Source: a virus
Lineage: Duplodnaviria > Caudoviricetes
Length of the DNA: 64,000 bases
Reading direction: 5' to 3' (one strand)
Virus record (IMG/VR): IMGVR_UViG_3300043427_003220
Span: 1 to 64,000 of that record
The position numbers and the translations under genes are program-made. The notes beneath the pieces are model-generated. The model did not search any database. It was given only the letters and a program-made list of their open reading frames with translations, and was not told the DNA's origin. This document shows, in pieces, positions 1 to 64,000 of this stretch (within the stretch, counting starts at the first letter, position 1; every line of letters starts with the position of its first letter).

Positions 1-74
1 CTGCTCAAACTATTTCAGGCGATAACGAGACAAGACCTAGTAATAAAGGTGTTAATTATATTATTAAAGTTTAA
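1..74 (+). CDS. 3' end of a tail-collar fibre paralog (partial)
   Basis: Reads AQTISGDNETRPSNKGVNYIIKV*, nearly identical to the C-terminus of 114..905. Confidence 0.85.
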   Translation, partial: AQTISGDNETRPSNKGVNYIIKV

Positions 75-103
75 AAATAATAATTTTTAATCAATTTTTA
101 AAA
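1..103 (+). repeat. Direct repeat copy 1 (fibre gene 3' end plus downstream spacer)
   Basis: Matches 832..935 with 3 substitutions and a 1-nt indel; may extend beyond the window edge. Confidence 0.95.
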
Positions 104-113
104 GGAGAAACAA

Positions 114-905
114 ATGGCTAACGTAGCGACGTTGGTATCTGTAGCAGATTCCAAAGCTTCTCAAAAAGTAAACGCAGTGTCACCTTTAATACCTACAGGC
201 ATAATTTTACCTTTTGCGGGGTCTGTCGTTCCAGTAGGATGGCTTCTCTGCGATGGTACAGCATATAATCAAGCTGATTATCCAGAATTGTATGCCGCAT
301 TGGGTACTCTTTATAATACACAAATAAATCCAACTACAGGAGCTGCGTGGGTAGCTCCTTCAGCTGGACAATTCAGAGTACCAGATTATAGAGCCGCCTT
401 TTTAAGAGGAACTGGAACTCCATCTGTAGGAGATGCCGTAACTACAGGTGGATGGCAAGCACAAAAAACAGCTAAAAATGGAATAAGTGCAGCTTCTGTT
501 TCAGCAACTGTTTCTGGTCTAAAAAATCAAATGAATGGAGGCACTGGAGGTGGAGGAGTTAACCATTCACATGGTGGGCGAGCACCCGGCGCAAACTCGC
601 ACACCCATACACATAATGATTGGTCGTGGAGTTCCCAAGCATTTGCCAACTGGGGATGGAGAGGTACAGGAGCAGGTGAAGATTATGACAATGCTCCAGG
701 CAACTCACACCCTAGAGGCGTTGACGCGAATGGAGATCATTATCATTGGCCTCACGGGAATACTTCTGACGCCCATACTCATAGTTGGAACTTTGGCACT
801 ACTGCAACCTTTAGTGCATCTGGAACAGTAGCTGCTCAAACTATTTCAGGCGATAATGAAACAAGACCTAGTAATAAAGGTGTTAATTATATTATTAAAA
901 TTTAA
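114..905 (+). CDS. Phage tail collar domain protein / short tail fibre
   Basis: PTGIILPFAG..P.GWLLCDG..YPELYAALG..FRVPDYRAAFLRG collar motif; HxH repeats; C-terminal ETRP.N..VNYIIK; AAGGAG RBS. Confidence 0.9.
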   Translation: MANVATLVSVADSKASQKVNAVSPLIPTGIILPFAGSVVPVGWLLCDGTAYNQADYPELYAALGTLYNTQINPTTGAAWVAPSAGQFRVPDYRAAFLRGTGTPSVGDAVTTGGWQAQKTAKNGISAASVSATVSGLKNQMNGGTGGGGVNHSHGGRAPGANSHTHTHNDWSWSSQAFANWGWRGTGAGEDYDNAPGNSHPRGVDANGDHYHWPHGNTSDAHTHSWNFGTTATFSASGTVAAQTISGDNETRPSNKGVNYIIKI

Positions 906-935
906 AAAATAATAATTTTTAATCAATTTTTAAAA
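832..935 (+). repeat. Direct repeat copy 2
   Basis: Matches 1..103. Confidence 0.95.
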
Positions 936-1844
936 TCTTAACTCAGGAACTCCAGTTTTAACCGACCAATTATTTAATACAAATTGTTTAGGCTTAATTC
1001 CCATACTGGGAATATCAAATTGAGCCATTAAGAAAACGTCGTCTAATACGTTTTGCAATCCTCTAGCTCCCAATCCCCTTTCCAACGCACCTTTAACAAT
1101 TTCATCTAAAGCACTTTCTTCAATAATCAGCTCAACGCCTTCGCTAGCAAACCATTCTTTATAAGAATTTAATACACTATCGTTTGATTCTACTAATATT
1201 TTTCGCAAATCTTCCGCCTTTAGTGCTTCCAACGAAGCAACAACGCTAAATCGCCCTAAAAACTCAGGAATCATGCCATACTTTACTAAAGAATCCGTTT
1301 TGCACTCTTCTAGTCCAACAAAAGCCCCAGAGCAAATAAACAGTATGTCCTTTGTGTGTAATTTTTTGACAACATGATTGACCTCAAAGCCAATCTCACT
1401 ACCTTCTAGCAATTTCAACAGACTTTGCTGTACACCAACCCCGTTTACGTCCGGCGAACCATCATGGCTGCTTTTGCGCCTAATCTTATCAATTTCATCA
1501 ATATAAACAATAGCTTTTGATGCAACCTCGTCATTGAACTCACACATAGCACATAGCTCACTAATAATTTCAGTGACGTCCTTACCTACATACCCAGCAC
1601 TTGTAAACTGAGTAGCGTCAACCATCATAAACTTACTATTAAGAAACTCGGCTAACTTTTGAACAGTGTAGGTTTTGCCGCTTCCACTAGGCCCAATCAT
1701 GAGGACGTTGGATTTTTTAATTTTGGCGTTATGGCGAGTTCTTTTGTAGTGATTGTAGGCAGCAACAGCTAAAGCTTTTTTGGCTTTATCTTGGCCAACA
1801 ACATATGCGTCTAAATAGCTTTTAACATCTTTAGGAGTGAACAC
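930..1844 (-). CDS. clpX: ClpX-like AAA+ unfoldase, minimal form
   Basis: VVGQDKAKKALAVAAYNHYKR, Walker A GPSGSGKT, GYVG pore loop, Walker B YIDEIDK, GVQQSLLKLLEG, GARGL; likely GTG start at 1844 after AAGGGG (ORF open to 1862). Confidence 0.92.
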   Translation of the reverse strand: MFTPKDVKSYLDAYVVGQDKAKKALAVAAYNHYKRTRHNAKIKKSNVLMIGPSGSGKTYTVQKLAEFLNSKFMMVDATQFTSAGYVGKDVTEIISELCAMCEFNDEVASKAIVYIDEIDKIRRKSSHDGSPDVNGVGVQQSLLKLLEGSEIGFEVNHVVKKLHTKDILFICSGAFVGLEECKTDSLVKYGMIPEFLGRFSVVASLEALKAEDLRKILVESNDSVLNSYKEWFASEGVELIIEESALDEIVKGALERGLGARGLQNVLDDVFLMAQFDIPSMGIKPKQFVLNNWSVKTGVPELRF

Positions 1845-1900
1845 AGTATCCCCTTGCATCAATGATAAATATGTTCTACAGTATGTTTAAGGGGAAATCT

Positions 1901-2149
1901 ATGAAGGGACGCCTAACAGATAAAGAAAAAGAAGAGTTGCGCAAACTTTTAGAAGACCAAGATAAGCCACTGGACGACAAATGGCTAATGGCAGACGAAT
2001 ATGCCAAAAAAACTAAAAAAGAAAACCCTAATAATTATGGGTGTATATTGTGTGATAAAACGCACTTTGTCAAAAACTGTCCCAACAGAAAAGAAAAGTC
2101 AAAATATACTTATAGTTACTATAATCACGATGATAGCGGAGATTATTAA
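1901..2149 (+). CDS. Hypothetical protein with zinc-knuckle-like CxxCx3Hx4C
   Basis: CILCDKTHFVKNC; AAGGGG RBS before ATG 1901. Confidence 0.6.
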   Translation: MKGRLTDKEKEELRKLLEDQDKPLDDKWLMADEYAKKTKKENPNNYGCILCDKTHFVKNCPNRKEKSKYTYSYYNHDDSGDY

Positions 2150-2151
2150 TT

Positions 2152-2454
2152 ATGCCATTGGTAGCAGCAAAGCTTAAAAACAAACTAAAAGAGACAATTG
2201 AAAAAAACCTTAAAGAACAATTTGCTAAAGAAGCAAAAGACAATGAAAAGGCTACAGAGATGTGGACAAAAATGGCAGAGGCTATATCTCATATAGCAAC
2301 AGACATTGTTTCTGCAATTCAACAGGATGCCGAGGTCGCCCCAGGGATTCAGGTGCTTATAAACCCCGGCATTCCAACGGCGGGTAGCCCTGCGGCTCAA
2401 GTGACTACAGCCCCCGGCAATGGTACAACAACCGCGACAGGAAAGATTCTCTGA
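2152..2454 (+). CDS. Putative baseplate spike-tip/associated virion protein
   Basis: Helical N-terminus with AEAI..IA..I then G/P/T-rich tail ending TATGKIL, a pattern typical of small proteins encoded beside myophage spikes. Confidence 0.45.
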   Translation: MPLVAAKLKNKLKETIEKNLKEQFAKEAKDNEKATEMWTKMAEAISHIATDIVSAIQQDAEVAPGIQVLINPGIPTAGSPAAQVTTAPGNGTTTATGKIL

Positions 2455-2455
2455 T

Positions 2456-2707
2456 ATGCACCGCGCTGTCCAGAAAGCTTTTGAAGCCGTCTTGGTGGCT
2501 CAAAAAAAGCTGGCCGATGCAACAACAGACCAAGAAGCAGAAATTGCAGAAAAAGAACTAAAACAAGCCACCAACAATTTAATTACTATAGAAGCTAGGC
2601 TAGAGTTGCTTAACAAAATTGGTGCAGCTAATGGCCTTCCGGCTATTCAAGATGCACAACTATCTGAAGAAGCTATAGAAAAATTTTTAGAAATTTTATT
2701 GAAATAA
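2456..2707 (+). CDS. Hypothetical coiled-coil protein
   Basis: ORF directly after upstream stop, helical composition. Confidence 0.6.
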   Translation: MHRAVQKAFEAVLVAQKKLADATTDQEAEIAEKELKQATNNLITIEARLELLNKIGAANGLPAIQDAQLSEEAIEKFLEILLK

Positions 2708-2710
2708 GCC

Positions 2711-2737
2711 TAAAGGTTTTTTGCTGACCTCCGATAT
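2711..2737 (+). promoter_or_regulatory. Sigma-28 (FliA-type) promoter P1
   Basis: TAAA-N15-TCCGATAT; AAGGAGG and ATG 2778 downstream. Confidence 0.8.
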
Positions 2738-2777
2738 GTCTTATGTAAGACAGGAAACTAACACCAAGGAGGCTCCC

Positions 2778-3023
2778 ATGAGTACAGCAGAATTTCTCCA
2801 AAGCTACCTTGAGTCTTTTGAAACACAAGAAGACGGTTACAAAGATAGCCTTTGGGTCAAGGCTATCAAAGTCATGGCTATTCCAGAAGCCATGGAAGTG
2901 ACTGAAGAGTCTCCTGACTCCTTTGACAGCGGCATTAGGCTGCTGTTCAAAGATGGCAGTTGCCTCTACATTGGCAACCCACGCCAGTCAGCCTTCGCGG
3001 GCTTCAGCTATGTGATTGACTGA
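2778..3023 (+). CDS. Hypothetical acidic protein
   Basis: AAGGAGG RBS; lies between promoter P1 and a terminator. Confidence 0.75.
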   Translation: MSTAEFLQSYLESFETQEDGYKDSLWVKAIKVMAIPEAMEVTEESPDSFDSGIRLLFKDGSCLYIGNPRQSAFAGFSYVID

Positions 3024-3027
3024 CTCC

Positions 3028-3058
3028 AGCCCGCCCAAAAGGCGGGTTTAATTTTTTT
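3028..3058 (+). terminator. Rho-independent terminator
   Basis: AGCCCGCC-caaaa-GGCGGGTT followed by T-rich tract. Confidence 0.8.
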
Positions 3059-3059
3059 C

Positions 3060-3086
3060 TAAAGTTATTATTCTTAGCTCCGATAA
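3060..3086 (+). promoter_or_regulatory. Sigma-28 promoter P2
   Basis: TAAAGTTA..: TAAA-N15-TCCGATAA; GGAGG then ATG 3108. Confidence 0.85.
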
Positions 3087-3107
3087 GAATAGTAATGGAG
3101 GTGATGT

Positions 3108-3608
3108 ATGAGAAACAATTGGGCACAAAGACTGGCTTCTGCATTCAAGCACCCTGTTCAAGATTATGTTTTTGTTGAACAGTCTGAAGGTGAGTCTTCA
3201 TGTGCCTGTGGGCACCCCATCAAGAACATCTTCACTGTTGCCTGCAATGGCCACACTGTCCAATTGGGCAGTGAGTGCATTGAGAACTACACTGAGCTTG
3301 AAAGCATTCAGGTTCAAGTCAAGGCCGCTGAAGAGCGCCGCAAAGCAGAAGAGAAGGCTCATCAAGAGCATCTCCAGACCAAAGAACTTGAGTCACTCAT
3401 TAATGAGTACAATGAGCTGCTCAAGCCATTTAAAGAACAAGTCGCCAAGAGACAGCGCATTGATTATATGGTTTGGATGTACTGCGCAGGCAAGAAAGGC
3501 TACTCTATTAAGAAGCTCAAGACCCTCAAGGGCAAGATTAAGGCAGTCCAAACTGCCATCAAAGAACTCAAACTGGCTATCAAACTTGCGCAGGAGGACG
3601 TGGCATGA
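3108..3608 (+). CDS. Hypothetical Zn-binding protein with coiled coil
   Basis: CACGHPIK...LGSECI motif; GGAGGT RBS. Confidence 0.75.
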   Translation: MRNNWAQRLASAFKHPVQDYVFVEQSEGESSCACGHPIKNIFTVACNGHTVQLGSECIENYTELESIQVQVKAAEERRKAEEKAHQEHLQTKELESLINEYNELLKPFKEQVAKRQRIDYMVWMYCAGKKGYSIKKLKTLKGKIKAVQTAIKELKLAIKLAQEDVA

Positions 3609-3739
3609 AGATAAATATAGCTATTGCTACGGCAATTGTGATTGGAATGCTGATTCAATTGGCGGCTATAATTGCTTTGGCCGTTTATGCACCGATTTGG
3701 CTTTCCGTTCCTTTGATTGTATTAATGATTGCTTTTTAA
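3605..3739 (+). CDS. Small membrane protein (44 aa, not in ORF track)
   Basis: MKINIAIATAIVIGMLIQLAAIIALAVYAPIWLSVPLIVLMIAF; AGGAGG RBS; ATGA overlap with upstream stop. Confidence 0.7.
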   Translation: MKINIAIATAIVIGMLIQLAAIIALAVYAPIWLSVPLIVLMIAF

Positions 3740-3749
3740 GGAGATTCTT

Positions 3750-4034
3750 ATGCGCTTTACGTATACAACAGATATTATTGGCGGACAGCCGGTAACGACT
3801 ATTCAAGAAACTGCCGGCGTGTTTTCTGGCTATACAGCGGAGCAAGTGGCGGTTGTCGCTGAAAACCTTTATCCAAACTATCAGTCTCGTAATATGTCTA
3901 ATATCTTTTCTGATATTTATTTCAACTATTGCCTCAGAAAGACTCTCGAAGGTCAGCCCATTCCAAATGAATATCTATCTAATAATATTAGACAAAGTGT
4001 AAATGATAGCGATTTGCTCGAAGAAAATGATTGA
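3750..4034 (+). CDS. Hypothetical protein
   Basis: AAGGAG RBS before ATG 3750. Confidence 0.65.
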   Translation: MRFTYTTDIIGGQPVTTIQETAGVFSGYTAEQVAVVAENLYPNYQSRNMSNIFSDIYFNYCLRKTLEGQPIPNEYLSNNIRQSVNDSDLLEEND

Positions 4035-4059
4035 CAGTCGCGCTAATAGCAGATAACTT
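4031..4059 (+). promoter_or_regulatory. Sigma-70-like promoter
   Basis: TTGACA-N17-TAACTT upstream of AGGAGG and ATG 4083. Confidence 0.5.
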
Positions 4060-4082
4060 ACCACTTAGGAGGTAGATTTATC

Positions 4083-4373
4083 ATGATTACAGGACTTTTT
4101 GCAGCAGGGCTTTTGGCGATGTTTGTGGGTCTTTCAAGCCGCACTCCAGAGGTAGATAATACCAATACCCAATACTGCGTAGCTGCTCCTACTCGTTCCA
4201 ATCCAAAACAAGAGCGAACAGTCACTATAGATGAGCTAGTTGTTGACTCGCGCTGCCCACAAGGTGCTCAGTGCATTCGTCAAGGCGAACTCAAAGTAGT
4301 TAAGAACTGCTCTAAAGGCACAATGACTACAGAGCCAACCAAATCATCACTATCAGAACGGAAATCAAAATAA
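4083..4373 (+). CDS. Exported/membrane-anchored Cys-containing protein
   Basis: Hydrophobic N-terminus; DSRCP..A.CI..G motif; AGGAGG RBS. Confidence 0.65.
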   Translation: MITGLFAAGLLAMFVGLSSRTPEVDNTNTQYCVAAPTRSNPKQERTVTIDELVVDSRCPQGAQCIRQGELKVVKNCSKGTMTTEPTKSSLSERKSK

Positions 4374-5281
4374 TGCTAAAGTACATAGCTTTGGCGGCAT
4401 CGGCTCTATCTCTGAGTGCTACAGCACAAGAGGCAATAGAGCTGACTCCGCCAGTGTGTCTACAGCCAAATATTAACTTTTGGCATGACGTATATACAAA
4501 ATATACAAGACACGACATCATTGTTTACAACCAAAAGACAATGGAAGTCTACAACGTCTACCCACGCCCAAAGGGAAGCAAAAAGACAATTAAAAAGTAT
4601 AAAAGACACTTATTACATAAATATGTAAAGCTAATGCCCAAAGAGAAAAAGAACATTGCAGTCAAGACAGGGGCACGAGGCTTCTTTGAGAGAGGCTTTG
4701 AGAGAATGCACGAGCATTACCCCAAGATAGTCAAGAAGCTAGAGCAACAAGGAATGCCACACCAAATAGCCTTCTTGCCGTTCGTAGAGTCTTCGTACTC
4801 CTATAAAGCCACTAGCCCAGTCGGAGCAGTAGGCATGTGGCAAATCATGCCGGCAACAGGCAGACTCTTTGGAATCAAGAAGAGAGCAAGGCTTAGAGAC
4901 AATAAGGTAGCCACCGATGTAGCCATCAAGCTCCTTAAGTTTAATTACGAGATGTTGGGAGATTGGACTTTGGCTATCAATGCCTATCATTCCGGCACCG
5001 GACGACTCTTAAAAGCATCCAACATGGCAAATTCAAAAAACATTTGTGAAATACTCAACTATCTTGACGAAAATGACGTTACTATTAAGGGGTACAAGTT
5101 CTATAGCAGAAACTATGTAGCTCAATTGTTTGCTATTGACAAGGCAGTGACGGAAAGGCTAAACCCTCACGTAGAGGATGAAGCCGAAGAAATAGAAGAG
5201 GGGGTTCAAAATGAGTTTGAAGAGAAAGCTGGAGATGCAACTGGATTTGAGGAGTCCGACAGGGAAGACACTGCACCTTGA
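4373..5281 (+). CDS. Lytic transglycosylase (SLT/MltD-like) with signal peptide
   Basis: LPFVESSY..A.SPVGAVGMWQIMPATG, W.LAINAYHSG; N-terminal signal peptide. Confidence 0.9.
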   Translation: MLKYIALAASALSLSATAQEAIELTPPVCLQPNINFWHDVYTKYTRHDIIVYNQKTMEVYNVYPRPKGSKKTIKKYKRHLLHKYVKLMPKEKKNIAVKTGARGFFERGFERMHEHYPKIVKKLEQQGMPHQIAFLPFVESSYSYKATSPVGAVGMWQIMPATGRLFGIKKRARLRDNKVATDVAIKLLKFNYEMLGDWTLAINAYHSGTGRLLKASNMANSKNICEILNYLDENDVTIKGYKFYSRNYVAQLFAIDKAVTERLNPHVEDEAEEIEEGVQNEFEEKAGDATGFEESDREDTAP

Positions 5282-5615
5282 AGATGTAAAAAGCCTTAGG
5301 TCTTTACGCATTCATGACGCAGGGGATGCAGACAATATCTTTTTGGTTGACGTAGTAGACTTGGGTGGCAACCTTCTTCAAAACTACACATGTGGTTTTG
5401 AGTGCGTTAGTCTTATTTGCGCTATGTTGTATTCAGAAGGTGACGCGGAAGACAAAACCCAAGTAACTGTTTCTTTTGAAGCCCTTGTTAATGCCTTGAC
5501 TATGTCCCGTAATGCGGGTTATACAGATGCAAGCAAGGGTCTTCTCGAAGATGATACGGAAGAGGAAGCTTTGCAAGAGTATATGAACCGCGAAACTAAT
5601 GTTACTTTGAACTGA
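5211..5615 (+). CDS. Hypothetical protein
   Basis: GAGGGGG RBS; operon context. Confidence 0.6.
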   Translation: MSLKRKLEMQLDLRSPTGKTLHLEDVKSLRSLRIHDAGDADNIFLVDVVDLGGNLLQNYTCGFECVSLICAMLYSEGDAEDKTQVTVSFEALVNALTMSRNAGYTDASKGLLEDDTEEEALQEYMNRETNVTLN

Positions 5616-5622
5616 GGCTATT

Positions 5623-6183
5623 ATGAAAGTATCAGAAGAGGCGCTCAATCATCTGAAGTCGTTACAAGTAGACCCTACCAAGTTGTCTGAAGAAGAATAC
5701 TTCATGGCAACTCATATTCAGATGCCTAGACTTATCTACAGGGGCCCTAACGCTAATCCCCTGCCTGCATACCAAACAAAGCAGTCAAGTTGCTTTGACG
5801 TCTTAGCTGATGAGTATGTAACTATTCAGCCAAAGTCGTATGTAGTAATCAGGACTGGCCTCTATCTGACTATGGAAGATGCCGCCCACTTCATCAATCT
5901 TAACCCCGCAGTCATGAATCTAGCTCTAGTCCTTAGAGAGCGTTCTGGCTTGGCGGCCAAAGGTATTGGTTTAGGTGCGGGTGAAATCGACAGAGATTAT
6001 CTCATTGAAAATAATTCAGAGAACGAAATTAAAGTCATTCTTAGGAACTTTTCCGAAGTTCCACTCGAAGTCAAAGCTGGAGATAGAATCTGTCAGGCTA
6101 AGTGGGAGCTAGTTCTTAAAGACCCGTTTCTTGAAACTAAGAACCATAAGCGCATTGGCGGGCTAGGAAGCACAGGCACATGA
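5623..6183 (+). CDS. dut: Trimeric dUTPase
   Basis: RSGLA, GEIDRDY, GDRICQ and R.GGLGSTG motifs. Confidence 0.92.
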   Translation: MKVSEEALNHLKSLQVDPTKLSEEEYFMATHIQMPRLIYRGPNANPLPAYQTKQSSCFDVLADEYVTIQPKSYVVIRTGLYLTMEDAAHFINLNPAVMNLALVLRERSGLAAKGIGLGAGEIDRDYLIENNSENEIKVILRNFSEVPLEVKAGDRICQAKWELVLKDPFLETKNHKRIGGLGSTGT

Positions 6184-6572
6184 AGACTAAGAAAATTCCC
6201 AAAGACTCAGGACAGCCATTGTTTCAAGTCTCTCCGGAAGTGCGAGAGATAAACAATGTGCCCACTTCATGGAAGAAGCTAGTCTTGTATGTTTTTGAGG
6301 AAAAGTTGACTCATAAGTCGATTCCAACTCAATATATTATTGGATATGATGCTTTGGTAGATAATCCAATTCCTTCAAATCTTTATTACGACGGACTTTT
6401 TGAAACGACTTATGCAGGTCGTCGCAGAATTAAACCAGACGAAGAGTATCTATTTGTTTTAACTAAAGAAAATAAATTCCGTTCTATTCATTTTAGTCAA
6501 AAAACCCTTGAAAAATGGATACTTACAAAGACAATAATTGAAAAAGAAGAAATTCAATCAATTCTAGCTTGA
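6180..6572 (+). CDS. Hypothetical protein
   Basis: ATGA overlap with dut stop. Confidence 0.65.
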   Translation: MKTKKIPKDSGQPLFQVSPEVREINNVPTSWKKLVLYVFEEKLTHKSIPTQYIIGYDALVDNPIPSNLYYDGLFETTYAGRRRIKPDEEYLFVLTKENKFRSIHFSQKTLEKWILTKTIIEKEEIQSILA

Positions 6573-6637
6573 ATTAACTAGCATAACTTTAACAAAATTG
6601 TTAAGATTCAAGAATATTCAGGTTTTTGCAAAAAATC

Positions 6638-6646
6638 TGATAAAAT
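6638..6646 (+). promoter_or_regulatory. Extended -10 promoter candidate for the sheath operon
   Basis: TG-A-TAAAAT about 40 nt before ATG; dyads upstream (TTAACAA-aa-TTGTTAA at 6589..6604). Confidence 0.5.
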
Positions 6647-6685
6647 CTGTATGTAGCGTTTGGCCACAAAACTAGGAGCCATAAG

Positions 6686-9505
6686 ATGACAATAGCGTTT
6701 TCGGTAGGCGGGTCACGAGTTGTTACCCCCGGTGTTTATTCAGTATTTAAAGTGCAAGATTCATTGCTCAACGTAGTTGCTGCGGCAAGAAATGTTCTTC
6801 TTATTGGCGAAGCTTCCGAAGGCGTCCCTGGAAACTTGCTTGACCCAACAACTGCATTTTTTACTGACTACCCCACAATGCAGGCTTTTTTTACTTCGGG
6901 TTCAGTTGTAGACGCTGCTCGCCAACTCTTTACCGTGCAGCCTTCCGCTGTATTCACTGGTTCCGTTGGCCGCGTTTATGTTCAACAAACTAACCAAGCA
7001 ACTCGCGCAGAAAAAGCAATTGCGTCTCCCTCTGCTTACGGCAAGGTGGTTGCAACTAAGTTTGGCGAGTCAGGAAATTTTGCTAAGTCACAAATTGTGG
7101 CTTCTGCAGAAGCTCTTCCTTCTGTTTCATTTCAAGTTCTTCCTCTTTCTGTAAATATGGAAGCTGCAGTTTCAGGCGTTCAGTCTGCGGGCACCGCTGC
7201 TATGACATTTGCAGGAGTTGAGAGCTTTGCAAGCAACCTTTCAACCCTTTTGGGCGCCAAGGCCACAGTGTCAGGCGGAACTCTTCAAGACGTAGTTCCA
7301 ACTGGTGCTGACCTGACTCTCGCTGTTTCGGGTAATGATGTGGTCGTATCAAGCTCTATTGCTTGGAACAGCCTTCCTAAAACAGGCGAAGTTGCAATCA
7401 TTCCTCACAGCTCTGGCCTTGTAGGTGCTACCGACAAAAATACTGGCACTTATGTTGTTAAGGCTGCCACCTCAACAACTGTAACTCTTGAAAAGGTCCG
7501 TCAAATGGACAACTCAGGAGCTAGCGCAGTTGCTTGGACTGCTCCAGAAGCTGTTTCTACTCCTGTTACAGCAGGTACGGCTCCATTCACATACGCAACT
7601 GGTGAAGTCATCTTTGTTAGCCCAGTTTCCGTTGAAGTTACTGAGGCTGCTAAAGAGGGCGCAGGCGCTTCTCTTGAGTTGGCCGCTGCTTCCGCTTCCC
7701 TCTTGGGAGTTGCTGCCGTTGCTCGTATGTCAGCTCGCTCAAATCTTCTCAACGCAGCCAATGCCTCATTTGGAACCATTTCGGCTGCTGCTTCCGCAGA
7801 CCAACTCACCGTCTCTCTTGGAGCGGGCGCAGTTTGGATTGCAGCCCCAAAGCTAGGCGATGTTGTTTACGTTTCTCCTTCTTCTCCGGTTGCAGGAGCT
7901 TCTAAGCAAAACGTCGGCCTTCATATTGTATTGTCAGCTTCTCCTTCTTCGGTTGTTTGCAAGAGACTTGACGGCGGTTCCGCTGCTTCCGTTTCTTCAA
8001 CTGCCCTTGCTGGAAAAGAAGATGCTTTGCAGGCTCTTCCTGCATTGGTCAGCTCCTCGGTTGCTGCCAAGAAAGCTGTTTCTTCAAAAGAAGCTCAAGT
8101 GTCAATGAATAGCCTCAATACCGTCACTGGAGAGAGATTCCCTTCAGACAAAATCGGCGGAAAGGTTGTCCTTGAAATTTCTTACTCAGGCACAGCAGCG
8201 GCTGCTAAAGTTTCAATCGACACAAGCCGTCGCGTTAAACTTGTTGCCGATACAGATGAGGTTGTACTCCCAACTCTCAAGTACCCAACACTTGCTGCTC
8301 TAGCTGAAAAGATTAGCTCACTCACAGGATGGGCTGCTCGCGTTGTTGATGCTGGAATGAGTTCAGCTTCTCCAGCTGTGTTGGATATGGTTGATGAAGT
8401 TGGTTGCTTGTCACTTACAAGTGAGCACGCATTCTCAGGCCGCCTCAAAAATGACTACTCAGCTTGGACTTCATTCTTTGCTGGTACGGTTTCCATTCTT
8501 GACTTCGTCGCTGGTGCGCGTCCAGTTAAAGCTGGTCTACCTGCGGGCGAATCTTCACAGTCATTCTTGCTTGGTGGAGCTAAAGGCGCTACTTCAAATG
8601 CAGATATTCAAGCTGCTCTTGACGCTGGCCTCAAAGTTCCAACTGTTCAAGTTCTCCCGCTCTTCTCACGCGACGCATATCTTGATGCTGCTGATGGCCT
8701 AACTGAGCAAGAGTCAACTTACTCTATCGACTCAGTCCACGCCGCTCTTAGAGCACACGTTGCTACTGGATGGTCAAGCGCGGTTCGTCGTGAACGCTTT
8801 GGTCTAGCTTCATTCTTCGGCTCGTTCGAGGATTCAAAAGCTAAGGCTCAGGCTATGAACTATGAAAACGTCTCAATGACATTCCAGCTTGCTCGCGCTA
8901 CGGGCGCAGACGGTAATGCTCAGTGGTTCCTTCCATGGATGCTTCAGTGCTGCATGGCTGCAGGACGTTCACAGGCAGTTCTTGGAACTCCTTTGCTTCG
9001 TAAGTCATTCAACGTCCTCGACGTTAAGCACATTCCAGAGTCATCCGTCTACTCTGACACGTTAACACGTGACTTTGACCCCGCAAGCAGAACGATGGTC
9101 GATGAAGCTATCGAAGCTGGCCTTTTGACCATGGGTGTAGTTGAAGGTGCAGGACTCCGCTTGGTGTCTCCAGACCTCTCAACCCGCAGCCGCGTCAATG
9201 ACCCGAAAGCTTGGGTGTATGAGCGCAACAACGTATCGTTTATCTTTATTGAAGTTATCCAAACTCTCAGAAGCGTTCTTGAGAACTACATCGGCGAGCG
9301 TACTACGGACGTTACCACGGCTGAAGTTGCTTCTACAGTTGTCAATGTTCTTTCATCGTTTGTTACTAGCGGCGCAATCGTTGCATTTAATCGCTCACCG
9401 CTCGTAACCAACCTTGGAAATGGCTATGCTGTGCAAGTGCAGGTTCGCCCTGCTGAAGCGCTTGAGTTTATTTCACTTGATGTAACTGCAACGAGAAATC
9501 TTTAA
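6686..9505 (+). CDS. Contractile tail sheath protein
   Basis: N-terminal VVTPGVYS..LLIGEASEG; C-terminal LENYIG..VQVRPAEALEFI; precedes tube genes. Confidence 0.9.
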   Translation: MTIAFSVGGSRVVTPGVYSVFKVQDSLLNVVAAARNVLLIGEASEGVPGNLLDPTTAFFTDYPTMQAFFTSGSVVDAARQLFTVQPSAVFTGSVGRVYVQQTNQATRAEKAIASPSAYGKVVATKFGESGNFAKSQIVASAEALPSVSFQVLPLSVNMEAAVSGVQSAGTAAMTFAGVESFASNLSTLLGAKATVSGGTLQDVVPTGADLTLAVSGNDVVVSSSIAWNSLPKTGEVAIIPHSSGLVGATDKNTGTYVVKAATSTTVTLEKVRQMDNSGASAVAWTAPEAVSTPVTAGTAPFTYATGEVIFVSPVSVEVTEAAKEGAGASLELAAASASLLGVAAVARMSARSNLLNAANASFGTISAAASADQLTVSLGAGAVWIAAPKLGDVVYVSPSSPVAGASKQNVGLHIVLSASPSSVVCKRLDGGSAASVSSTALAGKEDALQALPALVSSSVAAKKAVSSKEAQVSMNSLNTVTGERFPSDKIGGKVVLEISYSGTAAAAKVSIDTSRRVKLVADTDEVVLPTLKYPTLAALAEKISSLTGWAARVVDAGMSSASPAVLDMVDEVGCLSLTSEHAFSGRLKNDYSAWTSFFAGTVSILDFVAGARPVKAGLPAGESSQSFLLGGAKGATSNADIQAALDAGLKVPTVQVLPLFSRDAYLDAADGLTEQESTYSIDSVHAALRAHVATGWSSAVRRERFGLASFFGSFEDSKAKAQAMNYENVSMTFQLARATGADGNAQWFLPWMLQCCMAAGRSQAVLGTPLLRKSFNVLDVKHIPESSVYSDTLTRDFDPASRTMVDEAIEAGLLTMGVVEGAGLRLVSPDLSTRSRVNDPKAWVYERNNVSFIFIEVIQTLRSVLENYIGERTTDVTTAEVASTVVNVLSSFVTSGAIVAFNRSPLVTNLGNGYAVQVQVRPAEALEFISLDVTATRNL

Positions 9506-9536
9506 TACATAGGGTTTAAAATACCCTATGTATTAA
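9502..9536. other. Perfect 14-bp inverted repeat between sheath and tube genes
   Basis: TTAATACATAGGGT-ttaaaat-ACCCTATGTATTAA; no U-tract. Confidence 0.85.
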
Positions 9537-9550
9537 TAATGGAGTCTTAA

Positions 9551-10102
9551 ATGGCAAACAAATTACCATCATTTCTCGACGGAGCCAGACTCGTCATCAA
9601 GGTAGACGGTAAGCCGTTTGCTTTTTGCGAGGCCCTCAGCTTTTCTGACAATATGGCTTCTCAGTTGACCATGGCGATTGGTTCATACAGCCCTCACACT
9701 AACGAGCCATTGATTTACTCTGCTCAGGCATCAATGAGAGTATTGCGCTATACGAAAGCCGCCCTCGGTGAAAGTAAAAGCATCGCTCCCATGAAAGGCA
9801 AAATAGACGCAGTTAAATCGTCCACGGGAATGACGGCAGATAGAGCTTCTGATGGTAACTCCATGATGATGCTCAATAGCTTTTCTCCTGTTAAGATGCT
9901 TCTTGAGTCTACTTTCGATGTAGAAGTCTTTACTCGCGTTGGAGAAAAAAATACGCTTTCAGACAAGCCCACTTACGTAATGAAAGATTGTCTTATTACA
10001 GACCTTTCGATTCGTTTCAATGTTGGCTCTCTTGTTTCGGAAGACGTTACTCTTCTTTGCCGTATGATTGAAGATAAAGACGAACGAATTACTAAAGCAT
10101 AA
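9551..10102 (+). CDS. Tail tube protein 1
   Basis: Follows sheath; GARLVIKVDG..FA motif, tube-like size and beta pattern. Confidence 0.75.
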   Translation: MANKLPSFLDGARLVIKVDGKPFAFCEALSFSDNMASQLTMAIGSYSPHTNEPLIYSAQASMRVLRYTKAALGESKSIAPMKGKIDAVKSSTGMTADRASDGNSMMMLNSFSPVKMLLESTFDVEVFTRVGEKNTLSDKPTYVMKDCLITDLSIRFNVGSLVSEDVTLLCRMIEDKDERITKA

Positions 10103-10114
10103 AGGTAACTAACG

Positions 10115-10795
10115 ATGGCAGCTCAAACTCCATTTTTCATGTCTGGCCCACGCCTCCTCCTGAAGATTGACGGAGTTAAGGTTGCCTACGCCGTTGGTCT
10201 AGACCTTCGAGTCAGCCGTAACGTACAGATTGTCAACACCCTCGGAAGCTTTGCTTCTGTAGCAATTCAGGCAACCATGTATAACGGTGTGTCCGGTAGT
10301 ATGCAGATTGTCCGTCTACTTGATTCAGACTCTCGCACCAAGCTAGTAAGTGCGGCCACTGCATCAGGAAAGCAAAGCGCCGCTCCAGCTCTTTCGGCTG
10401 CTCCTGAATCAGCTCTTACAGGAATTAACAGTCCTGTAACAGACAGTGATTCAGCTTCATCAAACTCCTTGGTTGCTGCAACTGAAAATATTAAAAAACA
10501 TCTTGACCCTGCTTCCGTCCTAGCGTCCTCTACTTTTGATATTGAAGTCTGGCAGATGTATCCCACCACTGAAACTGTGGCCGCCGGAAAAGACCCTAAA
10601 TTAAATAATAAGGGTGTTCTTGTTAAACATTTTACTGTGCAAAATTGCAGACTTAACTCTCGCTCCTCCAGTATTTCTGCTGGTCAGCTTCTAACCGAAT
10701 CCTTTAGTTTTACCGGCACTCTATTGGTGTCCGAGGACAGACAAGGCGGCGCAAGGGATGAGGTTGATCCATCTGGATTTGGCTCCGGCGTTTAA
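10115..10795 (+). CDS. Tail tube protein 2 (paralog)
   Basis: GPRLLLKIDG..VA and STFDIEV shared with 9551..10102. Confidence 0.75.
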   Translation: MAAQTPFFMSGPRLLLKIDGVKVAYAVGLDLRVSRNVQIVNTLGSFASVAIQATMYNGVSGSMQIVRLLDSDSRTKLVSAATASGKQSAAPALSAAPESALTGINSPVTDSDSASSNSLVAATENIKKHLDPASVLASSTFDIEVWQMYPTTETVAAGKDPKLNNKGVLVKHFTVQNCRLNSRSSSISAGQLLTESFSFTGTLLVSEDRQGGARDEVDPSGFGSGV

Positions 10796-10801
10796 ACTAG
10801 C

Positions 10802-10831
10802 TTGACTCCTTAACCTAATATGCTATAAAAT
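10802..10831 (+). promoter_or_regulatory. Sigma-70-like promoter
   Basis: TTGACT at 10802 and TGCTATAAAAT at 10821..10831. Confidence 0.55.
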
Positions 10832-10866
10832 GTCCTTAGATAGTCCCTAGGGGCATTTCTTTTTTT
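10828..10866 (+). terminator. Rho-independent terminator after tube genes
   Basis: AAATGTCCTTAG-atagtcc-CTAGGGGCATTT then CTTTTTTT. Confidence 0.7.
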
Positions 10867-10877
10867 GGAGTAATATC

Positions 10878-11204
10878 ATGAAGTTAGCGCAACTACCTAA
10901 AAATACTGATACTAAATATTCTTCATCAGATACGACTCTAAAAACATTTGTAGTTCATCTCAGCGATGGTTCTGAGTTGCATGTACGCGCAGTCAGTTGG
11001 CTTGTCGGTGATTACGGCAAGATTTGTTTTTATATGCAGTCTCCAGAAGAAATCGCAAAAATGAGCATGAAGGCTCAAGAACCAATCGCTGTTTATGCAA
11101 TTAAACGCGGCCTTGTTGAAAGCGTTGCCGAAGAGGGTGCAGTTACTGTTACGGTTAAAAAGCGCGCCACTCGCAAAACAACTAAACGAAAAGTTAAAAA
11201 ATAA
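10878..11204 (+). CDS. Hypothetical protein with basic C-terminus
   Basis: GGAG RBS. Confidence 0.65.
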   Translation: MKLAQLPKNTDTKYSSSDTTLKTFVVHLSDGSELHVRAVSWLVGDYGKICFYMQSPEEIAKMSMKAQEPIAVYAIKRGLVESVAEEGAVTVTVKKRATRKTTKRKVKK

Positions 11205-11764
11205 TGGCAGTCATTCAAGGTACAAAAAACGCATGGAAAAAATCCATGGAAGAGCTTGGCAAATCTTTTGAAGATGCCGCTGATCGCGATAAAGCGTTGG
11301 GTCGCAATCCAGAAGTTACCCTGCCTCAGTATTTTTCAGGCGCTCGCGCTTATGTTGCGGTTTCAGGCGAATTAATAGCGGTTTGCCAAGATTTTAATTA
11401 CACCATAGAGTTTACTCCAGAAGAAACACGAACAATTGACACCCACGTTCCTTGGGATATTTCCGTAGGACAGGTTTCAATTAGAGCATCTTTAAGACAA
11501 CTTGTAGACCCTTCCGAATCTCCAGAATCTCAGGGACTGTGGTCTAATATGGCCTCTATTATTCATCAACCGTTAATTGAATTAGAGGTATTTGATAAGC
11601 TTGGTCAAAAAATGTTTTATGCGCGGGGTATGTTTACTCGCATTTCGGGAAGCGTAACAATAGGTTCTTTGTCAAACAGAAGCGTTGATTTTATTGGAAC
11701 GGCGTATTCCCATAATGTTACGCAAAGTTTTGTGCCGTACAAAAAACAAAAAGAAGAAATCTAG
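11204..11764 (+). CDS. Tail tube-like protein 3
   Basis: YFSGARAYVAVSGELIA resembles the motif in the two tube paralogs. Confidence 0.6.
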   Translation: MAVIQGTKNAWKKSMEELGKSFEDAADRDKALGRNPEVTLPQYFSGARAYVAVSGELIAVCQDFNYTIEFTPEETRTIDTHVPWDISVGQVSIRASLRQLVDPSESPESQGLWSNMASIIHQPLIELEVFDKLGQKMFYARGMFTRISGSVTIGSLSNRSVDFIGTAYSHNVTQSFVPYKKQKEEI

Positions 11765-11821
11765 ACACTACTGGAGGAGCAAATCCGTTTGCAAATCTTT
11801 TTTAATTAGTAAGGAATTATT

Positions 11822-12205
11822 ATGGAACCGTATTTGGCCGAACGTATAGAGGCCGCTAAGAAAAAAGCCAAGCAGATTATTGAAGGCAAGATTGACGACG
11901 AAACCGACCTAAGGCTCGTTTTTCAGTTTGTACTTTGCCAAAAATATAATATTCCTATATTTTCTCCCTACTTTGAAGAAAGAACCCTTGACGAACTTAT
12001 GTTTGAAGTCTATCTTCATAAAGAAGCTACCATTAAGGCAGACCCAGAACTCGCCAAAGAAGAGGCGGCCGACTTTGTCAGAGAGGAAGCAGATAAAGAC
12101 GAGTATTGGGAAGATTTAGACATGCAGACAGACGAAGAGTTTTTAGAGCAAGCTAAGAAAGATTTTGCAGCAAGAAAAGGAAATATCAATGAGCAGTCCA
12201 CTTAA
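11822..12205 (+). CDS. Putative tail assembly chaperone
   Basis: Between tube and tape measure; KYNIP..P.F...T.DEL..E pattern. Confidence 0.45.
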   Translation: MEPYLAERIEAAKKKAKQIIEGKIDDETDLRLVFQFVLCQKYNIPIFSPYFEERTLDELMFEVYLHKEATIKADPELAKEEAADFVREEADKDEYWEDLDMQTDEEFLEQAKKDFAARKGNINEQST

Positions 12206-12722
12206 TCCTGTTATCTTTGTTGAGTTGGATGTTGTAGGTACAACAACGGGTGAAAAGTACCAAGGGGTATTTGAACTCAAGAAATTTCTATCTCATAGAG
12301 ACATGACTGAATCATCTCGCGTAGCAAATAGACTTTCAACCGGCTTGCGACGCCCCCCGTCCTATAGTGTCCCCTCTCTCTTGGCGGGAATTAAGGACGC
12401 TCTTCAGAACATCCACGATGAAGTAGCTAATGGCCTTGAAGATAAGGACAAGGTGGCTTTGGTGGCTAGCGACGAAGCAATTCGCCGTGTTATCGAGGGT
12501 ATTTTGCCGGAACTTAAAGATATTGATCCACAATCTGAATTTATTCAAATGCTTGCGGTTCTTAATGCCCATATCGTCAAGGCTCCTGATTGGTGGAAAC
12601 CTAAAAATGAAGAACTAGGCGGGTATCACCTTCTTGACTATACTCCTATCCTAGAGCTAAATCGCCAGTTGGCCGATGCTCAACGTCCTGCTTCCTCAGA
12701 AGAAAAGCCATCTGAGGCTTAA
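12189..12722 (+). CDS. Putative tail assembly chaperone
   Basis: G..TG..Y.G.F..K and IVKAPDWW motifs; immediately before tape measure; own AAGGA RBS. Confidence 0.55.
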   Translation: MSSPLNPVIFVELDVVGTTTGEKYQGVFELKKFLSHRDMTESSRVANRLSTGLRRPPSYSVPSLLAGIKDALQNIHDEVANGLEDKDKVALVASDEAIRRVIEGILPELKDIDPQSEFIQMLAVLNAHIVKAPDWWKPKNEELGGYHLLDYTPILELNRQLADAQRPASSEEKPSEA

Positions 12723-12748
12723 AATATTGCTAAGCATGAGGTGATGGC

Positions 12749-15700
12749 TTGGCACGTATAGATATTAACTTAGACGAACTGTTAGCGCCCATAAGGCAGA
12801 TGCGCGAAGAAATTCAGAAGATGAATGACGCGCTGCGTCAAACCGTGCAACTTCAAGCACAGATGGCTGCTCACCAAAGACAAGCAGCTAATTCTTATTC
12901 TCCAACAAGAGCAGGTGCTGTTCTTCAAATTCAAGACTTAGTTGCAGCTCGCGGTGGCCCTACCTCAAATGTTTATTCTATTGGTACAGGCGCACCAATT
13001 CCGCCATCTAATATTAATCCAACCGGAAGCCCATTGGGGTTTCCTATTCCTAGCGCCCCGTGGCAACTTGCTCGCGGCGGAGTTGGAATTGCTGCTGCAT
13101 TTGCTGGGCAAGCGGGTTTTCAAAATGATTTAGCTGCTAAGAGAGAACGTGAAGAAGCCGTTAAGTTACTGTCTGGCAGCGCCAATACAACTGCCAAAAT
13201 TTTATTAGACGTATCTAAAAAAATCGAACAAGAAAGAGCCGCTGCTTCTGAAACTCTTAAAAGAGCAACCGAAGATTACGGCAGAGCGTCCGAAACCGGA
13301 GCAAAAGACTTAGCTAAATTTGCTAGAGAGCTAGACGAAGCGGCCAAAAAGTTTAATAAAGTAAACCAAAAAGCAGAACAATTTTCTACCACTTTGGACG
13401 ATTTTATTAAAAAGGGCGGTGCCGGAGGCGGAGGCGGAGAGGGCGGAGGCCGTGGCGGGTTTGGCGGCTGGTGGGACAAGTACGGCGGAATCACTGGAAG
13501 AGCACTTTCTGGTGCAGCCGCTACAACAGCTTTGGGTTTTCAGTTAGCCGGCGGATATGCAAATATTCAAGCCATGGGTTTTCAGCAAAGCCTTACAGCT
13601 ATGCAGGCAATTCCGCAAAATATAGCAGCAGCTGAGTCTCTTAGATATCAAAAATATATGGCAGTTGTGGCCCCAACAACGGGCGAGCAGATGCTAGAGG
13701 CTTATGGTAATTTACTAACCCCAGGCAAAAATAAATTTTCTTATTTAGGTGTTGGTAATAGAAAAGCTCGTGAGACAGAAGCTAATAAGATTTTTGAAGA
13801 AGAGTTTAAAGTATCAGAAGCTGAGCGCAAGGCCACCACTCGCAGTGCAATCGGCGGTGCAATAGGGCAAGCGGCTCTTTCAATTGGAGCGATTGTTGGA
13901 GGTATCGGGTTAACTGCGGGTACTGCAGGCTTGGGCGCAGTGCCTGGTTTGGCTTTAGCCGGTGCAGGAATCACTGGTTTGGTCGGCGCAGGGAAAGATT
14001 TATTTACCACCGTTACTGGGGCACAAACGGGACTTGCTGGCCAAAAAGAAGGCGGGATTTATGACATGCCGGGGGCCGGTTTGTTTTTTGACAATACAAA
14101 ACAAAATGCCCAAGCTGTTAAGGCCATGTATCAGTCAGGCGCTATTCGCCGTCGAGAAGAAAATGAAAGAATGCTTCTCAATGCCGAAAAAGAAAGATTT
14201 GATGCTCGTCGCTTATCTATGGGCCTCGATGAAAACTTAGCTGCTATGAGAATGAGAACAGCGGCTACGGTTATGGCAGGTGGAGCCGCTGTAACAGGGT
14301 TTGAGGCATTTAGAGGTCTTTCTACAGAAAGAGCGGAGGCTTTAGCGACTAGGTATGCCAAATTGGGATATTCAATTCCAGAAGTTGGCCAAATATATAA
14401 TACATACGCTGGTATGATGGGAACTACTCGCGGAGCAGACAGACTTCTAGGCTTGAGCCGTGCGGGCGTTGGCTCCGTTGAGCAGATGGCTTCCAACGTA
14501 TTGGGAATCTCCGCCGTATCAGGAAAACAAGGCGACACCAAACAACTAGAAAATATCTTTGCCAAAGCCTTTGAGGCAGGACTCAAGGGCGCTCCTGCTA
14601 TTCAGCGATTCTCTCAAGCGGCAATGGAAATGTCTCAGGCACTTAAGCTTCAATCGGCTACAGGCGCAGCGGGATTCTTGTCAACATTAACAGGAGCCAT
14701 GGCAGGCAAGTCTGGTTCAGCCATGATGTATATGGAAGAGGCTAGGTCTGGTTTGATGGGACTCGCAGGCGCTACTGGCGCAACCACTGGGCTCATGGGA
14801 ACCCTCAAGGTTCTGTCAGGCGCGGGCGCTGGGCTTGGTATGGGCACGGGCCTTGGAGCCGTTAGTCGCTCAAATGTTATTCAAGTTCAAGAGGCTTTGC
14901 AGCAATTATCTGCAGGCGGCGATTACACTAAGATGACTGGACTTGCTCGCCGTATGGTAGGTGCTCAGATGGCTTCGGGCATGACGCAAACAGAAGCCAT
15001 TGCTAAGGCACGCAGAGCACTTGAAGGACAGATGGCCACTCAGGTCGCTCCGTTTGGTGCTGAATATAAAAGAAGAACCGGCAAGGATTTTTCTGCAATT
15101 CAAGCCAGAGCAAGGGAAATGCTCAAAAAGGGAGACTCAGAAGGTCTTCGCAACCTTATGTACCAATTTGAAGATGAAACAACAGGAATGGCTGGCCTAG
15201 AGGCCGAAGGTGCAGCCATGGCTTTATTGATGTCCGGCGCGCCGCCTGGAGACTTTAAAAAAGGCCAAAGAATGTTGGCTCAAGAAAAGGGCAAGGGCGC
15301 TGCAAAAGCTGCAGCAGATTTTGCTACGGTTAACTACAAAAGAGTTCTTAATAGCGCAGCAATTGATGCTGCTAAGGGAATTGATAGAACTGTAACAGAC
15401 GAGGAGTTAAAGACCACAGCAGCCGGCATGGGAATTGATACAAGTAAAGCTAACTGGAAGCAAGAGCTTGGTAAAGCCGCTGGTATTGATGTTGCAAAAG
15501 GAGAAAAGTTTACTTTTGCTAAATTGGCAACAGCAATGTCCGCCTATGCCGATAAGGATACTCAAAGAACATCTCTTAGTATTATCGAGGCTTTTGGTCC
15601 AACAGCCGTTCAGCAGCTTGCAGATGCCGTTGGCGGAACCCCCGCTGGAGGTACAATGCAAGCAACCCCTGGGCCAAATGCTCCAAAAACTCCACAACAG

Positions 15701-15760
15701 ATACAACAAGAAAAAAATAGAGCTAGAACAAAGTCAGCAATTGGTAGTATGGCCCCATAA
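12749..15760 (+). CDS. Tape measure protein
   Basis: 1003 aa Ala/Gly-rich helical protein with hydrophobic segments; canonical position. Confidence 0.8.
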   Translation: MARIDINLDELLAPIRQMREEIQKMNDALRQTVQLQAQMAAHQRQAANSYSPTRAGAVLQIQDLVAARGGPTSNVYSIGTGAPIPPSNINPTGSPLGFPIPSAPWQLARGGVGIAAAFAGQAGFQNDLAAKREREEAVKLLSGSANTTAKILLDVSKKIEQERAAASETLKRATEDYGRASETGAKDLAKFARELDEAAKKFNKVNQKAEQFSTTLDDFIKKGGAGGGGGEGGGRGGFGGWWDKYGGITGRALSGAAATTALGFQLAGGYANIQAMGFQQSLTAMQAIPQNIAAAESLRYQKYMAVVAPTTGEQMLEAYGNLLTPGKNKFSYLGVGNRKARETEANKIFEEEFKVSEAERKATTRSAIGGAIGQAALSIGAIVGGIGLTAGTAGLGAVPGLALAGAGITGLVGAGKDLFTTVTGAQTGLAGQKEGGIYDMPGAGLFFDNTKQNAQAVKAMYQSGAIRRREENERMLLNAEKERFDARRLSMGLDENLAAMRMRTAATVMAGGAAVTGFEAFRGLSTERAEALATRYAKLGYSIPEVGQIYNTYAGMMGTTRGADRLLGLSRAGVGSVEQMASNVLGISAVSGKQGDTKQLENIFAKAFEAGLKGAPAIQRFSQAAMEMSQALKLQSATGAAGFLSTLTGAMAGKSGSAMMYMEEARSGLMGLAGATGATTGLMGTLKVLSGAGAGLGMGTGLGAVSRSNVIQVQEALQQLSAGGDYTKMTGLARRMVGAQMASGMTQTEAIAKARRALEGQMATQVAPFGAEYKRRTGKDFSAIQARAREMLKKGDSEGLRNLMYQFEDETTGMAGLEAEGAAMALLMSGAPPGDFKKGQRMLAQEKGKGAAKAAADFATVNYKRVLNSAAIDAAKGIDRTVTDEELKTTAAGMGIDTSKANWKQELGKAAGIDVAKGEKFTFAKLATAMSAYADKDTQRTSLSIIEAFGPTAVQQLADAVGGTPAGGTMQATPGPNAPKTPQQIQQEKNRARTKSAIGSMAP

Positions 15761-15774
15761 AAGGATTTTTTATT

Positions 15775-17640
15775 ATGAAAGTTAAATATACAAATAATTC
15801 AACAAGATGGGATATCATACTATTTGATTATCTTGATGATATTCCTTCGCCGGAAGAGTCTACAGTCGAAGTTCACAGCGGAAATAAAGGTGTAATATCA
15901 ATCGGTATTTCTCGCTCAAAAGCATCCATTCAAAATACCGCAAGTATTGATGTGGTTGGCGACTTACACCCAGCATATTCTATTGGCAATTGGGTGATTA
16001 TTAAGTCAAAAGTTGGAAAATTTATGGAAAAAGACACTACGTTTACGGAAGTTTCTCCACTGAAAGAGGGTTTAATTCGTTTTATTGGTCAGATTACAAC
16101 TATTGAAAACAATTACTCTGTTCAGGGTTCTGGCCTCTTAACTAAAAGAGCAACCGTTCATATTCGTGAATGGTCCAGCCTATTGAATATTCCTGTAAGA
16201 ATTGACGCTAACTCAATATCTAGTTATTTCAATAAAACCCAAGAGGCTCTCGGAAGATTAAATTTTGTTAAAACCCCAGAAGTTAATATTGCAGAATTGG
16301 CTCAAAAACTGATAGACCCTTTTATGGGCGCCGGCATGGTTTTATCTATTATCGGTGGTTTAAATACAGATTCGCAAACGGGAGCAGACCTCGGCGCTGA
16401 TTTGGGAGAGTATGAAAAGGTTGTAAGTCTTTCAAAACTTACATCTAGAATGCCTAATTTGCCACAACCTCTCCTTGATTATTTGGAGTTGCCAAAATCA
16501 ACACAAGCAAACAATGCTTTTGCAACTGGGTTTACAAATACTCTCTTGGGGGTAATGTATGCAAACTCAACATTTGAGGCGTCTAAACAGGGCGCTTTAG
16601 AAAATTACGGCAAGCAGGAACGCGATCCTAAATCATTTAATGGCTACTTTAAAAGTTACGAACAAGTTAAAACCATGTTCTCTAACTATCGAGATAGGCC
16701 AGTTAAATCAAACTTTTTGTCTTCACTGGGGCAGGGAGCGTCGGCTTGGAGCTTGATTCAAGAGCATATTGATACAACGATAAACGAAGCTTTTACTGAT
16801 ATTTGGTATTTCAAAACAGAATCTGGTGCAACTACGTCGCTGCCGATGATTGTTCTTCGGGATAAGCCATTTGCCCTTAAGGCATTTTTAACTGACCCAG
16901 ACAATCAAATTAAACATACAAAGTGGACAGCTTTTGATGACCTGCCCAGAGTATTTGTTGATGATTCAACAATACAAAGCGTTTCTACAACCAACAGTTT
17001 TTTTACTTCTCCAAACTTTATTATGCCCCAGCTGCAGACAGGCGAGGTTGGCTCATCTAGGTCTGATGACCCAACAGCGGTTCTTACAACCGCCGTACAT
17101 CGCATTATAGATGAGGGGGCTATTGATAGGTTTGGAACCATTGAGCACTATTGGAATACTGTTTATAGTGCTCCAACATCTCAATCGAGCGAAAAGGGCA
17201 CTGTTTATATTCCTTGGTTTGAAGACGCTAAAAAGCTGATGTATTATTGGCACTCTCTTAGTTATCGTTTTGGTGATGCGCGCCTATTACTTAAGGATAA
17301 CAACTTGCCAATTATGGTTGGTTGTAATATATCTTTTCCCATGGGCAAGAATGTTCTTTGCGGTCACGTCGAAGCCGTTAATTGGAGTTTTAGTATTGGT
17401 ATGGATGGAACAGCATCAACATCGACAAATGTTCAGTTGTCATATCTGTGCAAGGTCAAAGAAGACGGCTCGCTAACGCTTATCGGCCCCGCTGGCTTTA
17501 CGGACCTTTTTGACCCAGAGCTTGCTGATTCGGATATTAAAGAACTATTTAAGTTTCCTGAATTTAAAATAAAAGTTCCTAAATTGCAGGATTTGATACC
17601 AAAACTTAATTTACCTAAAATACCGAAAGTGCCATTCTGA
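15775..17640 (+). CDS. Baseplate hub-like protein
   Basis: After tape measure; RFIGQI..I, IDRFG and GHVEAVNWSF patterns. Confidence 0.6.
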   Translation: MKVKYTNNSTRWDIILFDYLDDIPSPEESTVEVHSGNKGVISIGISRSKASIQNTASIDVVGDLHPAYSIGNWVIIKSKVGKFMEKDTTFTEVSPLKEGLIRFIGQITTIENNYSVQGSGLLTKRATVHIREWSSLLNIPVRIDANSISSYFNKTQEALGRLNFVKTPEVNIAELAQKLIDPFMGAGMVLSIIGGLNTDSQTGADLGADLGEYEKVVSLSKLTSRMPNLPQPLLDYLELPKSTQANNAFATGFTNTLLGVMYANSTFEASKQGALENYGKQERDPKSFNGYFKSYEQVKTMFSNYRDRPVKSNFLSSLGQGASAWSLIQEHIDTTINEAFTDIWYFKTESGATTSLPMIVLRDKPFALKAFLTDPDNQIKHTKWTAFDDLPRVFVDDSTIQSVSTTNSFFTSPNFIMPQLQTGEVGSSRSDDPTAVLTTAVHRIIDEGAIDRFGTIEHYWNTVYSAPTSQSSEKGTVYIPWFEDAKKLMYYWHSLSYRFGDARLLLKDNNLPIMVGCNISFPMGKNVLCGHVEAVNWSFSIGMDGTASTSTNVQLSYLCKVKEDGSLTLIGPAGFTDLFDPELADSDIKELFKFPEFKIKVPKLQDLIPKLNLPKIPKVPF

Positions 17641-18512
17641 TGAGCAGAATACCCTACACCCCATCCATTTCTGTAGGTGAGATAGTCGCTATTCAAGAGC
17701 CGGCTTTTGATTCGGATACTGTATTGAAATATATTGTCAGAATAGAAACAGAAAACGGCACAAGCACATTTGTCTCCAACGTAGTGTCTTCAACTATGGT
17801 TGGCGGTATCGCCGATGGTTTTAAGATTTACAGAAGACCAACTGTTATAAACGACAAGACCTACACAATAGATGATAATACTCCCTTTGGAGTAGGCGAA
17901 AGAGTTATCGTTGCTTTTATTAACAATGATTTGCGTCGCGGCGTGATTATTGGTGGATATAATAGAATTATAGATTTGGTACAGCTTCCAGAGCCAGACG
18001 AAAAAAAGCCTCAAATGCGGTTTCAGTATCTTGGTATGATTTTTGATATTGATACTAAAGGGCAACTTACGATTACTCACACCGGTGCTCCTAAGATTAC
18101 CGACAGCCCTCAAGATGTCCCTGAAATCGACGAAAAAAAAGTTTCAACTTTAATGTTTATGGATGATTCTAGTTTTGTATTCGTTGATGCTAGTAAGCAA
18201 TCCGTCAAGGTTGACGCAACTAACAAAAAAATAGAACTCACTTCGGATAAAGAAAAAGTCTCTATTGACCAGACGGGTAGTATAAAAGTTGAGGCATCTA
18301 AGGACGTTACAATTAAGGCCCCCAAAATAGCTTTTGGTACTTCTTCTACAGAACTTCTTGATTTAATTGATAAATTATTAGAGGCTTTTCAACAAGCGGT
18401 ACCTCAGTTTGTTCAGACACCCGTTGGCCCAGGGGTTTTAGACCCCAATTTAGTCTCTACTATTGCTGAAACAAAAACAAAACTAGCCCAAATTAAAGGG
18501 AAAGTAGAATGA
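17640..18512 (+). CDS. Baseplate central spike (gp5/gpV-like)
   Basis: OB-fold-like GERVIVAFIN....GVIIGG followed by beta-helix-like repeats. Confidence 0.75.
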   Translation: MSRIPYTPSISVGEIVAIQEPAFDSDTVLKYIVRIETENGTSTFVSNVVSSTMVGGIADGFKIYRRPTVINDKTYTIDDNTPFGVGERVIVAFINNDLRRGVIIGGYNRIIDLVQLPEPDEKKPQMRFQYLGMIFDIDTKGQLTITHTGAPKITDSPQDVPEIDEKKVSTLMFMDDSSFVFVDASKQSVKVDATNKKIELTSDKEKVSIDQTGSIKVEASKDVTIKAPKIAFGTSSTELLDLIDKLLEAFQQAVPQFVQTPVGPGVLDPNLVSTIAETKTKLAQIKGKVE

Positions 18513-18541
18513 TGGTCGTCTCTTAAAATAGATATGAGGGG

Positions 18542-19618
18542 ATGACAATGTTCAATTTAAAAGCATTAGTCCAATTAGGTGCAAATAAGATAAAACAACA
18601 GAAAGACGGCGAAAAGCCTAATTCCGTTAGTGATTTGTTTTTAGAAGCGTTAGATGCCCTAAATCTTAAAGATAGTCGAGGGCCGTTCTATACGGTTTCG
18701 GCTGAAGATTGGTATAAGACCTACCCCTATAGATTTAAGATTGTTACAAAAGAAAAAACAACATACTATTCACTACCCATTCCTCCAGAAGCATTAAGTT
18801 ATCAGATGGTATCCGCGTCTCAACTTATTCCAACGCTTGGAGGCGTTGTTGAAGAAACTTCCCCAACCGTTTTTTGGCAAATTGCTTTATCTGGAACGAC
18901 TGGTATTGGCATTAGCCGTAAGTATTCAAATAAAACATCGACAGATACCTTAGACATGCCAGCCAGCGGCGAAAGTAACTTTAGAAGGGTTCTAAAGGGC
19001 GGCCTTTTGGCTAATACTTACAATAAAGCGGCCAATGCTTTTGAGGCGGTTACAGGCGCTCTTGACCAAGGAGCCGTGGGAGCCATGGGGCTATTGGAGG
19101 GATTGGCCTCTACTGCACAAAGATATAACTCCTCAGCCGTTAGAAATAACATACCCGAAGAAAGCGCAACATCAAAGGTGGCAAATTTAGTGGGCTTAGA
19201 CCTGTCTCGTTTTAGCAATGAGCAAAACGGCACAAACGGTTATGTGGAAATTCACCTGCTTCATACTTTTTTAAATGCATATTCTCACTTAAAAGAAGCT
19301 AATCCAGAGGACGTAAAGCTTTATTTTGAGTCACAAAAAGATAACATGCAATGGCAGGTAATTGTTAAGAATTTTGCATTTCAAAAAAACGCTAATCAAC
19401 CTTATTTGTACAAATACAATATAGTATTGCAGGGTTTTGATTTAAACGAGGTTGGAAAAGATAGTAGAAAGGTAGTAGACAGATTTGGGCCAAATGGCGA
19501 CCTTGGTAGTGTTAGTTCCTTTACTTTAAGCGGAGCGTCCGAAAGAGCGCAGGCACTAACAAGAAAAATATCAACAAACCCATTAGGATTAATTGCTTCT
19601 AAACCACCAATTATTTAA
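18542..19618 (+). CDS. Baseplate/tube-initiator-like virion protein
   Basis: LPIPPEAL..PTLGGVVEE..I.LSGTTG and PYLYKYNIVL patterns; position. Confidence 0.55.
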   Translation: MTMFNLKALVQLGANKIKQQKDGEKPNSVSDLFLEALDALNLKDSRGPFYTVSAEDWYKTYPYRFKIVTKEKTTYYSLPIPPEALSYQMVSASQLIPTLGGVVEETSPTVFWQIALSGTTGIGISRKYSNKTSTDTLDMPASGESNFRRVLKGGLLANTYNKAANAFEAVTGALDQGAVGAMGLLEGLASTAQRYNSSAVRNNIPEESATSKVANLVGLDLSRFSNEQNGTNGYVEIHLLHTFLNAYSHLKEANPEDVKLYFESQKDNMQWQVIVKNFAFQKNANQPYLYKYNIVLQGFDLNEVGKDSRKVVDRFGPNGDLGSVSSFTLSGASERAQALTRKISTNPLGLIASKPPII

Positions 19619-19626
19619 GGTTTTCA

Positions 19627-21183
19627 ATGTCTTACACGTATTTAGACCAAGTAATGACTGACTATCTCGGATATGTTAAGGTATCCAAGAATACTCCGTT
19701 TACACTTGCTGACGTCCAATCTATCGCTATTAATAGATGGGATTGGTTTGTTCAAAATTGGGAACTTAAATTAAATACTGAATTTAAAAGAAAATTACCA
19801 AAATCTGATTTTTTTATTAATCTTCTTAAAGATTTAAATAACGAAATTACAACGCAAAAACTTTTTCCAACGACTAGCACAAATCCTTTTATTAATTTAA
19901 GTAAATTCATTAAATACAAACCAATTTTGTCTTACATTTCTTTATCCGATGTGGCGCTTACTCCATCGGAAAGCCTTGTGCTAAAAGAAGAGCAAAAACG
20001 CTTAGCTAATCTTTCTGTTTTTGATTTTAAAAATATGACCTTTTTTCTTAGAAATAGCGCGTCAACCGCCGCACAGATTGTCGGCCTTGGAGATAACGAC
20101 GGCGCGCTTGTGCAGGGGTTTTCTATTACAACGGCTCAAAGAGGATATGCTGTACAAGAATTAGAGCAAATAAATGATATTTTTGATTTAGCGGACGAAA
20201 TAGACGGAATTATTTATTTTTTGCAGCAAAAAACAGCTCAACAACCAAATTTGCTTGCAGTTGCCAATAGAAATACAGACCCAGATTCTCAAGTTGTATT
20301 CAATCAGTCTTATACCACCGCTATTTCCGTGCCATTTGCTGAATCGCTAGAAAAAATGGCAGAGATATATCTAGGCTCTAAGGATAGGTGGTTTGAGATA
20401 GCTTCCATTAATAACCTACACCCACCCTATGTGGATAGGACCGGCTCTAAAGAATATCTGCTGGGGCCGGGAACATTGGCTTCAATTAAGATATCAGCGA
20501 GCAGAGCCAGTGAAATTAAAGTCGGCACCAAAGTAAAAATTGGTTCGTATACAGTAAGAGAAGAGACTCGCTCAATCTTAAAGATTGTTAAGTTTGAAGA
20601 CGGAACAATGATTCTTTCTCTATCTGGCAATTCGGATTTGGCTAAGCTTAAATTATCAGAAAAACCCTACGTTAAGATTTACAAACCACAAACGGCCAAC
20701 GAAGATTCGCTGCTGCTTGTGCCTGTTACAGCCCAATCGCCTTTAATTCAAGGCAAACAGCCATCTTTAGATGTCCTTAAAAAACTTGATAGGGCTTTGT
20801 TGGATTTTGGCGTCGACGTTCGTAGAGACGAAAAGACCGGAGAAATTCAAATTGGTAAAAATGGTGATTTTGATATTGTATATGGAATGACCGCTGTCCG
20901 TCAGGCTATTCATTCACTAATGTCTACAAATATCAATGAGTTGCCATTTCATCCAAACTATGGCGTACCTTTTGCAAATTCAATCGGAGAAAGATTTTAC
21001 GGTAGCATTGAGCTAGCGGCGGCTTTTTCCGAGGTTTTACAAGAAGTTATACTTTCTGATGGCAGATTTTCAAAAGTTTTTGTGCAAAACTTAACTGTTA
21101 CAGAAACTTCTATTTCCATCAATGTTGTTGTAACAGTTGACGGTTCTAACGTAATAATTCCATTAAGTTTCGTGTCGCAGTAA
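19627..21183 (+). CDS. Baseplate wedge protein (LysM-like plus C-terminal gp25-like domain)
   Basis: SLEKMAEIYLG..DRWFEIASINNL; QAI...ELPFHPNYG..SDGRF. Confidence 0.75.
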   Translation: MSYTYLDQVMTDYLGYVKVSKNTPFTLADVQSIAINRWDWFVQNWELKLNTEFKRKLPKSDFFINLLKDLNNEITTQKLFPTTSTNPFINLSKFIKYKPILSYISLSDVALTPSESLVLKEEQKRLANLSVFDFKNMTFFLRNSASTAAQIVGLGDNDGALVQGFSITTAQRGYAVQELEQINDIFDLADEIDGIIYFLQQKTAQQPNLLAVANRNTDPDSQVVFNQSYTTAISVPFAESLEKMAEIYLGSKDRWFEIASINNLHPPYVDRTGSKEYLLGPGTLASIKISASRASEIKVGTKVKIGSYTVREETRSILKIVKFEDGTMILSLSGNSDLAKLKLSEKPYVKIYKPQTANEDSLLLVPVTAQSPLIQGKQPSLDVLKKLDRALLDFGVDVRRDEKTGEIQIGKNGDFDIVYGMTAVRQAIHSLMSTNINELPFHPNYGVPFANSIGERFYGSIELAAAFSEVLQEVILSDGRFSKVFVQNLTVTETSISINVVVTVDGSNVIIPLSFVSQ

Positions 21184-21189
21184 TTTTGC

Positions 21190-21218
21190 TTGAAAAATAA
21201 CACAACTCATCTTAAAAT
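21190..21218 (+). promoter_or_regulatory. Sigma-70-like promoter
   Basis: TTGAAA-N17-TAAAAT. Confidence 0.55.
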
Positions 21219-21244
21219 GAAGTGACCTGAATCTTATTGAGGAG

Positions 21245-24200
21245 TTGGGCGTGACAGTTACTATTAAATCAAAAGAACAGCTACTTGGCACTTGGGTCAG
21301 AAGAATCAAGAATAATACAGATATTACTGACTTTCAGGCAGGCGGCGCCCTAGTTACTCTGATGGAGGCGGTAGCCCAGCAAGTTTATCAGGCACAACTT
21401 TCAGTTCTTAAAGTCTTAGAAGTCACGGAAGTAGACAACCTTACAGATAAACGCCTTGATGACCTTGCAGAGTCTCTTAAAATCCCCAATGGGCAAGGTG
21501 GAATTGGCAGACAAGCGGCACTGCAAGCAACTGGCTCGGTAATAATTGGGTCTGCCTTTACAAAAATTTCTACACGCGCTTACGCAGGTAAACCCGCCCC
21601 CTACGCTGGCTCTACCGTTTTGTATGTTCAAGACGCTTCTGAAATGTTTGCTAAGACTCCGGTTAATGGCAAAATCTACATCGGTCGAAATACTGTTGAC
21701 TCCTTTGAAGGTCCACTTTCATATTCTAGTATTTCTTCTACCGGCACCTATTGGATTATTAATCTTATTGACCCCCTTACAAAAGACCATCCTTATACCG
21801 ATGAGATTGTACTTGCTCAAGGCGGTGACAGAACGATTAACGCCTCAACAGTTGTTCAGGTGCCTGCATATTCAGATGCCCCTGCAATTCAATTTACAAC
21901 GGATGCGTCAGTTGTTTTGGCGGACGGCGAAGATTCAGTCACCGTGCCAATTACATGCTCTCAATTTGGCGTTATTGGAAATGTTGCCTCTGGTGCTATC
22001 ACTGAATTTTCCAATCCTCCATTTGCTGGAGCAACGGTTACAAACGATATACCATTTGTAAATGGTTCTGATACGGAATCGGACGCTTCCTTAAGACTAA
22101 GAATCAAAGACTACCCCAACACCTTGGCTCGCGGTACGATTGGTGCAATCAACTCGGCTCTTTTGTCGGTCGTTGATGCTGACACTAAAAAGAAAGTCGT
22201 ATCGGCTTCCGTTATTCGCCCTCTTGAAAAAGGCGAGCCAACAACGGTTTATATTGATGATGGTTCACTATTGGAGCCTGTTTTTGCTGGGCAAGATTAT
22301 GAACTTTTGTTGGCCAGAGCGTCTGGTTTAGAGCAAGGCTTTAGAACCGCTCAGGCTCCTATTACTCCTGCAATTGTAACAGGAGCGCAATCTGCGCCGT
22401 ATGTATTACAAGCTGGAATGTCAATTACTTTTTTGATTGATAATATTCCATACGTTTACACTATTGCCCCGTCAAACTACAAAGACCTCACGGCAGCTAC
22501 AGCTTATGAAGTTGTTCGTGACCTTAACTCAGATGCAGAAGGTATCTTAGACTTTCGTGTAATTGGGAACGGAACGCAAATCGTTGCGATTGACAGAACC
22601 AATGCAGCAGAAGAGATTCGCGTTATTTCTGGAGGTCTGCAGAATGTGCTTGGTTTTCCAACGGTTTCTCAAAGGCCAATCTATCTTTACAAGAACGGCG
22701 TCCTTCAGTCATTTAGAGGCAAAACCGCAACAATTTCTTCAAATCCATTTACTAGTTGGGAAATTACAGGTGCGCCATATACCGGACTTCAGGCAATAAT
22801 TGACGGCGTTACGGTAAATATTGACGATATTACAAATGCTGACTTCTTGTCTCGTTTTGGCGTATCTATGACCGCCGCAACTGCAGACAACTGGAGAGAG
22901 GTGCTGCAGGCAAAAATCCCTGGAGTGACCATAATTTTTCAAGATAATAGATTTATTATTACTTCTAATAAAGAAAACAGTTCTTCAAGCAAAGTTCAAA
23001 TTACTGCAGGAAGTTGGATTGACTCCGCATCTATTTTTCCACTAAATGAAGACGACCGCTTATCTGTAGGCGCTTCAAAAAATTACATATTCAATAGATA
23101 TACAGGCGATATTCGTTTTGTTTCTCGTTTGCAAGCGGGAGATATCGTTGAAGTTGCGTCAGTTAATACACGCGCATTTGTTAAATCTACAACCATCTCA
23201 TCCGGTTTGTATGATTTGTCAAATGACACCCCCGGCTTTGGACAAGCTAAATTTATTGTTTCAGTTGACAGCGAAGTGCAAGTAAAAACCACCGGAAGTA
23301 TTACCGGAGGTTTAATTAAAGTTACTGATGTGGATTCTGCAAACCTTACGGTATCTTTAAAAGATAAGTTGGGTAACGGACTTTTTATCAACGCTGAAGT
23401 AGATGATTATATTTATCTTACGTCAATCAGTTTAGCCCCTTTAGGGTTTTCAAGTATTTCAGAAGAGGTCGCTGGATTCTATAGAATTAAAAAAATAATT
23501 CGCAGCGCTTCTCCGGCAAATGAAGATACAATCGTAATTGAGGTGTCTAGTTATCAAGCTAGCATGTTTATTTTAAATACAGAATATGACACAGCCTATC
23601 TAGGAACGCCTGTTTTTAAAATATTTTCTTCAACCGCAACTCCTCAGTTAATTACACTTACCTCATCCGCTGCGGTAACCGTTGAGGATGTCGCCAATGA
23701 AATAAATTCACAAATAGTCGGTGCTACGGCGGAAAGAAGCACTGGACAATATTTCTTTTTAAGAACAAACACTTACGTGGACGGTTCGCTTTCTATTCTT
23801 GCTGCTTTTGGAAAAGCTAACAATCTATTTGCCGTAGAAAATGGTACAAGTCTGCAGTCCCACGTTGGCTCGTCTTCCTCCGCATTTTTAGATGGAGGAT
23901 TTCCAGTAGTCACGGAAATCGTTGCTCCCTCGTTGCCCTCGGACGGCCATGGTTTTAGAGACTACTTAAAAGTCGCCCCTACTTACACACAAATTACGCA
24001 AACCTCTGTCAATCCAATAGCGGAAGCTGCTTCTTTTATTTCATCATACCCGATTGGATTTCAGGAAACATGGATTACAGGTAAGCTTGCTGGCTGGACA
24101 GGCCGTGTTTATAATACAGAAACTACAGCTCCATTTCAGGGTTTTATGAGAACAGATAGCGCTATTAAGCCTATAGGCGCTATTAATGTTACAACTGAAA

Positions 24201-27200
24201 CATTGAATAAATATGCAAACGTGTCCTTTAGGCTCCAAGATTTGTCGGTCACCGCCGCTGATAAGTTTGTTGTTGAGATGGATTTGGATTCAACCAACAA
24301 AACTATTACTTTGCCAATGTACAAACGCGCCATCATTTCTGATGAGCAGTTAATTGGTACCTCTGGTAAAGGTCAAAAATTCCAGTTTACATTAAAAGAC
24401 CCAGAAGATTTTGACAAAGAGTTTTTTGACGTCACAAGTCCCTTTAAAAACTTTGACTTTAATGACTTTAAAGTCGTTGGTAAATCCGTGGGCGTTTATA
24501 AATTAAATAGCGGGGGAGTTGGACCCAACGAACCCGCACTTGTTGTTAGGTCTACCTCATTTGGCGGAGCAAACAGAATAAAACTAAATGTTTTATATCC
24601 GCAGTCTCCATCAAAAACAGACATTACAATTAATCATTCCAATTCATATGAAAACGAGGAAGTAAACACAACGGTAACTGCCGAAATGGCGTCTCAGGCC
24701 GTTATTCCTTCAACTATTTTAAATTCTGGAACATATACTGTTACCGGACTCTCAACATCAAATAACCTAACCGATATTATCCTATCTACATTTAGTCCAG
24801 CGGTGACCGCTGTGGCAAAAATGGAGTCTTATAGTCCTTTATTTAGCTTTTCTTTTGGGGCTAGAGCTTCTAGTTATCCAGGGGTACTAGGCAATAATAT
24901 TGAACTTATAATTCAAGATAGCGGTAAGTTAGGAGCAACGGCAGAGACTGTAATAATGATTGCGCAGTCTACTAAAAAAGTTACTCTTGACCTGAGAGGC
25001 TCTACTCCTACAAGCACAGAATTAGCAACTGCTTTGTCGGTTAGTACATATCTAGAAACAGTAACCAGCGCTAACCCATTAAGCACTCTGTCATTGGTTA
25101 AAATCCTCGGCACATATAATTATGTTCCAGAAGTTGCTGCTAAAATTTCAAATCCTTACTTTACAATTTCTTTTAATCAAATTGATTACAACCCAAGAAT
25201 AAGGGGCGCTGCTGGAAATACATGGTCTTTTAGGTGTATTGATACTGGTACAGGAACCCCTATTGTTACTATCAACACATCTTTAAAAACGATTGAAGTG
25301 AATCTAAGAGGAAGCAGTTTATATTTAACCGATCTTCAGGCATTGTTAAATGGAGCAGGTGGCTTTAATCAAGAAGTTATAAAAGTAGATGTTACGACCA
25401 ATGGATATTTGGCTCCTTTTGGCCCCTCATTCTTTTCCGGCGGAGTTACTATATCTAATACAATTTATACGGCAGATGGCGCCGACCAAACAGACGGTGT
25501 ATTTGCTGGATTGTATTCTGTTAATAATTTATTGCAAGTAACTGGAATACAGTCCTCCGTTTCTATGCCAATTGGGGTTTGGCCAATCGTTGCAAAACCA
25601 AGTCCCGCAGAAATTACAATTCGCGTGCCGCATTACAACGGTTTATCTTCCGCTGTTGCATTGAGCACAGTTTTTAATGCCTCTGATTATCAATTACAAT
25701 CTTTTGCAATAGCCCCCAAAACATTAAAAGATTTGGCGGACGCACTCAACGCATACTTGCCAGACGCAAGCATCGTTACCGCATCTACATTGGGTTTGGA
25801 TACGACGAGCTTTTTGACCCCAAATGCTCCTGAGATTCCAAGGTCAACGTATATCAACTATACAAATACCAGCTCATTGCCTGCGTCTATTACTAATCCA
25901 ACAGCCGCTTTGCAGTTTCATGCCTTTTTGGCAAACCGCTCAGAAGGGTGTGCAATTTATGATTATAGCTCAACCAACAATTGGATTAAGACGGTGCTCC
26001 AGTCAAACGATTCCATGTTTCCAAATGGAAGCGCAATTTTAGGCACCGCATACTCTTCAGTTGGTGAAGAAGTCTATATTTTGCCAACCAACACCGAAAC
26101 TTTTGGACGGTGGGCAAATTTTGCTCCTGCATCTTCGCTGCCCATTCAAGCAGACATTGTGCGCTCTGAGGGTGCATCAAAGATACAAATATCATCTAAG
26201 CTACGCGGAACCAGAGGAGCTGTATATCCAAAAGATACGCTCACTAATAATTACGAAACAACCGTTCTTGAGGCGGCGTCGTCACAAAACAATTCTGCGT
26301 ATTTTTCTTTATTGTCTTCTCAGACCAAACAGTTGCCCAAGGGGTCAATTGTTCAGGTTACAAACGCACTGACTACCGATTTGCTAAGGCCATTTAGGGT
26401 TTCATCGCCTTTGGTAAATCAAACTCCTGCTAATACGGCAAATGAAAAAACTTGGTTTCGTTCCGGAACCAAAATGATTTATGAGCAGGCGGGCGCATAT
26501 CGAGGTCGTTTATATTTTTTAAGAAATGGTCAAACAGTCAGTATTTCTGGAATTTCTGCAAGCGGAACGGAACCTCTAACTTCTGGCGCTACAATTGATG
26601 TAACATACAATAGTCCATCAGTTGGACTAGCTACTGTTAGCCTTACCAATCACCCAACAGAAGTGCTGTCCGCTAGAATTGGCGACATGATGTATATTAG
26701 GTCGGCAGCCTTTCCGTCTGAGCTAAACTGTCCAGCAATTGATTCTGGACGCTGCGTAAGAAGCGATTTGTATCAAGAAAATCCATACGGACTTACGGGA
26801 TATTTGGGATATCCCGTAGTACAGGTGAATGATACAAGAGAAATTGTTATTATGGCCCCCAATCTTACGCAAGACCACCTTGGCTTGAGTTTGGCTGCCA
26901 GTACAGATTTAGTATTTATTCCAAGTATTTATACGGAAAAAAATATTAAAACTAATTATAAAGCAGGACCTCAGGGCGTTGAGGTGGTGGGCAACACGGT
27001 TTTAACAGGAACCCATGCACAGGCTATTTCTGGTAAGTATTCTTATGGAATCTTAAAAAGACTATCAGATGGTTTTTCTGCACTTTTGTTATCAAACACA
27101 TCCGATGGAGCTGTATCTCCAGAATATGCAAATGACACCCTACTGTTAGCAAACAGCGGCGTAAATACAGACGATTATGTTTTCTTGAATGGATTTGGGT

Positions 27201-28297
27201 CAGGGGCGGACGGTCAATATCAACTAATCGCTCACGACGGAAAAAATACAATGATTTTGTATAATTCCATTCTACCAACCAAAGATGTGTTTTATGATGA
27301 TAGCTCTCGCACAGTGGCAGGACAAGCCAACATAGGTCAGTTGTGGTGGGGCAAGGAGTTGCAAGTCTCATATAATGACCCTGTAGACTATGCAATCGAC
27401 CCACGTCCTGTTCGTATTGTTGACTCTGAGTCTGTCTTGCCGGGATGCAAACTATCAATTGCTTCTGCTGCGGAGGGAACCGGAGAATGGCCGGTTGGAA
27501 CAGGTTCTGGTATGGACGGAACAACAAAATGGTTTGTTCAGTCATTGGTTGGATTGTGGAATATAACTTCAATTGGTTATTACGGGCCGTCAGCAAGCAT
27601 CTGTCAATATGTTGAATTTGATATGCCAGCGGGCGCTCCACCGGCTTCAAGATTGATCGAAGTCGAAGTGATTAACGAAGAGAATATCGGATTCATTGAA
27701 AAAACCCCATTTTCTGCATTTAGATTGGTTCAGGGATGGGCAATTGATTCAAAAAATTCAGAAAATTCTGAATTGTTTTTGGTTCCTTCTAAATCTTATC
27801 AAAAAATTTCAAATACATTGGGTACAGAAATTAATTGTACGCATAAATTGGGATACGAGACAGTGCCCAAAACAGGCGTTGATGGATATAAGATTTTTGG
27901 TGGTCTAATTAGAGAAGCGCAAAGAACTGTGGATGGCGTTCCAACGTCTATCAATCGCTACCCAGGTGTTAAATCGACAGGTACAGATGTTTCCGTGTTG
28001 CCGCCAATTCCCCGCTCGGTAGCAGTGACTTTCCGTGTGCGAACACGCGAAGGTATTTCTATTAACGTCATTGCCTCAGTTGTTCGTTCTGCGGTTACTT
28101 CATTTATTGGCGGTTTGGGAATTGGTCAATCTGTTATTTTGTCTGAGCTAATTGGTTTGGTGCAAGACATCCCAGGGGTTACGTCCGTTGAGATTATTGA
28201 AACTCTACCAATAGCAGTTGACGGACGAATTCCAGTAGCAGATAATGAAAAGGCAGTCGTTATTGACCCTACAACTAATATTAATGTTGGGCAGTAA
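21245..28297 (+). CDS. Giant baseplate J-like wedge protein (2350 aa)
   Basis: ITDF..GG...TLMEAVA, G..GNV..GAI, NGSDTESDASLRLRI..LARGT; C-terminal LGIGQSVILSELI...IPGV; start may be GTG 21251. Confidence 0.85.
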   Translation: MGVTVTIKSKEQLLGTWVRRIKNNTDITDFQAGGALVTLMEAVAQQVYQAQLSVLKVLEVTEVDNLTDKRLDDLAESLKIPNGQGGIGRQAALQATGSVIIGSAFTKISTRAYAGKPAPYAGSTVLYVQDASEMFAKTPVNGKIYIGRNTVDSFEGPLSYSSISSTGTYWIINLIDPLTKDHPYTDEIVLAQGGDRTINASTVVQVPAYSDAPAIQFTTDASVVLADGEDSVTVPITCSQFGVIGNVASGAITEFSNPPFAGATVTNDIPFVNGSDTESDASLRLRIKDYPNTLARGTIGAINSALLSVVDADTKKKVVSASVIRPLEKGEPTTVYIDDGSLLEPVFAGQDYELLLARASGLEQGFRTAQAPITPAIVTGAQSAPYVLQAGMSITFLIDNIPYVYTIAPSNYKDLTAATAYEVVRDLNSDAEGILDFRVIGNGTQIVAIDRTNAAEEIRVISGGLQNVLGFPTVSQRPIYLYKNGVLQSFRGKTATISSNPFTSWEITGAPYTGLQAIIDGVTVNIDDITNADFLSRFGVSMTAATADNWREVLQAKIPGVTIIFQDNRFIITSNKENSSSSKVQITAGSWIDSASIFPLNEDDRLSVGASKNYIFNRYTGDIRFVSRLQAGDIVEVASVNTRAFVKSTTISSGLYDLSNDTPGFGQAKFIVSVDSEVQVKTTGSITGGLIKVTDVDSANLTVSLKDKLGNGLFINAEVDDYIYLTSISLAPLGFSSISEEVAGFYRIKKIIRSASPANEDTIVIEVSSYQASMFILNTEYDTAYLGTPVFKIFSSTATPQLITLTSSAAVTVEDVANEINSQIVGATAERSTGQYFFLRTNTYVDGSLSILAAFGKANNLFAVENGTSLQSHVGSSSSAFLDGGFPVVTEIVAPSLPSDGHGFRDYLKVAPTYTQITQTSVNPIAEAASFISSYPIGFQETWITGKLAGWTGRVYNTETTAPFQGFMRTDSAIKPIGAINVTTETLNKYANVSFRLQDLSVTAADKFVVEMDLDSTNKTITLPMYKRAIISDEQLIGTSGKGQKFQFTLKDPEDFDKEFFDVTSPFKNFDFNDFKVVGKSVGVYKLNSGGVGPNEPALVVRSTSFGGANRIKLNVLYPQSPSKTDITINHSNSYENEEVNTTVTAEMASQAVIPSTILNSGTYTVTGLSTSNNLTDIILSTFSPAVTAVAKMESYSPLFSFSFGARASSYPGVLGNNIELIIQDSGKLGATAETVIMIAQSTKKVTLDLRGSTPTSTELATALSVSTYLETVTSANPLSTLSLVKILGTYNYVPEVAAKISNPYFTISFNQIDYNPRIRGAAGNTWSFRCIDTGTGTPIVTINTSLKTIEVNLRGSSLYLTDLQALLNGAGGFNQEVIKVDVTTNGYLAPFGPSFFSGGVTISNTIYTADGADQTDGVFAGLYSVNNLLQVTGIQSSVSMPIGVWPIVAKPSPAEITIRVPHYNGLSSAVALSTVFNASDYQLQSFAIAPKTLKDLADALNAYLPDASIVTASTLGLDTTSFLTPNAPEIPRSTYINYTNTSSLPASITNPTAALQFHAFLANRSEGCAIYDYSSTNNWIKTVLQSNDSMFPNGSAILGTAYSSVGEEVYILPTNTETFGRWANFAPASSLPIQADIVRSEGASKIQISSKLRGTRGAVYPKDTLTNNYETTVLEAASSQNNSAYFSLLSSQTKQLPKGSIVQVTNALTTDLLRPFRVSSPLVNQTPANTANEKTWFRSGTKMIYEQAGAYRGRLYFLRNGQTVSISGISASGTEPLTSGATIDVTYNSPSVGLATVSLTNHPTEVLSARIGDMMYIRSAAFPSELNCPAIDSGRCVRSDLYQENPYGLTGYLGYPVVQVNDTREIVIMAPNLTQDHLGLSLAASTDLVFIPSIYTEKNIKTNYKAGPQGVEVVGNTVLTGTHAQAISGKYSYGILKRLSDGFSALLLSNTSDGAVSPEYANDTLLLANSGVNTDDYVFLNGFGSGADGQYQLIAHDGKNTMILYNSILPTKDVFYDDSSRTVAGQANIGQLWWGKELQVSYNDPVDYAIDPRPVRIVDSESVLPGCKLSIASAAEGTGEWPVGTGSGMDGTTKWFVQSLVGLWNITSIGYYGPSASICQYVEFDMPAGAPPASRLIEVEVINEENIGFIEKTPFSAFRLVQGWAIDSKNSENSELFLVPSKSYQKISNTLGTEINCTHKLGYETVPKTGVDGYKIFGGLIREAQRTVDGVPTSINRYPGVKSTGTDVSVLPPIPRSVAVTFRVRTREGISINVIASVVRSAVTSFIGGLGIGQSVILSELIGLVQDIPGVTSVEIIETLPIAVDGRIPVADNEKAVVIDPTTNINVGQ

Positions 28298-28299
28298 AA

Positions 28300-30831
28300 A
28301 TGTCAAATATTCGTCAATATTTACCATTAGTTGCAAAACCGCAAGCAGAACAGGCCCCCGTTGTAAATGCCTTTTTGGATGGAGCGGATGAAATCGTTGC
28401 GCAACTAGAGGCGTATGCAGAATTTGCGCAAAATCAATTTTTCTTTACTACGGCAGATGCTGAGTATGTATTTAAGCTTGCGGCCCGCAATGGTTTTTAT
28501 CTTCCAAGAGACGCTGGATTAAATATTGAAGGACTAAAACCCCTCGCTCCACTAATGATTAATCAGCCAAAGACAACTTTGGCCCTATTGCTTCGAGTTT
28601 TGGAAATTTACTTTTCTCAAACATTGACTCGTCCAAATATAATTTGCGCTCAGCCAGAGCCGTATCGCCTTAAAGAGAAAGATGATTTAATTGTCAAAAC
28701 ACGAGAAACAGAACATCGTTTAACGATTGACACCTCAATGTTTTCTAATATTAGAAATGTTTCTGCATCTGAGTTGGCAACATACATCAACTCTGCGCAG
28801 GATGATTACGTTGCAACCGTGTTTTATGATAGAGCGCTTGGAAAAAATAAACTTAGATTGATGTCAAGCGGGTCAGGACTAAGTGAAATTATACAAATTA
28901 CCGGCGGAACTTTACAAAATCTATTTTTATTTCCAAACGTAATTCCCACAACAAATTCATTTCAAACACGTTGGTCAGTATCAAAAATAGCTGATTATTC
29001 AGATATTATTACTTTTCAATATATTGATGGACCGCCCCCTTCGGTTCATTTGGCAAAAGTAGGGGACATAGTAACAATTCGGGGACAGTTTGACGTAGGA
29101 TCGAGCGGAGCAGTCGCCGTTCCGATTCAAGATGTTTTAGGAAACGATATTATAGACAATAACGGCAACATAGTGACCATATTAGTTAATTTGATTCAGG
29201 GCAATTATTCTGTCTTAAACGGAACGCATGAAATAATTGAAGTTGGGTATAATTATTTTAAAATTAGAAATAAATATTTAAAATTGCCAATATCAAATCA
29301 AGGCGAAGTTTTACAACTTTCGTCAAGAGATGTGATATTTACAGAGAATATCCCCCACAGAGTTTATGACCAAGATTTATTTTCATACTCGTTAGAAGCC
29401 ACCGACGATGAGTTAGCCATTACTGTACCAGCGGTTCCTCCAATCGTAAAAAGATTTTTGCAAGGCGCATGGCATATTTATGGACTTAAGCACCAAGTAA
29501 TTGATTTTTCTAGAAATTTTATAAAAATTCCAATAACTCTTAACACTTACTTTCCGCAACAGGGAAATAGCTTCGTGCTAGAAACGGGGCGTTCAAACGC
29601 AAATTTTGCTAACAAAAAATATAAGATTGTTGGAATTAACCCCTCGACTGGAGTGTTGACACTCGATTTGTCGGACAATAATGCCGTTTTGCCGCACACT
29701 TCGGCAACTCAAATTGGTAAAAATAATCCATTTTTTTGTGATCTTGACTCAGATATTGTTGAGGTTGAGTTTAATTATCCGCATGGATTAATTCAAAATT
29801 CAGAAATTATAATAAATTTATCCTCGGCCAATCCTGAAAGCCTTTTAAGCGTCAATGGGGCATGGGTAGTTAATAAAATTTTATCGGAAACAAAAATATC
29901 TTTTAAAATAAATCAAAAAAACATAGGACTACCATCAACCAGCGTATCTACTTTATATCCACTTGGAGATAAAAAATATCGACTACAATTTGCTTCTGTC
30001 TCCGCGCTCAATTTTTCTAAGTTGGGCACAGTCGGAAAAAAATTTAAATTATATGAAGACGGAACTGCAAATGTTTTAAATTCATATGCTTGGGAAAAGC
30101 TAAAAACAAGACAACATGTAGTTTCTAAAGTTGGAACAACCAGCATAGATTTTGAGACTATAGAAGACTGGTCAGTGATTCCAAATCAACCAATTGCCTC
30201 AAATGTCAAAACTCAAACTACGCAAACCGTGTGGGGAGAGTCAACAGCAACGTGTTATTTTGATAAAACATCGGCAATCAATCAGGAAATTTTTATAAAT
30301 AATTTAATGATGACGGTGGTTGATTACGTACAACCAAGCAGTCCGTTGTATTTGGGTTCATACCTTTATGATCCAAATGGAAGTGTTTATAAATACTTAC
30401 CAAGCTCAAACGGAGCAATTCTTGAAAATATTATTCTTAAGGGCGAAAGCGGAGTTCTGGTAACGGTAGATTCTGCATTGGATTTTGATGAAAACGGAGG
30501 CTACGTTGTTTTTGATTACGGCACTTCTTTGGAAGAGGGCCCTGTTCGTTACATAACCTTATCGGGTGGGCAGATTGTTATAGACCCATCCTATGTTTTT
30601 AAAAAAACTCATTCAAAGCTAGCCACGGTTCGGCAAGTAAAACAATTGCTTCCATTTTCTCCATCACCTAACGGACTGATGTTTCAGCCTTTTTTGACTG
30701 GCACATCAAAAGCAAGAGATAGTTTTTTTGAAATCATAAAAACAATTATTTCGGCTGGTGTTTTTATAACAGAAGATGTATTGTATCCGGAGTTGCGCTT
30801 TGCTGACGAAAGTATTGAGCCTTATAAGTAG
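28300..30831 (+). CDS. Baseplate wedge protein (gpI/gp7-like position)
   Basis: Follows J; QFFFTTA..YV..LA..G N-terminus, IISAGV near C-terminus. Confidence 0.6.
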   Translation: MSNIRQYLPLVAKPQAEQAPVVNAFLDGADEIVAQLEAYAEFAQNQFFFTTADAEYVFKLAARNGFYLPRDAGLNIEGLKPLAPLMINQPKTTLALLLRVLEIYFSQTLTRPNIICAQPEPYRLKEKDDLIVKTRETEHRLTIDTSMFSNIRNVSASELATYINSAQDDYVATVFYDRALGKNKLRLMSSGSGLSEIIQITGGTLQNLFLFPNVIPTTNSFQTRWSVSKIADYSDIITFQYIDGPPPSVHLAKVGDIVTIRGQFDVGSSGAVAVPIQDVLGNDIIDNNGNIVTILVNLIQGNYSVLNGTHEIIEVGYNYFKIRNKYLKLPISNQGEVLQLSSRDVIFTENIPHRVYDQDLFSYSLEATDDELAITVPAVPPIVKRFLQGAWHIYGLKHQVIDFSRNFIKIPITLNTYFPQQGNSFVLETGRSNANFANKKYKIVGINPSTGVLTLDLSDNNAVLPHTSATQIGKNNPFFCDLDSDIVEVEFNYPHGLIQNSEIIINLSSANPESLLSVNGAWVVNKILSETKISFKINQKNIGLPSTSVSTLYPLGDKKYRLQFASVSALNFSKLGTVGKKFKLYEDGTANVLNSYAWEKLKTRQHVVSKVGTTSIDFETIEDWSVIPNQPIASNVKTQTTQTVWGESTATCYFDKTSAINQEIFINNLMMTVVDYVQPSSPLYLGSYLYDPNGSVYKYLPSSNGAILENIILKGESGVLVTVDSALDFDENGGYVVFDYGTSLEEGPVRYITLSGGQIVIDPSYVFKKTHSKLATVRQVKQLLPFSPSPNGLMFQPFLTGTSKARDSFFEIIKTIISAGVFITEDVLYPELRFADESIEPYK

Positions 30832-30863
30832 TAAAATCGCAGTATTAGGTAAAGGGAGCAAAA

Positions 30864-33341
30864 ATGTCAGTTCAATCAAGAGTTAATTGGTTAGGCGGTC
30901 AGCGAGTTGATCTTCCTGATTTGTTAGCGATTGACTCGTATGTTGTTAATGATATTAGAAATTTGCTAATGTCTCTTACCGGCAGTGCGTCTTTTGTTGT
31001 GCGCGGCTTAGAGATAACAGAATGGACTGGCCTTACAGTCAATGTAAAAATTGCAGATTCTTTGATATTTTGTCCTGATAACTTGGTTGTCCCCTTTTAT
31101 AAGGGACTACCAAGTGATTCTGATTTGACTATAAATCTTCAAAGTAATTCAGAAATTTTCCTAGAACTAATATTAGAAACATCCACAAGCGGAGCGGTAT
31201 CCAAGGGATTTTGGGATTCGCTGGCAATTACAGCGGATTCGGCTGCCGGTTCAGAATACGTTGAAACCGTTGATACACAAAAAATTATAGTTCCAAAGCT
31301 TGTCCAAAGATTTGGTGGATTTACTCCAAACTCCATTAAAATTGCCAAGATTTCTACTGGAGCTACAAATGTTACCGAAGTTGTAGACTCTCGTGACCTA
31401 TTTTTTAGGCTAGCTACGGGCGGTCCAACTCCTAACTCATCATACGTATTTCCTTGGGATTCAACCTCTCGGCAAGAACCTCCGCAGACCTCTGATATTG
31501 CCTCTAGAATGGATAATACAGACCCAGCGTCTGTGTATTATTCCAATACAATTGACGGAACAGTCTTAAACGATAAAGGAATCAAGACCTTTAAAGAATG
31601 GCTAAATGCCATGATGACTGTTTTAAAAGAAATCAAAGGAACGCCTACTTGGTATCAAGATGCGGGTAGCTCTTCCGGATATCCTTTAAATCTTTCCCTA
31701 TTGTCGCTATTTTTAGATTCTCAGGCCGGCCATTCTATTCTTGCGATTCCTTCTGCAACCATCTTTTGGAATAAAACAATATCAGGTATCCCAACTGACA
31801 ATATTCTTAGAAGCGAGGGTGCCTCTACTGTTCAGTGGGAAAATAATTATGGATACCAGACTAGATGGCAACTTGGTGGAACGTACTCATCGGGTCGCCA
31901 ATATAGTCAAATAAACTTCCAGTCTCCTGCGTTGGATGAGGGAGATTCACTTTATCTAACCTTGCAAAGAAATACTCGCCTCACAAACACTCCGGTTTTA
32001 TGGAAACCGACTGTTTCCCCTGGAGGTGGTTTAGATGCTGCCAAGTCGGTCGAAGGAAATGGTCTGTTTATTGGCGTTGCGGTTGGCGATTACATTAGGA
32101 AAGAATCCGATGGAATACTATCTTATTATAAAGTCACAAAACTTTATGACGGAACAACCGTCATAACAACCGAAGGGGCTGTGGCCGGCTCTACGATTCG
32201 CGCAGTCGAGCTAGACAGAGCCATTTCAACGTCAACAACCGAACAGTACAGATATTTCAGGTCGCGCTATTCCAATGCGGATTTGCAAGTAAGAGGCCCG
32301 ACCGACATACCCGCTAACGATGTAGATTGGTATTGGCTTGGTCGCAGAACAGGTACGACTTTTTATCTACGCGGATATGGAAATTTATCTGCGGGAGAAG
32401 AAATTGAAGTTGTAGATACTGGCGCAGACAACGAAAATCAAAATGATTTTGGCGCAGAGCCAATTTTGACGCTGGACCCTGATATTGCTTATGTTTCAAA
32501 TACGTTGGGCTTTAATCCCAGCTTACTGTCTCCCCTAGATAACACCGTTTATTTGTCTTTTTATAAAAGAAAAACAAGCAATAGAACTAATTCAGATACA
32601 ACGCAAAACCCTGCAATTTTTACTTATCAAATGAACAAGACCATTACCCTTAATACTAACCAAGAATTATGGGTAAAAATTTCAGATACTTATTCGGCAA
32701 CTCCGTATGTGTTAACCGCCGGCGACGTATCAGATGTTACGACTACAAATGTTTATCAAATAAGAGATGCGACAAACTCGCCCTTAAGAAATTACGACAA
32801 TCGCCAAGTATTTATGCTCGCCAAGCAAGTTACAATTGGCGGTAGTTCATACGTTATGTTCTTTGATGGGGCGGCAGTTGGTGCCAAAGGCCGCGCCACT
32901 CCTCAAAGACTTCAGGTAGAAAATGTTTGGATTCACGACACAGACGTTGATGTGACATCAACAGTCACCGACGCTCGTTTGTTTGAAAACGCCAACGAAA
33001 TTAAAGTTGGTAAATCTCTTAGTAGAACTCGAATTGAGGGCGCGCAGTCAGTTAAGAGAGCTAATGTGTCAGGAACGTACGCCGTACTTTCAACCGACCA
33101 CATTCTTTCTGTTGACACCTCATCTTCCGCTGCTACAGTAACATTGCCCGCAATTAGCGCGGTAGGGGATGGTCATACTGTAATTGTTAAAGATAGGTTT
33201 AACAGCTCTTATACAAATACAATTACAGTTAATCCAAGTGGCACAGATACGATAGATGGCGACACTTCTTTTGTTATTCAGTCAGATGGAGCTTCCCTTG
33301 TCCTTGTTGCCAATGCAGCGGGAGACTGGGAACTCATTTAA
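30864..33341 (+). CDS. Baseplate/tail-fibre attachment structural protein
   Basis: N-terminal RVNW..GQRVDLPD; C-terminal VDTS..A.TVTLP..G.TVIVKD fibre-repeat domain. Confidence 0.6.
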   Translation: MSVQSRVNWLGGQRVDLPDLLAIDSYVVNDIRNLLMSLTGSASFVVRGLEITEWTGLTVNVKIADSLIFCPDNLVVPFYKGLPSDSDLTINLQSNSEIFLELILETSTSGAVSKGFWDSLAITADSAAGSEYVETVDTQKIIVPKLVQRFGGFTPNSIKIAKISTGATNVTEVVDSRDLFFRLATGGPTPNSSYVFPWDSTSRQEPPQTSDIASRMDNTDPASVYYSNTIDGTVLNDKGIKTFKEWLNAMMTVLKEIKGTPTWYQDAGSSSGYPLNLSLLSLFLDSQAGHSILAIPSATIFWNKTISGIPTDNILRSEGASTVQWENNYGYQTRWQLGGTYSSGRQYSQINFQSPALDEGDSLYLTLQRNTRLTNTPVLWKPTVSPGGGLDAAKSVEGNGLFIGVAVGDYIRKESDGILSYYKVTKLYDGTTVITTEGAVAGSTIRAVELDRAISTSTTEQYRYFRSRYSNADLQVRGPTDIPANDVDWYWLGRRTGTTFYLRGYGNLSAGEEIEVVDTGADNENQNDFGAEPILTLDPDIAYVSNTLGFNPSLLSPLDNTVYLSFYKRKTSNRTNSDTTQNPAIFTYQMNKTITLNTNQELWVKISDTYSATPYVLTAGDVSDVTTTNVYQIRDATNSPLRNYDNRQVFMLAKQVTIGGSSYVMFFDGAAVGAKGRATPQRLQVENVWIHDTDVDVTSTVTDARLFENANEIKVGKSLSRTRIEGAQSVKRANVSGTYAVLSTDHILSVDTSSSAATVTLPAISAVGDGHTVIVKDRFNSSYTNTITVNPSGTDTIDGDTSFVIQSDGASLVLVANAAGDWELI

Positions 33342-33350
33342 GGAGTTTTT

Positions 33351-33767
33351 ATGAGTAATGTTATTGATTTGACAAAAAAAATTAAACGCAAAACCCTCGC
33401 ATCGGTTGTACGACAGGAGACTTTGGGGGTTGATTTAACTCAAACTCAAATTTATAAATTGCGGCTCGGCACCGCGTTATGGTTTGACGCGGATGATGCT
33501 ATCGTTGCCATACAAAAAAATGGCGATGACTTTAAAATCCTCCTTTGTCCTGTTAATAGAGATTTACTTGAAGGCAAGTGGGATACGTTTGGGAGATTAA
33601 GTTGGTTTTGGCTCAGACACGTTAAACTTAAAAGAGTTGGTAAGCACAGAGCGTCTTCAGACGCATTTAAAATTTTGCTGCAAAGAACTTCTGGAGTTGA
33701 CGCAGATATTGAGTTTGTGAGAACATTGCCCCAACTACCGGAAATCAATCCGGCTTATTCAATATAG
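33351..33767 (+). CDS. Hypothetical protein
   Basis: AAGGAG RBS. Confidence 0.65.
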   Translation: MSNVIDLTKKIKRKTLASVVRQETLGVDLTQTQIYKLRLGTALWFDADDAIVAIQKNGDDFKILLCPVNRDLLEGKWDTFGRLSWFWLRHVKLKRVGKHRASSDAFKILLQRTSGVDADIEFVRTLPQLPEINPAYSI

Positions 33768-33784
33768 GCACTAAATAGGAGTTG

Positions 33785-33805
33785 AGTGCATATTTAATAT
33801 GCACT
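33785..33805. promoter_or_regulatory. Perfect dyad (operator or RBS hairpin)
   Basis: AGTGCATATT-t-AATATGCACT between AGGAG and ATG 33814. Confidence 0.6.
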
Positions 33806-33813
33806 AATACACA

Positions 33814-34494
33814 ATGGCCAAGGTGACTGAACAACAGCTAGCTCAGCAGAAACTCTTGAAAGAACTTCAAGAGGCATACGAGCGTGACTATACTTGGCTA
33901 ACAGAAGAAGAGCGCAATATTGCAGAGAGAGCGTTGGCCGCTCAAAAAACGCTCGTTGTTAGTCCCTCTCAGGAGGCCGCTTTGTTCGGTGTCTATGCCA
34001 TGGGCAGGACTTGTGTTCAGATTGCCAGGCAGTCGGGTCACCTGCCTGAAACTATCGTCCTAAGTCTACTAAGATACAATTGGTGTCTTAGGATGCAGAT
34101 GGCCAACCAACAAGCAGACGGCAGCGTTTTAGAGGTCTTTGGTAAAGAGGCTATTGACACAATCTTTACTATGACTAAGATTGCGATTGAGAACGACTTG
34201 AAGAAAGTTTTGGCCGGCGAGATGGCTGCTGGCGACTCCGGCTTTGTGCCAAAAAACATCAAAGAGATGAAAGACTTTTTAGGGATTGTTGGCGAAGTCC
34301 ACAAGATTGATGCCTTCATGCGCCTTTCCGCCAAACAGCCTCTTGTGAATGTCAGTAACCAGACGTTAACTCTGAATGGCGGTCAGACACAGGCTCAGAC
34401 TCAAGTCACAGATGCTCAAACCGTTGAATTGCTTGAGACTTCTGAAAAACGTATTGAAGCCTTGAAGGCTCTTGAAGAAGAATCAAAAGAATAG
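33814..34494 (+). CDS. HTH-containing protein, possible terminase small subunit
   Basis: TCVQIARQSGHLPETIV HTH-like segment, central helices, extended C-terminal strand; assignment is inference. Confidence 0.4.
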   Translation: MAKVTEQQLAQQKLLKELQEAYERDYTWLTEEERNIAERALAAQKTLVVSPSQEAALFGVYAMGRTCVQIARQSGHLPETIVLSLLRYNWCLRMQMANQQADGSVLEVFGKEAIDTIFTMTKIAIENDLKKVLAGEMAAGDSGFVPKNIKEMKDFLGIVGEVHKIDAFMRLSAKQPLVNVSNQTLTLNGGQTQAQTQVTDAQTVELLETSEKRIEALKALEEESKE

Positions 34495-34555
34495 TTATTG
34501 ACATTCTTTTTGCTGTAGTCTACAAATAAAAGACTTATTCAAATAAAAAAACAAT

Positions 34556-34582
34556 TAAAGTTTCTCCTTGACCCTCCGATAA
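34556..34582 (+). promoter_or_regulatory. Sigma-28 promoter P3
   Basis: TAAAGTTT-N11-TCCGATAA; GGAGG and ATG 34614 downstream. Confidence 0.88.
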
Positions 34583-34613
34583 GACTTATGTAAGTCAACT
34601 ACGGAGGTCTTCC

Positions 34614-34934
34614 ATGAACAATCTTCAAGCCCAAGCCAGAACCTTCATTGAAACTGCAACCAAGCACAAATTCAACATTGTTGCGACCAGCGACACTGTC
34701 ATCAGAATTACGAGAAAGTTTGAAGTAGGTGACCGTCAAGCATTCTGTGAGTGCGACATGATGGCTTCCAGTGTCCTTGATTTGGCTCCCTTGAAGGGCG
34801 GTTCTGTCTGGGGCACTGATGGTGGTTCTATTGGCGGAGCTGTTGCTCTGCAGGATGGCCTATTTGTCATGAATAAGTCTGGTTCAGGCGGAGCACGCTT
34901 CATGCGTGAACTGCGCAAGCAGCTTGGTCAATAG
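34614..34934 (+). CDS. Hypothetical protein
   Basis: GGAGGT RBS; GGSVWGTDGGSIGG motif. Confidence 0.75.
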   Translation: MNNLQAQARTFIETATKHKFNIVATSDTVIRITRKFEVGDRQAFCECDMMASSVLDLAPLKGGSVWGTDGGSIGGAVALQDGLFVMNKSGSGGARFMRELRKQLGQ

Positions 34935-34979
34935 AAGTCAATAGAAGTCAATAGATTGGCCGATAGAAGGTCAATAGAA
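34927..34979 (+). repeat. Tandem decamer array GTCAATAGAA
   Basis: Units at 34927, 34937, 34947 (GTCAATAGAT), 34959 (GCCGATAGAA) and 34970. Confidence 0.9.
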
Positions 34980-34986
34980 TTTTTGT

Positions 34987-35013
34987 TAAAGTTATTTTTG
35001 AGCGTGACGATAA
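34987..35013 (+). promoter_or_regulatory. Sigma-28 promoter P4
   Basis: TAAAGTTA..: TAAA-N15-GACGATAA; GGGGGTG then ATG 35034. Confidence 0.78.
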
Positions 35014-35033
35014 GTTATTCATGGGGGTGAGTT

Positions 35034-35237
35034 ATGTACGTAGTGATTATTGACTCTGCAACTGACGGCTGGACTGTAAACCAATCTTTTGAAGCTGAGT
35101 TCTCAACGCTCGGCGAGGCAGAATCCTATGTGCGCACGCTTGAGCGTTGGTCTGCTACTGATAGTCAAAAACAGTTGTGGATTTCTCATGGTCCACAGTT
35201 TAGAATTTTTTGTGAAGAATCAGGCGAATACGTTTAA
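35034..35237 (+). CDS. Hypothetical protein
   Basis: RBS GGGGGTG. Confidence 0.7.
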   Translation: MYVVIIDSATDGWTVNQSFEAEFSTLGEAESYVRTLERWSATDSQKQLWISHGPQFRIFCEESGEYV

Positions 35238-35252
35238 TTTATGGAGGTATTT

Positions 35253-35627
35253 ATGTTTAAGTATTTGATTTCTTTTGTTTTGTTGGTCGGTTGCGGTGCT
35301 CCTCAAACGCCAGTAGAGGTGTCAGCAGATAAAATGCTACATGATTTTGTGACTGATTGTAAGTCTGTTTATGGAGATAGATGCAACACTTCTATAGTCA
35401 TTCATAGTTTGGCAGAGTCTGCTGAAGAAGAGGCTTGTTGGTTTGAGGATGGCAATCCCGTTAGGCAAATTGTGCCATACAAAGGCTTTGTGGCTCAAAA
35501 CAATAAAACCGCTGTTTATGAGCTATTGTTTTTTTGTAACTTGAATTTAGGAACACTAGAGAGTAAACTGTTAAAGTTTGATGAATTTGCGTTGGTATTA
35601 GGGTTGACAAAACAGGAGCAGCAATGA
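35253..35627 (+). CDS. Lipoprotein
   Basis: MFKYLISFVLLVGC lipobox; GGAGGT RBS. Confidence 0.75.
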   Translation: MFKYLISFVLLVGCGAPQTPVEVSADKMLHDFVTDCKSVYGDRCNTSIVIHSLAESAEEEACWFEDGNPVRQIVPYKGFVAQNNKTAVYELLFFCNLNLGTLESKLLKFDEFALVLGLTKQEQQ

Positions 35628-35836
35628 CGGAATCACAATGGCTTCAGGCACAACAAGCCTATGACAGAGTAAGAGCCTTACTAGTTAAGGACGGTCAAAC
35701 AATGGAGCAAGCTCAAAAAACGCTTGAAACGCTTGTTTTGTTTGTAATGGGAAGTAAGCTTTCAAAAGAAGAAAACAATGTTGATTTAGCTAGATTTATT
35801 GAAGCCATGTTAAAGGGCGATAAGCCTCAATGTTAA
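35624..35836 (+). CDS. Hypothetical protein
   Basis: AGGAG RBS; ATGA overlap. Confidence 0.65.
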   Translation: MTESQWLQAQQAYDRVRALLVKDGQTMEQAQKTLETLVLFVMGSKLSKEENNVDLARFIEAMLKGDKPQC

Positions 35837-35848
35837 GGAATTTTAATT

Positions 35849-36094
35849 ATGGAACAGCAATGGATTAGCGCCAAAAAAGCAAAAAAAATGCTTAAAATTG
35901 ATGAAGAACAGTTAGATATTTTAGAAAAACAGGGAAAAGTTAAAACAATTCAGTCTATTGGCAATAAACTGTATCTTTTGTCTAGTCTTTCTGAAGAAAA
36001 GATTGAGTCTTTGCCACAAGAAACGCAAAAAAATATTCAAAAAAACGTATTTAAAAGATTTTTTTCTAAAGTTTTTTCTTGGCTTTCTGTTTAA
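35849..36094 (+). CDS. MerR/Xis-type HTH DNA-binding protein
   Basis: WISAKKAKKMLKI....L..LEKQGKVKTIQ..GNKLY pattern. Confidence 0.55.
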   Translation: MEQQWISAKKAKKMLKIDEEQLDILEKQGKVKTIQSIGNKLYLLSSLSEEKIESLPQETQKNIQKNVFKRFFSKVFSWLSV

Positions 36095-36134
36095 TTGTTT
36101 GAAAAAAATATATTTTTTCTAACTAGGAATTTTT

Positions 36135-36473
36135 ATGAAACATTTATTTTTATGTGTATTATTGGTTGGTTGTGCGACATCTCCGCAAGTTCCAAATTTG
36201 GCTCCACAACCAACGCCCTCCCCTACCCAAACGCCCAAACGCAAGCCAAAATACAAGGTTGGCGACTGTCTTATGATTGTAGATTTGATTAAAGGCGAAA
36301 CTGAATCTCGCCATAGAGTCAAAATTGAGAAAGTCGGCGTAGATCGTTATTACTACAGATGGCTTCTTGACGACGGACGTTGGGACTCGGAATTATCTGG
36401 CAGCGCTGGCAAATTTGAAGTTTTAGAAAAAATTTCAAAAAAAGTGTTTGACTGCCCTAAAGTTTCACAATAA
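36135..36473 (+). CDS. Lipoprotein with Pro-rich linker
   Basis: MKHLFLCVLLVGC lipobox; PQPTPSPTQTP; KYKVGD beta domain. Confidence 0.75.
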   Translation: MKHLFLCVLLVGCATSPQVPNLAPQPTPSPTQTPKRKPKYKVGDCLMIVDLIKGETESRHRVKIEKVGVDRYYYRWLLDDGRWDSELSGSAGKFEVLEKISKKVFDCPKVSQ

Positions 36474-36484
36474 ACAGTCGATAA
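36458..36484 (+). promoter_or_regulatory. Sigma-28 promoter P5
   Basis: TAAAGTTT-N11-GTCGATAA; AAGGAGG and ATG 36522 downstream. Confidence 0.82.
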
Positions 36485-36521
36485 GTCTTACATGAGCAAT
36501 TCAGCTCGTAAAGGAGGCTTT

Positions 36522-36764
36522 ATGCAGGTTTATGTAATTACTTCAGTGGTTAATTCATATGAAGATGTTTCTCCAAATTATGGCGCTGCCAGTGTGTGGT
36601 ACGAAGTGTTTCGTAATAAGGAAGATGCTGTCAACCTTTTGAAAGAATGGGGCTGCGAGCCATTGTCAGACGCAGAAGATACCTTTGCTAGAAAAAAAGA
36701 AAAAGATGGGTGTGTTTACAATTTTTATTACAAAATCAACTCTCAGTTTTTTGCAGGAGCTTAA
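36522..36764 (+). CDS. Hypothetical protein
   Basis: AAGGAGG RBS. Confidence 0.72.
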   Translation: MQVYVITSVVNSYEDVSPNYGAASVWYEVFRNKEDAVNLLKEWGCEPLSDAEDTFARKKEKDGCVYNFYYKINSQFFAGA

Positions 36765-36765
36765 G

Positions 36766-36855
36766 ATGACAGAATATCAATTTTTTTTAATTTTTGCGGT
36801 TGCCGTAGCCGCATTGTTTGTGTTGGGGTTGACGGTTAATATCATTCAAGACTAA
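36766..36855 (+). CDS. Small membrane peptide (29 aa, not in ORF track)
   Basis: MTEYQFFLIFAVAVAALFVLGLTVNIIQD; AGGAG RBS; fills the intergenic gap. Confidence 0.6.
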   Translation: MTEYQFFLIFAVAVAALFVLGLTVNIIQD

Positions 36856-36867
36856 GGAGTCACTGTC

Positions 36868-37137
36868 ATGGCTAATCCAAAAGTGATACTTCAGGCAGCA
36901 GACTTCTTGACCAAAATGAACATACCCTATAAGTCCATCAAGATGTTTGGGAAGATGCTTATGATTAATACAACGGACTATGAATCTGCTTGTATTATTG
37001 AAAGTATCCTTAATGGCTCTGGCGCAGCCAATGTCAGTGTAGAGGCTCCAGAAGACCGCTATAGCGATGACTATGCGGTGGTTGGCCTTCTAAATGATGA
37101 AATTGAATACGATGACGAGCAGGATGAAGAGCAATGA
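36868..37137 (+). CDS. Hypothetical protein
   Basis: AAGGAG RBS. Confidence 0.68.
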   Translation: MANPKVILQAADFLTKMNIPYKSIKMFGKMLMINTTDYESACIIESILNGSGAANVSVEAPEDRYSDDYAVVGLLNDEIEYDDEQDEEQ

Positions 37138-37328
37138 AACACTTAGTTGCAGCCATTATGTTTTTTCAGATTTGTGGCAATGATTTGGTAATTATTAAGA
37201 ACAATCAACCTTATGCCGTCTGCGGCACTGTAACGCAACTATGCAAAAGTCTTGACATTATTGATTTAATGCTGATTAGGCAGATTTCTTCTTGTTCAAC
37301 TTTAAAGAAGTTTAATGTTATTGAGTAG
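37134..37328 (+). CDS. Small exported Cys-rich protein
   Basis: Hydrophobic N-terminus; ATGA overlap. Confidence 0.55.
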   Translation: MKHLVAAIMFFQICGNDLVIIKNNQPYAVCGTVTQLCKSLDIIDLMLIRQISSCSTLKKFNVIE

Positions 37329-37337
37329 GAGCTTACT

Positions 37338-37940
37338 ATGCTGAAGGTACTTTTGGCTTTGTTGTTAATTGGGTGTGGAACCGTCGAGCAACAAATAATA
37401 GAAGTAGAAAAAGAAGTCCCTGTCCCGTTCTACATTGATAAGTCAAAAGTAGATTCTAAGCTGCTCCCATATGTCATGGAATTTGCAGGCCATTGTGAAA
37501 AGTTTGGAGTTTCTGAACTTTGTCAAAAAAACTTTAAAAAAATTAAATCAATTAAAACAGTTAAATCTTTTTCTGAAAAAATGGTTTTGGGCAAGTGCTA
37601 TATGCACCATAGTGGTCAAAGGTGGGTTGAGGTCACAGAAAGTTGGTACAACTTGGATTCACACTCCATGCGCACTGTCATTATTCATGAGATGATGCAC
37701 TGCACTTTGGCTGCTGGAGACGCCGAAATCTTTCCTCACTACGACGACGAAGAAGACATCATGAACAGCTACCTTTTGTCAGAAAAAACTTTGTTTTTTA
37801 ATTGGCCGGCTTTGTTGAAGGCTGTGTTTCTTAGGGCTGGCGGGACTTTGTCATTGACAAGCCCAGCAGAGACTGCTACAGTAACGCAAACCATAATGGA
37901 CGAAACGGGAGGAATATCTTGTGAAGCCAGAAAAGATTAG
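37338..37940 (+). CDS. Lipoprotein zinc metallopeptidase (matrixin-like)
   Basis: LLLIGC lipobox; VIIHEMMHC, third His and DIMN Met-turn-like motif. Confidence 0.72.
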   Translation: MLKVLLALLLIGCGTVEQQIIEVEKEVPVPFYIDKSKVDSKLLPYVMEFAGHCEKFGVSELCQKNFKKIKSIKTVKSFSEKMVLGKCYMHHSGQRWVEVTESWYNLDSHSMRTVIIHEMMHCTLAAGDAEIFPHYDDEEDIMNSYLLSEKTLFFNWPALLKAVFLRAGGTLSLTSPAETATVTQTIMDETGGISCEARKD

Positions 37941-38295
37941 TTACGAAGCACTAAAAGAACAATTTCCAGAACTGCTTGATAAGTGCCCGATTGAAGTTAG
38001 AGAGGGATGGTACGGACTTGTTTGGGATATGTGTGAGCAGATATTGGCTGCACGCAAAGCCAAAAATATACCGATTGATGAAGAGAATCCCTTTTATTTT
38101 GTGCAAATTAAAGAAAAGTTTGGCACTTTGAGGGCATATGCTTCTTGGTCAACAGAGGAAGATGAAAAGATTATTTCTATGTTTGAAGATATGAGTCAGT
38201 TTGTCTGCGATGCCTGCGGCGGTGTTGGAAAACTCAGGGGTCAGTATTGGCTCTATACGGCCTGCGATGAGCATACAAACCCTAAAGACAGGTAA
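37921..38295 (+). CDS. Conserved phage hypothetical protein
   Basis: GWY.LV, QIKEKFGTLR.Y, CDACG..G.LR...W..TAC..H. Confidence 0.75.
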   Translation: MKPEKISYEALKEQFPELLDKCPIEVREGWYGLVWDMCEQILAARKAKNIPIDEENPFYFVQIKEKFGTLRAYASWSTEEDEKIISMFEDMSQFVCDACGGVGKLRGQYWLYTACDEHTNPKDR

Positions 38296-38298
38296 GAT

Positions 38299-39201
38299 AT
38301 GGATTTCTTTAAGTTTTTGCGAGTCACTGAAGCAGCAGCTATTGCTAGTTCTAAGTGGATTGGCAAGATGGACAAAAATGCAGCAGATGGAGCTGCTGTA
38401 GATGCCATGAGGGCAGAATTTGATTTTATGGATATTCAAGGCGTTGTGGCTATCGGTGAAGGCGAACTCGACGAAGCTCCTATGTTGTACATTGGCGAAA
38501 AGTTAGGGACAGGCCGTGGTGACAAGTATGACATTGCTGTAGACCCACTAGAGGGGACTGAGTTGGTTGCTAAGGGTAAACCCAATGCTATCTCTGTTAT
38601 GGCTGTAGGAGATTGGGGTTGCCTCATGAGAGCGCCTGATTGCTATATGGATAAGATAGTTGTGGGTTCAAACGCTAAAAGTGCTCTAGTAAGTCTATTC
38701 AAGACTCCTGAGCAAAACCTTAAAGCAATTGCCGACACAATGAGGAGGCCAGTCAAAGACCTGACTGTTTGTGTTTTAGATAGGCCAAGACATATTGATT
38801 TGATTAAAGAAATTACCCAATTAGGGGCTAAAATATCACTTATCAGTGACGGCGACGTACTCGCTGCTATTGGTGTGTGTATGGGCAAGTACGATGTGTT
38901 GATGGGTATTGGCGGCGCTCCAGAGGGTGTTGTATCGGCTGCAGCAGTCAAGAGTCTGGGTGGAAGGATTCTAGGACGTTTAGTATTAGATACATCAGAA
39001 CTCAAAGAACGAGCCGCCAAGATGCACAAACGCGAAGATATAGAGTACGATACGGTAGATATGGCTCATGGTGAACATATAGCCTTTATTGCGACGGGAG
39101 TGACAGACTCTTTCTTGTTGAACGGAGTCATCCACAATGAGGTCCATTCAGTTATACTGACTCCAAAAGAAAGAAGATTCATAAAGACAACTTATGGCTA
39201 A
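38299..39201 (+). CDS. glpX: Class II fructose-1,6-bisphosphatase
   Basis: RVTEAAA, GEGELDEAPMLYIGE, DIAVDPLEGT, APDCYMDK, LDRPRH, SDGDV, GIGGAPEGV, ATGVT. Confidence 0.96.
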   Translation: MDFFKFLRVTEAAAIASSKWIGKMDKNAADGAAVDAMRAEFDFMDIQGVVAIGEGELDEAPMLYIGEKLGTGRGDKYDIAVDPLEGTELVAKGKPNAISVMAVGDWGCLMRAPDCYMDKIVVGSNAKSALVSLFKTPEQNLKAIADTMRRPVKDLTVCVLDRPRHIDLIKEITQLGAKISLISDGDVLAAIGVCMGKYDVLMGIGGAPEGVVSAAAVKSLGGRILGRLVLDTSELKERAAKMHKREDIEYDTVDMAHGEHIAFIATGVTDSFLLNGVIHNEVHSVILTPKERRFIKTTYG

Positions 39202-41170
39202 GAAAAAAGAACCAGAAATAACAGAAGAACAGCGACTGCGCATTGAGATGCGTAAGCGCCTTTTGTTTACTATTTGTGAATCTAAAGAAGAGCTTCAACA
39301 ATTTATTAAAACTTTCCTTAAGCTAGATTTGCCAGACTGTACAGTAGACGAACTGTCTACTTCTAATCCTATGGAGTCAGTTTGGCAAATTTACTGTACA
39401 ATGAGGACCAACAAGGGCGCCCATCGTGTTGTCGTGGCTGCTTCTCGTAACTCAATGAAGACCGTTATGTCGGCAGTCATTCACTGGTTGGCCATGGTTC
39501 ACTTTAGAAGGTCATGCCTGCAGATTGCCGCCATCAAAGACCAATCTTATAAGGCAATCAAGTATCTTAAGAAATTCCTCCGTATTCCGGAACTTCAAGA
39601 CCACTTTGAAACAAACAGAGCAGGCGAACTTAGACTATCTAATTTGCCTCCCAACTCATATACATCTAAAGATGATGCAGACGTATTTGTGACAGCAGCA
39701 ACCCTTGAAGGTGCTAACTCATCACGTGCGTCTATTATCATTCGAGATGAGTGTGACTTAACACCCAGAGAGATTCTTTCAGAAGTTGCTATGGTTGCCG
39801 ACCCTACTCAAGACGAACACGGCTTTGAGCCAATCACAATTTCTTTGTCGTCTCGCAAGACTTCTCAGGGACCCTTGCAAGAATTGATGGAAGAGGCCGA
39901 GAAGGGCGAAGATACGGACATTAGGTTGGATAAGTGGTCAGCAGTAGACTTCATGAGAAAGTGCCCTCCCGAAGTTCACGGAGAGAAAAGACTCAAGGCA
40001 TACCTTCATACGGAAAACCTTAAAGTTAGATGGGATGAGGAGACATTTCAAGAAGAGCCGCAGGCTATCAAAACCAAGTACAAAGAAATATTGGCCTACG
40101 AAGGCTGCGTTACTTGTCCTGCGTTTATTGCCTGTCAAGCTCGCGCTCCTAAGCAAACAGGCAAGTCAAAGACATTAAGAACAATTGCCTTTACGGGCAA
40201 CTTTATTAAAGAAACCAAAGAAGCCAATAAGATTATTGCCCAGATTTTGAACTGGCGTCCTGAAACCGGCGGCTTAGTGTTTCCTACGTTTAGTCGTCAT
40301 CTTCACGTGAGAAACGTGGAAGAAACTTGGCTTTGGGTAACTGGTCAACAATGGAAAGCGAATAGAAAATGCACTAAGCAGGATGTCTATGCTTGGGCAG
40401 TGACGAACAAGTGGGAAGTTAGCTTCGGTGTTGACTGGGGTGTTAGAGATGCCGCCGTGGTTACGGTAATTCTGTATTCACAAACTCAATCGCGTTGCAT
40501 TGTTTTAAGCGTTCGCGCAGCTACGGGCTACCCTAACTCTCAGTGGGCTGAAACTATTAGACAAAAAGAATGTATGACTTTTCCGCCAGACATTATCTGC
40601 CCTGATATGGCTGATGCTGGCTCGGCCCATTATTTTCAGCCGTATGGTTTCGCCGTCAAAACTAAAAAGCCAGCTCAAATTGAAACAGGTGTAAGCCAAA
40701 TTCAGTCGTTATTGTGGAATGTCGAAAGACAAGAGGCCGACGTAGTATTTTGCAAGACGGAAAACGATTCGGGGATGGACTTTGCTATTGATTGTATGAT
40801 TGGTTGGATGCACAAGAAAGACCCCCGTGGAGAGTTTGACACAAGTCGATACGAAGACGATGATAACACTCACTTTCCCGATGCTTTTCGTTATGCGTTG
40901 GACAAATATCGAACTTCTATGGAAATTCGTATCGCCTCCAAAAAGAATATTGAACAGGCCCCCATGACTCGCGAACAAGCCTATCGCAAAGATATTGATG
41001 CCGCTATGTACGATACCTATAAAGAAATGGGCGTCCCTATGATGCCGTCGCAACTAGCTGAAATGACTATAGACGCTTACAGAAAAGCTGGCATGGGGCA
41101 CCTTATTGAGGGTGATTCTCAGGGGCCGGCTCCTGAGCCAAAGAAAAAATTAATCAAATTTAGTATTTAA
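39194..41170 (+). CDS. terL: Terminase large subunit
   Basis: Walker A-like ASRNSMKT, Walker B IIRDECD, nuclease FGVDWG and HFPDAFRYA. Confidence 0.85.
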   Translation: MAKKKEPEITEEQRLRIEMRKRLLFTICESKEELQQFIKTFLKLDLPDCTVDELSTSNPMESVWQIYCTMRTNKGAHRVVVAASRNSMKTVMSAVIHWLAMVHFRRSCLQIAAIKDQSYKAIKYLKKFLRIPELQDHFETNRAGELRLSNLPPNSYTSKDDADVFVTAATLEGANSSRASIIIRDECDLTPREILSEVAMVADPTQDEHGFEPITISLSSRKTSQGPLQELMEEAEKGEDTDIRLDKWSAVDFMRKCPPEVHGEKRLKAYLHTENLKVRWDEETFQEEPQAIKTKYKEILAYEGCVTCPAFIACQARAPKQTGKSKTLRTIAFTGNFIKETKEANKIIAQILNWRPETGGLVFPTFSRHLHVRNVEETWLWVTGQQWKANRKCTKQDVYAWAVTNKWEVSFGVDWGVRDAAVVTVILYSQTQSRCIVLSVRAATGYPNSQWAETIRQKECMTFPPDIICPDMADAGSAHYFQPYGFAVKTKKPAQIETGVSQIQSLLWNVERQEADVVFCKTENDSGMDFAIDCMIGWMHKKDPRGEFDTSRYEDDDNTHFPDAFRYALDKYRTSMEIRIASKKNIEQAPMTREQAYRKDIDAAMYDTYKEMGVPMMPSQLAEMTIDAYRKAGMGHLIEGDSQGPAPEPKKKLIKFSI

Positions 41171-41179
41171 TGTTAAAAT
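41171..41179 (+). promoter_or_regulatory. Extended -10 promoter candidate
   Basis: TG-T-TAAAAT about 30 nt before ATG 41211. Confidence 0.5.
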
Positions 41180-41210
41180 GTACCATAGTTTCAACTAAAG
41201 GAGAAAAAAC

Positions 41211-41474
41211 ATGGCTCTATCAGATAAAGCAAAACAATACCTTGAGTACGCTCTTGCAAGCCAAGAAGTAGCTGACGAAGTCGTTGCTTCTCTTGACAAG
41301 CAAGCCGAAACCGTTGCCGCTATTGGCGCTACAGCAAACCTCGTCGGTACAGACGGCGCTGGCGGAGCTGGAGATGCGGCACCACTTGCTGGAACTGAAT
41401 CACGCCTCGATGCGGTCGAAGCTAAAATCGACTCCGTTATTGCCGCTCTTAAAGCCGCAGGACTAATGAAGTAA
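41211..41474 (+). CDS. Putative head fibre/decoration protein
   Basis: Ala/Gly-rich; C-terminal KIDSVIAALKAAGLM typical of head-fibre proteins; AAGGAG RBS. Confidence 0.6.
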   Translation: MALSDKAKQYLEYALASQEVADEVVASLDKQAETVAAIGATANLVGTDGAGGAGDAAPLAGTESRLDAVEAKIDSVIAALKAAGLMK

Positions 41475-41476
41475 TA

Positions 41477-41809
41477 ATGATTGGCCACGTAAAAGATGTA
41501 ATTAAGGGAAAAGCTAAGCTTTTTTCAAAGCGTTCTTCTAGGTGGCCATCATTACGCAAATCTTATTTAGAGACTAATAACTCATGTGCAGCTTGCGGCT
41601 GCACAGAGTTTTTAGAAGTGCATCACATTGAACCGTTTCATGAAAATCCTTCCTTAGAGCTAGAAGCAAGTAATCTTATTACGCTGTGCGACAAACCTGG
41701 CAAAGATAATTGTCATCTTGAGATTGGCCATCTTGGCAGCTTTAAGAGCAAAAATCCGAATGTTCGAGAAGATGCAGCCAAAGCCCTTCAAGAAAAAATT
41801 AAAGAATAA
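41477..41809 (+). CDS. HNH endonuclease (packaging-associated type)
   Basis: CAACG...LEVHHIEP...NLITLC....CH; close to terL. Confidence 0.88.
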   Translation: MIGHVKDVIKGKAKLFSKRSSRWPSLRKSYLETNNSCAACGCTEFLEVHHIEPFHENPSLELEASNLITLCDKPGKDNCHLEIGHLGSFKSKNPNVREDAAKALQEKIKE

Positions 41810-41826
41810 ATTCCACAGTCCGATGA
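41800..41826 (+). promoter_or_regulatory. Sigma-28 promoter P6
   Basis: TAAAG..: TAAA-N15-TCCGATGA; GGGGGTGG then ATG 41847. Confidence 0.65.
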
Positions 41827-41846
41827 GAAACTCATGGGGGTGGACT

Positions 41847-41951
41847 ATGAACCTTATTTTAAGTGCAATTGTTGTTTTTGTTGGTTATTGCATGATTAAA
41901 ATTGGTCTTTTTTGGATTGGATTGCTTATGTGGATTTTAAATTTGCTGTAA
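41847..41951 (+). CDS. Small membrane peptide (34 aa)
   Basis: MNLILSAIVVFVGYCMIKIGLFWIGLLMWILNLL; strong RBS. Confidence 0.62.
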   Translation: MNLILSAIVVFVGYCMIKIGLFWIGLLMWILNLL

Positions 41952-41986
41952 AATTAAGTTGGCTGTTCGACCAATAAAGGACCCAA

Positions 41987-42307
41987 ATGAAAAATATTTA
42001 CGTCTGTGCCCCTTGGCGTGACCCGAACTCTATCCTTCAATTCAAACAAATCTGCAATAAAATCATTCAGATGGGGCACAATCCAATCTGTTGGGAAATA
42101 ATGTACTCGTCGCTTCTTGACTTTTCTGATTATAAAAACAGAGACAAGGCGCTGAATATGGGTTTATCCCTCATGAATACTTGTCACGAAGTGTGGTTAT
42201 TTGGAGCCAAGACTCCATCAATGCTTCAAGAGATAGAGTTGGCCAAAATAAAAGAATTGACAATTGTGGAGCACTCTCTTCTTGACTTTCTTCATAGTTC
42301 AAGGTAA
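41987..42307 (+). CDS. Nucleoside 2-deoxyribosyltransferase-like (DUF4406-type) protein
   Basis: IYVCAP, GHNPI, L...CHEVWLFG...SM..EIELA. Confidence 0.65.
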   Translation: MKNIYVCAPWRDPNSILQFKQICNKIIQMGHNPICWEIMYSSLLDFSDYKNRDKALNMGLSLMNTCHEVWLFGAKTPSMLQEIELAKIKELTIVEHSLLDFLHSSR

Positions 42308-42310
42308 AAT
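42282..42310 (+). promoter_or_regulatory. Sigma-70-like promoter
   Basis: TTGACT-N17-TAAAAT. Confidence 0.65.
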
Positions 42311-42334
42311 GTCGAAGACTATAGGAGTTTTCGC

Positions 42335-43315
42335 ATGTCCTATCTATCTTTGACTCTAAATACAGCGGCCTCTTCAGTTGAAAACCCGCTAAAATCAACA
42401 ACCGCAGCAACTATGAACTTTGAAGTTGCTGGACTAGTCCTCGATATTGCCGAGGGCTTTAGCGTATCTCTTGACCCCTATGAAGAGCGCATTATTGCGT
42501 CAACTCGCAAGTCACTGTCTCTTGACGCCACAACACAACTTCAGATTATTCAGCCTTATAATAGTTTAGGGCAGGAATCTCTTTGGAGAGTGCAGTGGAT
42601 TGGCGGCACAAACCCTAACTTTCGTGTTAGAAGGTCACTTACGGTTAACTCTACGACCACCGTCAGCGTAACTCGCCTTAATGATATTGTTGCTCGTGTG
42701 CAGTTTTCAGGAGCAATTGGCTCGAATGCAAAATTAAACGATATTCTTCTCTTTGAAAAAGACAATGATATTGGTTTACAATCTCCTTTCAATGCGGTCA
42801 ATACCGGCATTCCTTGTCGTATTGTAGGAGTTGGAGCAGACTTCCTCGACGTGGAAGATTCAGGAGTTCTTGTTAATGACCCAAGTGTTCTCCTTGGCGT
42901 TGATTATCTCGATGTACTCAAAGTCTTTTCCGCTATTGGTGCTCAAATCACTGATACTCTGAGTATTTCATCTTCTGCATTCAACTACGGAAACCGAGGT
43001 TCGTTCAAGATTGTTGCTGTGTCGGCAGACTATATTGACATTGAAGCGCCATCTCTTGTTCCCGAAACGGTATCCAACATTACCGAAGGTTTTAGAATTT
43101 TCATTAATACTATTTATTACATTGCCCTGAAGGCAAAGGGTTCGTTTAAGTTGGTCGTTGATGAAAAAGAACTTGACCTTTCTCCGTTAGGTGATACAGC
43201 TATATTTGCAAGCTCCGTGACTTGCTCAGAAGTTATTGTTAAGAATATGTCTGATGGTATGTTGTCTGTTGAGGGTCTTTGGTGCGCTTCTGGTATAAAC
43301 GGAACTGCTTGTTAA
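42335..43315 (+). CDS. Putative virion structural protein
   Basis: Beta-rich protein immediately upstream of portal; AGGAG RBS. Confidence 0.55.
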   Translation: MSYLSLTLNTAASSVENPLKSTTAATMNFEVAGLVLDIAEGFSVSLDPYEERIIASTRKSLSLDATTQLQIIQPYNSLGQESLWRVQWIGGTNPNFRVRRSLTVNSTTTVSVTRLNDIVARVQFSGAIGSNAKLNDILLFEKDNDIGLQSPFNAVNTGIPCRIVGVGADFLDVEDSGVLVNDPSVLLGVDYLDVLKVFSAIGAQITDTLSISSSAFNYGNRGSFKIVAVSADYIDIEAPSLVPETVSNITEGFRIFINTIYYIALKAKGSFKLVVDEKELDLSPLGDTAIFASSVTCSEVIVKNMSDGMLSVEGLWCASGINGTAC

Positions 43316-43330
43316 TAATAGGAAATTTCA

Positions 43331-45325
43331 ATGTCAGACGATAAGAAAATTACTATCAAAATAGCAGACGGCATAAGTCCAGACGAAAACATCAACGTCA
43401 ACTCGATTGATGATGTGACTGGAATCATTAAGCAGCGCCTTGGTCGCACAATGCTATCTAAGTCCGATGTCCAAAAAATCAACGAAGAAGAGTTCAAAAA
43501 GCGCAAATACAAACAATCTAAAGTCAAGTTTGGTTCACGCTTTAATACTCGCATTGGTGTAGGCGACTCTCTTTCAAAAGAGCCCAAGCGCCTCTCAGAC
43601 GCTGAACTCAAAGAGCTTTCATTGATTGACCCATATATTGGCGCAATCATCAACACCCGTGTTGCCCAAATTTCTAGCTTTGGTGCCCAATCTGAGTCTA
43701 AGTTTGACAAGGGTGTTCGCGTTATCGACCTAGAAGAGATTCGCCGTGAAGACTTTGAGACAGAAGAAGCTTTTGAGCGCGAACTCAAACTTCGTGAAGC
43801 GGAAAAGAAAGCCATCCTTGAGTGGGTACTGAAGTGCGGCACGTCGGACAAAAGAATCCTTGATGAGATGTATGAAGCCGCCGACCCTACTTTCAAGCAT
43901 TGTTCTTTGAAGGACTACTTTCAGGCTCAGTCCCGTGCATTGTTGACGTTTGGCCGTAGTGCTAGACAGAACCTTCTAAATGCTGATGGGACTATCTGCG
44001 CTTTTAGGCCAACTCCTATTGAGACTATCAAGCAAGTTAAGTTTGGCTCTAAGGTTCATGTAACCGCTGTCTCTGATATTGCTCAGCAGTCAGAAGTAGA
44101 CGCTGAGCAGTACAACAAGATTCCTGTAAACGACAAGCCCATCGCTTACGTACAAGAAGTAGACGGCGTTCAGACTGGTTTCTTTACTGAAGAAGACTTG
44201 AAAGTTGTTTACTATCAAGTTCAATCATTCCTTGACCTCAATGGTTACCCAATGGGGCCTATTGAGTTTGCTTTGTTCTTGGTTTACATTCATCAGCACA
44301 CATTGAGTTACCTCCGCAATCAGTTTGTAAAGGGTCAGCTCTCAAAGAGCATGATTGTCATTAGGCCAACCGACCCATCAGTCAAAATTTCTGATGAAGA
44401 TATTGAATCTTTTAAGATGGAGATTCAAAACCTAGCCACAAGAACAGACAATAGTGCTGTCATTCCAGTCATTGGTGGGCCGGTTGAGCTTGAACTTATC
44501 AAGACAACCGAGACTCCAAAAGATATGGAATGGATGCAGGTCGAGCAAACGGTCATTCGTGCATTGTGCTCTGCCTTTCAGATTTCCCCTACAGAAGCTG
44601 GCTTTGGACAGTTGGGCGATACTGCAGGCATGGGGCAAGGTTCACGTGACTACGAACTTGTTCAAGGTGAAGAGCGCGGCCTAAGACTCTTAGTAGATAT
44701 CTTGATGGAAGACATCAATGATGCCGTCTATCAAAACTTCCCCGAAGCCAAGAAGCGTTACAAGGTAGCAGCATTCGGCGTTGGTAATGAGACACGTGAA
44801 GGCGTGTTGCAACGCCAAGTCCAAGAGCTACAGACGACAGCAACTCTAAATTCGCTGTTCAGCGATTCTGACAAAAATAGACAATTTGAGTATGGCGGCG
44901 ACGTTCCTCTAGCCCCAGCATTCCACCAAAACGTGGCTCGCTATATGACTTATGGAAAGTTTATGGAAACGTACTTTGGAATGGAAGGTGCAAGTAAGCG
45001 CCCAGAGTTAGACTTTATTATTGACCCCAACCTCAATCAAGCCTATCAGCAACTCAAGATGGGTATGCAGCAGATGCAGGCTCAGCAGCAGGCATTGGGA
45101 TTGCAGGGCCAACAGATGCAGCTTGAGATGCAACAGGCTCAGATGCAACAGGCGGCTCAAGGCGGACAACCACAACAGGGTCAACCTCAACAACAGCCAG
45201 AAGAGCAGCAGAAGTCAGAAGACGTTGAGCTTCAAAAAGCATGGGAAGAGTCTATGAAGTCTAACCACGAAAGCCTATTGAAATCATGGCTTAGGATTCA
45301 TGACTCAAAGATTGATGAAGAATAA
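43331..45325 (+). CDS. Portal protein
   Basis: AIINTRVAQI, GYPMGPIEFA, KDMEW..ALCSAFQISPTEAGF, RGLR.L; Q-rich C-terminus. Confidence 0.88.
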   Translation: MSDDKKITIKIADGISPDENINVNSIDDVTGIIKQRLGRTMLSKSDVQKINEEEFKKRKYKQSKVKFGSRFNTRIGVGDSLSKEPKRLSDAELKELSLIDPYIGAIINTRVAQISSFGAQSESKFDKGVRVIDLEEIRREDFETEEAFERELKLREAEKKAILEWVLKCGTSDKRILDEMYEAADPTFKHCSLKDYFQAQSRALLTFGRSARQNLLNADGTICAFRPTPIETIKQVKFGSKVHVTAVSDIAQQSEVDAEQYNKIPVNDKPIAYVQEVDGVQTGFFTEEDLKVVYYQVQSFLDLNGYPMGPIEFALFLVYIHQHTLSYLRNQFVKGQLSKSMIVIRPTDPSVKISDEDIESFKMEIQNLATRTDNSAVIPVIGGPVELELIKTTETPKDMEWMQVEQTVIRALCSAFQISPTEAGFGQLGDTAGMGQGSRDYELVQGEERGLRLLVDILMEDINDAVYQNFPEAKKRYKVAAFGVGNETREGVLQRQVQELQTTATLNSLFSDSDKNRQFEYGGDVPLAPAFHQNVARYMTYGKFMETYFGMEGASKRPELDFIIDPNLNQAYQQLKMGMQQMQAQQQALGLQGQQMQLEMQQAQMQQAAQGGQPQQGQPQQQPEEQQKSEDVELQKAWEESMKSNHESLLKSWLRIHDSKIDEE

Positions 45326-45326
45326 T

Positions 45327-45354
45327 TAAAGTTCGTTCCCGTGTGTTCCGATAA
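45327..45354 (+). promoter_or_regulatory. Sigma-28 promoter P7
   Basis: TAAAGTTC..: TAAA-N16-TCCGATAA; GGAGGT then ATG 45376. Confidence 0.75.
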
Positions 45355-45375
45355 TTGTACTTGGAGGTACCCGTT

Positions 45376-45675
45376 ATGAGTAAAGCAGTAGAAGCAAGAG
45401 AACTAGCAGACAAGTTTAATGACCCTGAGCAAAAAGACAAAAGATTGCAGGGTCTTATGGATTTTATTGTTGATATTCTTTTGGAAGATGCTATTAATGC
45501 TGCTAAGCGCGGTCTTTATGACATGTCTTACAAAATGGGTGACATGGAAAAAGAGCGTATCCGTCTTGCTAACCTCCAAGAAGAAGAAGTTACTAAAAAA
45601 GTAATTGATAAGATGAATCAGCTTGGATTTCAGGCTGGTTTTAGCCGTCCCTACATCAACGTCTCATGGAAATAA
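45376..45675 (+). CDS. Hypothetical protein
   Basis: GGAGGT RBS. Confidence 0.72.
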   Translation: MSKAVEARELADKFNDPEQKDKRLQGLMDFIVDILLEDAINAAKRGLYDMSYKMGDMEKERIRLANLQEEEVTKKVIDKMNQLGFQAGFSRPYINVSWK

Positions 45676-45902
45676 ATGAGGCGCTCGACCAGCTTGTTGA
45701 GTTGGTCAAAAAAATCCTTTCAAAAAAGAAAACAAAAGTAATTGGAATCAGAGACTTAGAGAGGGCTGCTCAAAAGGCAGACATTCAAATAGTTCTTGAC
45801 GAAGACACTGTGGCTGAGTTATGTTTTAGGCTACGTGACGAGAATGTGATTGCCCGCCCACAAGGAGCTGGCGTCTTTCGCCACATTAGAATTGTGGAGT
45901 AG
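45666..45902 (+). CDS. Hypothetical protein
   Basis: Overlapping operon ORF. Confidence 0.6.
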   Translation: MEINEALDQLVELVKKILSKKKTKVIGIRDLERAAQKADIQIVLDEDTVAELCFRLRDENVIARPQGAGVFRHIRIVE

Positions 45903-45904
45903 TT

Positions 45905-46366
45905 ATGTCTGAACATAAAAAAACAGTAGAAATGCTACTTGGCCTCAAAAGCAGACTGATTGCTGGTTCTAAGTCAGGCTATAGACGCCGTCATCCTAAA
46001 AACCTTGTTTGTTTTAATGCCAATGTTGTCGTCGAGGGGTTGGGAAAAGTTTGGTATGGCGACTTAGATATTACCTTGGATGAGGCTTTATTGGTTAGGC
46101 TGGCTCAGCTTCTTGAGAGAGAAGTTTATGTGTTGCAAGAGATGGACGGACGGTTTGAGAACGAAGATAACCCCAAAATCGAAAAAGCTGTATATAAAGT
46201 TGCCAAGATACCTTTTATGAGTTGGCATATTTATGAAGGTGAAATTCGCATTGAGTATTACGAGAGAAGCAAGAAAAGCGGCGTCATTCAAGAGAAGTCT
46301 AAAAGACAAATAGATAAAATTTTGGAAAGACTCAAAGAGCAAAGCGGAAAAGCGGCTTTTGTTTAA
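45905..46366 (+). CDS. Hypothetical protein
   Basis: GGAG RBS; VWYGDLDIT motif. Confidence 0.7.
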   Translation: MSEHKKTVEMLLGLKSRLIAGSKSGYRRRHPKNLVCFNANVVVEGLGKVWYGDLDITLDEALLVRLAQLLEREVYVLQEMDGRFENEDNPKIEKAVYKVAKIPFMSWHIYEGEIRIEYYERSKKSGVIQEKSKRQIDKILERLKEQSGKAAFV

Positions 46367-46397
46367 CTGAAAATATACTTTTCTTTATGGTGTTTAA

Positions 46398-47009
46398 ATG
46401 AAAGTAAATCTTCCTACGGTGACTCTTATTATTGCTGACTGTGTTGACTACGATAGAGCCAAACTGTCTTTTGACCACTGTAGAGCCGTCTGCAACTTCG
46501 GCGAAGCTAAACTATTAACTCACTTCGACACTCAAGACTCCAATATAGTAAAAATCCCTCAAATTAAGTCTATTGAAGAGTATTCTCATTTTATGATTAA
46601 AGACTTGGCTAACTACTTTGACACTCAGCATGTCTTAGTGGCTCAGTGGGATGGGTTTGTTTGGAAGCCAGAGTTGTGGGACAACAAATTTCTTCAGTAC
46701 GACTACATCGGGGCACCATGGCCTGAGAGTGTTCTGTTTAAGGGAGTGCCCAAGCATTTCAATGTAGGTAATGGAGGATTTTCTCTTAGGAGCAAAAGGC
46801 TTCAAGATTTTCTACGAGATGACGATAATATTACTATGCACAGGGCAGAAGACGTGGCAATATGCCAGCTTAATAGGGCGTACTTGGAAGCCAAGGGGTT
46901 TACGTTTGCTCCGTTTGAGCTAGCTAAGAAGTTTAGTTGGGAATGCTTGGAAATGAGTCCAGCATTCGGAGTTCATGCTAGGTTGAGGTTGGTTAAGAAA
47001 GGGGAGTGA
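46398..47009 (+). CDS. DUF5672-family (glycosyltransferase-like) protein
   Basis: QWDGFV..P..W...FL.YDYIGAPW, VGNGGFSLRSKRL, AEDV.IC, FAP...A.KFS.E, FGVH. Confidence 0.8.
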   Translation: MKVNLPTVTLIIADCVDYDRAKLSFDHCRAVCNFGEAKLLTHFDTQDSNIVKIPQIKSIEEYSHFMIKDLANYFDTQHVLVAQWDGFVWKPELWDNKFLQYDYIGAPWPESVLFKGVPKHFNVGNGGFSLRSKRLQDFLRDDDNITMHRAEDVAICQLNRAYLEAKGFTFAPFELAKKFSWECLEMSPAFGVHARLRLVKKGE

Positions 47010-47011
47010 TT

Positions 47012-47254
47012 ATGAGAGCATTGCTGTTACTCTTATTGGTTGGTTGTGCGACTGCTCCAAAGCCTGATAAGCCAGACTTGTGTGCGACTGTTTATGACCC
47101 TCATCTTTGCCTTATCACTATTGACAGTACGACATTTGCTGCTCACGGCAGTAACCGCTGTGTTGCCATTAGAAAGTTGAAAAAAACTCTTGAAGAAAGA
47201 GGGCACAATCCTCTAATAGTAGAAAAGGCGGAATGTGGGCGAGTTTATGAATAA
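47012..47254 (+). CDS. Small lipoprotein
   Basis: MRALLLLLLVGC lipobox. Confidence 0.75.
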   Translation: MRALLLLLLVGCATAPKPDKPDLCATVYDPHLCLITIDSTTFAAHGSNRCVAIRKLKKTLEERGHNPLIVEKAECGRVYE

Positions 47255-47260
47255 GAGTCA

Positions 47261-47290
47261 GTTGCCGAGGATTCCTCGGTAGCTTATTTT
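47261..47290 (+). terminator. Probable terminator
   Basis: GTTGCCGAGG-att-CCTCGGTAGC followed by TTATTTT. Confidence 0.55.
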
Positions 47291-47305
47291 GAATGGGGGA
47301 TAATT

Positions 47306-47659
47306 ATGACTGAATCTAACTACATGAAATATCGAGGAAAATGCAAAGAAATGGCAGAACAGGCTGCTGCCGAAGACCCCTCGCTTACAGTAGTGCGCGG
47401 TCATTATTATTGTCCACTATGGAACCGCCGCGAACCTCACTGGTGGTGCGTCAAACCAGATGGCGAAATTGTTGACCCCACAGCCCTTCAGTTTCCTTCA
47501 GGTGGCCTTGGAATTGGCGAATACGAGCCGTTTTATGGTTACTTGGCCTGCGAAGAATGCGGAAAGACCATTCACGAAGACGAGCGCCATGCGGGTTATT
47601 CTGTTTGCAGCTATGAGTGCTATGGCAGCATGGTCGGATTGTTGCGGAGAAGTTTATGA
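47306..47659 (+). CDS. Conserved phage hypothetical protein
   Basis: HWWC..PDG.IVDPT..QFP plus C-terminal CxxC..CxxxC. Confidence 0.72.
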   Translation: MTESNYMKYRGKCKEMAEQAAAEDPSLTVVRGHYYCPLWNRREPHWWCVKPDGEIVDPTALQFPSGGLGIGEYEPFYGYLACEECGKTIHEDERHAGYSVCSYECYGSMVGLLRRSL

Positions 47660-48060
47660 ATAGCCTTGAACAACTACAACAAATTAAAGAATTAGCCCTC
47701 AATCTTTTTGATGGCGAATATGCAGCAAATGAATGGCTAAACACGCCAAATCATTTGTTTTTTGACAAAACGCCTCTTGAATATGCCAATAGTGTAAACG
47801 CCCAAAGTGTTATTGACGTGCTAAAAGAATGGTCTGAAGAGCCTAGCTATCCAACTTTTGACGAGCTAAAAGCGTGGCTAGACATAAAGACTGAACATCT
47901 TGACCCAGAAGACCTCAAGATTGTTGACTCGTGTTTTGAGCGAGCCGGTAAATATGGCTTAGAGTGGGAGATTATTTACACCATTCATCGTTCTTACAAC
48001 GATGAGAGCTTTAACGTCGTTGAATATTTGCTAGATGCTTGTGATGATTGGGATATATGA
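47656..48060 (+). CDS. Protein with MbcA/ParS/Xre antitoxin C-terminal-like domain
   Basis: A..LF.....A.EWL.TPN..F...TPLE....A..V..VL pattern; GGAG RBS. Confidence 0.65.
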   Translation: MNSLEQLQQIKELALNLFDGEYAANEWLNTPNHLFFDKTPLEYANSVNAQSVIDVLKEWSEEPSYPTFDELKAWLDIKTEHLDPEDLKIVDSCFERAGKYGLEWEIIYTIHRSYNDESFNVVEYLLDACDDWDI

Positions 48061-48323
48061 GTATTCAAAAACTTAAAGAACATATTGAAAATTTTATGAA
48101 TAAAAAGCGTGAATTTAATGAGTTTAAGTTTACGTGTAAAGACGATAGGCATTCACTCGGAGTTTACCTAACTATTTGGAATCGTTACGGTCATTTTGTG
48201 TATCATTATTTTAGTTTGGAAATATGCAAACAGTTTTCTGGTTCAGAAGATTTTATTATTGAATATGGATGCACACAAGCAATTCGTCTTTTAAACAGGG
48301 ATTATTATGAGGGGAACTTTTAA
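48057..48323 (+). CDS. Hypothetical protein
   Basis: ATGA overlap. Confidence 0.6.
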   Translation: MSIQKLKEHIENFMNKKREFNEFKFTCKDDRHSLGVYLTIWNRYGHFVYHYFSLEICKQFSGSEDFIIEYGCTQAIRLLNRDYYEGNF

Positions 48324-48563
48324 ATGAAACTCGAAGTTGGCAAAAAATACCAAGATAGCCAAAATAGAGTTATTAAGATTATTTCAGATGTAGCCAGCCT
48401 TCCATTTTGCTACATAGGGGAAGTTCTATTTACTGGCGAGCTTGCAAGGTACTCACACGATGGAACGATTTATGGTTCTAATGACATTAATCTTGTAAAA
48501 GAACTCGGTACGACTCAGAAGATGGATTGCCTGCAAGACCAAAGCGCACGATTGTACACCTGA
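48324..48563 (+). CDS. Hypothetical phage protein
   Basis: MKLEVGKKY...DINLVKE pattern; GAGGGG RBS. Confidence 0.65.
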   Translation: MKLEVGKKYQDSQNRVIKIISDVASLPFCYIGEVLFTGELARYSHDGTIYGSNDINLVKELGTTQKMDCLQDQSARLYT

Positions 48564-48584
48564 CGGAAATGGGCAGTCACATTT

Positions 48585-48908
48585 ATGTCCTTAGTACCGA
48601 TGGAAAGTTATTTCGTAATCATTGGGCAACACCGCAAGAATGGCAAGCACTTCCAGACTTGCCGCAGGAGGACTAATATGAGACGCAGTTTCACACTACT
48701 CCGTAGTGACTACCTTTATCACTGCCTGTTCACCGACGAGTTCAACACTCCAGAAGATAAGATTGACCAGCAGATAGAGGACGTTATCAAGAATGAGGCG
48801 GAAATATGGGAGTGGGCGGAGTACGAGTGGACTAAGCATAAGATTGTCAGTGAGTTTATGGAGCCAAAGATTACCTATTACATCGTGGAAGTGAGGGAGA
48901 AAAGATGA
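48585..48908 (+). CDS. Hypothetical protein
   Basis: ORF in operon; start uncertain. Confidence 0.5.
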   Translation: MSLVPMESYFVIIGQHRKNGKHFQTCRRRTNMRRSFTLLRSDYLYHCLFTDEFNTPEDKIDQQIEDVIKNEAEIWEWAEYEWTKHKIVSEFMEPKITYYIVEVREKR

Positions 48909-49090
48909 AAGTCTACGCAATTGTTGAAAATTCTGGCCCATTTACTGTCCTTCTTCATTTGACTGTTTATCGCACAGAAGAGCAGGCTCAAGAGGCCCTT
49001 GAACAAATCAATAAAGATTACGTAGAGTGGTCAAAAGATACAGAATTTGTTTCTAAAGCAAAAGTTATTGAGTTAGAAGTTGCGGACTAA
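48905..49090 (+). CDS. Hypothetical protein
   Basis: GGGAG RBS; MKVY.I...IELEV pattern. Confidence 0.68.
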   Translation: MKVYAIVENSGPFTVLLHLTVYRTEEQAQEALEQINKDYVEWSKDTEFVSKAKVIELEVAD

Positions 49091-49114
49091 AGTTTTTCCT
49101 TGTCCTGCCGATAA
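49088..49114 (+). promoter_or_regulatory. Sigma-28 promoter P8 (perfect consensus)
   Basis: TAAAGTTT-N11-GCCGATAA. Confidence 0.9.
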
Positions 49115-49254
49115 GCCTTATGTTATGAGTGAGAATTATGAGTCTTGTCCACTATAGACAAACTACTTTGCCTATAATAAAAGCCACTTTCACTATAAAC
49201 AAATTTCATACTCATGAAATTTAGATTACGAACTAATGAAATTATGACTCTTTA

Positions 49255-49282
49255 TAAAGTTTTATCAATAAGAATCCGATAA
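49255..49282 (+). promoter_or_regulatory. Sigma-28 promoter P9
   Basis: TAAAGTTT-N12-TCCGATAA; AAGGGGG then ATG 49304. Confidence 0.78.
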
Positions 49283-49303
49283 GCATATCAAAGGGGGAAA
49301 GCC

Positions 49304-49474
49304 ATGTTCTACACTATCACAGCCACAATTGATGATGAGGTCCACGTAGTTGCCACAAACGTCCCAGACGACGAGCTTGAAGGAGAGCTTCAACATCTAA
49401 CCCGCAGGCACGAGTTTAAGAACGTGACTCGGTTTGAGATAACTGAAGAGCCTGTTTTTAGTCTATCGCCTTAG
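49304..49474 (+). CDS. Small acidic protein (56 aa, not in ORF track)
   Basis: MFYTITATIDDEVHVVATNVPDDELEGELQHLTRRHEFKNVTRFEITEEPVFSLSP; strong RBS. Confidence 0.7.
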   Translation: MFYTITATIDDEVHVVATNVPDDELEGELQHLTRRHEFKNVTRFEITEEPVFSLSP

Positions 49475-49554
49475 CCTAAATTAACCACCAGTCTACTTTT
49501 AGGCCAACGCCTTATCCTAAAATAACGACAACTTTAATTTTAACTTCCATCAAA

Positions 49555-49583
49555 TTGACAAATCCTTAGACATTGTCTACCTT
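49555..49583 (+). promoter_or_regulatory. Sigma-70-like promoter
   Basis: TTGACA-N17-TACCTT upstream of AAGGAG and ATG 49606. Confidence 0.5.
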
Positions 49584-49605
49584 TACCTCAAAGGAGAGGC
49601 GAACT

Positions 49606-49908
49606 ATGTCTGATTTGCTTAATAATCTCGACTCAGTCGAACAAGACGCAGAAAAACAACAAGAGTTCTTCAAGATGCTAGACGAAATGGTGTCTTCCTA
49701 TGGCCATCTCGTTATGGAAGTGCAGGCTATGGGTCAAAAGCTTCATGACTTAGCCGGCCTAGCTCATTGGTCAAAAGAGCATATCGAATATCTTCTAGCT
49801 AAAGACGAAGAATATATGGCAGCCGTCAAGGCATTCATGGAATCTAAGGAGAGCAGCGATGGCAGCGAAGCCGACGCGGTTTCAGCAGACGTGTCCGAGA
49901 AAGCTTGA
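49606..49908 (+). CDS. Hypothetical coiled-coil protein
   Basis: AAGGAG RBS. Confidence 0.7.
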   Translation: MSDLLNNLDSVEQDAEKQQEFFKMLDEMVSSYGHLVMEVQAMGQKLHDLAGLAHWSKEHIEYLLAKDEEYMAAVKAFMESKESSDGSEADAVSADVSEKA

Positions 49909-50506
49909 AAAGCTTCCCTCAACACACTGCCCACTAGCCGTAGAGTCTATCGAAGCAATCAAGGCGGGACAGCCAGACAAAGTCACATGCCCCTTCTTTG
50001 TTAACGATATGCACTCTAATTACTGTTTTTGGAAATTCATGGACGAAGATGGCGAGGCTATTGACTCTGCCCGCAGGATTGCTCAGCTAAATGTTATGCA
50101 AGAAACCGAAGTTAAAGAAATTATTGGAAATACTGCCGAAACTATTTTAGAATCGGTTAATTCTGAAGACATTCAGCTTTTCAAAGAGGCCGTTTACGAA
50201 GCCATGCCAGAAGCCTCATACGACATCTATACTCAAGAGTCATGGGTAGAGGAAGTCATAGGGGCTGAGGGGTTGCCCCAAGAACCAGGCAAACCTGGTC
50301 GTAAAAAGAAAGTTAAAATTCAAGCGCCCAAGGGTTTTTCAGGTGGCCATGCTTTGCATAAGTCTGGAAAAAGAACTCAGTTGACTGGATTGTCGGCTAA
50401 GTGGCATGAACACGTTAAAGAGTTCCAAAAAGGTGACACGCCTATTCGTATGACTTCTAATACTATGACAAAAAAGAAGAAAGACGAAAAAGATGAAGAC
50501 GCATGA
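49859..50506 (+). CDS. Cys-rich protein with possible HTH
   Basis: CPR..CPLA..CPFF..YCFW then RRIAQL..QETEVKEII; AAGGAG RBS. Confidence 0.55.
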   Translation: MAAKPTRFQQTCPRKLEKLPSTHCPLAVESIEAIKAGQPDKVTCPFFVNDMHSNYCFWKFMDEDGEAIDSARRIAQLNVMQETEVKEIIGNTAETILESVNSEDIQLFKEAVYEAMPEASYDIYTQESWVEEVIGAEGLPQEPGKPGRKKKVKIQAPKGFSGGHALHKSGKRTQLTGLSAKWHEHVKEFQKGDTPIRMTSNTMTKKKKDEKDEDA

Positions 50507-50699
50507 GGCAATTGAAAAGCTCAAATCAAACAATTCCGGCGACCGTGAAGACGGTGCGTGGGTGCTGTATGTAAATGCCTTACATTGTTATAAAACTTTA
50601 GAGCATCACGCTAAAAATGAATCTGACTGGAAATTAAGAGATTTATTGAATAAAATGCTAAATGATTTTAGGATTTTACATGACAAAGAAAACAGTTAA
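50493..50699 (+). CDS. Hypothetical protein
   Basis: Overlapping operon ORF. Confidence 0.55.
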   Translation: MKTHEAIEKLKSNNSGDREDGAWVLYVNALHCYKTLEHHAKNESDWKLRDLLNKMLNDFRILHDKENS

Positions 50700-51816
50700 A
50701 AACGTCAAACCAGTCTTAAAGACTATTCAGCATCTCAAGTTCATCAAGCAACTTGAGAAGAATGGTAATTTGGCCTATCAGATTATTGTAGACAAGATGG
50801 TTGACGATATTGTCAGTTACTTGAAGTCAGAGAGACTCGCCAAGGCTGAAGATCCCCTCAATATCCCCAAGAACTGGTCTAAGCTAGTCCCACGCATTGA
50901 ACTTAATGTAAATAAGACACTCGGCCCCATTATTGAAAAGTACATGTTGGCTTTGAAGTATGCCCTACTCGGTAAGGCTGCCGGCCAAGAAGCTGAAGAT
51001 GCAGTCGAAGAGCTAGGACTTAAGACATACTTGCCCAAGGGTTTATTGTTTCAGGGCTTTTTTGATGCTGTAGATACTCAATCTGATTACTTCTCCAAGG
51101 CACTAAAGCTACCCAAAATCAAGACTGATGCCTCCAAAGACCCCTTCATGGAGTACACGTTTAAGTTCATTAAAGAAAAGACGGCAAGGCATCTTGATAA
51201 GACTCTTGTCGATATGAAGACTAAGGCTCTGACGGCAATAGAAGAAGTCATTACGGAACACAACCACGAAAACACCTCGAACGTCCACCGCGTTGCCAAC
51301 CAACTTGCATCTGAACTCACAGAAACAAAGAAGAAGCGCGAAGCCGTCCATGATGCCGTCAAGGCAGTTGCCGAACACAAACTCAGTCTGACTAAAGCAA
51401 AGCAAACCCTTAAAGATACTTTTAAAGACTATGCGACAAATTGGGACTTGGTTGTCAAAACCGAAGTTGGCATGGCATCTGCTACGGCAACAAGCCAAGC
51501 AATTATGAACTTGGCGGGCTCCAAAGACAAAGACGTAATTGTGACGATTGTTTCAATTGAGGACGATAGAGTGTCCGAGGAGTGTAAGAATTGGTCTAGA
51601 AACGAGGATGGTTCTTTAAAATACTTTAACCTTACGGCTTTAAAACCAGCGGGCTATAATTTGGGTAAGAAAAAGGCGCAATGGGAAAACTGTCAACCAT
51701 TGCGGCATTTTAGATGTCGTTGTACTTTGGTATACGTTCCTAAAGGCTATAAAGTAGATGACTTTGGCTCGTTAGTAAAATTAGCTGAAGGTGAAAAAAT
51801 TAATATAGAGCGTTAA
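50680..51816 (+). CDS. Head morphogenesis protein (Mu gpF/SPP1 gp7-like)
   Basis: WDLVVKTE, DDRVSEEC, PLRHFRCRCTL. Confidence 0.8.
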   Translation: MTKKTVKNVKPVLKTIQHLKFIKQLEKNGNLAYQIIVDKMVDDIVSYLKSERLAKAEDPLNIPKNWSKLVPRIELNVNKTLGPIIEKYMLALKYALLGKAAGQEAEDAVEELGLKTYLPKGLLFQGFFDAVDTQSDYFSKALKLPKIKTDASKDPFMEYTFKFIKEKTARHLDKTLVDMKTKALTAIEEVITEHNHENTSNVHRVANQLASELTETKKKREAVHDAVKAVAEHKLSLTKAKQTLKDTFKDYATNWDLVVKTEVGMASATATSQAIMNLAGSKDKDVIVTIVSIEDDRVSEECKNWSRNEDGSLKYFNLTALKPAGYNLGKKKAQWENCQPLRHFRCRCTLVYVPKGYKVDDFGSLVKLAEGEKINIER

Positions 51817-52082
51817 ATAACTTCCTTAAAGACTACGACGCGAATAGATACCCAAGTTTCTAATCCATCGTAATTAAAACTACGGCGATGTTTGATTTGG
51901 TCTGGAGCGCGCCTATAGGTCCTAAGTGATGGTACCTGTTCCAAGGTCGAAACTGATTTTATAGGCAGGTTAACTTCTTGGCTCTTCCATTCGCAACCAA
52001 ACGTGTTCTTAAACTCGATTGGACTAAAAGATTTTGTTAGTAATTCATCCGCACTAACGAGTATAATCTCAATAGAGTCCAT
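51813..52082 (-). CDS. Hypothetical protein
   Basis: GAGG RBS; last gene of minus-strand operon. Confidence 0.6.
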   Translation of the reverse strand: MDSIEIILVSADELLTKSFSPIEFKNTFGCEWKSQEVNLPIKSVSTLEQVPSLRTYRRAPDQIKHRRSFNYDGLETWVSIRVVVFKEVI

Positions 52083-52345
52083 TATGCGTCCTCGTCTCTG
52101 CTTTTAATGATGTGGATTTTTTCTTGCTTAAGATAGGTACTAAACACTTTAACTAAATGCTTTTCCACCGTTGTTTTCCAGTTTTCACTTAGAGGGGTCA
52201 TCCCATTTACGTTGCTTGACTGGGCATTATAGGCAATAGCGTGGGCAAGCTTAATAAGGTCTTGAGCGTGAATTACAAGGTGATAATCGCCAGTGTGCCC
52301 TTCTGCAATTAACATATCAATCTCTTCTCTTGAGTAAGTTTTCAT
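52082..52345 (-). CDS. Hypothetical protein
   Basis: TAATG coupling. Confidence 0.62.
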   Translation of the reverse strand: MKTYSREEIDMLIAEGHTGDYHLVIHAQDLIKLAHAIAYNAQSSNVNGMTPLSENWKTTVEKHLVKVFSTYLKQEKIHIIKSRDEDA

Positions 52346-52662
52346 TATTCTGACTTTCTGGACAACGTAGCGTTAATAGAATTTTTAGCTTCTTTCCACT
52401 TAGCTGCAGAAATTCTTATCTGCTTTTCTGCTAAACCGACTAGCTCCCACTGATTATCTAATGACATCAATGTCATGCGCCCAAATTTAACAATTTCATC
52501 GCTTTCTGTCAAGACGTAAATTGTCATTTTGTTAAGCATAACGATTACACCATACCGGCTATTGTTTTTTTCATCAATAAATTCCACGGTATCGCCGAGT
52601 TCGGCTCCTATAAGCTGCAACTCGTCATAAGCCCACGGCGTCGCTGTTGTTTCTAAGCTCAT
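52345..52662 (-). CDS. Hypothetical protein
   Basis: AAGGAGGAG RBS before ATG 52662. Confidence 0.68.
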   Translation of the reverse strand: MSLETTATPWAYDELQLIGAELGDTVEFIDEKNNSRYGVIVMLNKMTIYVLTESDEIVKFGRMTLMSLDNQWELVGLAEKQIRISAAKWKEAKNSINATLSRKSE

Positions 52663-52672
52663 CGTCTCCTCC

Positions 52673-52948
52673 TTAAGGGGCCGGAACAATTTTCCACATT
52701 GGTTTATGATGTGAATTATTAAAAATTAAAATAGTTTTATAGTACCATCCATCTGGGCGCTCAATTCTAAGATTGTCAATATAATCCGCTGAATATCCAT
52801 TTAGCTCATCGGATTTTCTTAAAGCGTCAATAATATCTTCTCTCGACGGCATCGAAGACATCATAATATCGCAAACGTAATCGTCTTGACCGTCCGCCCA
52901 ATAAGCGGGAATTGTTAATTTATAGCGGTGCGGCTGAGAAAAGCTCAT
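52673..52948 (-). CDS. Hypothetical protein
   Basis: AAGGAG RBS. Confidence 0.65.
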   Translation of the reverse strand: MSFSQPHRYKLTIPAYWADGQDDYVCDIMMSSMPSREDIIDALRKSDELNGYSADYIDNLRIERPDGWYYKTILIFNNSHHKPMWKIVPAP

Positions 52949-52957
52949 AACTTCTCC

Positions 52958-53881
52958 TTACCAAATCTTTAATTGATTCAAAGCGTCTATAAACTTTTTG
53001 CTAGTCATTTTCGTAACGCACTCAGCAATTTCCATCTTGCGAGGACAATTAGCAAAGTTCCAATAGTTTAACGACCAATCGGACTCGCAAAAGCTGCAGG
53101 CAATGTTAGGAACAACAGCAATTGTTGGAACGCGGCCTCTATAGGGAATACGAAGGTCTGGCTTGATGGTTGTAAAGCCACAGACAACAGGAGTTCTTGT
53201 TGTCCAAGCAATATGTATAGGTCCGCCGTCCATCCCCACAATAGCTTTGGCTTGGCTCATAATAGTGGCAAGTTCTCTGAATGTTGTATCGTCTCTAAGG
53301 TCTACTCCAAATCCTGGGTACTCAAAGTCACTTGCAGCAAGGCTGGTTTTCCAAATAGAAATAGCTCCTCTCTTGCCCACATAAACAGGAGTCAAACCCT
53401 TGGAATAAACATATTCAGCAATCTTGGTGATTTCTTCTGGCAAGATTGTGCGTTGCTTGTCTCTATAAGTTGTGATGATAATGACTGACTTTGAAAAGTC
53501 TACGCCATAGCGATTGACATCTGCTGGCAAAAGAGGAACATACTGAGCATCAACGTCGTCAATAACGCGCCCCAATAAACCAATAGATGCGTATTGAGTT
53601 AACTTCATTCGAGATGGAGTTAGCTTACAAACATGATTGCCAACTCCAAGCATATTTAAGTGCCTGATTGAATAACCTGCAGGATACTGAGCGGTTACCT
53701 CGGTAAACTTACTTTCAGGAACAAAATGAAAGAAATCTTTAAAGTCTGGGTAAATTCCAACAAGATAATCATCTGTTCTTCTGTGGAAGTTTTCAATAGC
53801 GAACTTTAAAGAAGGAGCTGCGGCTATTAAATCGCCCACGGCAGCAGAGTTCAAACAATATACGACTTTATCTGCAATCAT
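52958..53881 (-). CDS. Glycosyltransferase family 9 (heptosyltransferase-like)
   Basis: AVGDLI, DLRDDTTFRELATIM..A..IVGMDGGPIHIA, C-terminal CxxC..CPR..EC. Confidence 0.85.
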   Translation of the reverse strand: MIADKVVYCLNSAAVGDLIAAAPSLKFAIENFHRRTDDYLVGIYPDFKDFFHFVPESKFTEVTAQYPAGYSIRHLNMLGVGNHVCKLTPSRMKLTQYASIGLLGRVIDDVDAQYVPLLPADVNRYGVDFSKSVIIITTYRDKQRTILPEEITKIAEYVYSKGLTPVYVGKRGAISIWKTSLAASDFEYPGFGVDLRDDTTFRELATIMSQAKAIVGMDGGPIHIAWTTRTPVVCGFTTIKPDLRIPYRGRVPTIAVVPNIACSFCESDWSLNYWNFANCPRKMEIAECVTKMTSKKFIDALNQLKIW

Positions 53882-53883
53882 AA

Positions 53884-55335
53884 TCAAACCTCTTTATATA
53901 CAATATCGTCCGTTATTGTTTCATATACGTTATATCTTGACTTAGCATACTGTTTAAAAATATCAAAGAACTTTTCGCTGTCATTGTTCCAAATTCCATA
54001 CCCAGCAGTTGTAATATCAATAAAAATTAGTTTTTTGCCCTTCTTGTATCGCAATCCACGGCCAATAACCTGCCGAGTCAAAGCCTCTGCTGAGTTCTGA
54101 ACACAAGAAATCATGAAGTCAACATCAGGCAAGTCGATACCCTCTCCAAGCAAACTGCTATTGGAGATTAGTAAATTTGTTTTGCCGTCTTTAAATTTAT
54201 AAAAAGGATTGCGATATCCACTATGGGCGGGCTCACAAGATATCCCCATCTCAGTTGCATACTCGCAAAACTCTGCCGACGGCTCTACGGTCTTAAACAA
54301 CACTAAGACTTTAAGACCCTTGTTCAGCCCGCTCTTTACTAGATTAAGCACCGTATGGAGTGCTTTCTCATGAGTCGAAAGCATCTTATAAGCTGTTTGC
54401 TGATGAGTCATTTCTCGAACGCGACCAAGCCCAGTAATTGTAAGGCAGGTGATGGCTACAGGACAAAGATACTCATTATCAATAGCCCATTTACTGTCCC
54501 TCTGAAAGACGATAGGACCTACAATCCCATGAAAACCTAGCTCTAGGTTGTCTGCCCTGACTGGAGTCGCAGTAAAGCCATAGATATACTTGGCTCGACT
54601 CCCAAAGATAGCCAGCTCTTTATACATATTAGAGGAAGAATGATGAGCTTCGTCGATGATGATGGCATCAAAAATGTCCGAATAGTTACGGCCACTGTTA
54701 ACAGTAGCAATAGCAATATCGACACCCTCTTTAAATTTGTGTTTGCCTCCAATTCCGCAGCTCTTGGGAGCAATCTGTTTAATGTCTTTGAGCATCTGAG
54801 AAATGAGTTCGACAGTAGGGACAACAATCAGGACTCTAAGGCCACGCTCGATGAGGGCGCGGCTCAGTAGACTGATACACATTGACTTGCCCGTTCCCGT
54901 GGGAAGAACGATACAGCCCCTTTTGTATTGCAGAGCCGTTCTAACGGCATCAGCCTGATAGTCTCTTGGAACTTTAGGGCCAACTGGAGACAGGTTAAGC
55001 TCCTTGCTTTTTTCCTTGTGACCATCCATATTGGGCACAAGCCACCAAAAACCTGGGGGTACGCTCAAAGTGCCGTCCTCGTTGTCGCCATAAAACTCAA
55101 CCTTAGTTTCCAGTTCTAACTGTGCAATTTCATTCTTTATTTTAATTGCGTGCTTGTCGTTGTAAGGTTTTTGACGTTTGAGCTGTTTAATCTTTGAAAT
55201 GACACCTTTATTTTCAACTGTTAAGAGATTCTTGACAGTTTCAAGTACACTCACAGAGCCAGACAAGGTGATTTCATTGTTCTTGTATTCGCCAATAAGG
55301 CCGTGTATGGGTTCAAAAGCATTATCTTTAGCCAT
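53884..55335 (-). CDS. SF2 DExH helicase (UvsW-like)
   Basis: RDYQ, LPTGTGKS, IIDEAHH, TATP, EGIDLP, QVIGRGLR. Confidence 0.92.
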   Translation of the reverse strand: MAKDNAFEPIHGLIGEYKNNEITLSGSVSVLETVKNLLTVENKGVISKIKQLKRQKPYNDKHAIKIKNEIAQLELETKVEFYGDNEDGTLSVPPGFWWLVPNMDGHKEKSKELNLSPVGPKVPRDYQADAVRTALQYKRGCIVLPTGTGKSMCISLLSRALIERGLRVLIVVPTVELISQMLKDIKQIAPKSCGIGGKHKFKEGVDIAIATVNSGRNYSDIFDAIIIDEAHHSSSNMYKELAIFGSRAKYIYGFTATPVRADNLELGFHGIVGPIVFQRDSKWAIDNEYLCPVAITCLTITGLGRVREMTHQQTAYKMLSTHEKALHTVLNLVKSGLNKGLKVLVLFKTVEPSAEFCEYATEMGISCEPAHSGYRNPFYKFKDGKTNLLISNSSLLGEGIDLPDVDFMISCVQNSAEALTRQVIGRGLRYKKGKKLIFIDITTAGYGIWNNDSEKFFDIFKQYAKSRYNVYETITDDIVYKEV

Positions 55336-55382
55336 AAAAACTCCGTTTTATCTGTATTACCAAACGCAAACATACGAGTCAA

Positions 55383-55391
55383 TGATAAAAT
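55383..55391 (+). promoter_or_regulatory. Extended -10 promoter candidate
   Basis: TG-A-TAAAAT about 28 nt before ATG 55419. Confidence 0.5.
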
Positions 55392-55418
55392 ATAACAAGT
55401 ATTTCATAGGGGTTTCAG

Positions 55419-56201
55419 ATGGGACTAAAAGTCTTTGGGTTGGGAGCGGTACAGTCAGTCGACAAACAAGGCGAACTGATTGAAATTGCTAATATTGATA
55501 CATCCAACCTACGCATGATTACAGACGAACACAACTCCGACCAAAAGGGCGCGTGGTGTATTGTTGGCGGAATTACCGCTCACAAGAAAATTATGTCTGA
55601 AAAAGATTGCGAGACTCCTCGCCAAAAAAAATGCTGGGATTTGGTAAAAGTCCCCTATCTTTATGTTGAAGGAGAACTTGCCGATGGACACCCAAACGCA
55701 GATGCTGCTGCTGCACTTATTCGCTATACCGCTGCTAATCCTGATATTCCCCTAAAAATTGGTATGTCAATCGAAGGGCTTATCTTAAAACGCGGCGGGC
55801 CAGAAGGGTCAACAGAGCATAAAGTCATCAAGCAATCTTCCGCCGACGCCATTGCTATTACAGCTAAACCTTGCAATCCACAAGCTCAGATGTTTCCAAT
55901 GAACGACCTTATGAAGTCTTCCATTGAACCACCACCTGCAGAATACCTGCAGAAATTCATGAAGTCTGAAGGCGCTACGGAGTCTTTTAAGCATCGACCT
56001 GAAATTCGTCTTCAGCAGAAGCTTCAGCAGTTGAAAAAATCTTTGGAAGATGTTTTAAAGGGTGGTACATGCTCTGTTAAGTGCTGGAGCTGCGGCGATA
56101 CCGAACGCATGTTCAAGGCATCACGAGAGTGGAGTAATCGCTGCAAAAAATGCGGAGATGCTCGCAGTATGAAAGACATTTGGAACGCTTTAAACCAATA
56201 A
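55419..56201 (+). CDS. Prohead maturation protease with C-terminal zinc ribbon
   Basis: VDKQGE, EH, YLYVEGEL, GMSIEG, AITAKPCNP; CWSC..CKKC tail. Confidence 0.8.
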   Translation: MGLKVFGLGAVQSVDKQGELIEIANIDTSNLRMITDEHNSDQKGAWCIVGGITAHKKIMSEKDCETPRQKKCWDLVKVPYLYVEGELADGHPNADAAAALIRYTAANPDIPLKIGMSIEGLILKRGGPEGSTEHKVIKQSSADAIAITAKPCNPQAQMFPMNDLMKSSIEPPPAEYLQKFMKSEGATESFKHRPEIRLQQKLQQLKKSLEDVLKGGTCSVKCWSCGDTERMFKASREWSNRCKKCGDARSMKDIWNALNQ

Positions 56202-56210
56202 GAGGTTGAT

Positions 56211-56588
56211 ATGCCAAGTATTTTTTCTGATAATGGTGTAGCTGGTCTAAAATTAGATTACGGTGATGCCACAAAAGCTGTTCTCGCTGCTGCTACAGAA
56301 CTAGCACCTGCAATTTTAATGACATTGGCAGACCAATCTCACAAAGTCATTTTTCATAATGATTCCGACCAAGAAGTGCAAATTTTGGTTTCCAATCCGT
56401 CTAGCTTAGACGGCGTTTGGCAAAAACTATTGTGCTTGGCTCCTGCGCAGTCTCTACCCATTGAAAATTATGCGGGGCCAATGTGCCTATTTCCTCCGCG
56501 CACTAAATTTGCAGCATATTCATTAGGTTCTCACGTAGGAGTTGGCGACCCTGATGGTAAGTGCAGAATTTACGTGTGGCTAGGATAA
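56211..56588 (+). CDS. Hypothetical (possibly virion) protein
   Basis: GAGGT RBS; beta-sandwich-like composition. Confidence 0.62.
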   Translation: MPSIFSDNGVAGLKLDYGDATKAVLAAATELAPAILMTLADQSHKVIFHNDSDQEVQILVSNPSSLDGVWQKLLCLAPAQSLPIENYAGPMCLFPPRTKFAAYSLGSHVGVGDPDGKCRIYVWLG

Positions 56589-56591
56589 ATT

Positions 56592-56620
56592 AAAGGCTCC
56601 TTTCGGAGCCTTTTTTATTT
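56592..56620. terminator. Terminator between convergent genes
   Basis: AAAGGCTCC-tttc-GGAGCCTTT followed by TTTATTT. Confidence 0.85.
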
Positions 56621-57157
56621 CTTGCTGAGTCTTGCCACTTCTTGGACAATCACATCAAAGACAGATGTCTTCCTCTCGTCAGCCATCTCAAGCAAGCGTT
56701 TCAGGATAAGCTCAAGGGTTTTATTGGCCACGCTCTTATCGTAATCGGCTTGGCTAGGGCCGCTAATGCGCCAATCGCCGGTCGTAACAACTTGACTCTC
56801 TTCTTTCAAGACTTTAGAAAGAACTTCTGGTTTCTTTGGTTTTACTTTTGATGGCTTTTTGACGGGTCTATTATGAACACTCACAAACACATCTGGTTTA
56901 GGGGTGGGCTTGGCAACGGATACTTTAGGCTTTTTGCCTGATTTCCTAGAGGCAAACTCCGCCCTTAATGCGCTCAGGATTGGCAACTCTTCAGGGGTGT
57001 CTTGTTTGTTTTGTTCTTGGTCAAGCGCCTGCTTAGCCTCTTCGAGAGAAGAGAATCGTCCCAAGTAAACCCTCTTAGAGTCACGAATAATTCTTACAAG
57101 ATACTTACGCTCAGTTGCGCTATAAGAAATGCCCTTAATACCAATTTTCATAATCAT
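56615..57157 (-). CDS. AP2-domain DNA-binding protein
   Basis: GIKGISY....KY.VRI..D.KRVYLGRF...EEA..A. Confidence 0.75.
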   Translation of the reverse strand: MIMKIGIKGISYSATERKYLVRIIRDSKRVYLGRFSSLEEAKQALDQEQNKQDTPEELPILSALRAEFASRKSGKKPKVSVAKPTPKPDVFVSVHNRPVKKPSKVKPKKPEVLSKVLKEESQVVTTGDWRISGPSQADYDKSVANKTLELILKRLLEMADERKTSVFDVIVQEVARLSKK

Positions 57158-57417
57158 TTCCCTTCCTTAAAGAATCTTTTAGTTACAGAACACCATTCGC
57201 CATACATTCCATCACGCGCAAAACGTCTATTGTCATTTGCAGAATCACCAACATGAAGATGAGCTAGGCCCAACGCATCTAACCCATGAACAGCCGTATT
57301 GAACATATGAGGCGCATAAGTCGAACGCCCGTCAGCATACCTTTGAGCCATCCACAACGTATCCCTAATTATCTCTTTAAGTTTTTCATTTTCTTCTTTG
57401 AGTTTCTTCATCGTCAT
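57154..57417 (-). CDS. Hypothetical phage protein
   Basis: WMAQRYADGRSTYAP motif; GGGGG RBS. Confidence 0.65.
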   Translation of the reverse strand: MTMKKLKEENEKLKEIIRDTLWMAQRYADGRSTYAPHMFNTAVHGLDALGLAHLHVGDSANDNRRFARDGMYGEWCSVTKRFFKEGK

Positions 57418-57499
57418 GGCGGCCCCCACTCATATTCATAAGTAACAATGGCAACACTATCATAAGCGAACCGACCAGCACAAGAGCAAAATTAAACAT
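57386..57499 (-). CDS. Small membrane peptide (37 aa, not in ORF track)
   Basis: MFNFALVLVGSLMIVLPLLLMNMSGGRHDDEETQRRK; GGAGGTG RBS. Confidence 0.6.
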   Translation of the reverse strand: MFNFALVLVGSLMIVLPLLLMNMSGGRHDDEETQRRK

Positions 57500-57519
57500 A
57501 GCTCACCTCCATACCATTC

Positions 57520-57547
57520 TATTCGGTCTAGAATGGAAAAACCTTTA
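57520..57547 (-). promoter_or_regulatory. Sigma-28-like promoter P10 (weaker)
   Basis: TAAAGGTT-N12-ACCGAATA on minus strand, about 20 nt before ATG 57499. Confidence 0.5.
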
Positions 57548-57603
57548 GTATTATTGTAAAATAAGGCCATAAGGTCACGTCCAAACTCCTGTAAAGGTGC
57601 AAA

Positions 57604-60600
57604 ATGTCTGAAATTTTACATAAAGACTTAATTGGCGAAGATATTCATGAATTAAAAGTTACAGTATCTGCAGCCCCTCCAGCCTCGGTTCCAATATTCG
57701 TAGGGCAGGGCTATTATGATTTAGTAGCTAAAAAGTTTTATGTAGCGCAAGGGACATCTTTGTTGTCAGACTGGATTACTACAGACATTCCGCCATTTTT
57801 GACTTTTTTGGACACTAGGACAATCTCTTGGACTTCGACCACCAGCGGCGGCGGCACTCAAATTACATATAGTGCAAACGTGGAAGAAGCGGAGTTAATA
57901 TTAACTTCAACTAATATCACAGACTTTTCAAACGCCGTTCTTACTCTTCCAGAAATTGTTTCTTTGTTGGCAGACCAACACACTCGTTTAATTTTAAGAA
58001 CAGGAGGAGAGCCTAACCCAACGGTATGGAGCCCCGCTGTTTTTAATGGCCTAGAGCTTGACAGCGATTCTCAAAAAATTAAACTTTCTCAAAACTTATC
58101 TGAAATTGGCGACCCTACCTTCAACGAAACTACACTGACTATTCGTTCAAGAACTCCTTTATTAACTCTGACTTCCGGTGGTACTCCTACCGCTGCATCT
58201 TTATACCTTGACGGCAGTAAGGGCATGGTTGCGAGGGGTTTTGCCGGCAGTACGTCTAGCTTTACGTTGCAAAATGAGGCCGGAGACGACGTACTTAAAA
58301 ATCCTGTAAGCACCGATCAACTTGTTCTTCCGTCGTTAGGTGGATTGGATGCACCTTACGTTGTTCATTCCGATGCAAGTGGATTGCTTTCTGCATCTAA
58401 GCTCGTCGATGCTGATGTAGATGCCGCTGCAGCTATTGCAGGCACTAAGGTTTCTCCTGACTTTGGTAGTCAAAATATTACTACTACCGGTTCAGTTTTA
58501 GTTGACACAATCGAATCAAACACCAATGATATTGGTATTTTAACTGGAAACGATAATAAAACAATCTTAATTGGTACTGGTAGCGGATACAATACAATTA
58601 ATCTGGGTGGTACCAATACGGTTGTAAATATTTCAGGCGCCGTATATACAACTCCGGTTGAGTACGTAACAGAAGATAAAAACATTGTAGTAAATTTTAA
58701 TGCTTCTGGACAAGATTCTCCGGATTCAGGCCTTTATGTTCAAGAAGAATATAGCGGCGCACTTATTAACCTTACAGATGCAACTTGGCAAGCTGGAAAT
58801 ACGGTAAGATATGCGGTTGATATAGCCGGCATTGATGGTCTGGTCGCCGGTGAATATGTCCGTATTACTGGTTTTGTAAATACTCAAAATAATGGGACTT
58901 TTAAAGTATTAACCGCAAATGCTGGGTATATTGACGTTGTCAATCCCAAAAGAACAGATGCTTCTAAAGACGAAACAGGTGTAACTGCAAACGCAGCTCG
59001 CTTATTGCTAAATGGTTATATTCATGTTGGCTCGACTCGCATGAGTTGGGAAGTGCGTGCGCCCGCTCACGCCGGAATTATAGAATTAAAACCACAAACG
59101 GCAGCAAAAACTCTTCAAATTACCAGCGAGTCATCCAACGATGTAACCGTTAAATTTAATACAAATCTTACCGTAGACCAAGATTTACAAAAAACATCTT
59201 CGGTTGAGTTTTCTGATGCAAAAATATCAACTTTTGGCACAGGCATTGTTCACTCAAATGCCAGTGGACAGCTTTCATCTTCTTTAATTCAAAACGCTGA
59301 TGTGGACGGCTCAGCTGCTATTGCAGGAACAAAAATTTCTCCTGATTTTGGTAGCCAAAATATTACCACCACCGGAGACTTGTCCGTTAGTTCAGTAAAA
59401 GTTACAGGGATCGAACCCGTAGGCGGAGCTAACTTTTTTACATCCGCAACAAATGGACTTGTATTAAGAGGAGTTGCTGGAACATCCGCTCAGTTTAAGT
59501 TAATCAGCGACCTTGGTGTAAATTTTGTTACAATTACAGATACTTCTGTAACATTTCATAGCTTAACAAATGGAGTTGTAAAAGCATCTTCCGGAACACT
59601 AAGCTCAAGTTTATTAGTAAACGCAGACGTAGACGCTGCAGCAAATATTGAGGGCAGTAAAATTCAAGCTGCAGGCCCTACAAATGCCGGAGTTGTTGAT
59701 ACCGCCACTCAATCTTTTAGTGGAAACAAAACCTTTAACGGTAACGTAAGTATTACTAACTTTAGTGCAGCCGGAGTTGTTCACAACAACGCAGCGGGAT
59801 TACTATCAACGTCGCTCATTATGAACGCAGACGTTGACCCGTCGGCAGCTATTTCAGCAACAAAACTTTCAAATCAACCGTCCGGAAATATTGCAGCAAC
59901 AACCGTTCAAGCCGCAATCAATGAATTGGATACAGAAAAAGTAGCAAAATCCGGCGATAGTATGACCGGCGATTTATCTTTCGCCTCTAATTTTGGTATT
60001 CAATCAACCTCTGCAAGTAGCGTATTGGATGTCGGAACAAATGCAAATACCGCTGTATTAAACTTAGGCACGGGCAGCTTTACAAATACAATCAATTTAG
60101 GAACTGGCTCCGGCACAACGACTATTAATATTGGGGGTCCGAGCGATACTGTTAATATTACTGGAACCTTAAATACAGTCAATGTGACTGATATGGAAAT
60201 TACAGATAAAAACATTACTCTTAATAAAAACGGACCCGCTGCATCTGGTGACGGCTCTGGAATTAATATAGAAGAAGGCTCTTTAATTACTGGTTTTTCT
60301 AAAATAGGAAACAGTAGAACTAGTTGGGAATTTAAAGCTCCGGCTAGCTCTGGTTCTGTTTTACTAACTCCCTCTGCCGGCGCGCATGTGGCTGAATTTA
60401 AAATTCCAGCGCTTAGCTCTTCGGCAATTTACACTTTTCCTTTAACAACAGACTCGATTGTTGGAAGGAACAGTACAGATGATTTGTCTAATAAAACTTT
60501 GTTTAATCCAAAAATCGACCAAATTACCCCCTACAACGTAGACCAAACAATTACAATTAACGGCACAGCCGGCTTAAAAATACCCAGCGGAACAGACGCT

Positions 60601-62505
60601 CAAAGGTCTGCGTTTACTGGTCAAGACGGAATGGTTCGATACAACACGACAAATAATTTTTATGAAGGTCATTCTGCTGGAAGCTGGGCCCCATTAAGTG
60701 GCGGCAGAGTGGTTAATATCTCTTCTACAACAACACTATCAAATGAAACTAGATACCTAACAAATACTTTTGCAGGACCTTTTTCAGTTACACTACCTCT
60801 TGGCTCCCTTAATTCAAGAATTGAGATTAAAGACGCTGTTTATACATGGCAAACAAATAACTTAACAATTATTCCTGCTTCTGGCCAGAGAATTGAGTCA
60901 TTGGCGGTCAACGAGTCGCTTGTGTGCGACATCAACGGTGGGTGGGTTGTATTAGATTGGGATAATGCAAACTCAGTTTGGAACCTTTCAACAAGTGCTT
61001 TGGTTGATTTAAATGATACGTATGCTACCGAAAGCTATGCGGGAATTGTAAGTACAAGCAATCAAACTTTTGCAGGAACAAAAAAATTTAATGATGGTAT
61101 TATATTAGAAACAAATACCACCCCTGCAATTGCTCCGTCGAATGGCATTCAAGTTTACGCAAAAGCAGACAATAAGCTTTACACCCTTAATTCTTTGGGT
61201 GTGGAGCAAGCGGTCGGTTCCGGCGGTTCAGTATTGTCAATTGCTCAATCTGCGCACGGTTTTACCTCCGCTGACGTTGGTCGTCCGTTGTACCTTAATA
61301 CTTCTTTATACGCCTTTGCGCAAGCAAACACCGAAGCAAGGGCAGAGGTTGCTGCGCTCATTAGTAGAATCGTTGACGCAGATAACTTTGAAATCTGTCT
61401 CGGCGGTGAAGTCTCTTCTGTGGGGTCTAATCTAATTGTTGGCGGCGGCTCTCTTACGCCCGGAGAAATGTACTTTTTGTCCGCAACTGACGAGGGAAAG
61501 ATTTCTATTACTCCTCCGTCCGTGGTTGGTCAGATTTCTAAACCCGTTGGTATCGCCCGTACTACGACTGCGCTTGATTTCTTCAATATGCGCGGTTTGC
61601 CGGTTGGCGGAACAAACGCATATTCACAAATTACACTTACTAATAACGCAGTCACAACTATTCAAAATGCTTCGGCTTATGATAGCGTTGAGCTTTCCGG
61701 CTGGGTTTATATTAACGCAACCGTAAAATACCGCTTTGCTATAAAAGTTCAAGTAACTAAAAATGGAGCCGGAAATAACTATCTTGTCAGCTTTCAGCAT
61801 TCCGGTGATACCCCACCAACGGGATTTGACATAGACGCAACTGCGGCTGGTCTTGTTCAGATTACGCTTCCGTCGATTGCCGGTTTTACGTCTGCGGTTG
61901 TACAATTTAGCCTCAACGGCCCCGCAGTTGGCGCTAGTTTGCCATTGCAAATTGAGTCTACAAACGTAAGCTTTAGTACAGTTCAGGCTAAAGATAGCAC
62001 TGGTATTGCTTTTCGAAATTCATCTGGAACCACGATTGCAACTTTAAATAACAGCGGTCATTTGCTTTTACCAAAAATTCCAGTATTTTATGCGTGGAGG
62101 CCAGGTGCTGCTTTTGCAACGACTACCGGAGCTTTCGGAACAATCGCACCTGTATTTAATACAACCAGAGTAAATGTGGATACTTGTTACAATACAACAA
62201 ACGGCAGGTTCACCGCACCAGTTGCGGGAATTTATGAATTTCAATTTGGAATTACACATAGATGGAGCACCGGAGCAGGTAATTTAGAGCCAACTTTTTA
62301 TGTTGATGGCACAAATGCTTCTCCCAGAGGATGTGCGTATTCGTATGTAACCGCCGCGAATGATCATGATTGGGTTCATACTCATATTATCCTATCGTTA
62401 AACGCAGGTCAGTACGTTCAATGCGGAATTCATGCATGCGCAGCCGGAACAGATTATTATTATGGCGAACAGTTAGGTTATTTTTCTGGTAAATTAATTG
62501 GATAA
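57604..62505 (+). CDS. Long fibre/adhesin-like virion protein with C-terminal C1q-like domain
   Basis: S/T/G-rich internal repeats; fibre repeat FSVTLP..IEIKD..NNLTI; YNTTNGRFTAPVAGIYEF...FSGKLIG. Confidence 0.8.
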   Translation: MSEILHKDLIGEDIHELKVTVSAAPPASVPIFVGQGYYDLVAKKFYVAQGTSLLSDWITTDIPPFLTFLDTRTISWTSTTSGGGTQITYSANVEEAELILTSTNITDFSNAVLTLPEIVSLLADQHTRLILRTGGEPNPTVWSPAVFNGLELDSDSQKIKLSQNLSEIGDPTFNETTLTIRSRTPLLTLTSGGTPTAASLYLDGSKGMVARGFAGSTSSFTLQNEAGDDVLKNPVSTDQLVLPSLGGLDAPYVVHSDASGLLSASKLVDADVDAAAAIAGTKVSPDFGSQNITTTGSVLVDTIESNTNDIGILTGNDNKTILIGTGSGYNTINLGGTNTVVNISGAVYTTPVEYVTEDKNIVVNFNASGQDSPDSGLYVQEEYSGALINLTDATWQAGNTVRYAVDIAGIDGLVAGEYVRITGFVNTQNNGTFKVLTANAGYIDVVNPKRTDASKDETGVTANAARLLLNGYIHVGSTRMSWEVRAPAHAGIIELKPQTAAKTLQITSESSNDVTVKFNTNLTVDQDLQKTSSVEFSDAKISTFGTGIVHSNASGQLSSSLIQNADVDGSAAIAGTKISPDFGSQNITTTGDLSVSSVKVTGIEPVGGANFFTSATNGLVLRGVAGTSAQFKLISDLGVNFVTITDTSVTFHSLTNGVVKASSGTLSSSLLVNADVDAAANIEGSKIQAAGPTNAGVVDTATQSFSGNKTFNGNVSITNFSAAGVVHNNAAGLLSTSLIMNADVDPSAAISATKLSNQPSGNIAATTVQAAINELDTEKVAKSGDSMTGDLSFASNFGIQSTSASSVLDVGTNANTAVLNLGTGSFTNTINLGTGSGTTTINIGGPSDTVNITGTLNTVNVTDMEITDKNITLNKNGPAASGDGSGINIEEGSLITGFSKIGNSRTSWEFKAPASSGSVLLTPSAGAHVAEFKIPALSSSAIYTFPLTTDSIVGRNSTDDLSNKTLFNPKIDQITPYNVDQTITINGTAGLKIPSGTDAQRSAFTGQDGMVRYNTTNNFYEGHSAGSWAPLSGGRVVNISSTTTLSNETRYLTNTFAGPFSVTLPLGSLNSRIEIKDAVYTWQTNNLTIIPASGQRIESLAVNESLVCDINGGWVVLDWDNANSVWNLSTSALVDLNDTYATESYAGIVSTSNQTFAGTKKFNDGIILETNTTPAIAPSNGIQVYAKADNKLYTLNSLGVEQAVGSGGSVLSIAQSAHGFTSADVGRPLYLNTSLYAFAQANTEARAEVAALISRIVDADNFEICLGGEVSSVGSNLIVGGGSLTPGEMYFLSATDEGKISITPPSVVGQISKPVGIARTTTALDFFNMRGLPVGGTNAYSQITLTNNAVTTIQNASAYDSVELSGWVYINATVKYRFAIKVQVTKNGAGNNYLVSFQHSGDTPPTGFDIDATAAGLVQITLPSIAGFTSAVVQFSLNGPAVGASLPLQIESTNVSFSTVQAKDSTGIAFRNSSGTTIATLNNSGHLLLPKIPVFYAWRPGAAFATTTGAFGTIAPVFNTTRVNVDTCYNTTNGRFTAPVAGIYEFQFGITHRWSTGAGNLEPTFYVDGTNASPRGCAYSYVTAANDHDWVHTHIILSLNAGQYVQCGIHACAAGTDYYYGEQLGYFSGKLIG

Positions 62506-62517
62506 GGGGTATAAACA

Positions 62518-62970
62518 ATGGCAAAGACTACATTAATAGAAAAAGGCCAAATACTCCAATGTGCATATTTTGGTGAATTTAGCGGCAGTGGAACAAATAA
62601 TAACTGGTCTTTAGCATTGGGGACCGCATCGTTTACTCCGAAAAAAGCAAATTCTCAAATTTTAATAATGTACAATGGCACCCTTTATAATAACTCAGTT
62701 CCCTCTTCAGCTGGCGGCGGAGCAAGATTAAAAAGAAATGGCGTCGTTATTCAATCAGCGCAAAATACGGACGGCGGCGGCACGCAACCATATGCCATGT
62801 ATGCTTCCGGATTAGGAAATATGGCGACAAGGCTTCATTATCAATACTTAGACACACCAAACACAACGTCTGCAATAAATTATTCAATAGAAGTATCGTC
62901 ATACAGCACCGCAAGTTCCGCATTTACTGCTTTTGGTTGGTCAATTGTAATAATGGAAATTGCGGGGTAG
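62518..62970 (+). CDS. Small beta-sandwich virion/fibre-associated protein
   Basis: GQILQ, FTPK..NS.ILI, YLDTPNTTSAINY, IMEIAG. Confidence 0.65.
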   Translation: MAKTTLIEKGQILQCAYFGEFSGSGTNNNWSLALGTASFTPKKANSQILIMYNGTLYNNSVPSSAGGGARLKRNGVVIQSAQNTDGGGTQPYAMYASGLGNMATRLHYQYLDTPNTTSAINYSIEVSSYSTASSAFTAFGWSIVIMEIAG

Positions 62971-62971
62971 T

Positions 62972-63016
62972 TATGGCAAAAGTACCATTAATACAAAGTA
63001 GCTATCCTGTTTTTCC
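62972..63016 (+). repeat. 45-bp exact direct repeat copy 1
   Basis: TATGGCAAAAGTACCATTAATACAAAGTAGCTATCCTGTTTTTCC, identical at 63427..63471. Confidence 0.95.
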
Positions 63017-63425
63017 AGATAGACCTTACTTTTTTGCTAATACCGTTGGAGAGGGAAATGCAGGAAATGGTCTAACTCGAACTATTGTTTTTGGTACGGC
63101 GGTTGAAAACAGAGGCAGCTGCTACAGTACATCCACTGGGAGATTTACAGCTCCAATCGGCGGTGTATACCATTTTGACTGTTTAGTGATGGAAGAAACT
63201 TATTATGGCAATTGGAGCGATTGGGATTGTTATTTTAGAAAAAATGGAACAGCAATTGCTGGTATTTTGGGTGACATCAACACACCTCAATTAGATGAAC
63301 AAGTTTTTAGCGCATCGGTTACGGTATATTTAAACACCGGAGATTGGGTTGACATAGTGCTTTATACCAGCGGTGCCAACACAATTGAAGCTCCGTCTTA
63401 TTTTTGTGGACATTTAGTGGGGTAA
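62973..63425 (+). CDS. C1q-like domain protein
   Basis: YSTSTGRFTAPIGGVYHF, L.TGDWV, FCGHLVG; start at MAKVP. Confidence 0.8.
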   Translation: MAKVPLIQSSYPVFPDRPYFFANTVGEGNAGNGLTRTIVFGTAVENRGSCYSTSTGRFTAPIGGVYHFDCLVMEETYYGNWSDWDCYFRKNGTAIAGILGDINTPQLDEQVFSASVTVYLNTGDWVDIVLYTSGANTIEAPSYFCGHLVG

Positions 63426-63426
63426 G

Positions 63427-63471
63427 TATGGCAAAAGTACCATTAATACAAAGTAGCTATCCTGTTTTTCC
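63427..63471 (+). repeat. 45-bp exact direct repeat copy 2
   Basis: Identical to 62972..63016. Confidence 0.95.
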
Positions 63472-63892
63472 TGAACGCCCTTCTTTTTTTATAGGGTGGC
63501 CTGGGGCAATGTCTTTAACCGGAACCGCCGCTCTTCCTCCCACCGGCGGATCGGTAAAATTTAATAATGGTTCTCATTTTAATACTTCGACAATGCGCTT
63601 TACCTGTCCTGTTGCTGGACTGTATTTAATAGGCGCAAGCTATTTACGGCAAAACGCAAGTAATGCTGTAGTTCGTATGAATGCTTTTAAAAATGGAACC
63701 GGTGAAAATCAGCAGTTGCGTTCTACCGAAGCCTATACTGGTTTTAATTATACAGCCGGACAATGGTGGTTAATAAAAGCAAATGTTGGCGATCTTTTAG
63801 ATGTCAGAATTTCGGCAGACAGCGCAACCTCTTTGTACGCAGACGGTGGAAACGGTGAATATAATTGGATTTGTGGGTATTTGATTGGATAG
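63428..63892 (+). CDS. C1q-like domain protein
   Basis: FNTSTMRFTCPVAGLY, NVGDLLDV, ICGYLIG; start at MAKVP. Confidence 0.8.
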   Translation: MAKVPLIQSSYPVFPERPSFFIGWPGAMSLTGTAALPPTGGSVKFNNGSHFNTSTMRFTCPVAGLYLIGASYLRQNASNAVVRMNAFKNGTGENQQLRSTEAYTGFNYTAGQWWLIKANVGDLLDVRISADSATSLYADGGNGEYNWICGYLIG

Positions 63893-63953
63893 TATTACAT
63901 AATTTTAATGTAGCATACTGCACAAATAAAATAGTGTTGCAAAGGAGAACTCA

Positions 63954-64000
63954 ATGGCTAATTTAAGTACAATAGCAACGGCTGGAAGAGATTTTCAGGA
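63954..64000 (+). CDS. 5' end of a further probable fibre-family gene (partial)
   Basis: AAAGGAGAAC.CAATGGCTAA start context and MANLSTIATA resemble the gene at 114 (MANVATLVSVA). Confidence 0.5.
   Translation, partial: MANLSTIATAGRDFQ

Follow-up and report, generated by a model that had tools for sequence, protein, structure and literature searches.

The closest described counterparts of the signals considered here are the class 3 promoters of flagellar and chemotaxis genes, recognized through FliA in E. coli and Salmonella and through SigD or WhiG elsewhere. In phages, the temporal cascades of SPO1 (gp28, gp33/34) and T4 (gp55) are run by phage-encoded sigma factors, and the PeSLs of T4-type phages carry sigma-70-type early promoters. 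PeSLs are promoter/stem-loop cassettes (PMC2839356; PMC4122927), the E. coli sigma-28 consensus is TAAAGTTT-n11-GCCGATAA (PMC2859248), and of the 140 attack-phase promoters mapped in Bdellovibrio bacteriovorus, 92 contain TTAAG-N16-CCGATA (PMC3627812). The prophage flagellin gene fliC_P is described as probably recruiting the host FliA/sigma-28 programme (bioRxiv 10.1101/2023.11.30.569447); it is the only case returned by a full-text literature search, which yielded no paper on a sigma-28-type promoter programme in phages.

The stretch analyzed here (the window) comprises the first 64 kb of the closed 162,747-bp genome of a myovirus, an uncultured freshwater (lake) phage that is large and apparently virulent in lifestyle; closure is evident from the contig of one relative, which continues from position 161024 directly into position 930. 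The genome carries 18 sites that resemble class 3 flagellar promoters in their boxes, spacer length and placement before gene units, but that serve accessory, replication and probably packaging genes instead of flagellar ones. In addition, CGATAA is followed by a G in 14 of the 15 seed sites; this G is absent from the consensus of E. coli and may be the mark of another reader. As in the Bdellovibrio attack-phase regulon, a sigma-28-type promoter would serve as an overall switch, governing many genes that are not flagellar; however, that regulon is cellular, its transcript starts are mapped, and nothing found for the phage points to a predatory host. In fliC_P, a phage-carried gene likewise stands behind a host sigma-28 promoter, but this is one lysogenic-conversion gene, itself flagellar, in a temperate phage, whereas here some 18 promoters would serve much of the non-late programme. 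SPO1 and T4 share the use of separate promoter classes for separate gene sets in one phage genome; by contrast, they encode their own sigma factors and their promoters are unlike any host class, while here no sigma factor is detected and the promoters coincide with a host class. PeSLs are also short repeated regulatory elements bordering variable accessory genes, and some synteny breaks fall at the phage sites. Their promoters are of the sigma-70 type, whereas those found here are of the sigma-28 type, with at most a possible role in recombination.

Sites in the window and the units they head

The first-pass annotation of the window had described nine plus-strand sites and a weaker one on the minus strand. 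A re-scan returns the nine with the same positions, boxes and spacing: their -10 octamers are TCCGATAA (four sites), GCCGATAA, GTCGATAA, GACGATAA, TCCGATAT and TCCGATGA, and the octamers of a pair are separated by 11 nt in seven sites and by 12 nt in two (45327 and 49255). The first of these plus-strand sites, TAAAGGTT-n11-TCCGATAT (2711..2737; 13/16 consensus positions), lies 37 nt upstream of the gene 2778-3023. That unit is closed by a plus-strand terminator-like hairpin recognized by eye (CCCGCC...GGCGGG and then a T run, 3030..3059), immediately before the next site, TAAAGTTA-n11-TCCGATAA (3060..3086; 14/16). The latter heads a unit (3108-6572) in which small ORFs are joined by an SLT transglycosylase (4373-5281) and, further on, a dUTPase (5623-6183).

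Three sites follow one another in the middle of the window. TAAAGTTT-n11-TCCGATAA (34556..34582; 15/16) heads the gene 34614-34934; a sigma-70-like TTGACA-n17-TACAAA is seen by eye ~55 nt upstream of it. TAAAGTTA-n11-GACGATAA (34987..35013; 14/16) heads a unit of five small genes (35034-36473), two of them encoding lipoproteins, and four GTCAATAGA repeats are located upstream of the site. TAAAGTTT-n11-GTCGATAA (36458..36484; 15/16) heads the unit 36522-41170, whose members include the GlpX fructose-bisphosphatase (38299-39201) and, at 39194-41170, the probable large terminase; a weak terminator-like hairpin at 36795-36813 may divide this unit.

Further downstream, TAAAGAAT-n11-TCCGATGA (41800..41826; 12/16) is followed by GGGGGTGGACTATG, and TAAAGTTC-n12-TCCGATAA (45327..45354; 14/16), directly 3' of the portal gene, heads the unit 45376-47254. 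The site at 49088..49114 is, as had been claimed, the exact consensus (16/16); since no ORF with a ribosome-binding site (RBS) is present within ~190 nt downstream, it may yield a leader or a small RNA. The last plus-strand site, TAAAGTTT-n12-TCCGATAA (49255..49282; 15/16), heads the gene 49304-49474. On the minus strand, the weak candidate TAAAGGTT-n12-ACCGAATA (57520..57547) is present as described and precedes GGAGGTGAGCTATG, which belongs to a small membrane-protein ORF, but with 12/16 positions and 9.1 bits it is a possible promoter-like site and not an established one. The description of the sites as heading small non-structural genes is right only for the gene that comes first in a unit; whole units are broader. 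Sigma-28-type units include replication genes (a DnaB-like helicase and a replication initiator) and probably also the terminase.

The virion and lysis genes display a different upstream signal, a second promoter-like class consisting of TAAAAT with no -35 box. One plus-strand copy (6641..6646) lies 40 nt before a 939-aa gene (6686-9505), and other copies in the window precede co-oriented genes at 9517, 10826, 12720, 18524, 21213, 30832, 41174, 42058, 42305, 49518, 55386, 57557 and 63927. No excess of classical sigma-70 -35/-10 promoters is seen (329 vs. 369-436 in shuffles), and a second sigma-70-type count gives the same picture (36 vs. 30.9 +/- 4.9).

Controls and conservation of the signal

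The pattern TAAAG-N14-17-CGAT occurs ten times in the window, always on the plus strand, against a mean of 2.16 in dinucleotide shuffles of the window, none of 100 of which reaches ten. Nine of the matches are sites named in the first-pass annotation; the tenth, at 10093, shares its letters with a stop codon as well as with an RBS and a start codon, and is put down to chance. Over the whole genome, a matrix built from 15 of the sites finds 20 matches above 16 bits, where 20 mononucleotide shuffles yield 0.95 on average and never more than 3; this excess is partly circular because the matrix derives from sites that it scores. It adds sites at 68584 (minus), 124218 (minus) and 136385 (plus). Two controls avoid this circularity: a search for the boxes in swapped order gives 0 matches, vs. 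18 in the true order (>=18 bits, whole genome), and in an unsupervised k-mer count over 80 upstream regions, CGATAAG (10 observed, 0.70 expected) and TAAAGTT (12 observed, 1.76 expected) rank near the top once RBS words are set aside.

All 18 sites point toward the next gene, and 15 of them end 10-60 nt upstream of a called start, where only 3.0% of positions qualify (P = 1.1e-20). They match 12-16 of the 16 positions (median 14/16) of the E. coli consensus. The boxes are 11 nt apart in 15 of the sites and 12 nt apart in the other three; the letters of the spacer vary, and the two boxes and their spacing are the only parts kept throughout. At the level of the DNA letters, the sites are confirmed as a promoter-like class that is non-random, correctly placed and oriented, and equal to the sigma-28 consensus.

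Relatives (portal identity 89-99%) carry 22 sites of at least 17 bits; these are spread over 9 of 10 loci, and 21 lie on the gene strand. The boxes persist while the spacers drift, and the genes downstream differ at the same places. The orthologs of site 41800, for example, retain both boxes with different spacers. At the post-portal site (45327), an alignment with nine relatives has TAAAGTT in 10/10 rows and CCGAT in 5/10, the latter being replaced by CTGAT in 4/10 and by CCGGT in 1/10; not every copy is strictly constrained. Synteny with the relatives breaks at 36458, and a block of synteny begins just past 49255; the site at 34556 itself survives in relative L016 as a small island of similarity.

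The exact consensus also recurs among IMG/VR viral contigs, in at least 119 stretches vs. 19 for a box-swapped control, and four of these contigs (G+C 31-42%) bear 6-12 sites each. No gene is common to all four and the phage (17 of 196 proteins match any of them, and one matches two), which therefore points to a conserved host factor. The best shared protein of unknown function resembles a family-9 glycosyltransferase.

Candidate readers of the sites

No sigma factor is detected in the phage. Six-frame searches of the closed genome with five models (PF04542, PF04545, PF08281, TIGR02937 and TIGR02479) yield 0 matches at E <= 10, TIGR02479 matching 5/5 bacterial genomes as a positive control; hhalign of 170 phage proteins against a five-sequence sigma profile reaches a best probability of 3.3%; twelve Pfam/PHROG scans of 5-10 phage proteins each show no sigma match, and the partial contigs of five relatives no sigma-70-family match. 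FlgM, multisubunit RNA polymerase domains and a phage RNA polymerase are likewise not found in the phage genome. Of the original sigma-28 reading, the promoter-like class and its match to the consensus are real, whereas the sigma-28 homolog envisaged outside the window, for which an HMM search had been advised, is not found in the closed genome. The power of these negatives is limited, since profile methods of this kind failed on the large terminase as well: it escaped Pfam, PHROGs and six-frame searches, and the probable gene surfaced only via protein-language-model features.

Since neither a sigma factor nor an RNA polymerase of its own is found, the phage most likely borrows the motility sigma factor of its host, and on balance we favor the reading that host sigma-28 holoenzyme recognizes the sites as sigma-28 (FliA/SigD/WhiG)-type promoters. 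By analogy with established sigma-28 promoters, sigma region 4 would bind TAAAGTTT and the -10-recognizing regions would bind (G)CCGATAA, 11-12 bp downstream of the -35 box; the transcript would begin a few bases past the -10 and carry a short leader with a strong GGAGG-type RBS. The 18 promoters would head two kinds of unit, small fast-changing accessory blocks and part of the replication set (helicase and initiator), the virion and lysis genes being left to TAAAAT without a -35 box and classical sigma-70 promoters being scarce. We infer in this way the reader, the firing time and a consequence for motility: if true, the non-late programme would run only where the sigma-28 of the cell is active.

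A rather unlikely alternative is a reader supplied by the phage: either a sigma factor too divergent to be detected, or a protein, synthesized early or delivered together with the DNA, that redirects a host sigma factor. In that case the likeness to sigma-28 promoters would be inherited from a captured fliA-like gene or have arisen by convergence. The overlooked terminase argues in its favor, as do the roughly half of scanned proteins that receive no family in Pfam and PHROG scans. Moreover, among 17 other viral contigs in which the sites cluster, 8 weakly match a sigma-70 ECF model (best 38.7 bits), including 4 of the 5 motif-bearing records that are at least 90% complete, and some motif-bearing phages may therefore bring their own reader. 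However, a complete 87.6-kb contig with 12 sites has no sigma match, the motif-bearing contigs have no gene common to all of them, and the five models and hhalign are silent on the phage itself. The sigma-like ORFs of the other contigs lack a homolog in the phage: the best match (E 0.007) covers a charged segment of a 79-aa protein and is judged spurious. To our knowledge, the divergent phage sigma factors (SPO1 gp28 and gp34; T4 gp55) recognize motifs that resemble no promoter of the host, and it seems unlikely that both sigma-28 boxes and their spacing would be kept while all detectable similarity is lost.

It is improbable that these repeated 27-45-bp elements are mainly PeSL-like recombination handles for the swapping of accessory cassettes, with promoter activity, if any, secondary. 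Several synteny breaks lie at or beside the sites 34556, 36458 and 49255, metagenome contigs show accessory stretches swapped between strains, and five sites share further letters (TTGAC within the spacer, CTTATGT after the -10). Yet homologous recombination needs more than two constant boxes with differing spacers, every site points at a gene from promoter distance of a strong RBS, and the two-box signal recurs in unrelated viral contigs. A motif that is non-functional, arising by chance or composition, or that is bound by some other protein at gene boundaries, is very improbable: intergenic DNA is indeed rich in A+T, but the shuffle and swapped-box controls (18 vs. 0), placement and orientation, retention in relatives despite drifting spacers, and the fixed 11-12-nt spacing of two boxes, a signature of sigma-type recognition, all argue against it. 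Promoter and recombination roles are not mutually exclusive.

As regards the origin of GlpX, its tree does not name the donor lineage. In a DNA comparison with 401 Bdellovibrionota genomes, all of the matches listed lie in glpX, and there are 144 further matches.

The two-box motif

The sites, named here by their start coordinates, combine a -35 box (TAAAGTTT) with a -10 box (GCCGATAA), and the published sigma-28 consensus is TAAAGTTT-n11-GCCGATAA (PMC2859248). The pattern TAAAG-N14-17-CGAT occurs ten times in the window, always on the plus strand, against a mean of 2.16 in shuffled sequences, and none of 100 shuffles reaches ten. Nine of these matches are the plus-strand sites of the first-pass annotation, whose boxes and spacings are exactly as it described them; the tenth is at 10093, where a stop codon, an RBS and a start codon overlap it. 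The annotation's additional minus-strand site (57547), already called weaker, scores 9.1 bits and matches 12 of 16 consensus positions.

A two-block matrix, seeded with 15 clear sites, was used to scan the whole genome and recovers 18 sites at 19 bits or more, three of them outside the seed set. These are located on the plus strand at 2711, 3060, 34556, 34987, 36458, 41800, 45327, 49088, 49255, 65762, 136385, 154791, 155196 and 158172, and on the minus strand at 68584, 69661, 111936 and 124218. Matches under about 18 bits fall within genes and resemble noise. The 18 sites match 12-16 of the 16 positions of this E. coli consensus, and their boxes are 11 nt apart in 15 sites and 12 nt apart in the other three. 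All 18 face the next gene, and 15 end 10-60 nt upstream of a called start, a placement for which 3.0% of positions qualify (P = 1.1e-20). Two controls are independent of the seed set. When the boxes are placed in reverse order, no site reaches 18 bits (18 do in the true order) and one reaches 16 bits (21 in the true order). Counting words without supervision in 80 upstream regions places CGATAAG (10 observed against 0.70 expected) and TAAAGTT (12 against 1.76) among the top words other than ribosome-binding sites. The two-box motif is real.

Several sites have distinctive surroundings. Four copies of GTCAATAGA lie within 52 nt (window 34927-34978) just upstream of site 34987, out of seven genome-wide (1.8 expected), and are possibly an operator or upstream element. 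Between site 49088, which has the exact consensus, and site 49255 lie about 140 nt (49115-49254) devoid of any RBS-bearing ORF, which may encode a small RNA or form a long leader. Sites 2711, 34556, 49088, 155196 and 158172 have in common a TTGAC-like spacer sequence and, directly behind the -10 box, CTTATGT(AAG); in two of them this shared sequence makes a small palindrome, GACTTATGTAAGTC. The five may derive from recent copying of one cassette, or may share a conserved 5' leader.

Genes served and conservation among relatives

The first-pass annotation held that the sites head small non-structural genes. This describes the first genes, which are small and unknown, but not the units behind them, which include an SLT transglycosylase, a dUTPase, a GlpX fructose-1,6-bisphosphatase (window 38299-39201; Pfam E = 1.6e-111) and a probable large terminase (window 39194-41170), downstream of site 36458. 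Pfam, PHROGs and two six-frame searches all failed to recognize the terminase, which emerged only from ESM-Atlas (protein-language-model) features, with a score of 0.99. Outside the window, site-headed units include a DnaB-like helicase and a replication-initiator-like protein. No flagellar, motility or chemotaxis genes were found among the genes served, by contrast with the flagellar class 3 regulon, which serves motility genes. Four small proteins with a lipoprotein signal (LLVGC/LLIGC lipobox) are encoded in site-headed units, at 35253-35627, 36135-36473, 37338-37940 and 47012-47254.

A second promoter-like signal, TAAAAT, is found 32 times in non-coding DNA up to 150 nt before co-oriented genes and has no conserved -35 box. 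Most of the genes behind it have virion or lysis functions, among them the head protein, fibres, large tail genes and the lysozyme. Window copies are at 6641, 9517, 10826, 12720, 18524, 21213, 30832, 41174, 42305, 55386, 57557 and 63927, and 18 other genome positions carry it too. This class resembles -10-only late promoters. Classical sigma-70 -35/-10 matches are no commoner than in shuffles, numbering 329 against 369-436 (36 against 30.9 +/- 4.9 in a second count), and few of them are well placed.

Portals with 89-99% identity to that of the phage (43331-45325) are encoded at ten IMG/VR loci; nine of these together hold 22 sites at 17 bits or more, 21 of which are on the gene strand. All ten sequences have the same TAAAGTT, with a variable spacer, at the site that directly follows the portal gene. 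The -10 box reads CCGAT in five, CTGAT in four and CCGGT in one, so this copy is not strictly kept everywhere. Elsewhere in the relatives, the flank and both boxes persist and the spacer and downstream gene differ. Accessory stretches are swapped between strains in metagenome contigs, and several synteny breaks coincide with sites: in some of five relatives, blocks end within 60 nt of 34556, 34987, 36458 and 49255, with many other ends elsewhere. The promoter/stem-loop cassettes of T4-type phages (PeSL) are defined by a repeated promoter at the breakpoints of variable genes; here some block ends lie at sites, but many do not. The GlpX of relatives is 82% identical to that of the phage; in one relative (L008) the identity is 54%.

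The reader of the sites

The phage genome is a single 162,747-bp contig of a tailed phage with 42% G+C, an IMG/VR virus record whose first 64 kb make up the window. The contig termini share an exact 127-nt repeat, a copy of which is also present internally. The junction is spanned by a tandem array of three paralogous tail-collar fibre proteins (window 114-905; genome 161081-161866 and 161906-162694), and because the repeat stems from them it is by itself no proof of closure. The 122-kb contig of a relative is collinear from position 161024 directly on to 930; therefore no sequence is missing between the ends, and the genome is closed. All three paralogues are lacking in relative G406. Annotated genes include a sheath-initiator-like domain, the major head protein (158790-160325), many tail fibres, replication and repair genes (DnaE-type polymerase, primase, DnaB-like helicase, SbcCD, RuvC and ribonucleotide reductase), a GroEL-like protein and a GH24 lysozyme. 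No tRNA genes were found, and no Rfam families in the window.

The sites are probably a class of sigma-28-type promoters read by the sigma-28 of the host. The main rival, a concealed factor encoded by the phage itself, is rather unlikely. The first-pass annotation had allowed for a phage sigma-28 homologue outside the window, and profile searches of the closed genome find no sigma factor: five models in six frames give no match to a sigma-70-family protein at E <= 10, and the FliA model responds to five of five bacterial genomes as control. When the 170 called proteins were compared (hhalign) with an alignment of five sigma sequences, the best probability was 3.3%, and twelve Pfam/PHROG scans of 5-10 proteins each contain no sigma domain. 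Nor was a sigma factor found in the contigs of five relatives, which are 24-75% complete. On the other side, searches of this type also failed to detect the terminase, and a very divergent reader could therefore hide likewise. Regular expressions for sigma region 2 matched an RpoD-like control only and none of four FliA controls, which makes that screen uninformative. A 79-aa protein (68536-68775, minus strand) that weakly matches a sigma-region-4-like ORF of another contig was dismissed, the match being charged and of low complexity. No FlgM-like anti-sigma was found in the phage. The models of multisubunit RNA polymerase (PF00623, PF00562) gave no match and both their controls responded; the T7-type model (PF00940) also gave none, but its control was silent too, so that this search carries no information, and highly divergent polymerases are beyond the reach of such searches.

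Other uncultured viruses bear on both readings. At least 119 stretches of IMG/VR contig contain the exact 16-position consensus, and 19 contain the swapped-order control. The surroundings of the exact matches listed hold another 75 strong sites over 1.07 Mb (7.0 per 100 kb), compared with three in 0.18 Mb (1.7 per 100 kb) at the swapped-control loci. Four contigs read whole, with G+C of 31%-42%, contain 12, 11, 11 and 6 sites, and one of them packs 11 sites into 5 kb. In eight of 17 motif-bearing contigs there are weak sigma-70 ECF matches (best 38.7 bits, none above the family cut-off), and some of those phages may therefore carry their own factor; this favours a phage-encoded reader, but the sigma-like ORFs of those contigs have no counterpart in the present phage. 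No gene is common to all four contigs and the phage: 17 of 196 phage proteins match any of them and one matches two. The most notable shared protein of unassigned function resembles a family-9 glycosyltransferase. The spread over many IMG/VR contigs suggests an overlooked, general class of phage promoter. Dense arrays occur in L260 (contig G410) at 458-5037, in L258-L259 (G411) at 63448-73271 and in L253-L255 (G412) at 53721-82598, with lineage variants at the -35 box in G411 (TCAAG/TTAAG) and at the -10 box in G410 (GGCCGATA).

Possible consequences, and the host

Textbook lytic phages start on the housekeeping sigma of their host and later use factors of their own. Reading by host sigma-28 would mean about 18 promoters for accessory cassettes, replication genes and perhaps packaging. 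A broader proposal is more tentative, though quite possible: a large virulent freshwater phage that lacks its own sigma and RNA polymerase and has hardly any classical sigma-70 promoters may run its whole non-late programme on host sigma-28, a wiring that may recur in several unrelated uncultured phage lineages. Infection would then be productive only where the motility (or attack-phase) sigma is free, a condition that adsorption to a working flagellum would satisfy automatically; this would give a reason for a possible link between flagellum-dependent infection and sigma-28 activity. Abortive infection is predicted in non-motile cells, fliA mutants and FlgM overproducers. If a phage programme depended on an alternative host sigma whose activity is confined to motile cells, this would be a novel mode of host-state sensing. 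The candidate promoters match the E. coli consensus and are portable, and predictors tuned to sigma-70 would overlook them.

No paper on a lytic phage programme built on sigma-28 promoters was found in the main texts of the full-text literature, largely outside subscription journals. The nearest phage case among the papers searched is a prophage whose flagellin gene lies behind a FliA promoter (bioRxiv 10.1101/2023.11.30.569447), one gene as against 18 sites genome-wide here. The nearest cellular analogue among them is the attack-phase regulon of Bdellovibrio (PMC3627812).

Megablast and tblastn against cultured phages give no close relative, the best for the portal being Myxococcus phage Mx1 (24% identity, 72% query coverage). 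Contigs of the phage come from freshwater, aquatic, aquaculture and soil metagenomes; one RNA run, of assembled contigs in which transcript starts are not readable, covers short pieces of its DNA and weighs neither way on the host-sigma reading. GlpX points to no donor lineage: a search of genome contigs has a best identity of 53%, with matches spread over many phyla, and in a quick tree of 90 rows, which omits matches under 200 aligned residues such as that of locus L007, the phage copies form their own long branch. When 20 kb of phage DNA was compared with 401 Bdellovibrionota genomes, 230 matched; among the matches listed (all but 144) every one lies in glpX and none is spacer-like.

Weak hints point to a Gram-negative aquatic bacterium as host. 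The GH24 lysozyme has no wall-binding domain and an SLT domain is also present, tail-fibre searches give weak matches, only to phages of Gram-negative aquatic bacteria, and a heptosyltransferase-like protein is a further hint. The product of the gene after the lysozyme (genome 111062-111670; L003:7062-7670) has a membrane helix at its N-terminus, a long and charged central part and a C-terminus (...GFRVEF) that, read by eye, is like that of an outer-membrane beta-barrel; it is possibly an unusual one-piece spanin. Unusual cargo comprises deoxyhypusine-synthase-like, alliinase/aminotransferase-like, GroEL-like chaperonin, T5 A1-like 'DNA transfer', ClpX-like ATPase and family-9 glycosyltransferase-like proteins, with loci at genome 66939-67901, 155590-156555, 133642-135255 and 131913-133331 and at window 930-1844 and 52958-53881.

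Follow-up and report, generated by a model that had tools for sequence, protein, structure and literature searches.

In the genome of an uncultured freshwater myovirus, the hexamer TAAAAT forms the conserved −10 element of a predicted class of promoters that lack a −35 element and head most virion-gene transcription units, together with a few nucleotide-metabolism genes. Judged from the sequence, it is reasonably probable that this class is used by the host primary sigma factor with the help of a phage factor, and that a second class, of the FliA type, is served by host sigma-28. The window analysed here is the first 64 kb of the complete 162,747-bp genome. Genes were called by a simple longest-ORF heuristic, giving 187 open reading frames (ORFs) genome-wide, about half of which are without annotation.

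TAAAAT is enriched upstream of genes

All 11 TAAAAT boxes listed in the initial annotation were present, at 18–52 nt from a start codon on the + strand (Table 1). Its caution that the hexamer is common in AT-rich DNA holds for the window as a whole, where 91 copies were counted on both strands and 93.5 ± 9.2 in shuffled sequence. Positional enrichment, the absence of which had been named as evidence against the proposal, was found both in the window and genome-wide. In the window, 17 of the 91 copies lay on the sense strand 15–75 nt before a start, in zones covering 3.7% of window positions, against 3.4 expected (binomial p = 4 × 10−8); these were the 11 listed boxes and the copies at 9517, 17565, 17616, 41423, 41949 and 49518. 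Over the whole genome, no other hexamer was as enriched as TAAAAT within the 70 nt preceding the 187 ORFs (40 versus 7.4 expected), with 15 copies on the antisense strand of the same regions.

The view that AT-rich intergenic DNA produces such boxes by chance agrees with the window-wide count and with the 68% AT of the intergenic set (91 segments, 6,837 nt). It is nevertheless extremely improbable and was rejected on the intergenic shuffle test and on conservation in the sister phage G002. Sense-oriented intergenic DNA held 32 copies, whereas 1000 dinucleotide shuffles gave 13.4 ± 3.5 and never more than 24; read in the opposite orientation, the same DNA held 8. TAAAAT ranked first of the 15 hexamers of A4T2 composition. 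All 15 alignable intergenic copies upstream of genes were unchanged in G002, for a neutral expectation of about 0.2 per site.

Hairpin-plus-T-run terminators often precede TAAAAT boxes. For the copy at 9517, a role in a terminator or stabilising hairpin is more probable than promoter function. The geometry of the box at 18524 is questionable. It lies too near the start codon to leave room for a normal leader, and transcription is predicted to begin within the ribosome-binding site.

Table 1. Positions of TAAAAT boxes and FliA-type sites in the window, with their surroundings and state in the sister phage G002.
Feature	Position	Strand	Context	G002
FliA-type TAAAG-N16-CGATAA	3060..3086	+	Before small ORFs	
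TAAAAT with TGn	6641..6646	+	45 nt before tail sheath gene (6686-9505)	Kept
Perfect hairpin	9506..9532	+	After sheath gene; TAAAAT (9517) in loop	
TAAAAT	10826..10831	+	TTGACT 18 nt upstream; precedes 108-aa ORF after tube gene	Kept
TAAAAT	12720..12725	+	Overlaps TAA stop of upstream ORF; 29 nt before 1003-aa ORF	Kept
TAAAAT with TTGATA-N17	17616..17621	+	Not in initial annotation; before 290-aa ORF (17640-18512)	Kept
TAAAAT	18524..18529	+	18 nt before 358-aa tube-initiator-like gene	Kept
TAAAAT with TTGAAA-N17	21213..21218	+	Before gene for 2350-aa Baseplate_J protein	Kept
TAAAAT	30832..30837	+	Right behind TAG stop of upstream ORF; 32 nt before 825-aa ORF	Kept
FliA-type	34556..34582	+	Before 106-aa ORF (34614-34934)	Boxes kept, spacer differs
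FliA-type	34987..35013	+	Before 67-aa ORF (35034-35237)	
FliA-type	36458..36484	+	Heads co-directional run to GlpX (38299) and large terminase (39194)	Boxes kept, spacer changed
TAAAAT with TGn	41174..41179	+	After large terminase gene; before 87-aa ORF and HNH gene	Kept
TAAAAT	41949..41954	+	Not in initial annotation; before DUF7768 gene (41987-42307)	Kept
TAAAAT with TTGACT-N17	42305..42310	+	Before 326-aa ORF preceding portal gene (43331-45325)	Kept
FliA-type, spacer +1 base	45327..45354	+	After portal gene, before small-ORF block	
FliA-type	49088..49114	+	In 213-nt intergenic region	
FliA-type, spacer +1 base	49255-49282	+	Second copy in the 213-nt intergenic region	
TAAAAT with TGn	55386..55391	+	Divergent intergenic region; before 260-aa prohead-protease-like gene	Kept
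TAAAAT	57557..57562	+	Before 1633-aa tail-fibre-like gene with C1q domain	Kept
TAAAAT	63927..63932	+	27 nt before 131-aa ORF (63954-64349)	

The box is conserved in related phages

G002 shares 77% nucleotide identity with the phage over 105,765 aligned nt, and intergenic identity is 0.767. Besides the intergenic copies, upstream boxes lying inside the end of a coding region were unchanged at 9 of 12 sites, against 24 of 91 for the control set of TAAAAT in coding DNA, which indicates purifying selection on the upstream boxes. Ten of the 11 listed boxes could be aligned and all ten were unchanged; the one at 63927 could not, because the sister contig ends before that site. In the upstream regions of G002 itself, TAAAAT was again the top hexamer (27 versus 4.9).

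At the sheath gene, the box was unchanged in five sister contigs with variable flanks, and distant relatives carry TATAAT or CATAAT in its place. In the distant relative G001, four of nine orthologues have TAnAAT before them, namely the genes for the sheath and the major head protein, the protease-like gene and an 874-aa ORF. TATAAT stands upstream of the G001 orthologue of the 260-aa prohead-protease-like gene, and the G001 orthologue of the 825-aa ORF is preceded by TAAAAT as in the window. That the box drifts within the family but stays near the sigma-70 consensus is in keeping with reading by host primary sigma factors.

Elements around the box

TAAAAT matches the consensus −10 element TATAAT at five of six positions, and the nucleotide 7 nt beyond the box is a purine at 34 of 41 sites and C at one; among the listed boxes this purine was found at 10 of 11, the exception being 41174. 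No −35 signal was detected, as no column upstream of the box exceeded 0.2 bit. A hexamer with at least four of six matches to TTGACA, 16–18 nt upstream, was found at 8 of 43 sites for a background of 13.8%. The TGn extensions and the TTGA(A/C)-N17 elements reported for individual boxes are there (Table 1). Across the set, TGn directly precedes 8 of 43 boxes, a minority that is still about three times the 6.2% background, and assignment to an extended −10 class was rejected on this count. Between the sister phages, 198 of 220 positions from −35 to −26 were conserved versus about 0.78 nearby, a figure computed from sites that were already conserved.

Neither canonical TATAAT (4 versus 3.9) nor TACAAT (3 versus 4.6) was enriched upstream of genes, and TAGAAT was found 8 times for 3.4 expected. 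The term sigma-70-type, as applied to these boxes earlier, therefore suits the −10-like hexamer and the downstream purine. It does not suit the missing −35, the lack of TATAAT enrichment or the near-invariance of the box, which replaces the usual spread of −10 variants. A near-invariant box is unusual for housekeeping promoters and looks more like that of a promoter which a dedicated phage factor recognises.

A second promoter class precedes different genes

Exact copies of TAAAG-N16-CGATAA numbered 14 in the genome versus 0.23 in block shuffles (maximum 3), and 23 versus 5.1 when up to one mismatch was allowed. The sites have two boxes at a fixed spacing and are oriented towards genes, as expected of FliA/sigma-28 promoters, and comparison with G002 shows variable spacers between two conserved boxes.

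The earlier statement that TAAAAT precedes mostly virion genes holds for the genes behind the 11 boxes, since sheath, Baseplate_J, tube-initiator-like, tail-fibre and pre-portal genes and a weak prohead-protease match lie downstream. The enrichment check of structural against other genes that had been suggested agreed, with TAAAAT before 11 of 31 annotated structural genes versus 8 of 79 small unannotated ORFs (Fisher p = 0.0037). FliA-type sites preceded none of the 31 structural genes versus 9 of the 79 small ORFs, and no gene carried both types. TAAAAT also preceded 6 of 33 DNA or metabolism genes, among them that for the ribonucleotide reductase small subunit, and is missing before the large terminase gene (39194-41170), which follows FliA-type promoters. 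The proposed two-sigma split is thus sound as to the existence of two promoter classes and leaky as to their division of genes.

Which polymerase reads the promoters

Neither Pfam nor PHROGs gave a sigma factor or RNA polymerase among the 187 ORFs. A six-frame search with Sigma70_r2 and Sigma70_r4 gave nothing at E ≤ 10, no sigma or late-transcription family was found among 97 unannotated ORFs (PHROGs, E ≤ 0.05), and the sole DxDGD motif lies in a fibre protein. With no recognisable phage sigma factor or RNA polymerase, the promoters must therefore be read by host polymerase. The most likely reader of TAAAAT is the host primary (sigma-70-family) sigma contacting the −10 box only, and a phage-encoded activator or sigma-modifying protein probably compensates for the missing −35, although no such protein was identified in the phage. 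Transcription would start about 7 nt downstream of the box. Dependence on a phage factor would make these promoters late promoters, and such a factor can keep a −35-less box silent with host physiology unchanged. FliA-type promoters would drive small accessory gene cassettes and at least one replication-module gene, most likely read by the unmodified host sigma-28 holoenzyme.

A reader encoded by the phage itself, a small and divergent late sigma like T4 gp55 that recognises only a −10-like box, is unlikely, even though it would account for an invariant box without TATAAT enrichment, for the missing −35 and for the concentration of TAAAAT on virion genes. Such a factor could hide among the ORFs without annotation, yet the Pfam, PHROGs and six-frame sigma-domain searches described above returned no match to one, and a conserved 159-aa protein beside the recombinase gene, a weak lead, looked UvsY-like and not sigma-like. 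TAAAAT also differs from the T4 box TATAAATA, and the canonical TATAAT of distant relatives is better explained by differing host sigma factors. Ordinary weak constitutive housekeeping promoters without a temporal role, whose virion bias would merely reflect where intergenic gaps lie, are a rather improbable account. It would accommodate the boxes before ribonucleotide reductase, DUF7768 and HNH genes and the usable −35 or TGn found at 8 of 43 sites each, but not an invariant hexamer kept at every alignable intergenic site, nor promoter types that vary by gene class and never share a gene. A −10 box alone is, moreover, a poor promoter for the sigma-70 holoenzyme.

The initial annotation had suggested a Bdellovibrio-like predator as a possible host, with FliA-type genes expressed in the motile attack phase and TAAAAT virion genes awaiting growth in prey under the housekeeping sigma. 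Both promoter classes that this model needs are real. Phage DNA was found in freshwater, aquaculture and soil metagenomes (about 12 studies), where such predators live; the nearest named phage, the distantly similar Myxococcus phage Mx1, infects Myxococcus; and bdellophages were reported of old to multiply only during predator growth in prey. The Bdellovibrio observation on which the model was built is also in print, FliA controlling 92 of 140 mapped attack-phase promoters of B. bacteriovorus through TTAAG-N16-CCGATA (PMC3627812). The phage spacing, TAAAG-N15-CCGATA, differs from that motif. In attack-phase B. bacteriovorus, synthetic Anderson promoters of the sigma-70 type show activity (PMC12622784), which weakens the proposed deferral of virion genes. 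The host-prediction checks on GlpX, ClpX, SLT, sheath and spacers gave no Bdellovibrio signal. Best matches showed no preference for Bdellovibrionota, being to Parvibaculum and many other taxa for GlpX (45–53% identity), spread over many phyla for ClpX (39–45%) and to Litoricola-like Gammaproteobacteria for SLT (about 40%). The sheath had no relative in 185,579 species genomes, and a search of 401 Bdellovibrionota genomes with the first 20 of 163 kb gave no spacer-like match, only clpX-homology matches. Any flagellated host would fit the two promoter classes equally well, and the predator model is very improbable.

Comparison with known promoter systems

At T4 late promoters, gp55, acting with gp33 and the sliding clamp, recognises a TATAAATA box. 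The TAAAAT class resembles them in having a single near-invariant A/T box at −10, no −35 and virion genes downstream. It differs in the box itself, in that Pfam and PHROGs showed no homologue of gp55, gp33 or the clamp, and in the canonical TATAAT of distant relatives; with neither TATAAATA nor a gp55-like sigma, assignment to the T4 type was rejected. In Mu, P2/P4 and P1, late transcription depends on the phage activators C, Ogr/Delta and Lpa, respectively, for which the promoters carry a recognisable site upstream of −35. These promoters pair a sigma-70 −10 box with a weak or missing −35 and stay inactive before the activator is produced, as proposed here for the TAAAAT class. In the present phage no motif common to the upstream regions was detected, only higher conservation per site between −35 and −26.

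In Thermus phage P23-45, the middle and late promoters are reportedly −35-independent, the class being defined by a TGn extension that is confined to 8 of 43 boxes here. Host sigma-A polymerase is reported to use them once gp39 and gp76 bind it (PMC3950348). As in P23-45, the phage lacks its own polymerase and places virion genes behind −35-less promoters, the host primary-sigma holoenzyme being the presumed reader and a phage factor the proposed switch of promoter preference. It differs in that no gp39- or gp76-like protein was recognised and in its companion class, which is of the FliA type and not an ordinary −35/−10 class.

No report of FliA-type promoters in any phage was found in the literature searched. 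The known FliA/sigma-28 class 3 flagellar promoters, described in the E. coli map (PMC4183435) and for the Bdellovibrio attack-phase regulon (PMC3627812), have the same two boxes at the same spacing as the second class (TAAAG-N15-CCGATAA), whereas the phage copies sit before accessory genes in a lytic phage genome.

TAAAAT boxes mark gene starts and are conserved between sister phages

The 11 TAAAAT boxes described in the initial annotation as preceding mostly virion genes were all recovered, 18–52 nt upstream of plus-strand starts. The window contained an ordinary number of TAAAAT copies (91, against 93.5 ± 9.2 expected), so the caveat attached to that annotation, that the hexamer is common in AT-rich DNA, required testing. 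The caveat is correct for the overall count, but chance was rejected as an explanation by four tests. Seventeen of the 91 window copies were in the sense orientation and 15–75 nt ahead of a start, a zone covering 3.7% of window positions in which 3.4 copies were expected (P value = 4 × 10−8). Across the genome, no other hexamer was as strongly enriched upstream of genes as TAAAAT (40 versus 7.4; 15 in antisense). The sense-oriented intergenic DNA (6,837 nt, 68% AT) carried 32 copies versus 13.4 ± 3.5 in dinucleotide shuffles (maximum 24 in 1,000), with TAAAAT ranking first among 15 hexamers of the same composition, and the other orientation carried eight.

Conservation was analyzed mainly against the sister phage G002 (122 kb), which is syntenic, with 77% identity across 105,765 aligned bases and an intergenic identity of 0.767. 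All 15 upstream intergenic sites that could be aligned kept the box, as did 9 of the 12 upstream sites located in the end of a coding region; among control copies in coding DNA, 24 of 91 were kept. All 10 alignable sites among the initial 11 were conserved. The stretch surrounding the sheath-gene box was kept in five sister contigs, with variable flanks.

Three boxes (12720, 30832, and 42305) lie directly against the preceding gene's stop codon or overlap it, and at 12720 and 42305 the TAA stop forms the first half of the box; each may represent a promoter packed into a zero-length gap. A further copy, conserved in the sister phage, lies in the loop of a perfect hairpin directly 3′ of the sheath gene. 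This structure looks like a terminator or stabilising hairpin, indicating that not every upstream TAAAAT is a promoter.

The TAAAAT element resembles a −10 box lacking a −35 signal

Alignment of 41 sites anchored on the box showed that every column of the −35 region carried less than 0.2 bit, that T and G were mildly preferred at the extended −10 positions, and that A directly followed the box in 22 sites. A purine was found 7 nt past the box in 34 of the 41 sites, and C only once, as expected for a transcription start. The −35 hexamers previously noted at 21190 and 42282 are real, but across the class such hexamers are no commoner than chance (at least four of six matches at 8 of 43 sites; background, 13.8%); TGn was present at 8 of 43 sites (background, 6.2%). 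No enrichment was observed for TATAAT (4 versus 3.9) or TACAAT (3 versus 4.6), indicating that the element is specifically TAAAAT; TAGAAT was enriched only slightly (8 versus 3.4). The label "sigma-70-type" given to these boxes is partly right: it fits the −10-like hexamer and its downstream purine but not the rest of the element, which has no −35 signal and does not extend to TATAAT. Among sites already known to be conserved, positions −35 to −26 were identical between sister phages at 198 of 220 bases versus about 0.78 around them, with no common motif.

A search for −35/−10 pairs did not find a separate large class of classical early promoters: only 10 genes had a pair that reached 9.5 of 12, six of them being TAAAAT sites. 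The best classical promoter in the genome precedes the endolysin gene (TTGACA-N17-CATAAT, 11 of 12 matches) and is unlike both main promoter classes.

A second promoter class closely resembles the FliA consensus

TAAAG-N16-CGATAA occurred 14 times versus 0.23 in block shuffles (maximum 3), and 23 times versus 5.1 when up to one mismatch was allowed. The copies sit in intergenic regions and have boxes of textbook form. G002 retains both boxes with differing spacers, the classic footprint of a bipartite promoter, which these elements are predicted to be. Transcripts are predicted to begin 7 nt past TAAAAT and 6–8 nt past CGATAA. Beyond the window, FliA-type sites include one at 155,196, and a TAAAAT site of the major head protein gene lies near 158,724. 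Five exact copies each were found in G002 and in a second close sister record, G003, whereas none occurred in two fragments or in the distant relative G001, a complete genome of 187 kb whose sheath is 40% identical. The phage spacing corresponds to TAAAG-N15-CCGATA, the arrangement of E. coli FliA promoters. Eight-letter strings of the FliA consensus are found in an E. coli FliA map (PMC4183435), and Karunker et al. (PMC3627812) give the Bdellovibrio motif as TTAAG-N16-CCGATA. In 15 genomes of the family of one Bdellovibrio MAG, exact FliA patterns numbered 0–5 per genome with either spacing, barely above controls.

Several copies share similar 8–10 bases (G-n-n-TTATGTAAG-like) just past the FliA-type −10 box, a pattern suggestive of either a conserved start region or the copying of a promoter cassette around the genome. 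About 45 nt of the divergent region that separates the SSB gene from the plus-strand block are nearly unchanged between sister phages, with variable flanks; this block may serve as an operator or an origin, or may contain overlapping divergent promoters.

Coordinates of promoters, conserved elements, and genes
Feature	Coordinates	Location or strand
TAAAAT boxes of the initial annotation	6641, 10826, 12720, 18524, 21213, 30832, 41174, 42305, 55386, 57557, 63927	window, plus strand
FliA-type promoter, one mismatch	2711	window
FliA-type promoters, exact	3060, 34556, 34987, 36458, 49088	window
FliA-type variants, spacer one base longer	45327, 49255	window
FliA-type promoter, single mismatch, before DnaB-like helicase gene	124218	minus strand
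Weaker conserved FliA-type variant heading plus-strand block	136.4 kb	
Alike bases past FliA-type −10 box	2738–2750, 34583–34595	window
Alike bases past FliA-type −10 box	155223–155235, 158199–158211	genome
Conserved block of about 45 nt	136330–136385	genome
Hairpin with TAAAAT in loop	9506–9532	window
Classical promoter of endolysin gene	110427–110473	
Sheath, tube, baseplate, and many fibre genes	6.6–33 kb, 55–108 kb	
GlpX-type and large terminase genes, overlapping	38299–41170	
Large terminase gene	39194–41170	
Portal gene	43.3 kb	
Replication block (DnaE-type polymerase, helicase, primase, recombinase, SbcCD, GroEL)	114–136 kb	minus strand
Nucleotide-metabolism genes	136–158 kb	
Major head protein gene	158.8 kb	
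Paralogous tail-collar fibre genes	114–905, 161081–161866, 161906–162694	
Identical 39-nt leaders	75–113	window
Identical 39-nt leaders	161867–161905, 162695–162733	genome
1633-aa fibre protein	57604–63892 (with the three short ORFs that follow)	window
Family-9 heptosyltransferase-like gene	52958–53887	window, minus strand
SIS-domain gene	156941–157543	genome

The two promoter classes are incompletely divided by gene class

TAAAAT was present 15–75 nt upstream of 11 of 31 annotated structural genes, 6 of 33 DNA or metabolism genes, 8 of 79 small unannotated ORFs, and 10 of 44 large unannotated ORFs; the corresponding numbers for FliA-type promoters were 0, 1, 9, and 3, and no gene had both types. 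The enrichment before structural genes suggested by the initial annotation was borne out for TAAAAT against the small ORFs (P value, 0.0037); for the FliA type, which precedes none of the structural genes, the comparison gave a P value of 0.059. The split is real but not clean. The large terminase gene has no TAAAAT and lies within a run headed by FliA-type promoters, where its start is overlapped by 8 nt by a gene for a GlpX-type fructose-1,6-bisphosphatase, indicating that a metabolic and a packaging gene are apparently co-transcribed behind FliA-type promoters. The ribonucleotide reductase small subunit gene has TAAAAT boxes.

Candidate readers of the two promoter classes

Sigma70_r2 and Sigma70_r4 domains were not detected in six frames of the phage genome at E ≤ 10, although the search did pick them up in 11 and 14 of the 14 genomes used as controls. 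Sigma, polymerase, and late-transcription families were likewise absent from the Pfam and PHROGs matches and from 97 unannotated ORFs at E ≤ 0.05, and the host polymerase must therefore be used. Two other leads gave no candidate: the single DxDGD polymerase motif falls within a fibre protein, and a conserved 159-aa protein considered as a TAAAAT reader looked UvsY-like on Atlas look-up. As the FliA-type boxes are very close to the FliA consensus, host sigma-28 would be their natural reader.

For the TAAAAT boxes, the best reading is that the host primary sigma would touch the −10 alone, which is supported by relatives whose sheath site has either canonical TATAAT or CATAAT; a serious rival is a gp55-like sigma hidden in the phage. 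In G001, 4 of 9 orthologues have TAnAAT upstream, and orthologues of 10 further targets are absent there. As a −10 box by itself makes a weak promoter, the invariance seen here suggests that these promoters require a phage factor. Such a factor, enabling the host primary sigma at TAAAAT, would make these boxes late promoters without appeal to host physiology.

Genome, relatives, and host

The phage genome is one contig of 162,747 bp (41.9% GC) with direct terminal repeats and a completeness estimate of 100%; the window spans its bases 1–64000. Pfam and PHROGs scans of 187 heuristic ORFs indicated a large myovirus; no tRNA genes were found. The only named relative was Myxococcus phage Mx1 (identity of 24% for portal, 30% for sheath, and 29% for large terminase), whose 36-nt gap upstream of the sheath gene is too short for promoter comparison. 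No nucleotide-level match was found in the phage collection, nor any relevant literature on the Mx1 genome. An identical 39-nt leader precedes three paralogous tail-collar fibre genes, and the terminal repeat falls within this repeated region, so the record ends may be set by that repeat. At its end, the 1633-aa fibre protein has a C1q-like domain, which recurs in two of the three short ORFs following its gene, as if these were interchangeable receptor-binding tips.

From the promoters, a predatory host had been proposed. The Bdellovibrio facts cited in its favor are in print (PMC3627812), but none of our searches ties the phage to a Bdellovibrio-like host, and the proposal is unsupported. With one genome per species, best hits of GlpX, ClpX-like, and SLT proteins had 40–53% identity and were scattered across phyla: GlpX (45–53%) matched Parvibaculum, Acetobacteraceae, Acidobacteriota, Myxococcota, and other taxa, including one entry each from Oligoflexia and Bdellovibrio; ClpX-like hits (39–45%) came from Bacillota, Nitrospirota, Actinomycetota, and others; and the SLT domain was closest to Litoricola-like Gammaproteobacteria (about 40%). 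Sheath relatives were absent from the species genomes, and the first 20 kb of the phage gave only short clpX-homology hits and chance-level 23–30 nt matches in 401 Bdellovibrionota genomes. Synthetic sigma-70 promoters show activity in attack-phase B. bacteriovorus (PMC12622784), and sigma-70 promoters would thus not be silent there.

Phage DNA is widespread in public freshwater, aquatic, aquaculture, and soil metagenomes, which fits many hosts; no culture run was found. One metatranscriptome (X20), compared with 30001–50000, gave 23 short low-depth contigs over virion and accessory genes alike, which are uninformative on starts, strand, and timing and may include DNA carry-over. That the phage alters the LPS heptose of a Gram-negative host is suggested by two of its genes, one family-9 heptosyltransferase-like and one with a SIS domain (sedoheptulose-isomerase-like). 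Together with the Shine-Dalgarno sites present, they suggest a Gram-negative host using ribosome-binding sites, and the FliA-type promoters suggest a flagellated one.

Discussion

To our knowledge, promoter maps exist for only a handful of large uncultured phages, and this phage gives a clean two-class promoter map from sequence and comparison alone. We tentatively raise, as an idea we consider rather unlikely, that a phage without its own sigma divides its genome between two host sigmas. About 15 early or accessory cassettes would be wired to sigma-28, so that infection would start properly only in motile cells, and virion genes behind the invariant TAAAAT box would be opened later for the housekeeping sigma by a phage protein; such a host-state-gated, two-sigma programme is not known to be in print. 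A start restricted to motile cells would fit a phage that binds flagella, or a host that swims permanently. If host sigma-28 truly reads the FliA-type class, phage success depends on the motility state of the host, which would matter for lake phage ecology and for host prediction from promoter types. The TAAAAT class, for its part, points to a late-gene switch protein yet to be discovered.

Late promoters that lack a −35 are by themselves a familiar design, of which the TAAAAT class is a new member: T4, Thermus phages, and activator-dependent late promoters likewise have an invariant −10-like late box without a −35, and a phage factor, as suggested here, is needed in Thermus phage P23-45, Mu, P2, and P1. 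No report of FliA- or sigma-28-dependent phage promoters was found in the literature. The departure from known systems is the pairing of the TAAAAT class with about 15 FliA-type promoters in a phage in which no sigma gene was found.
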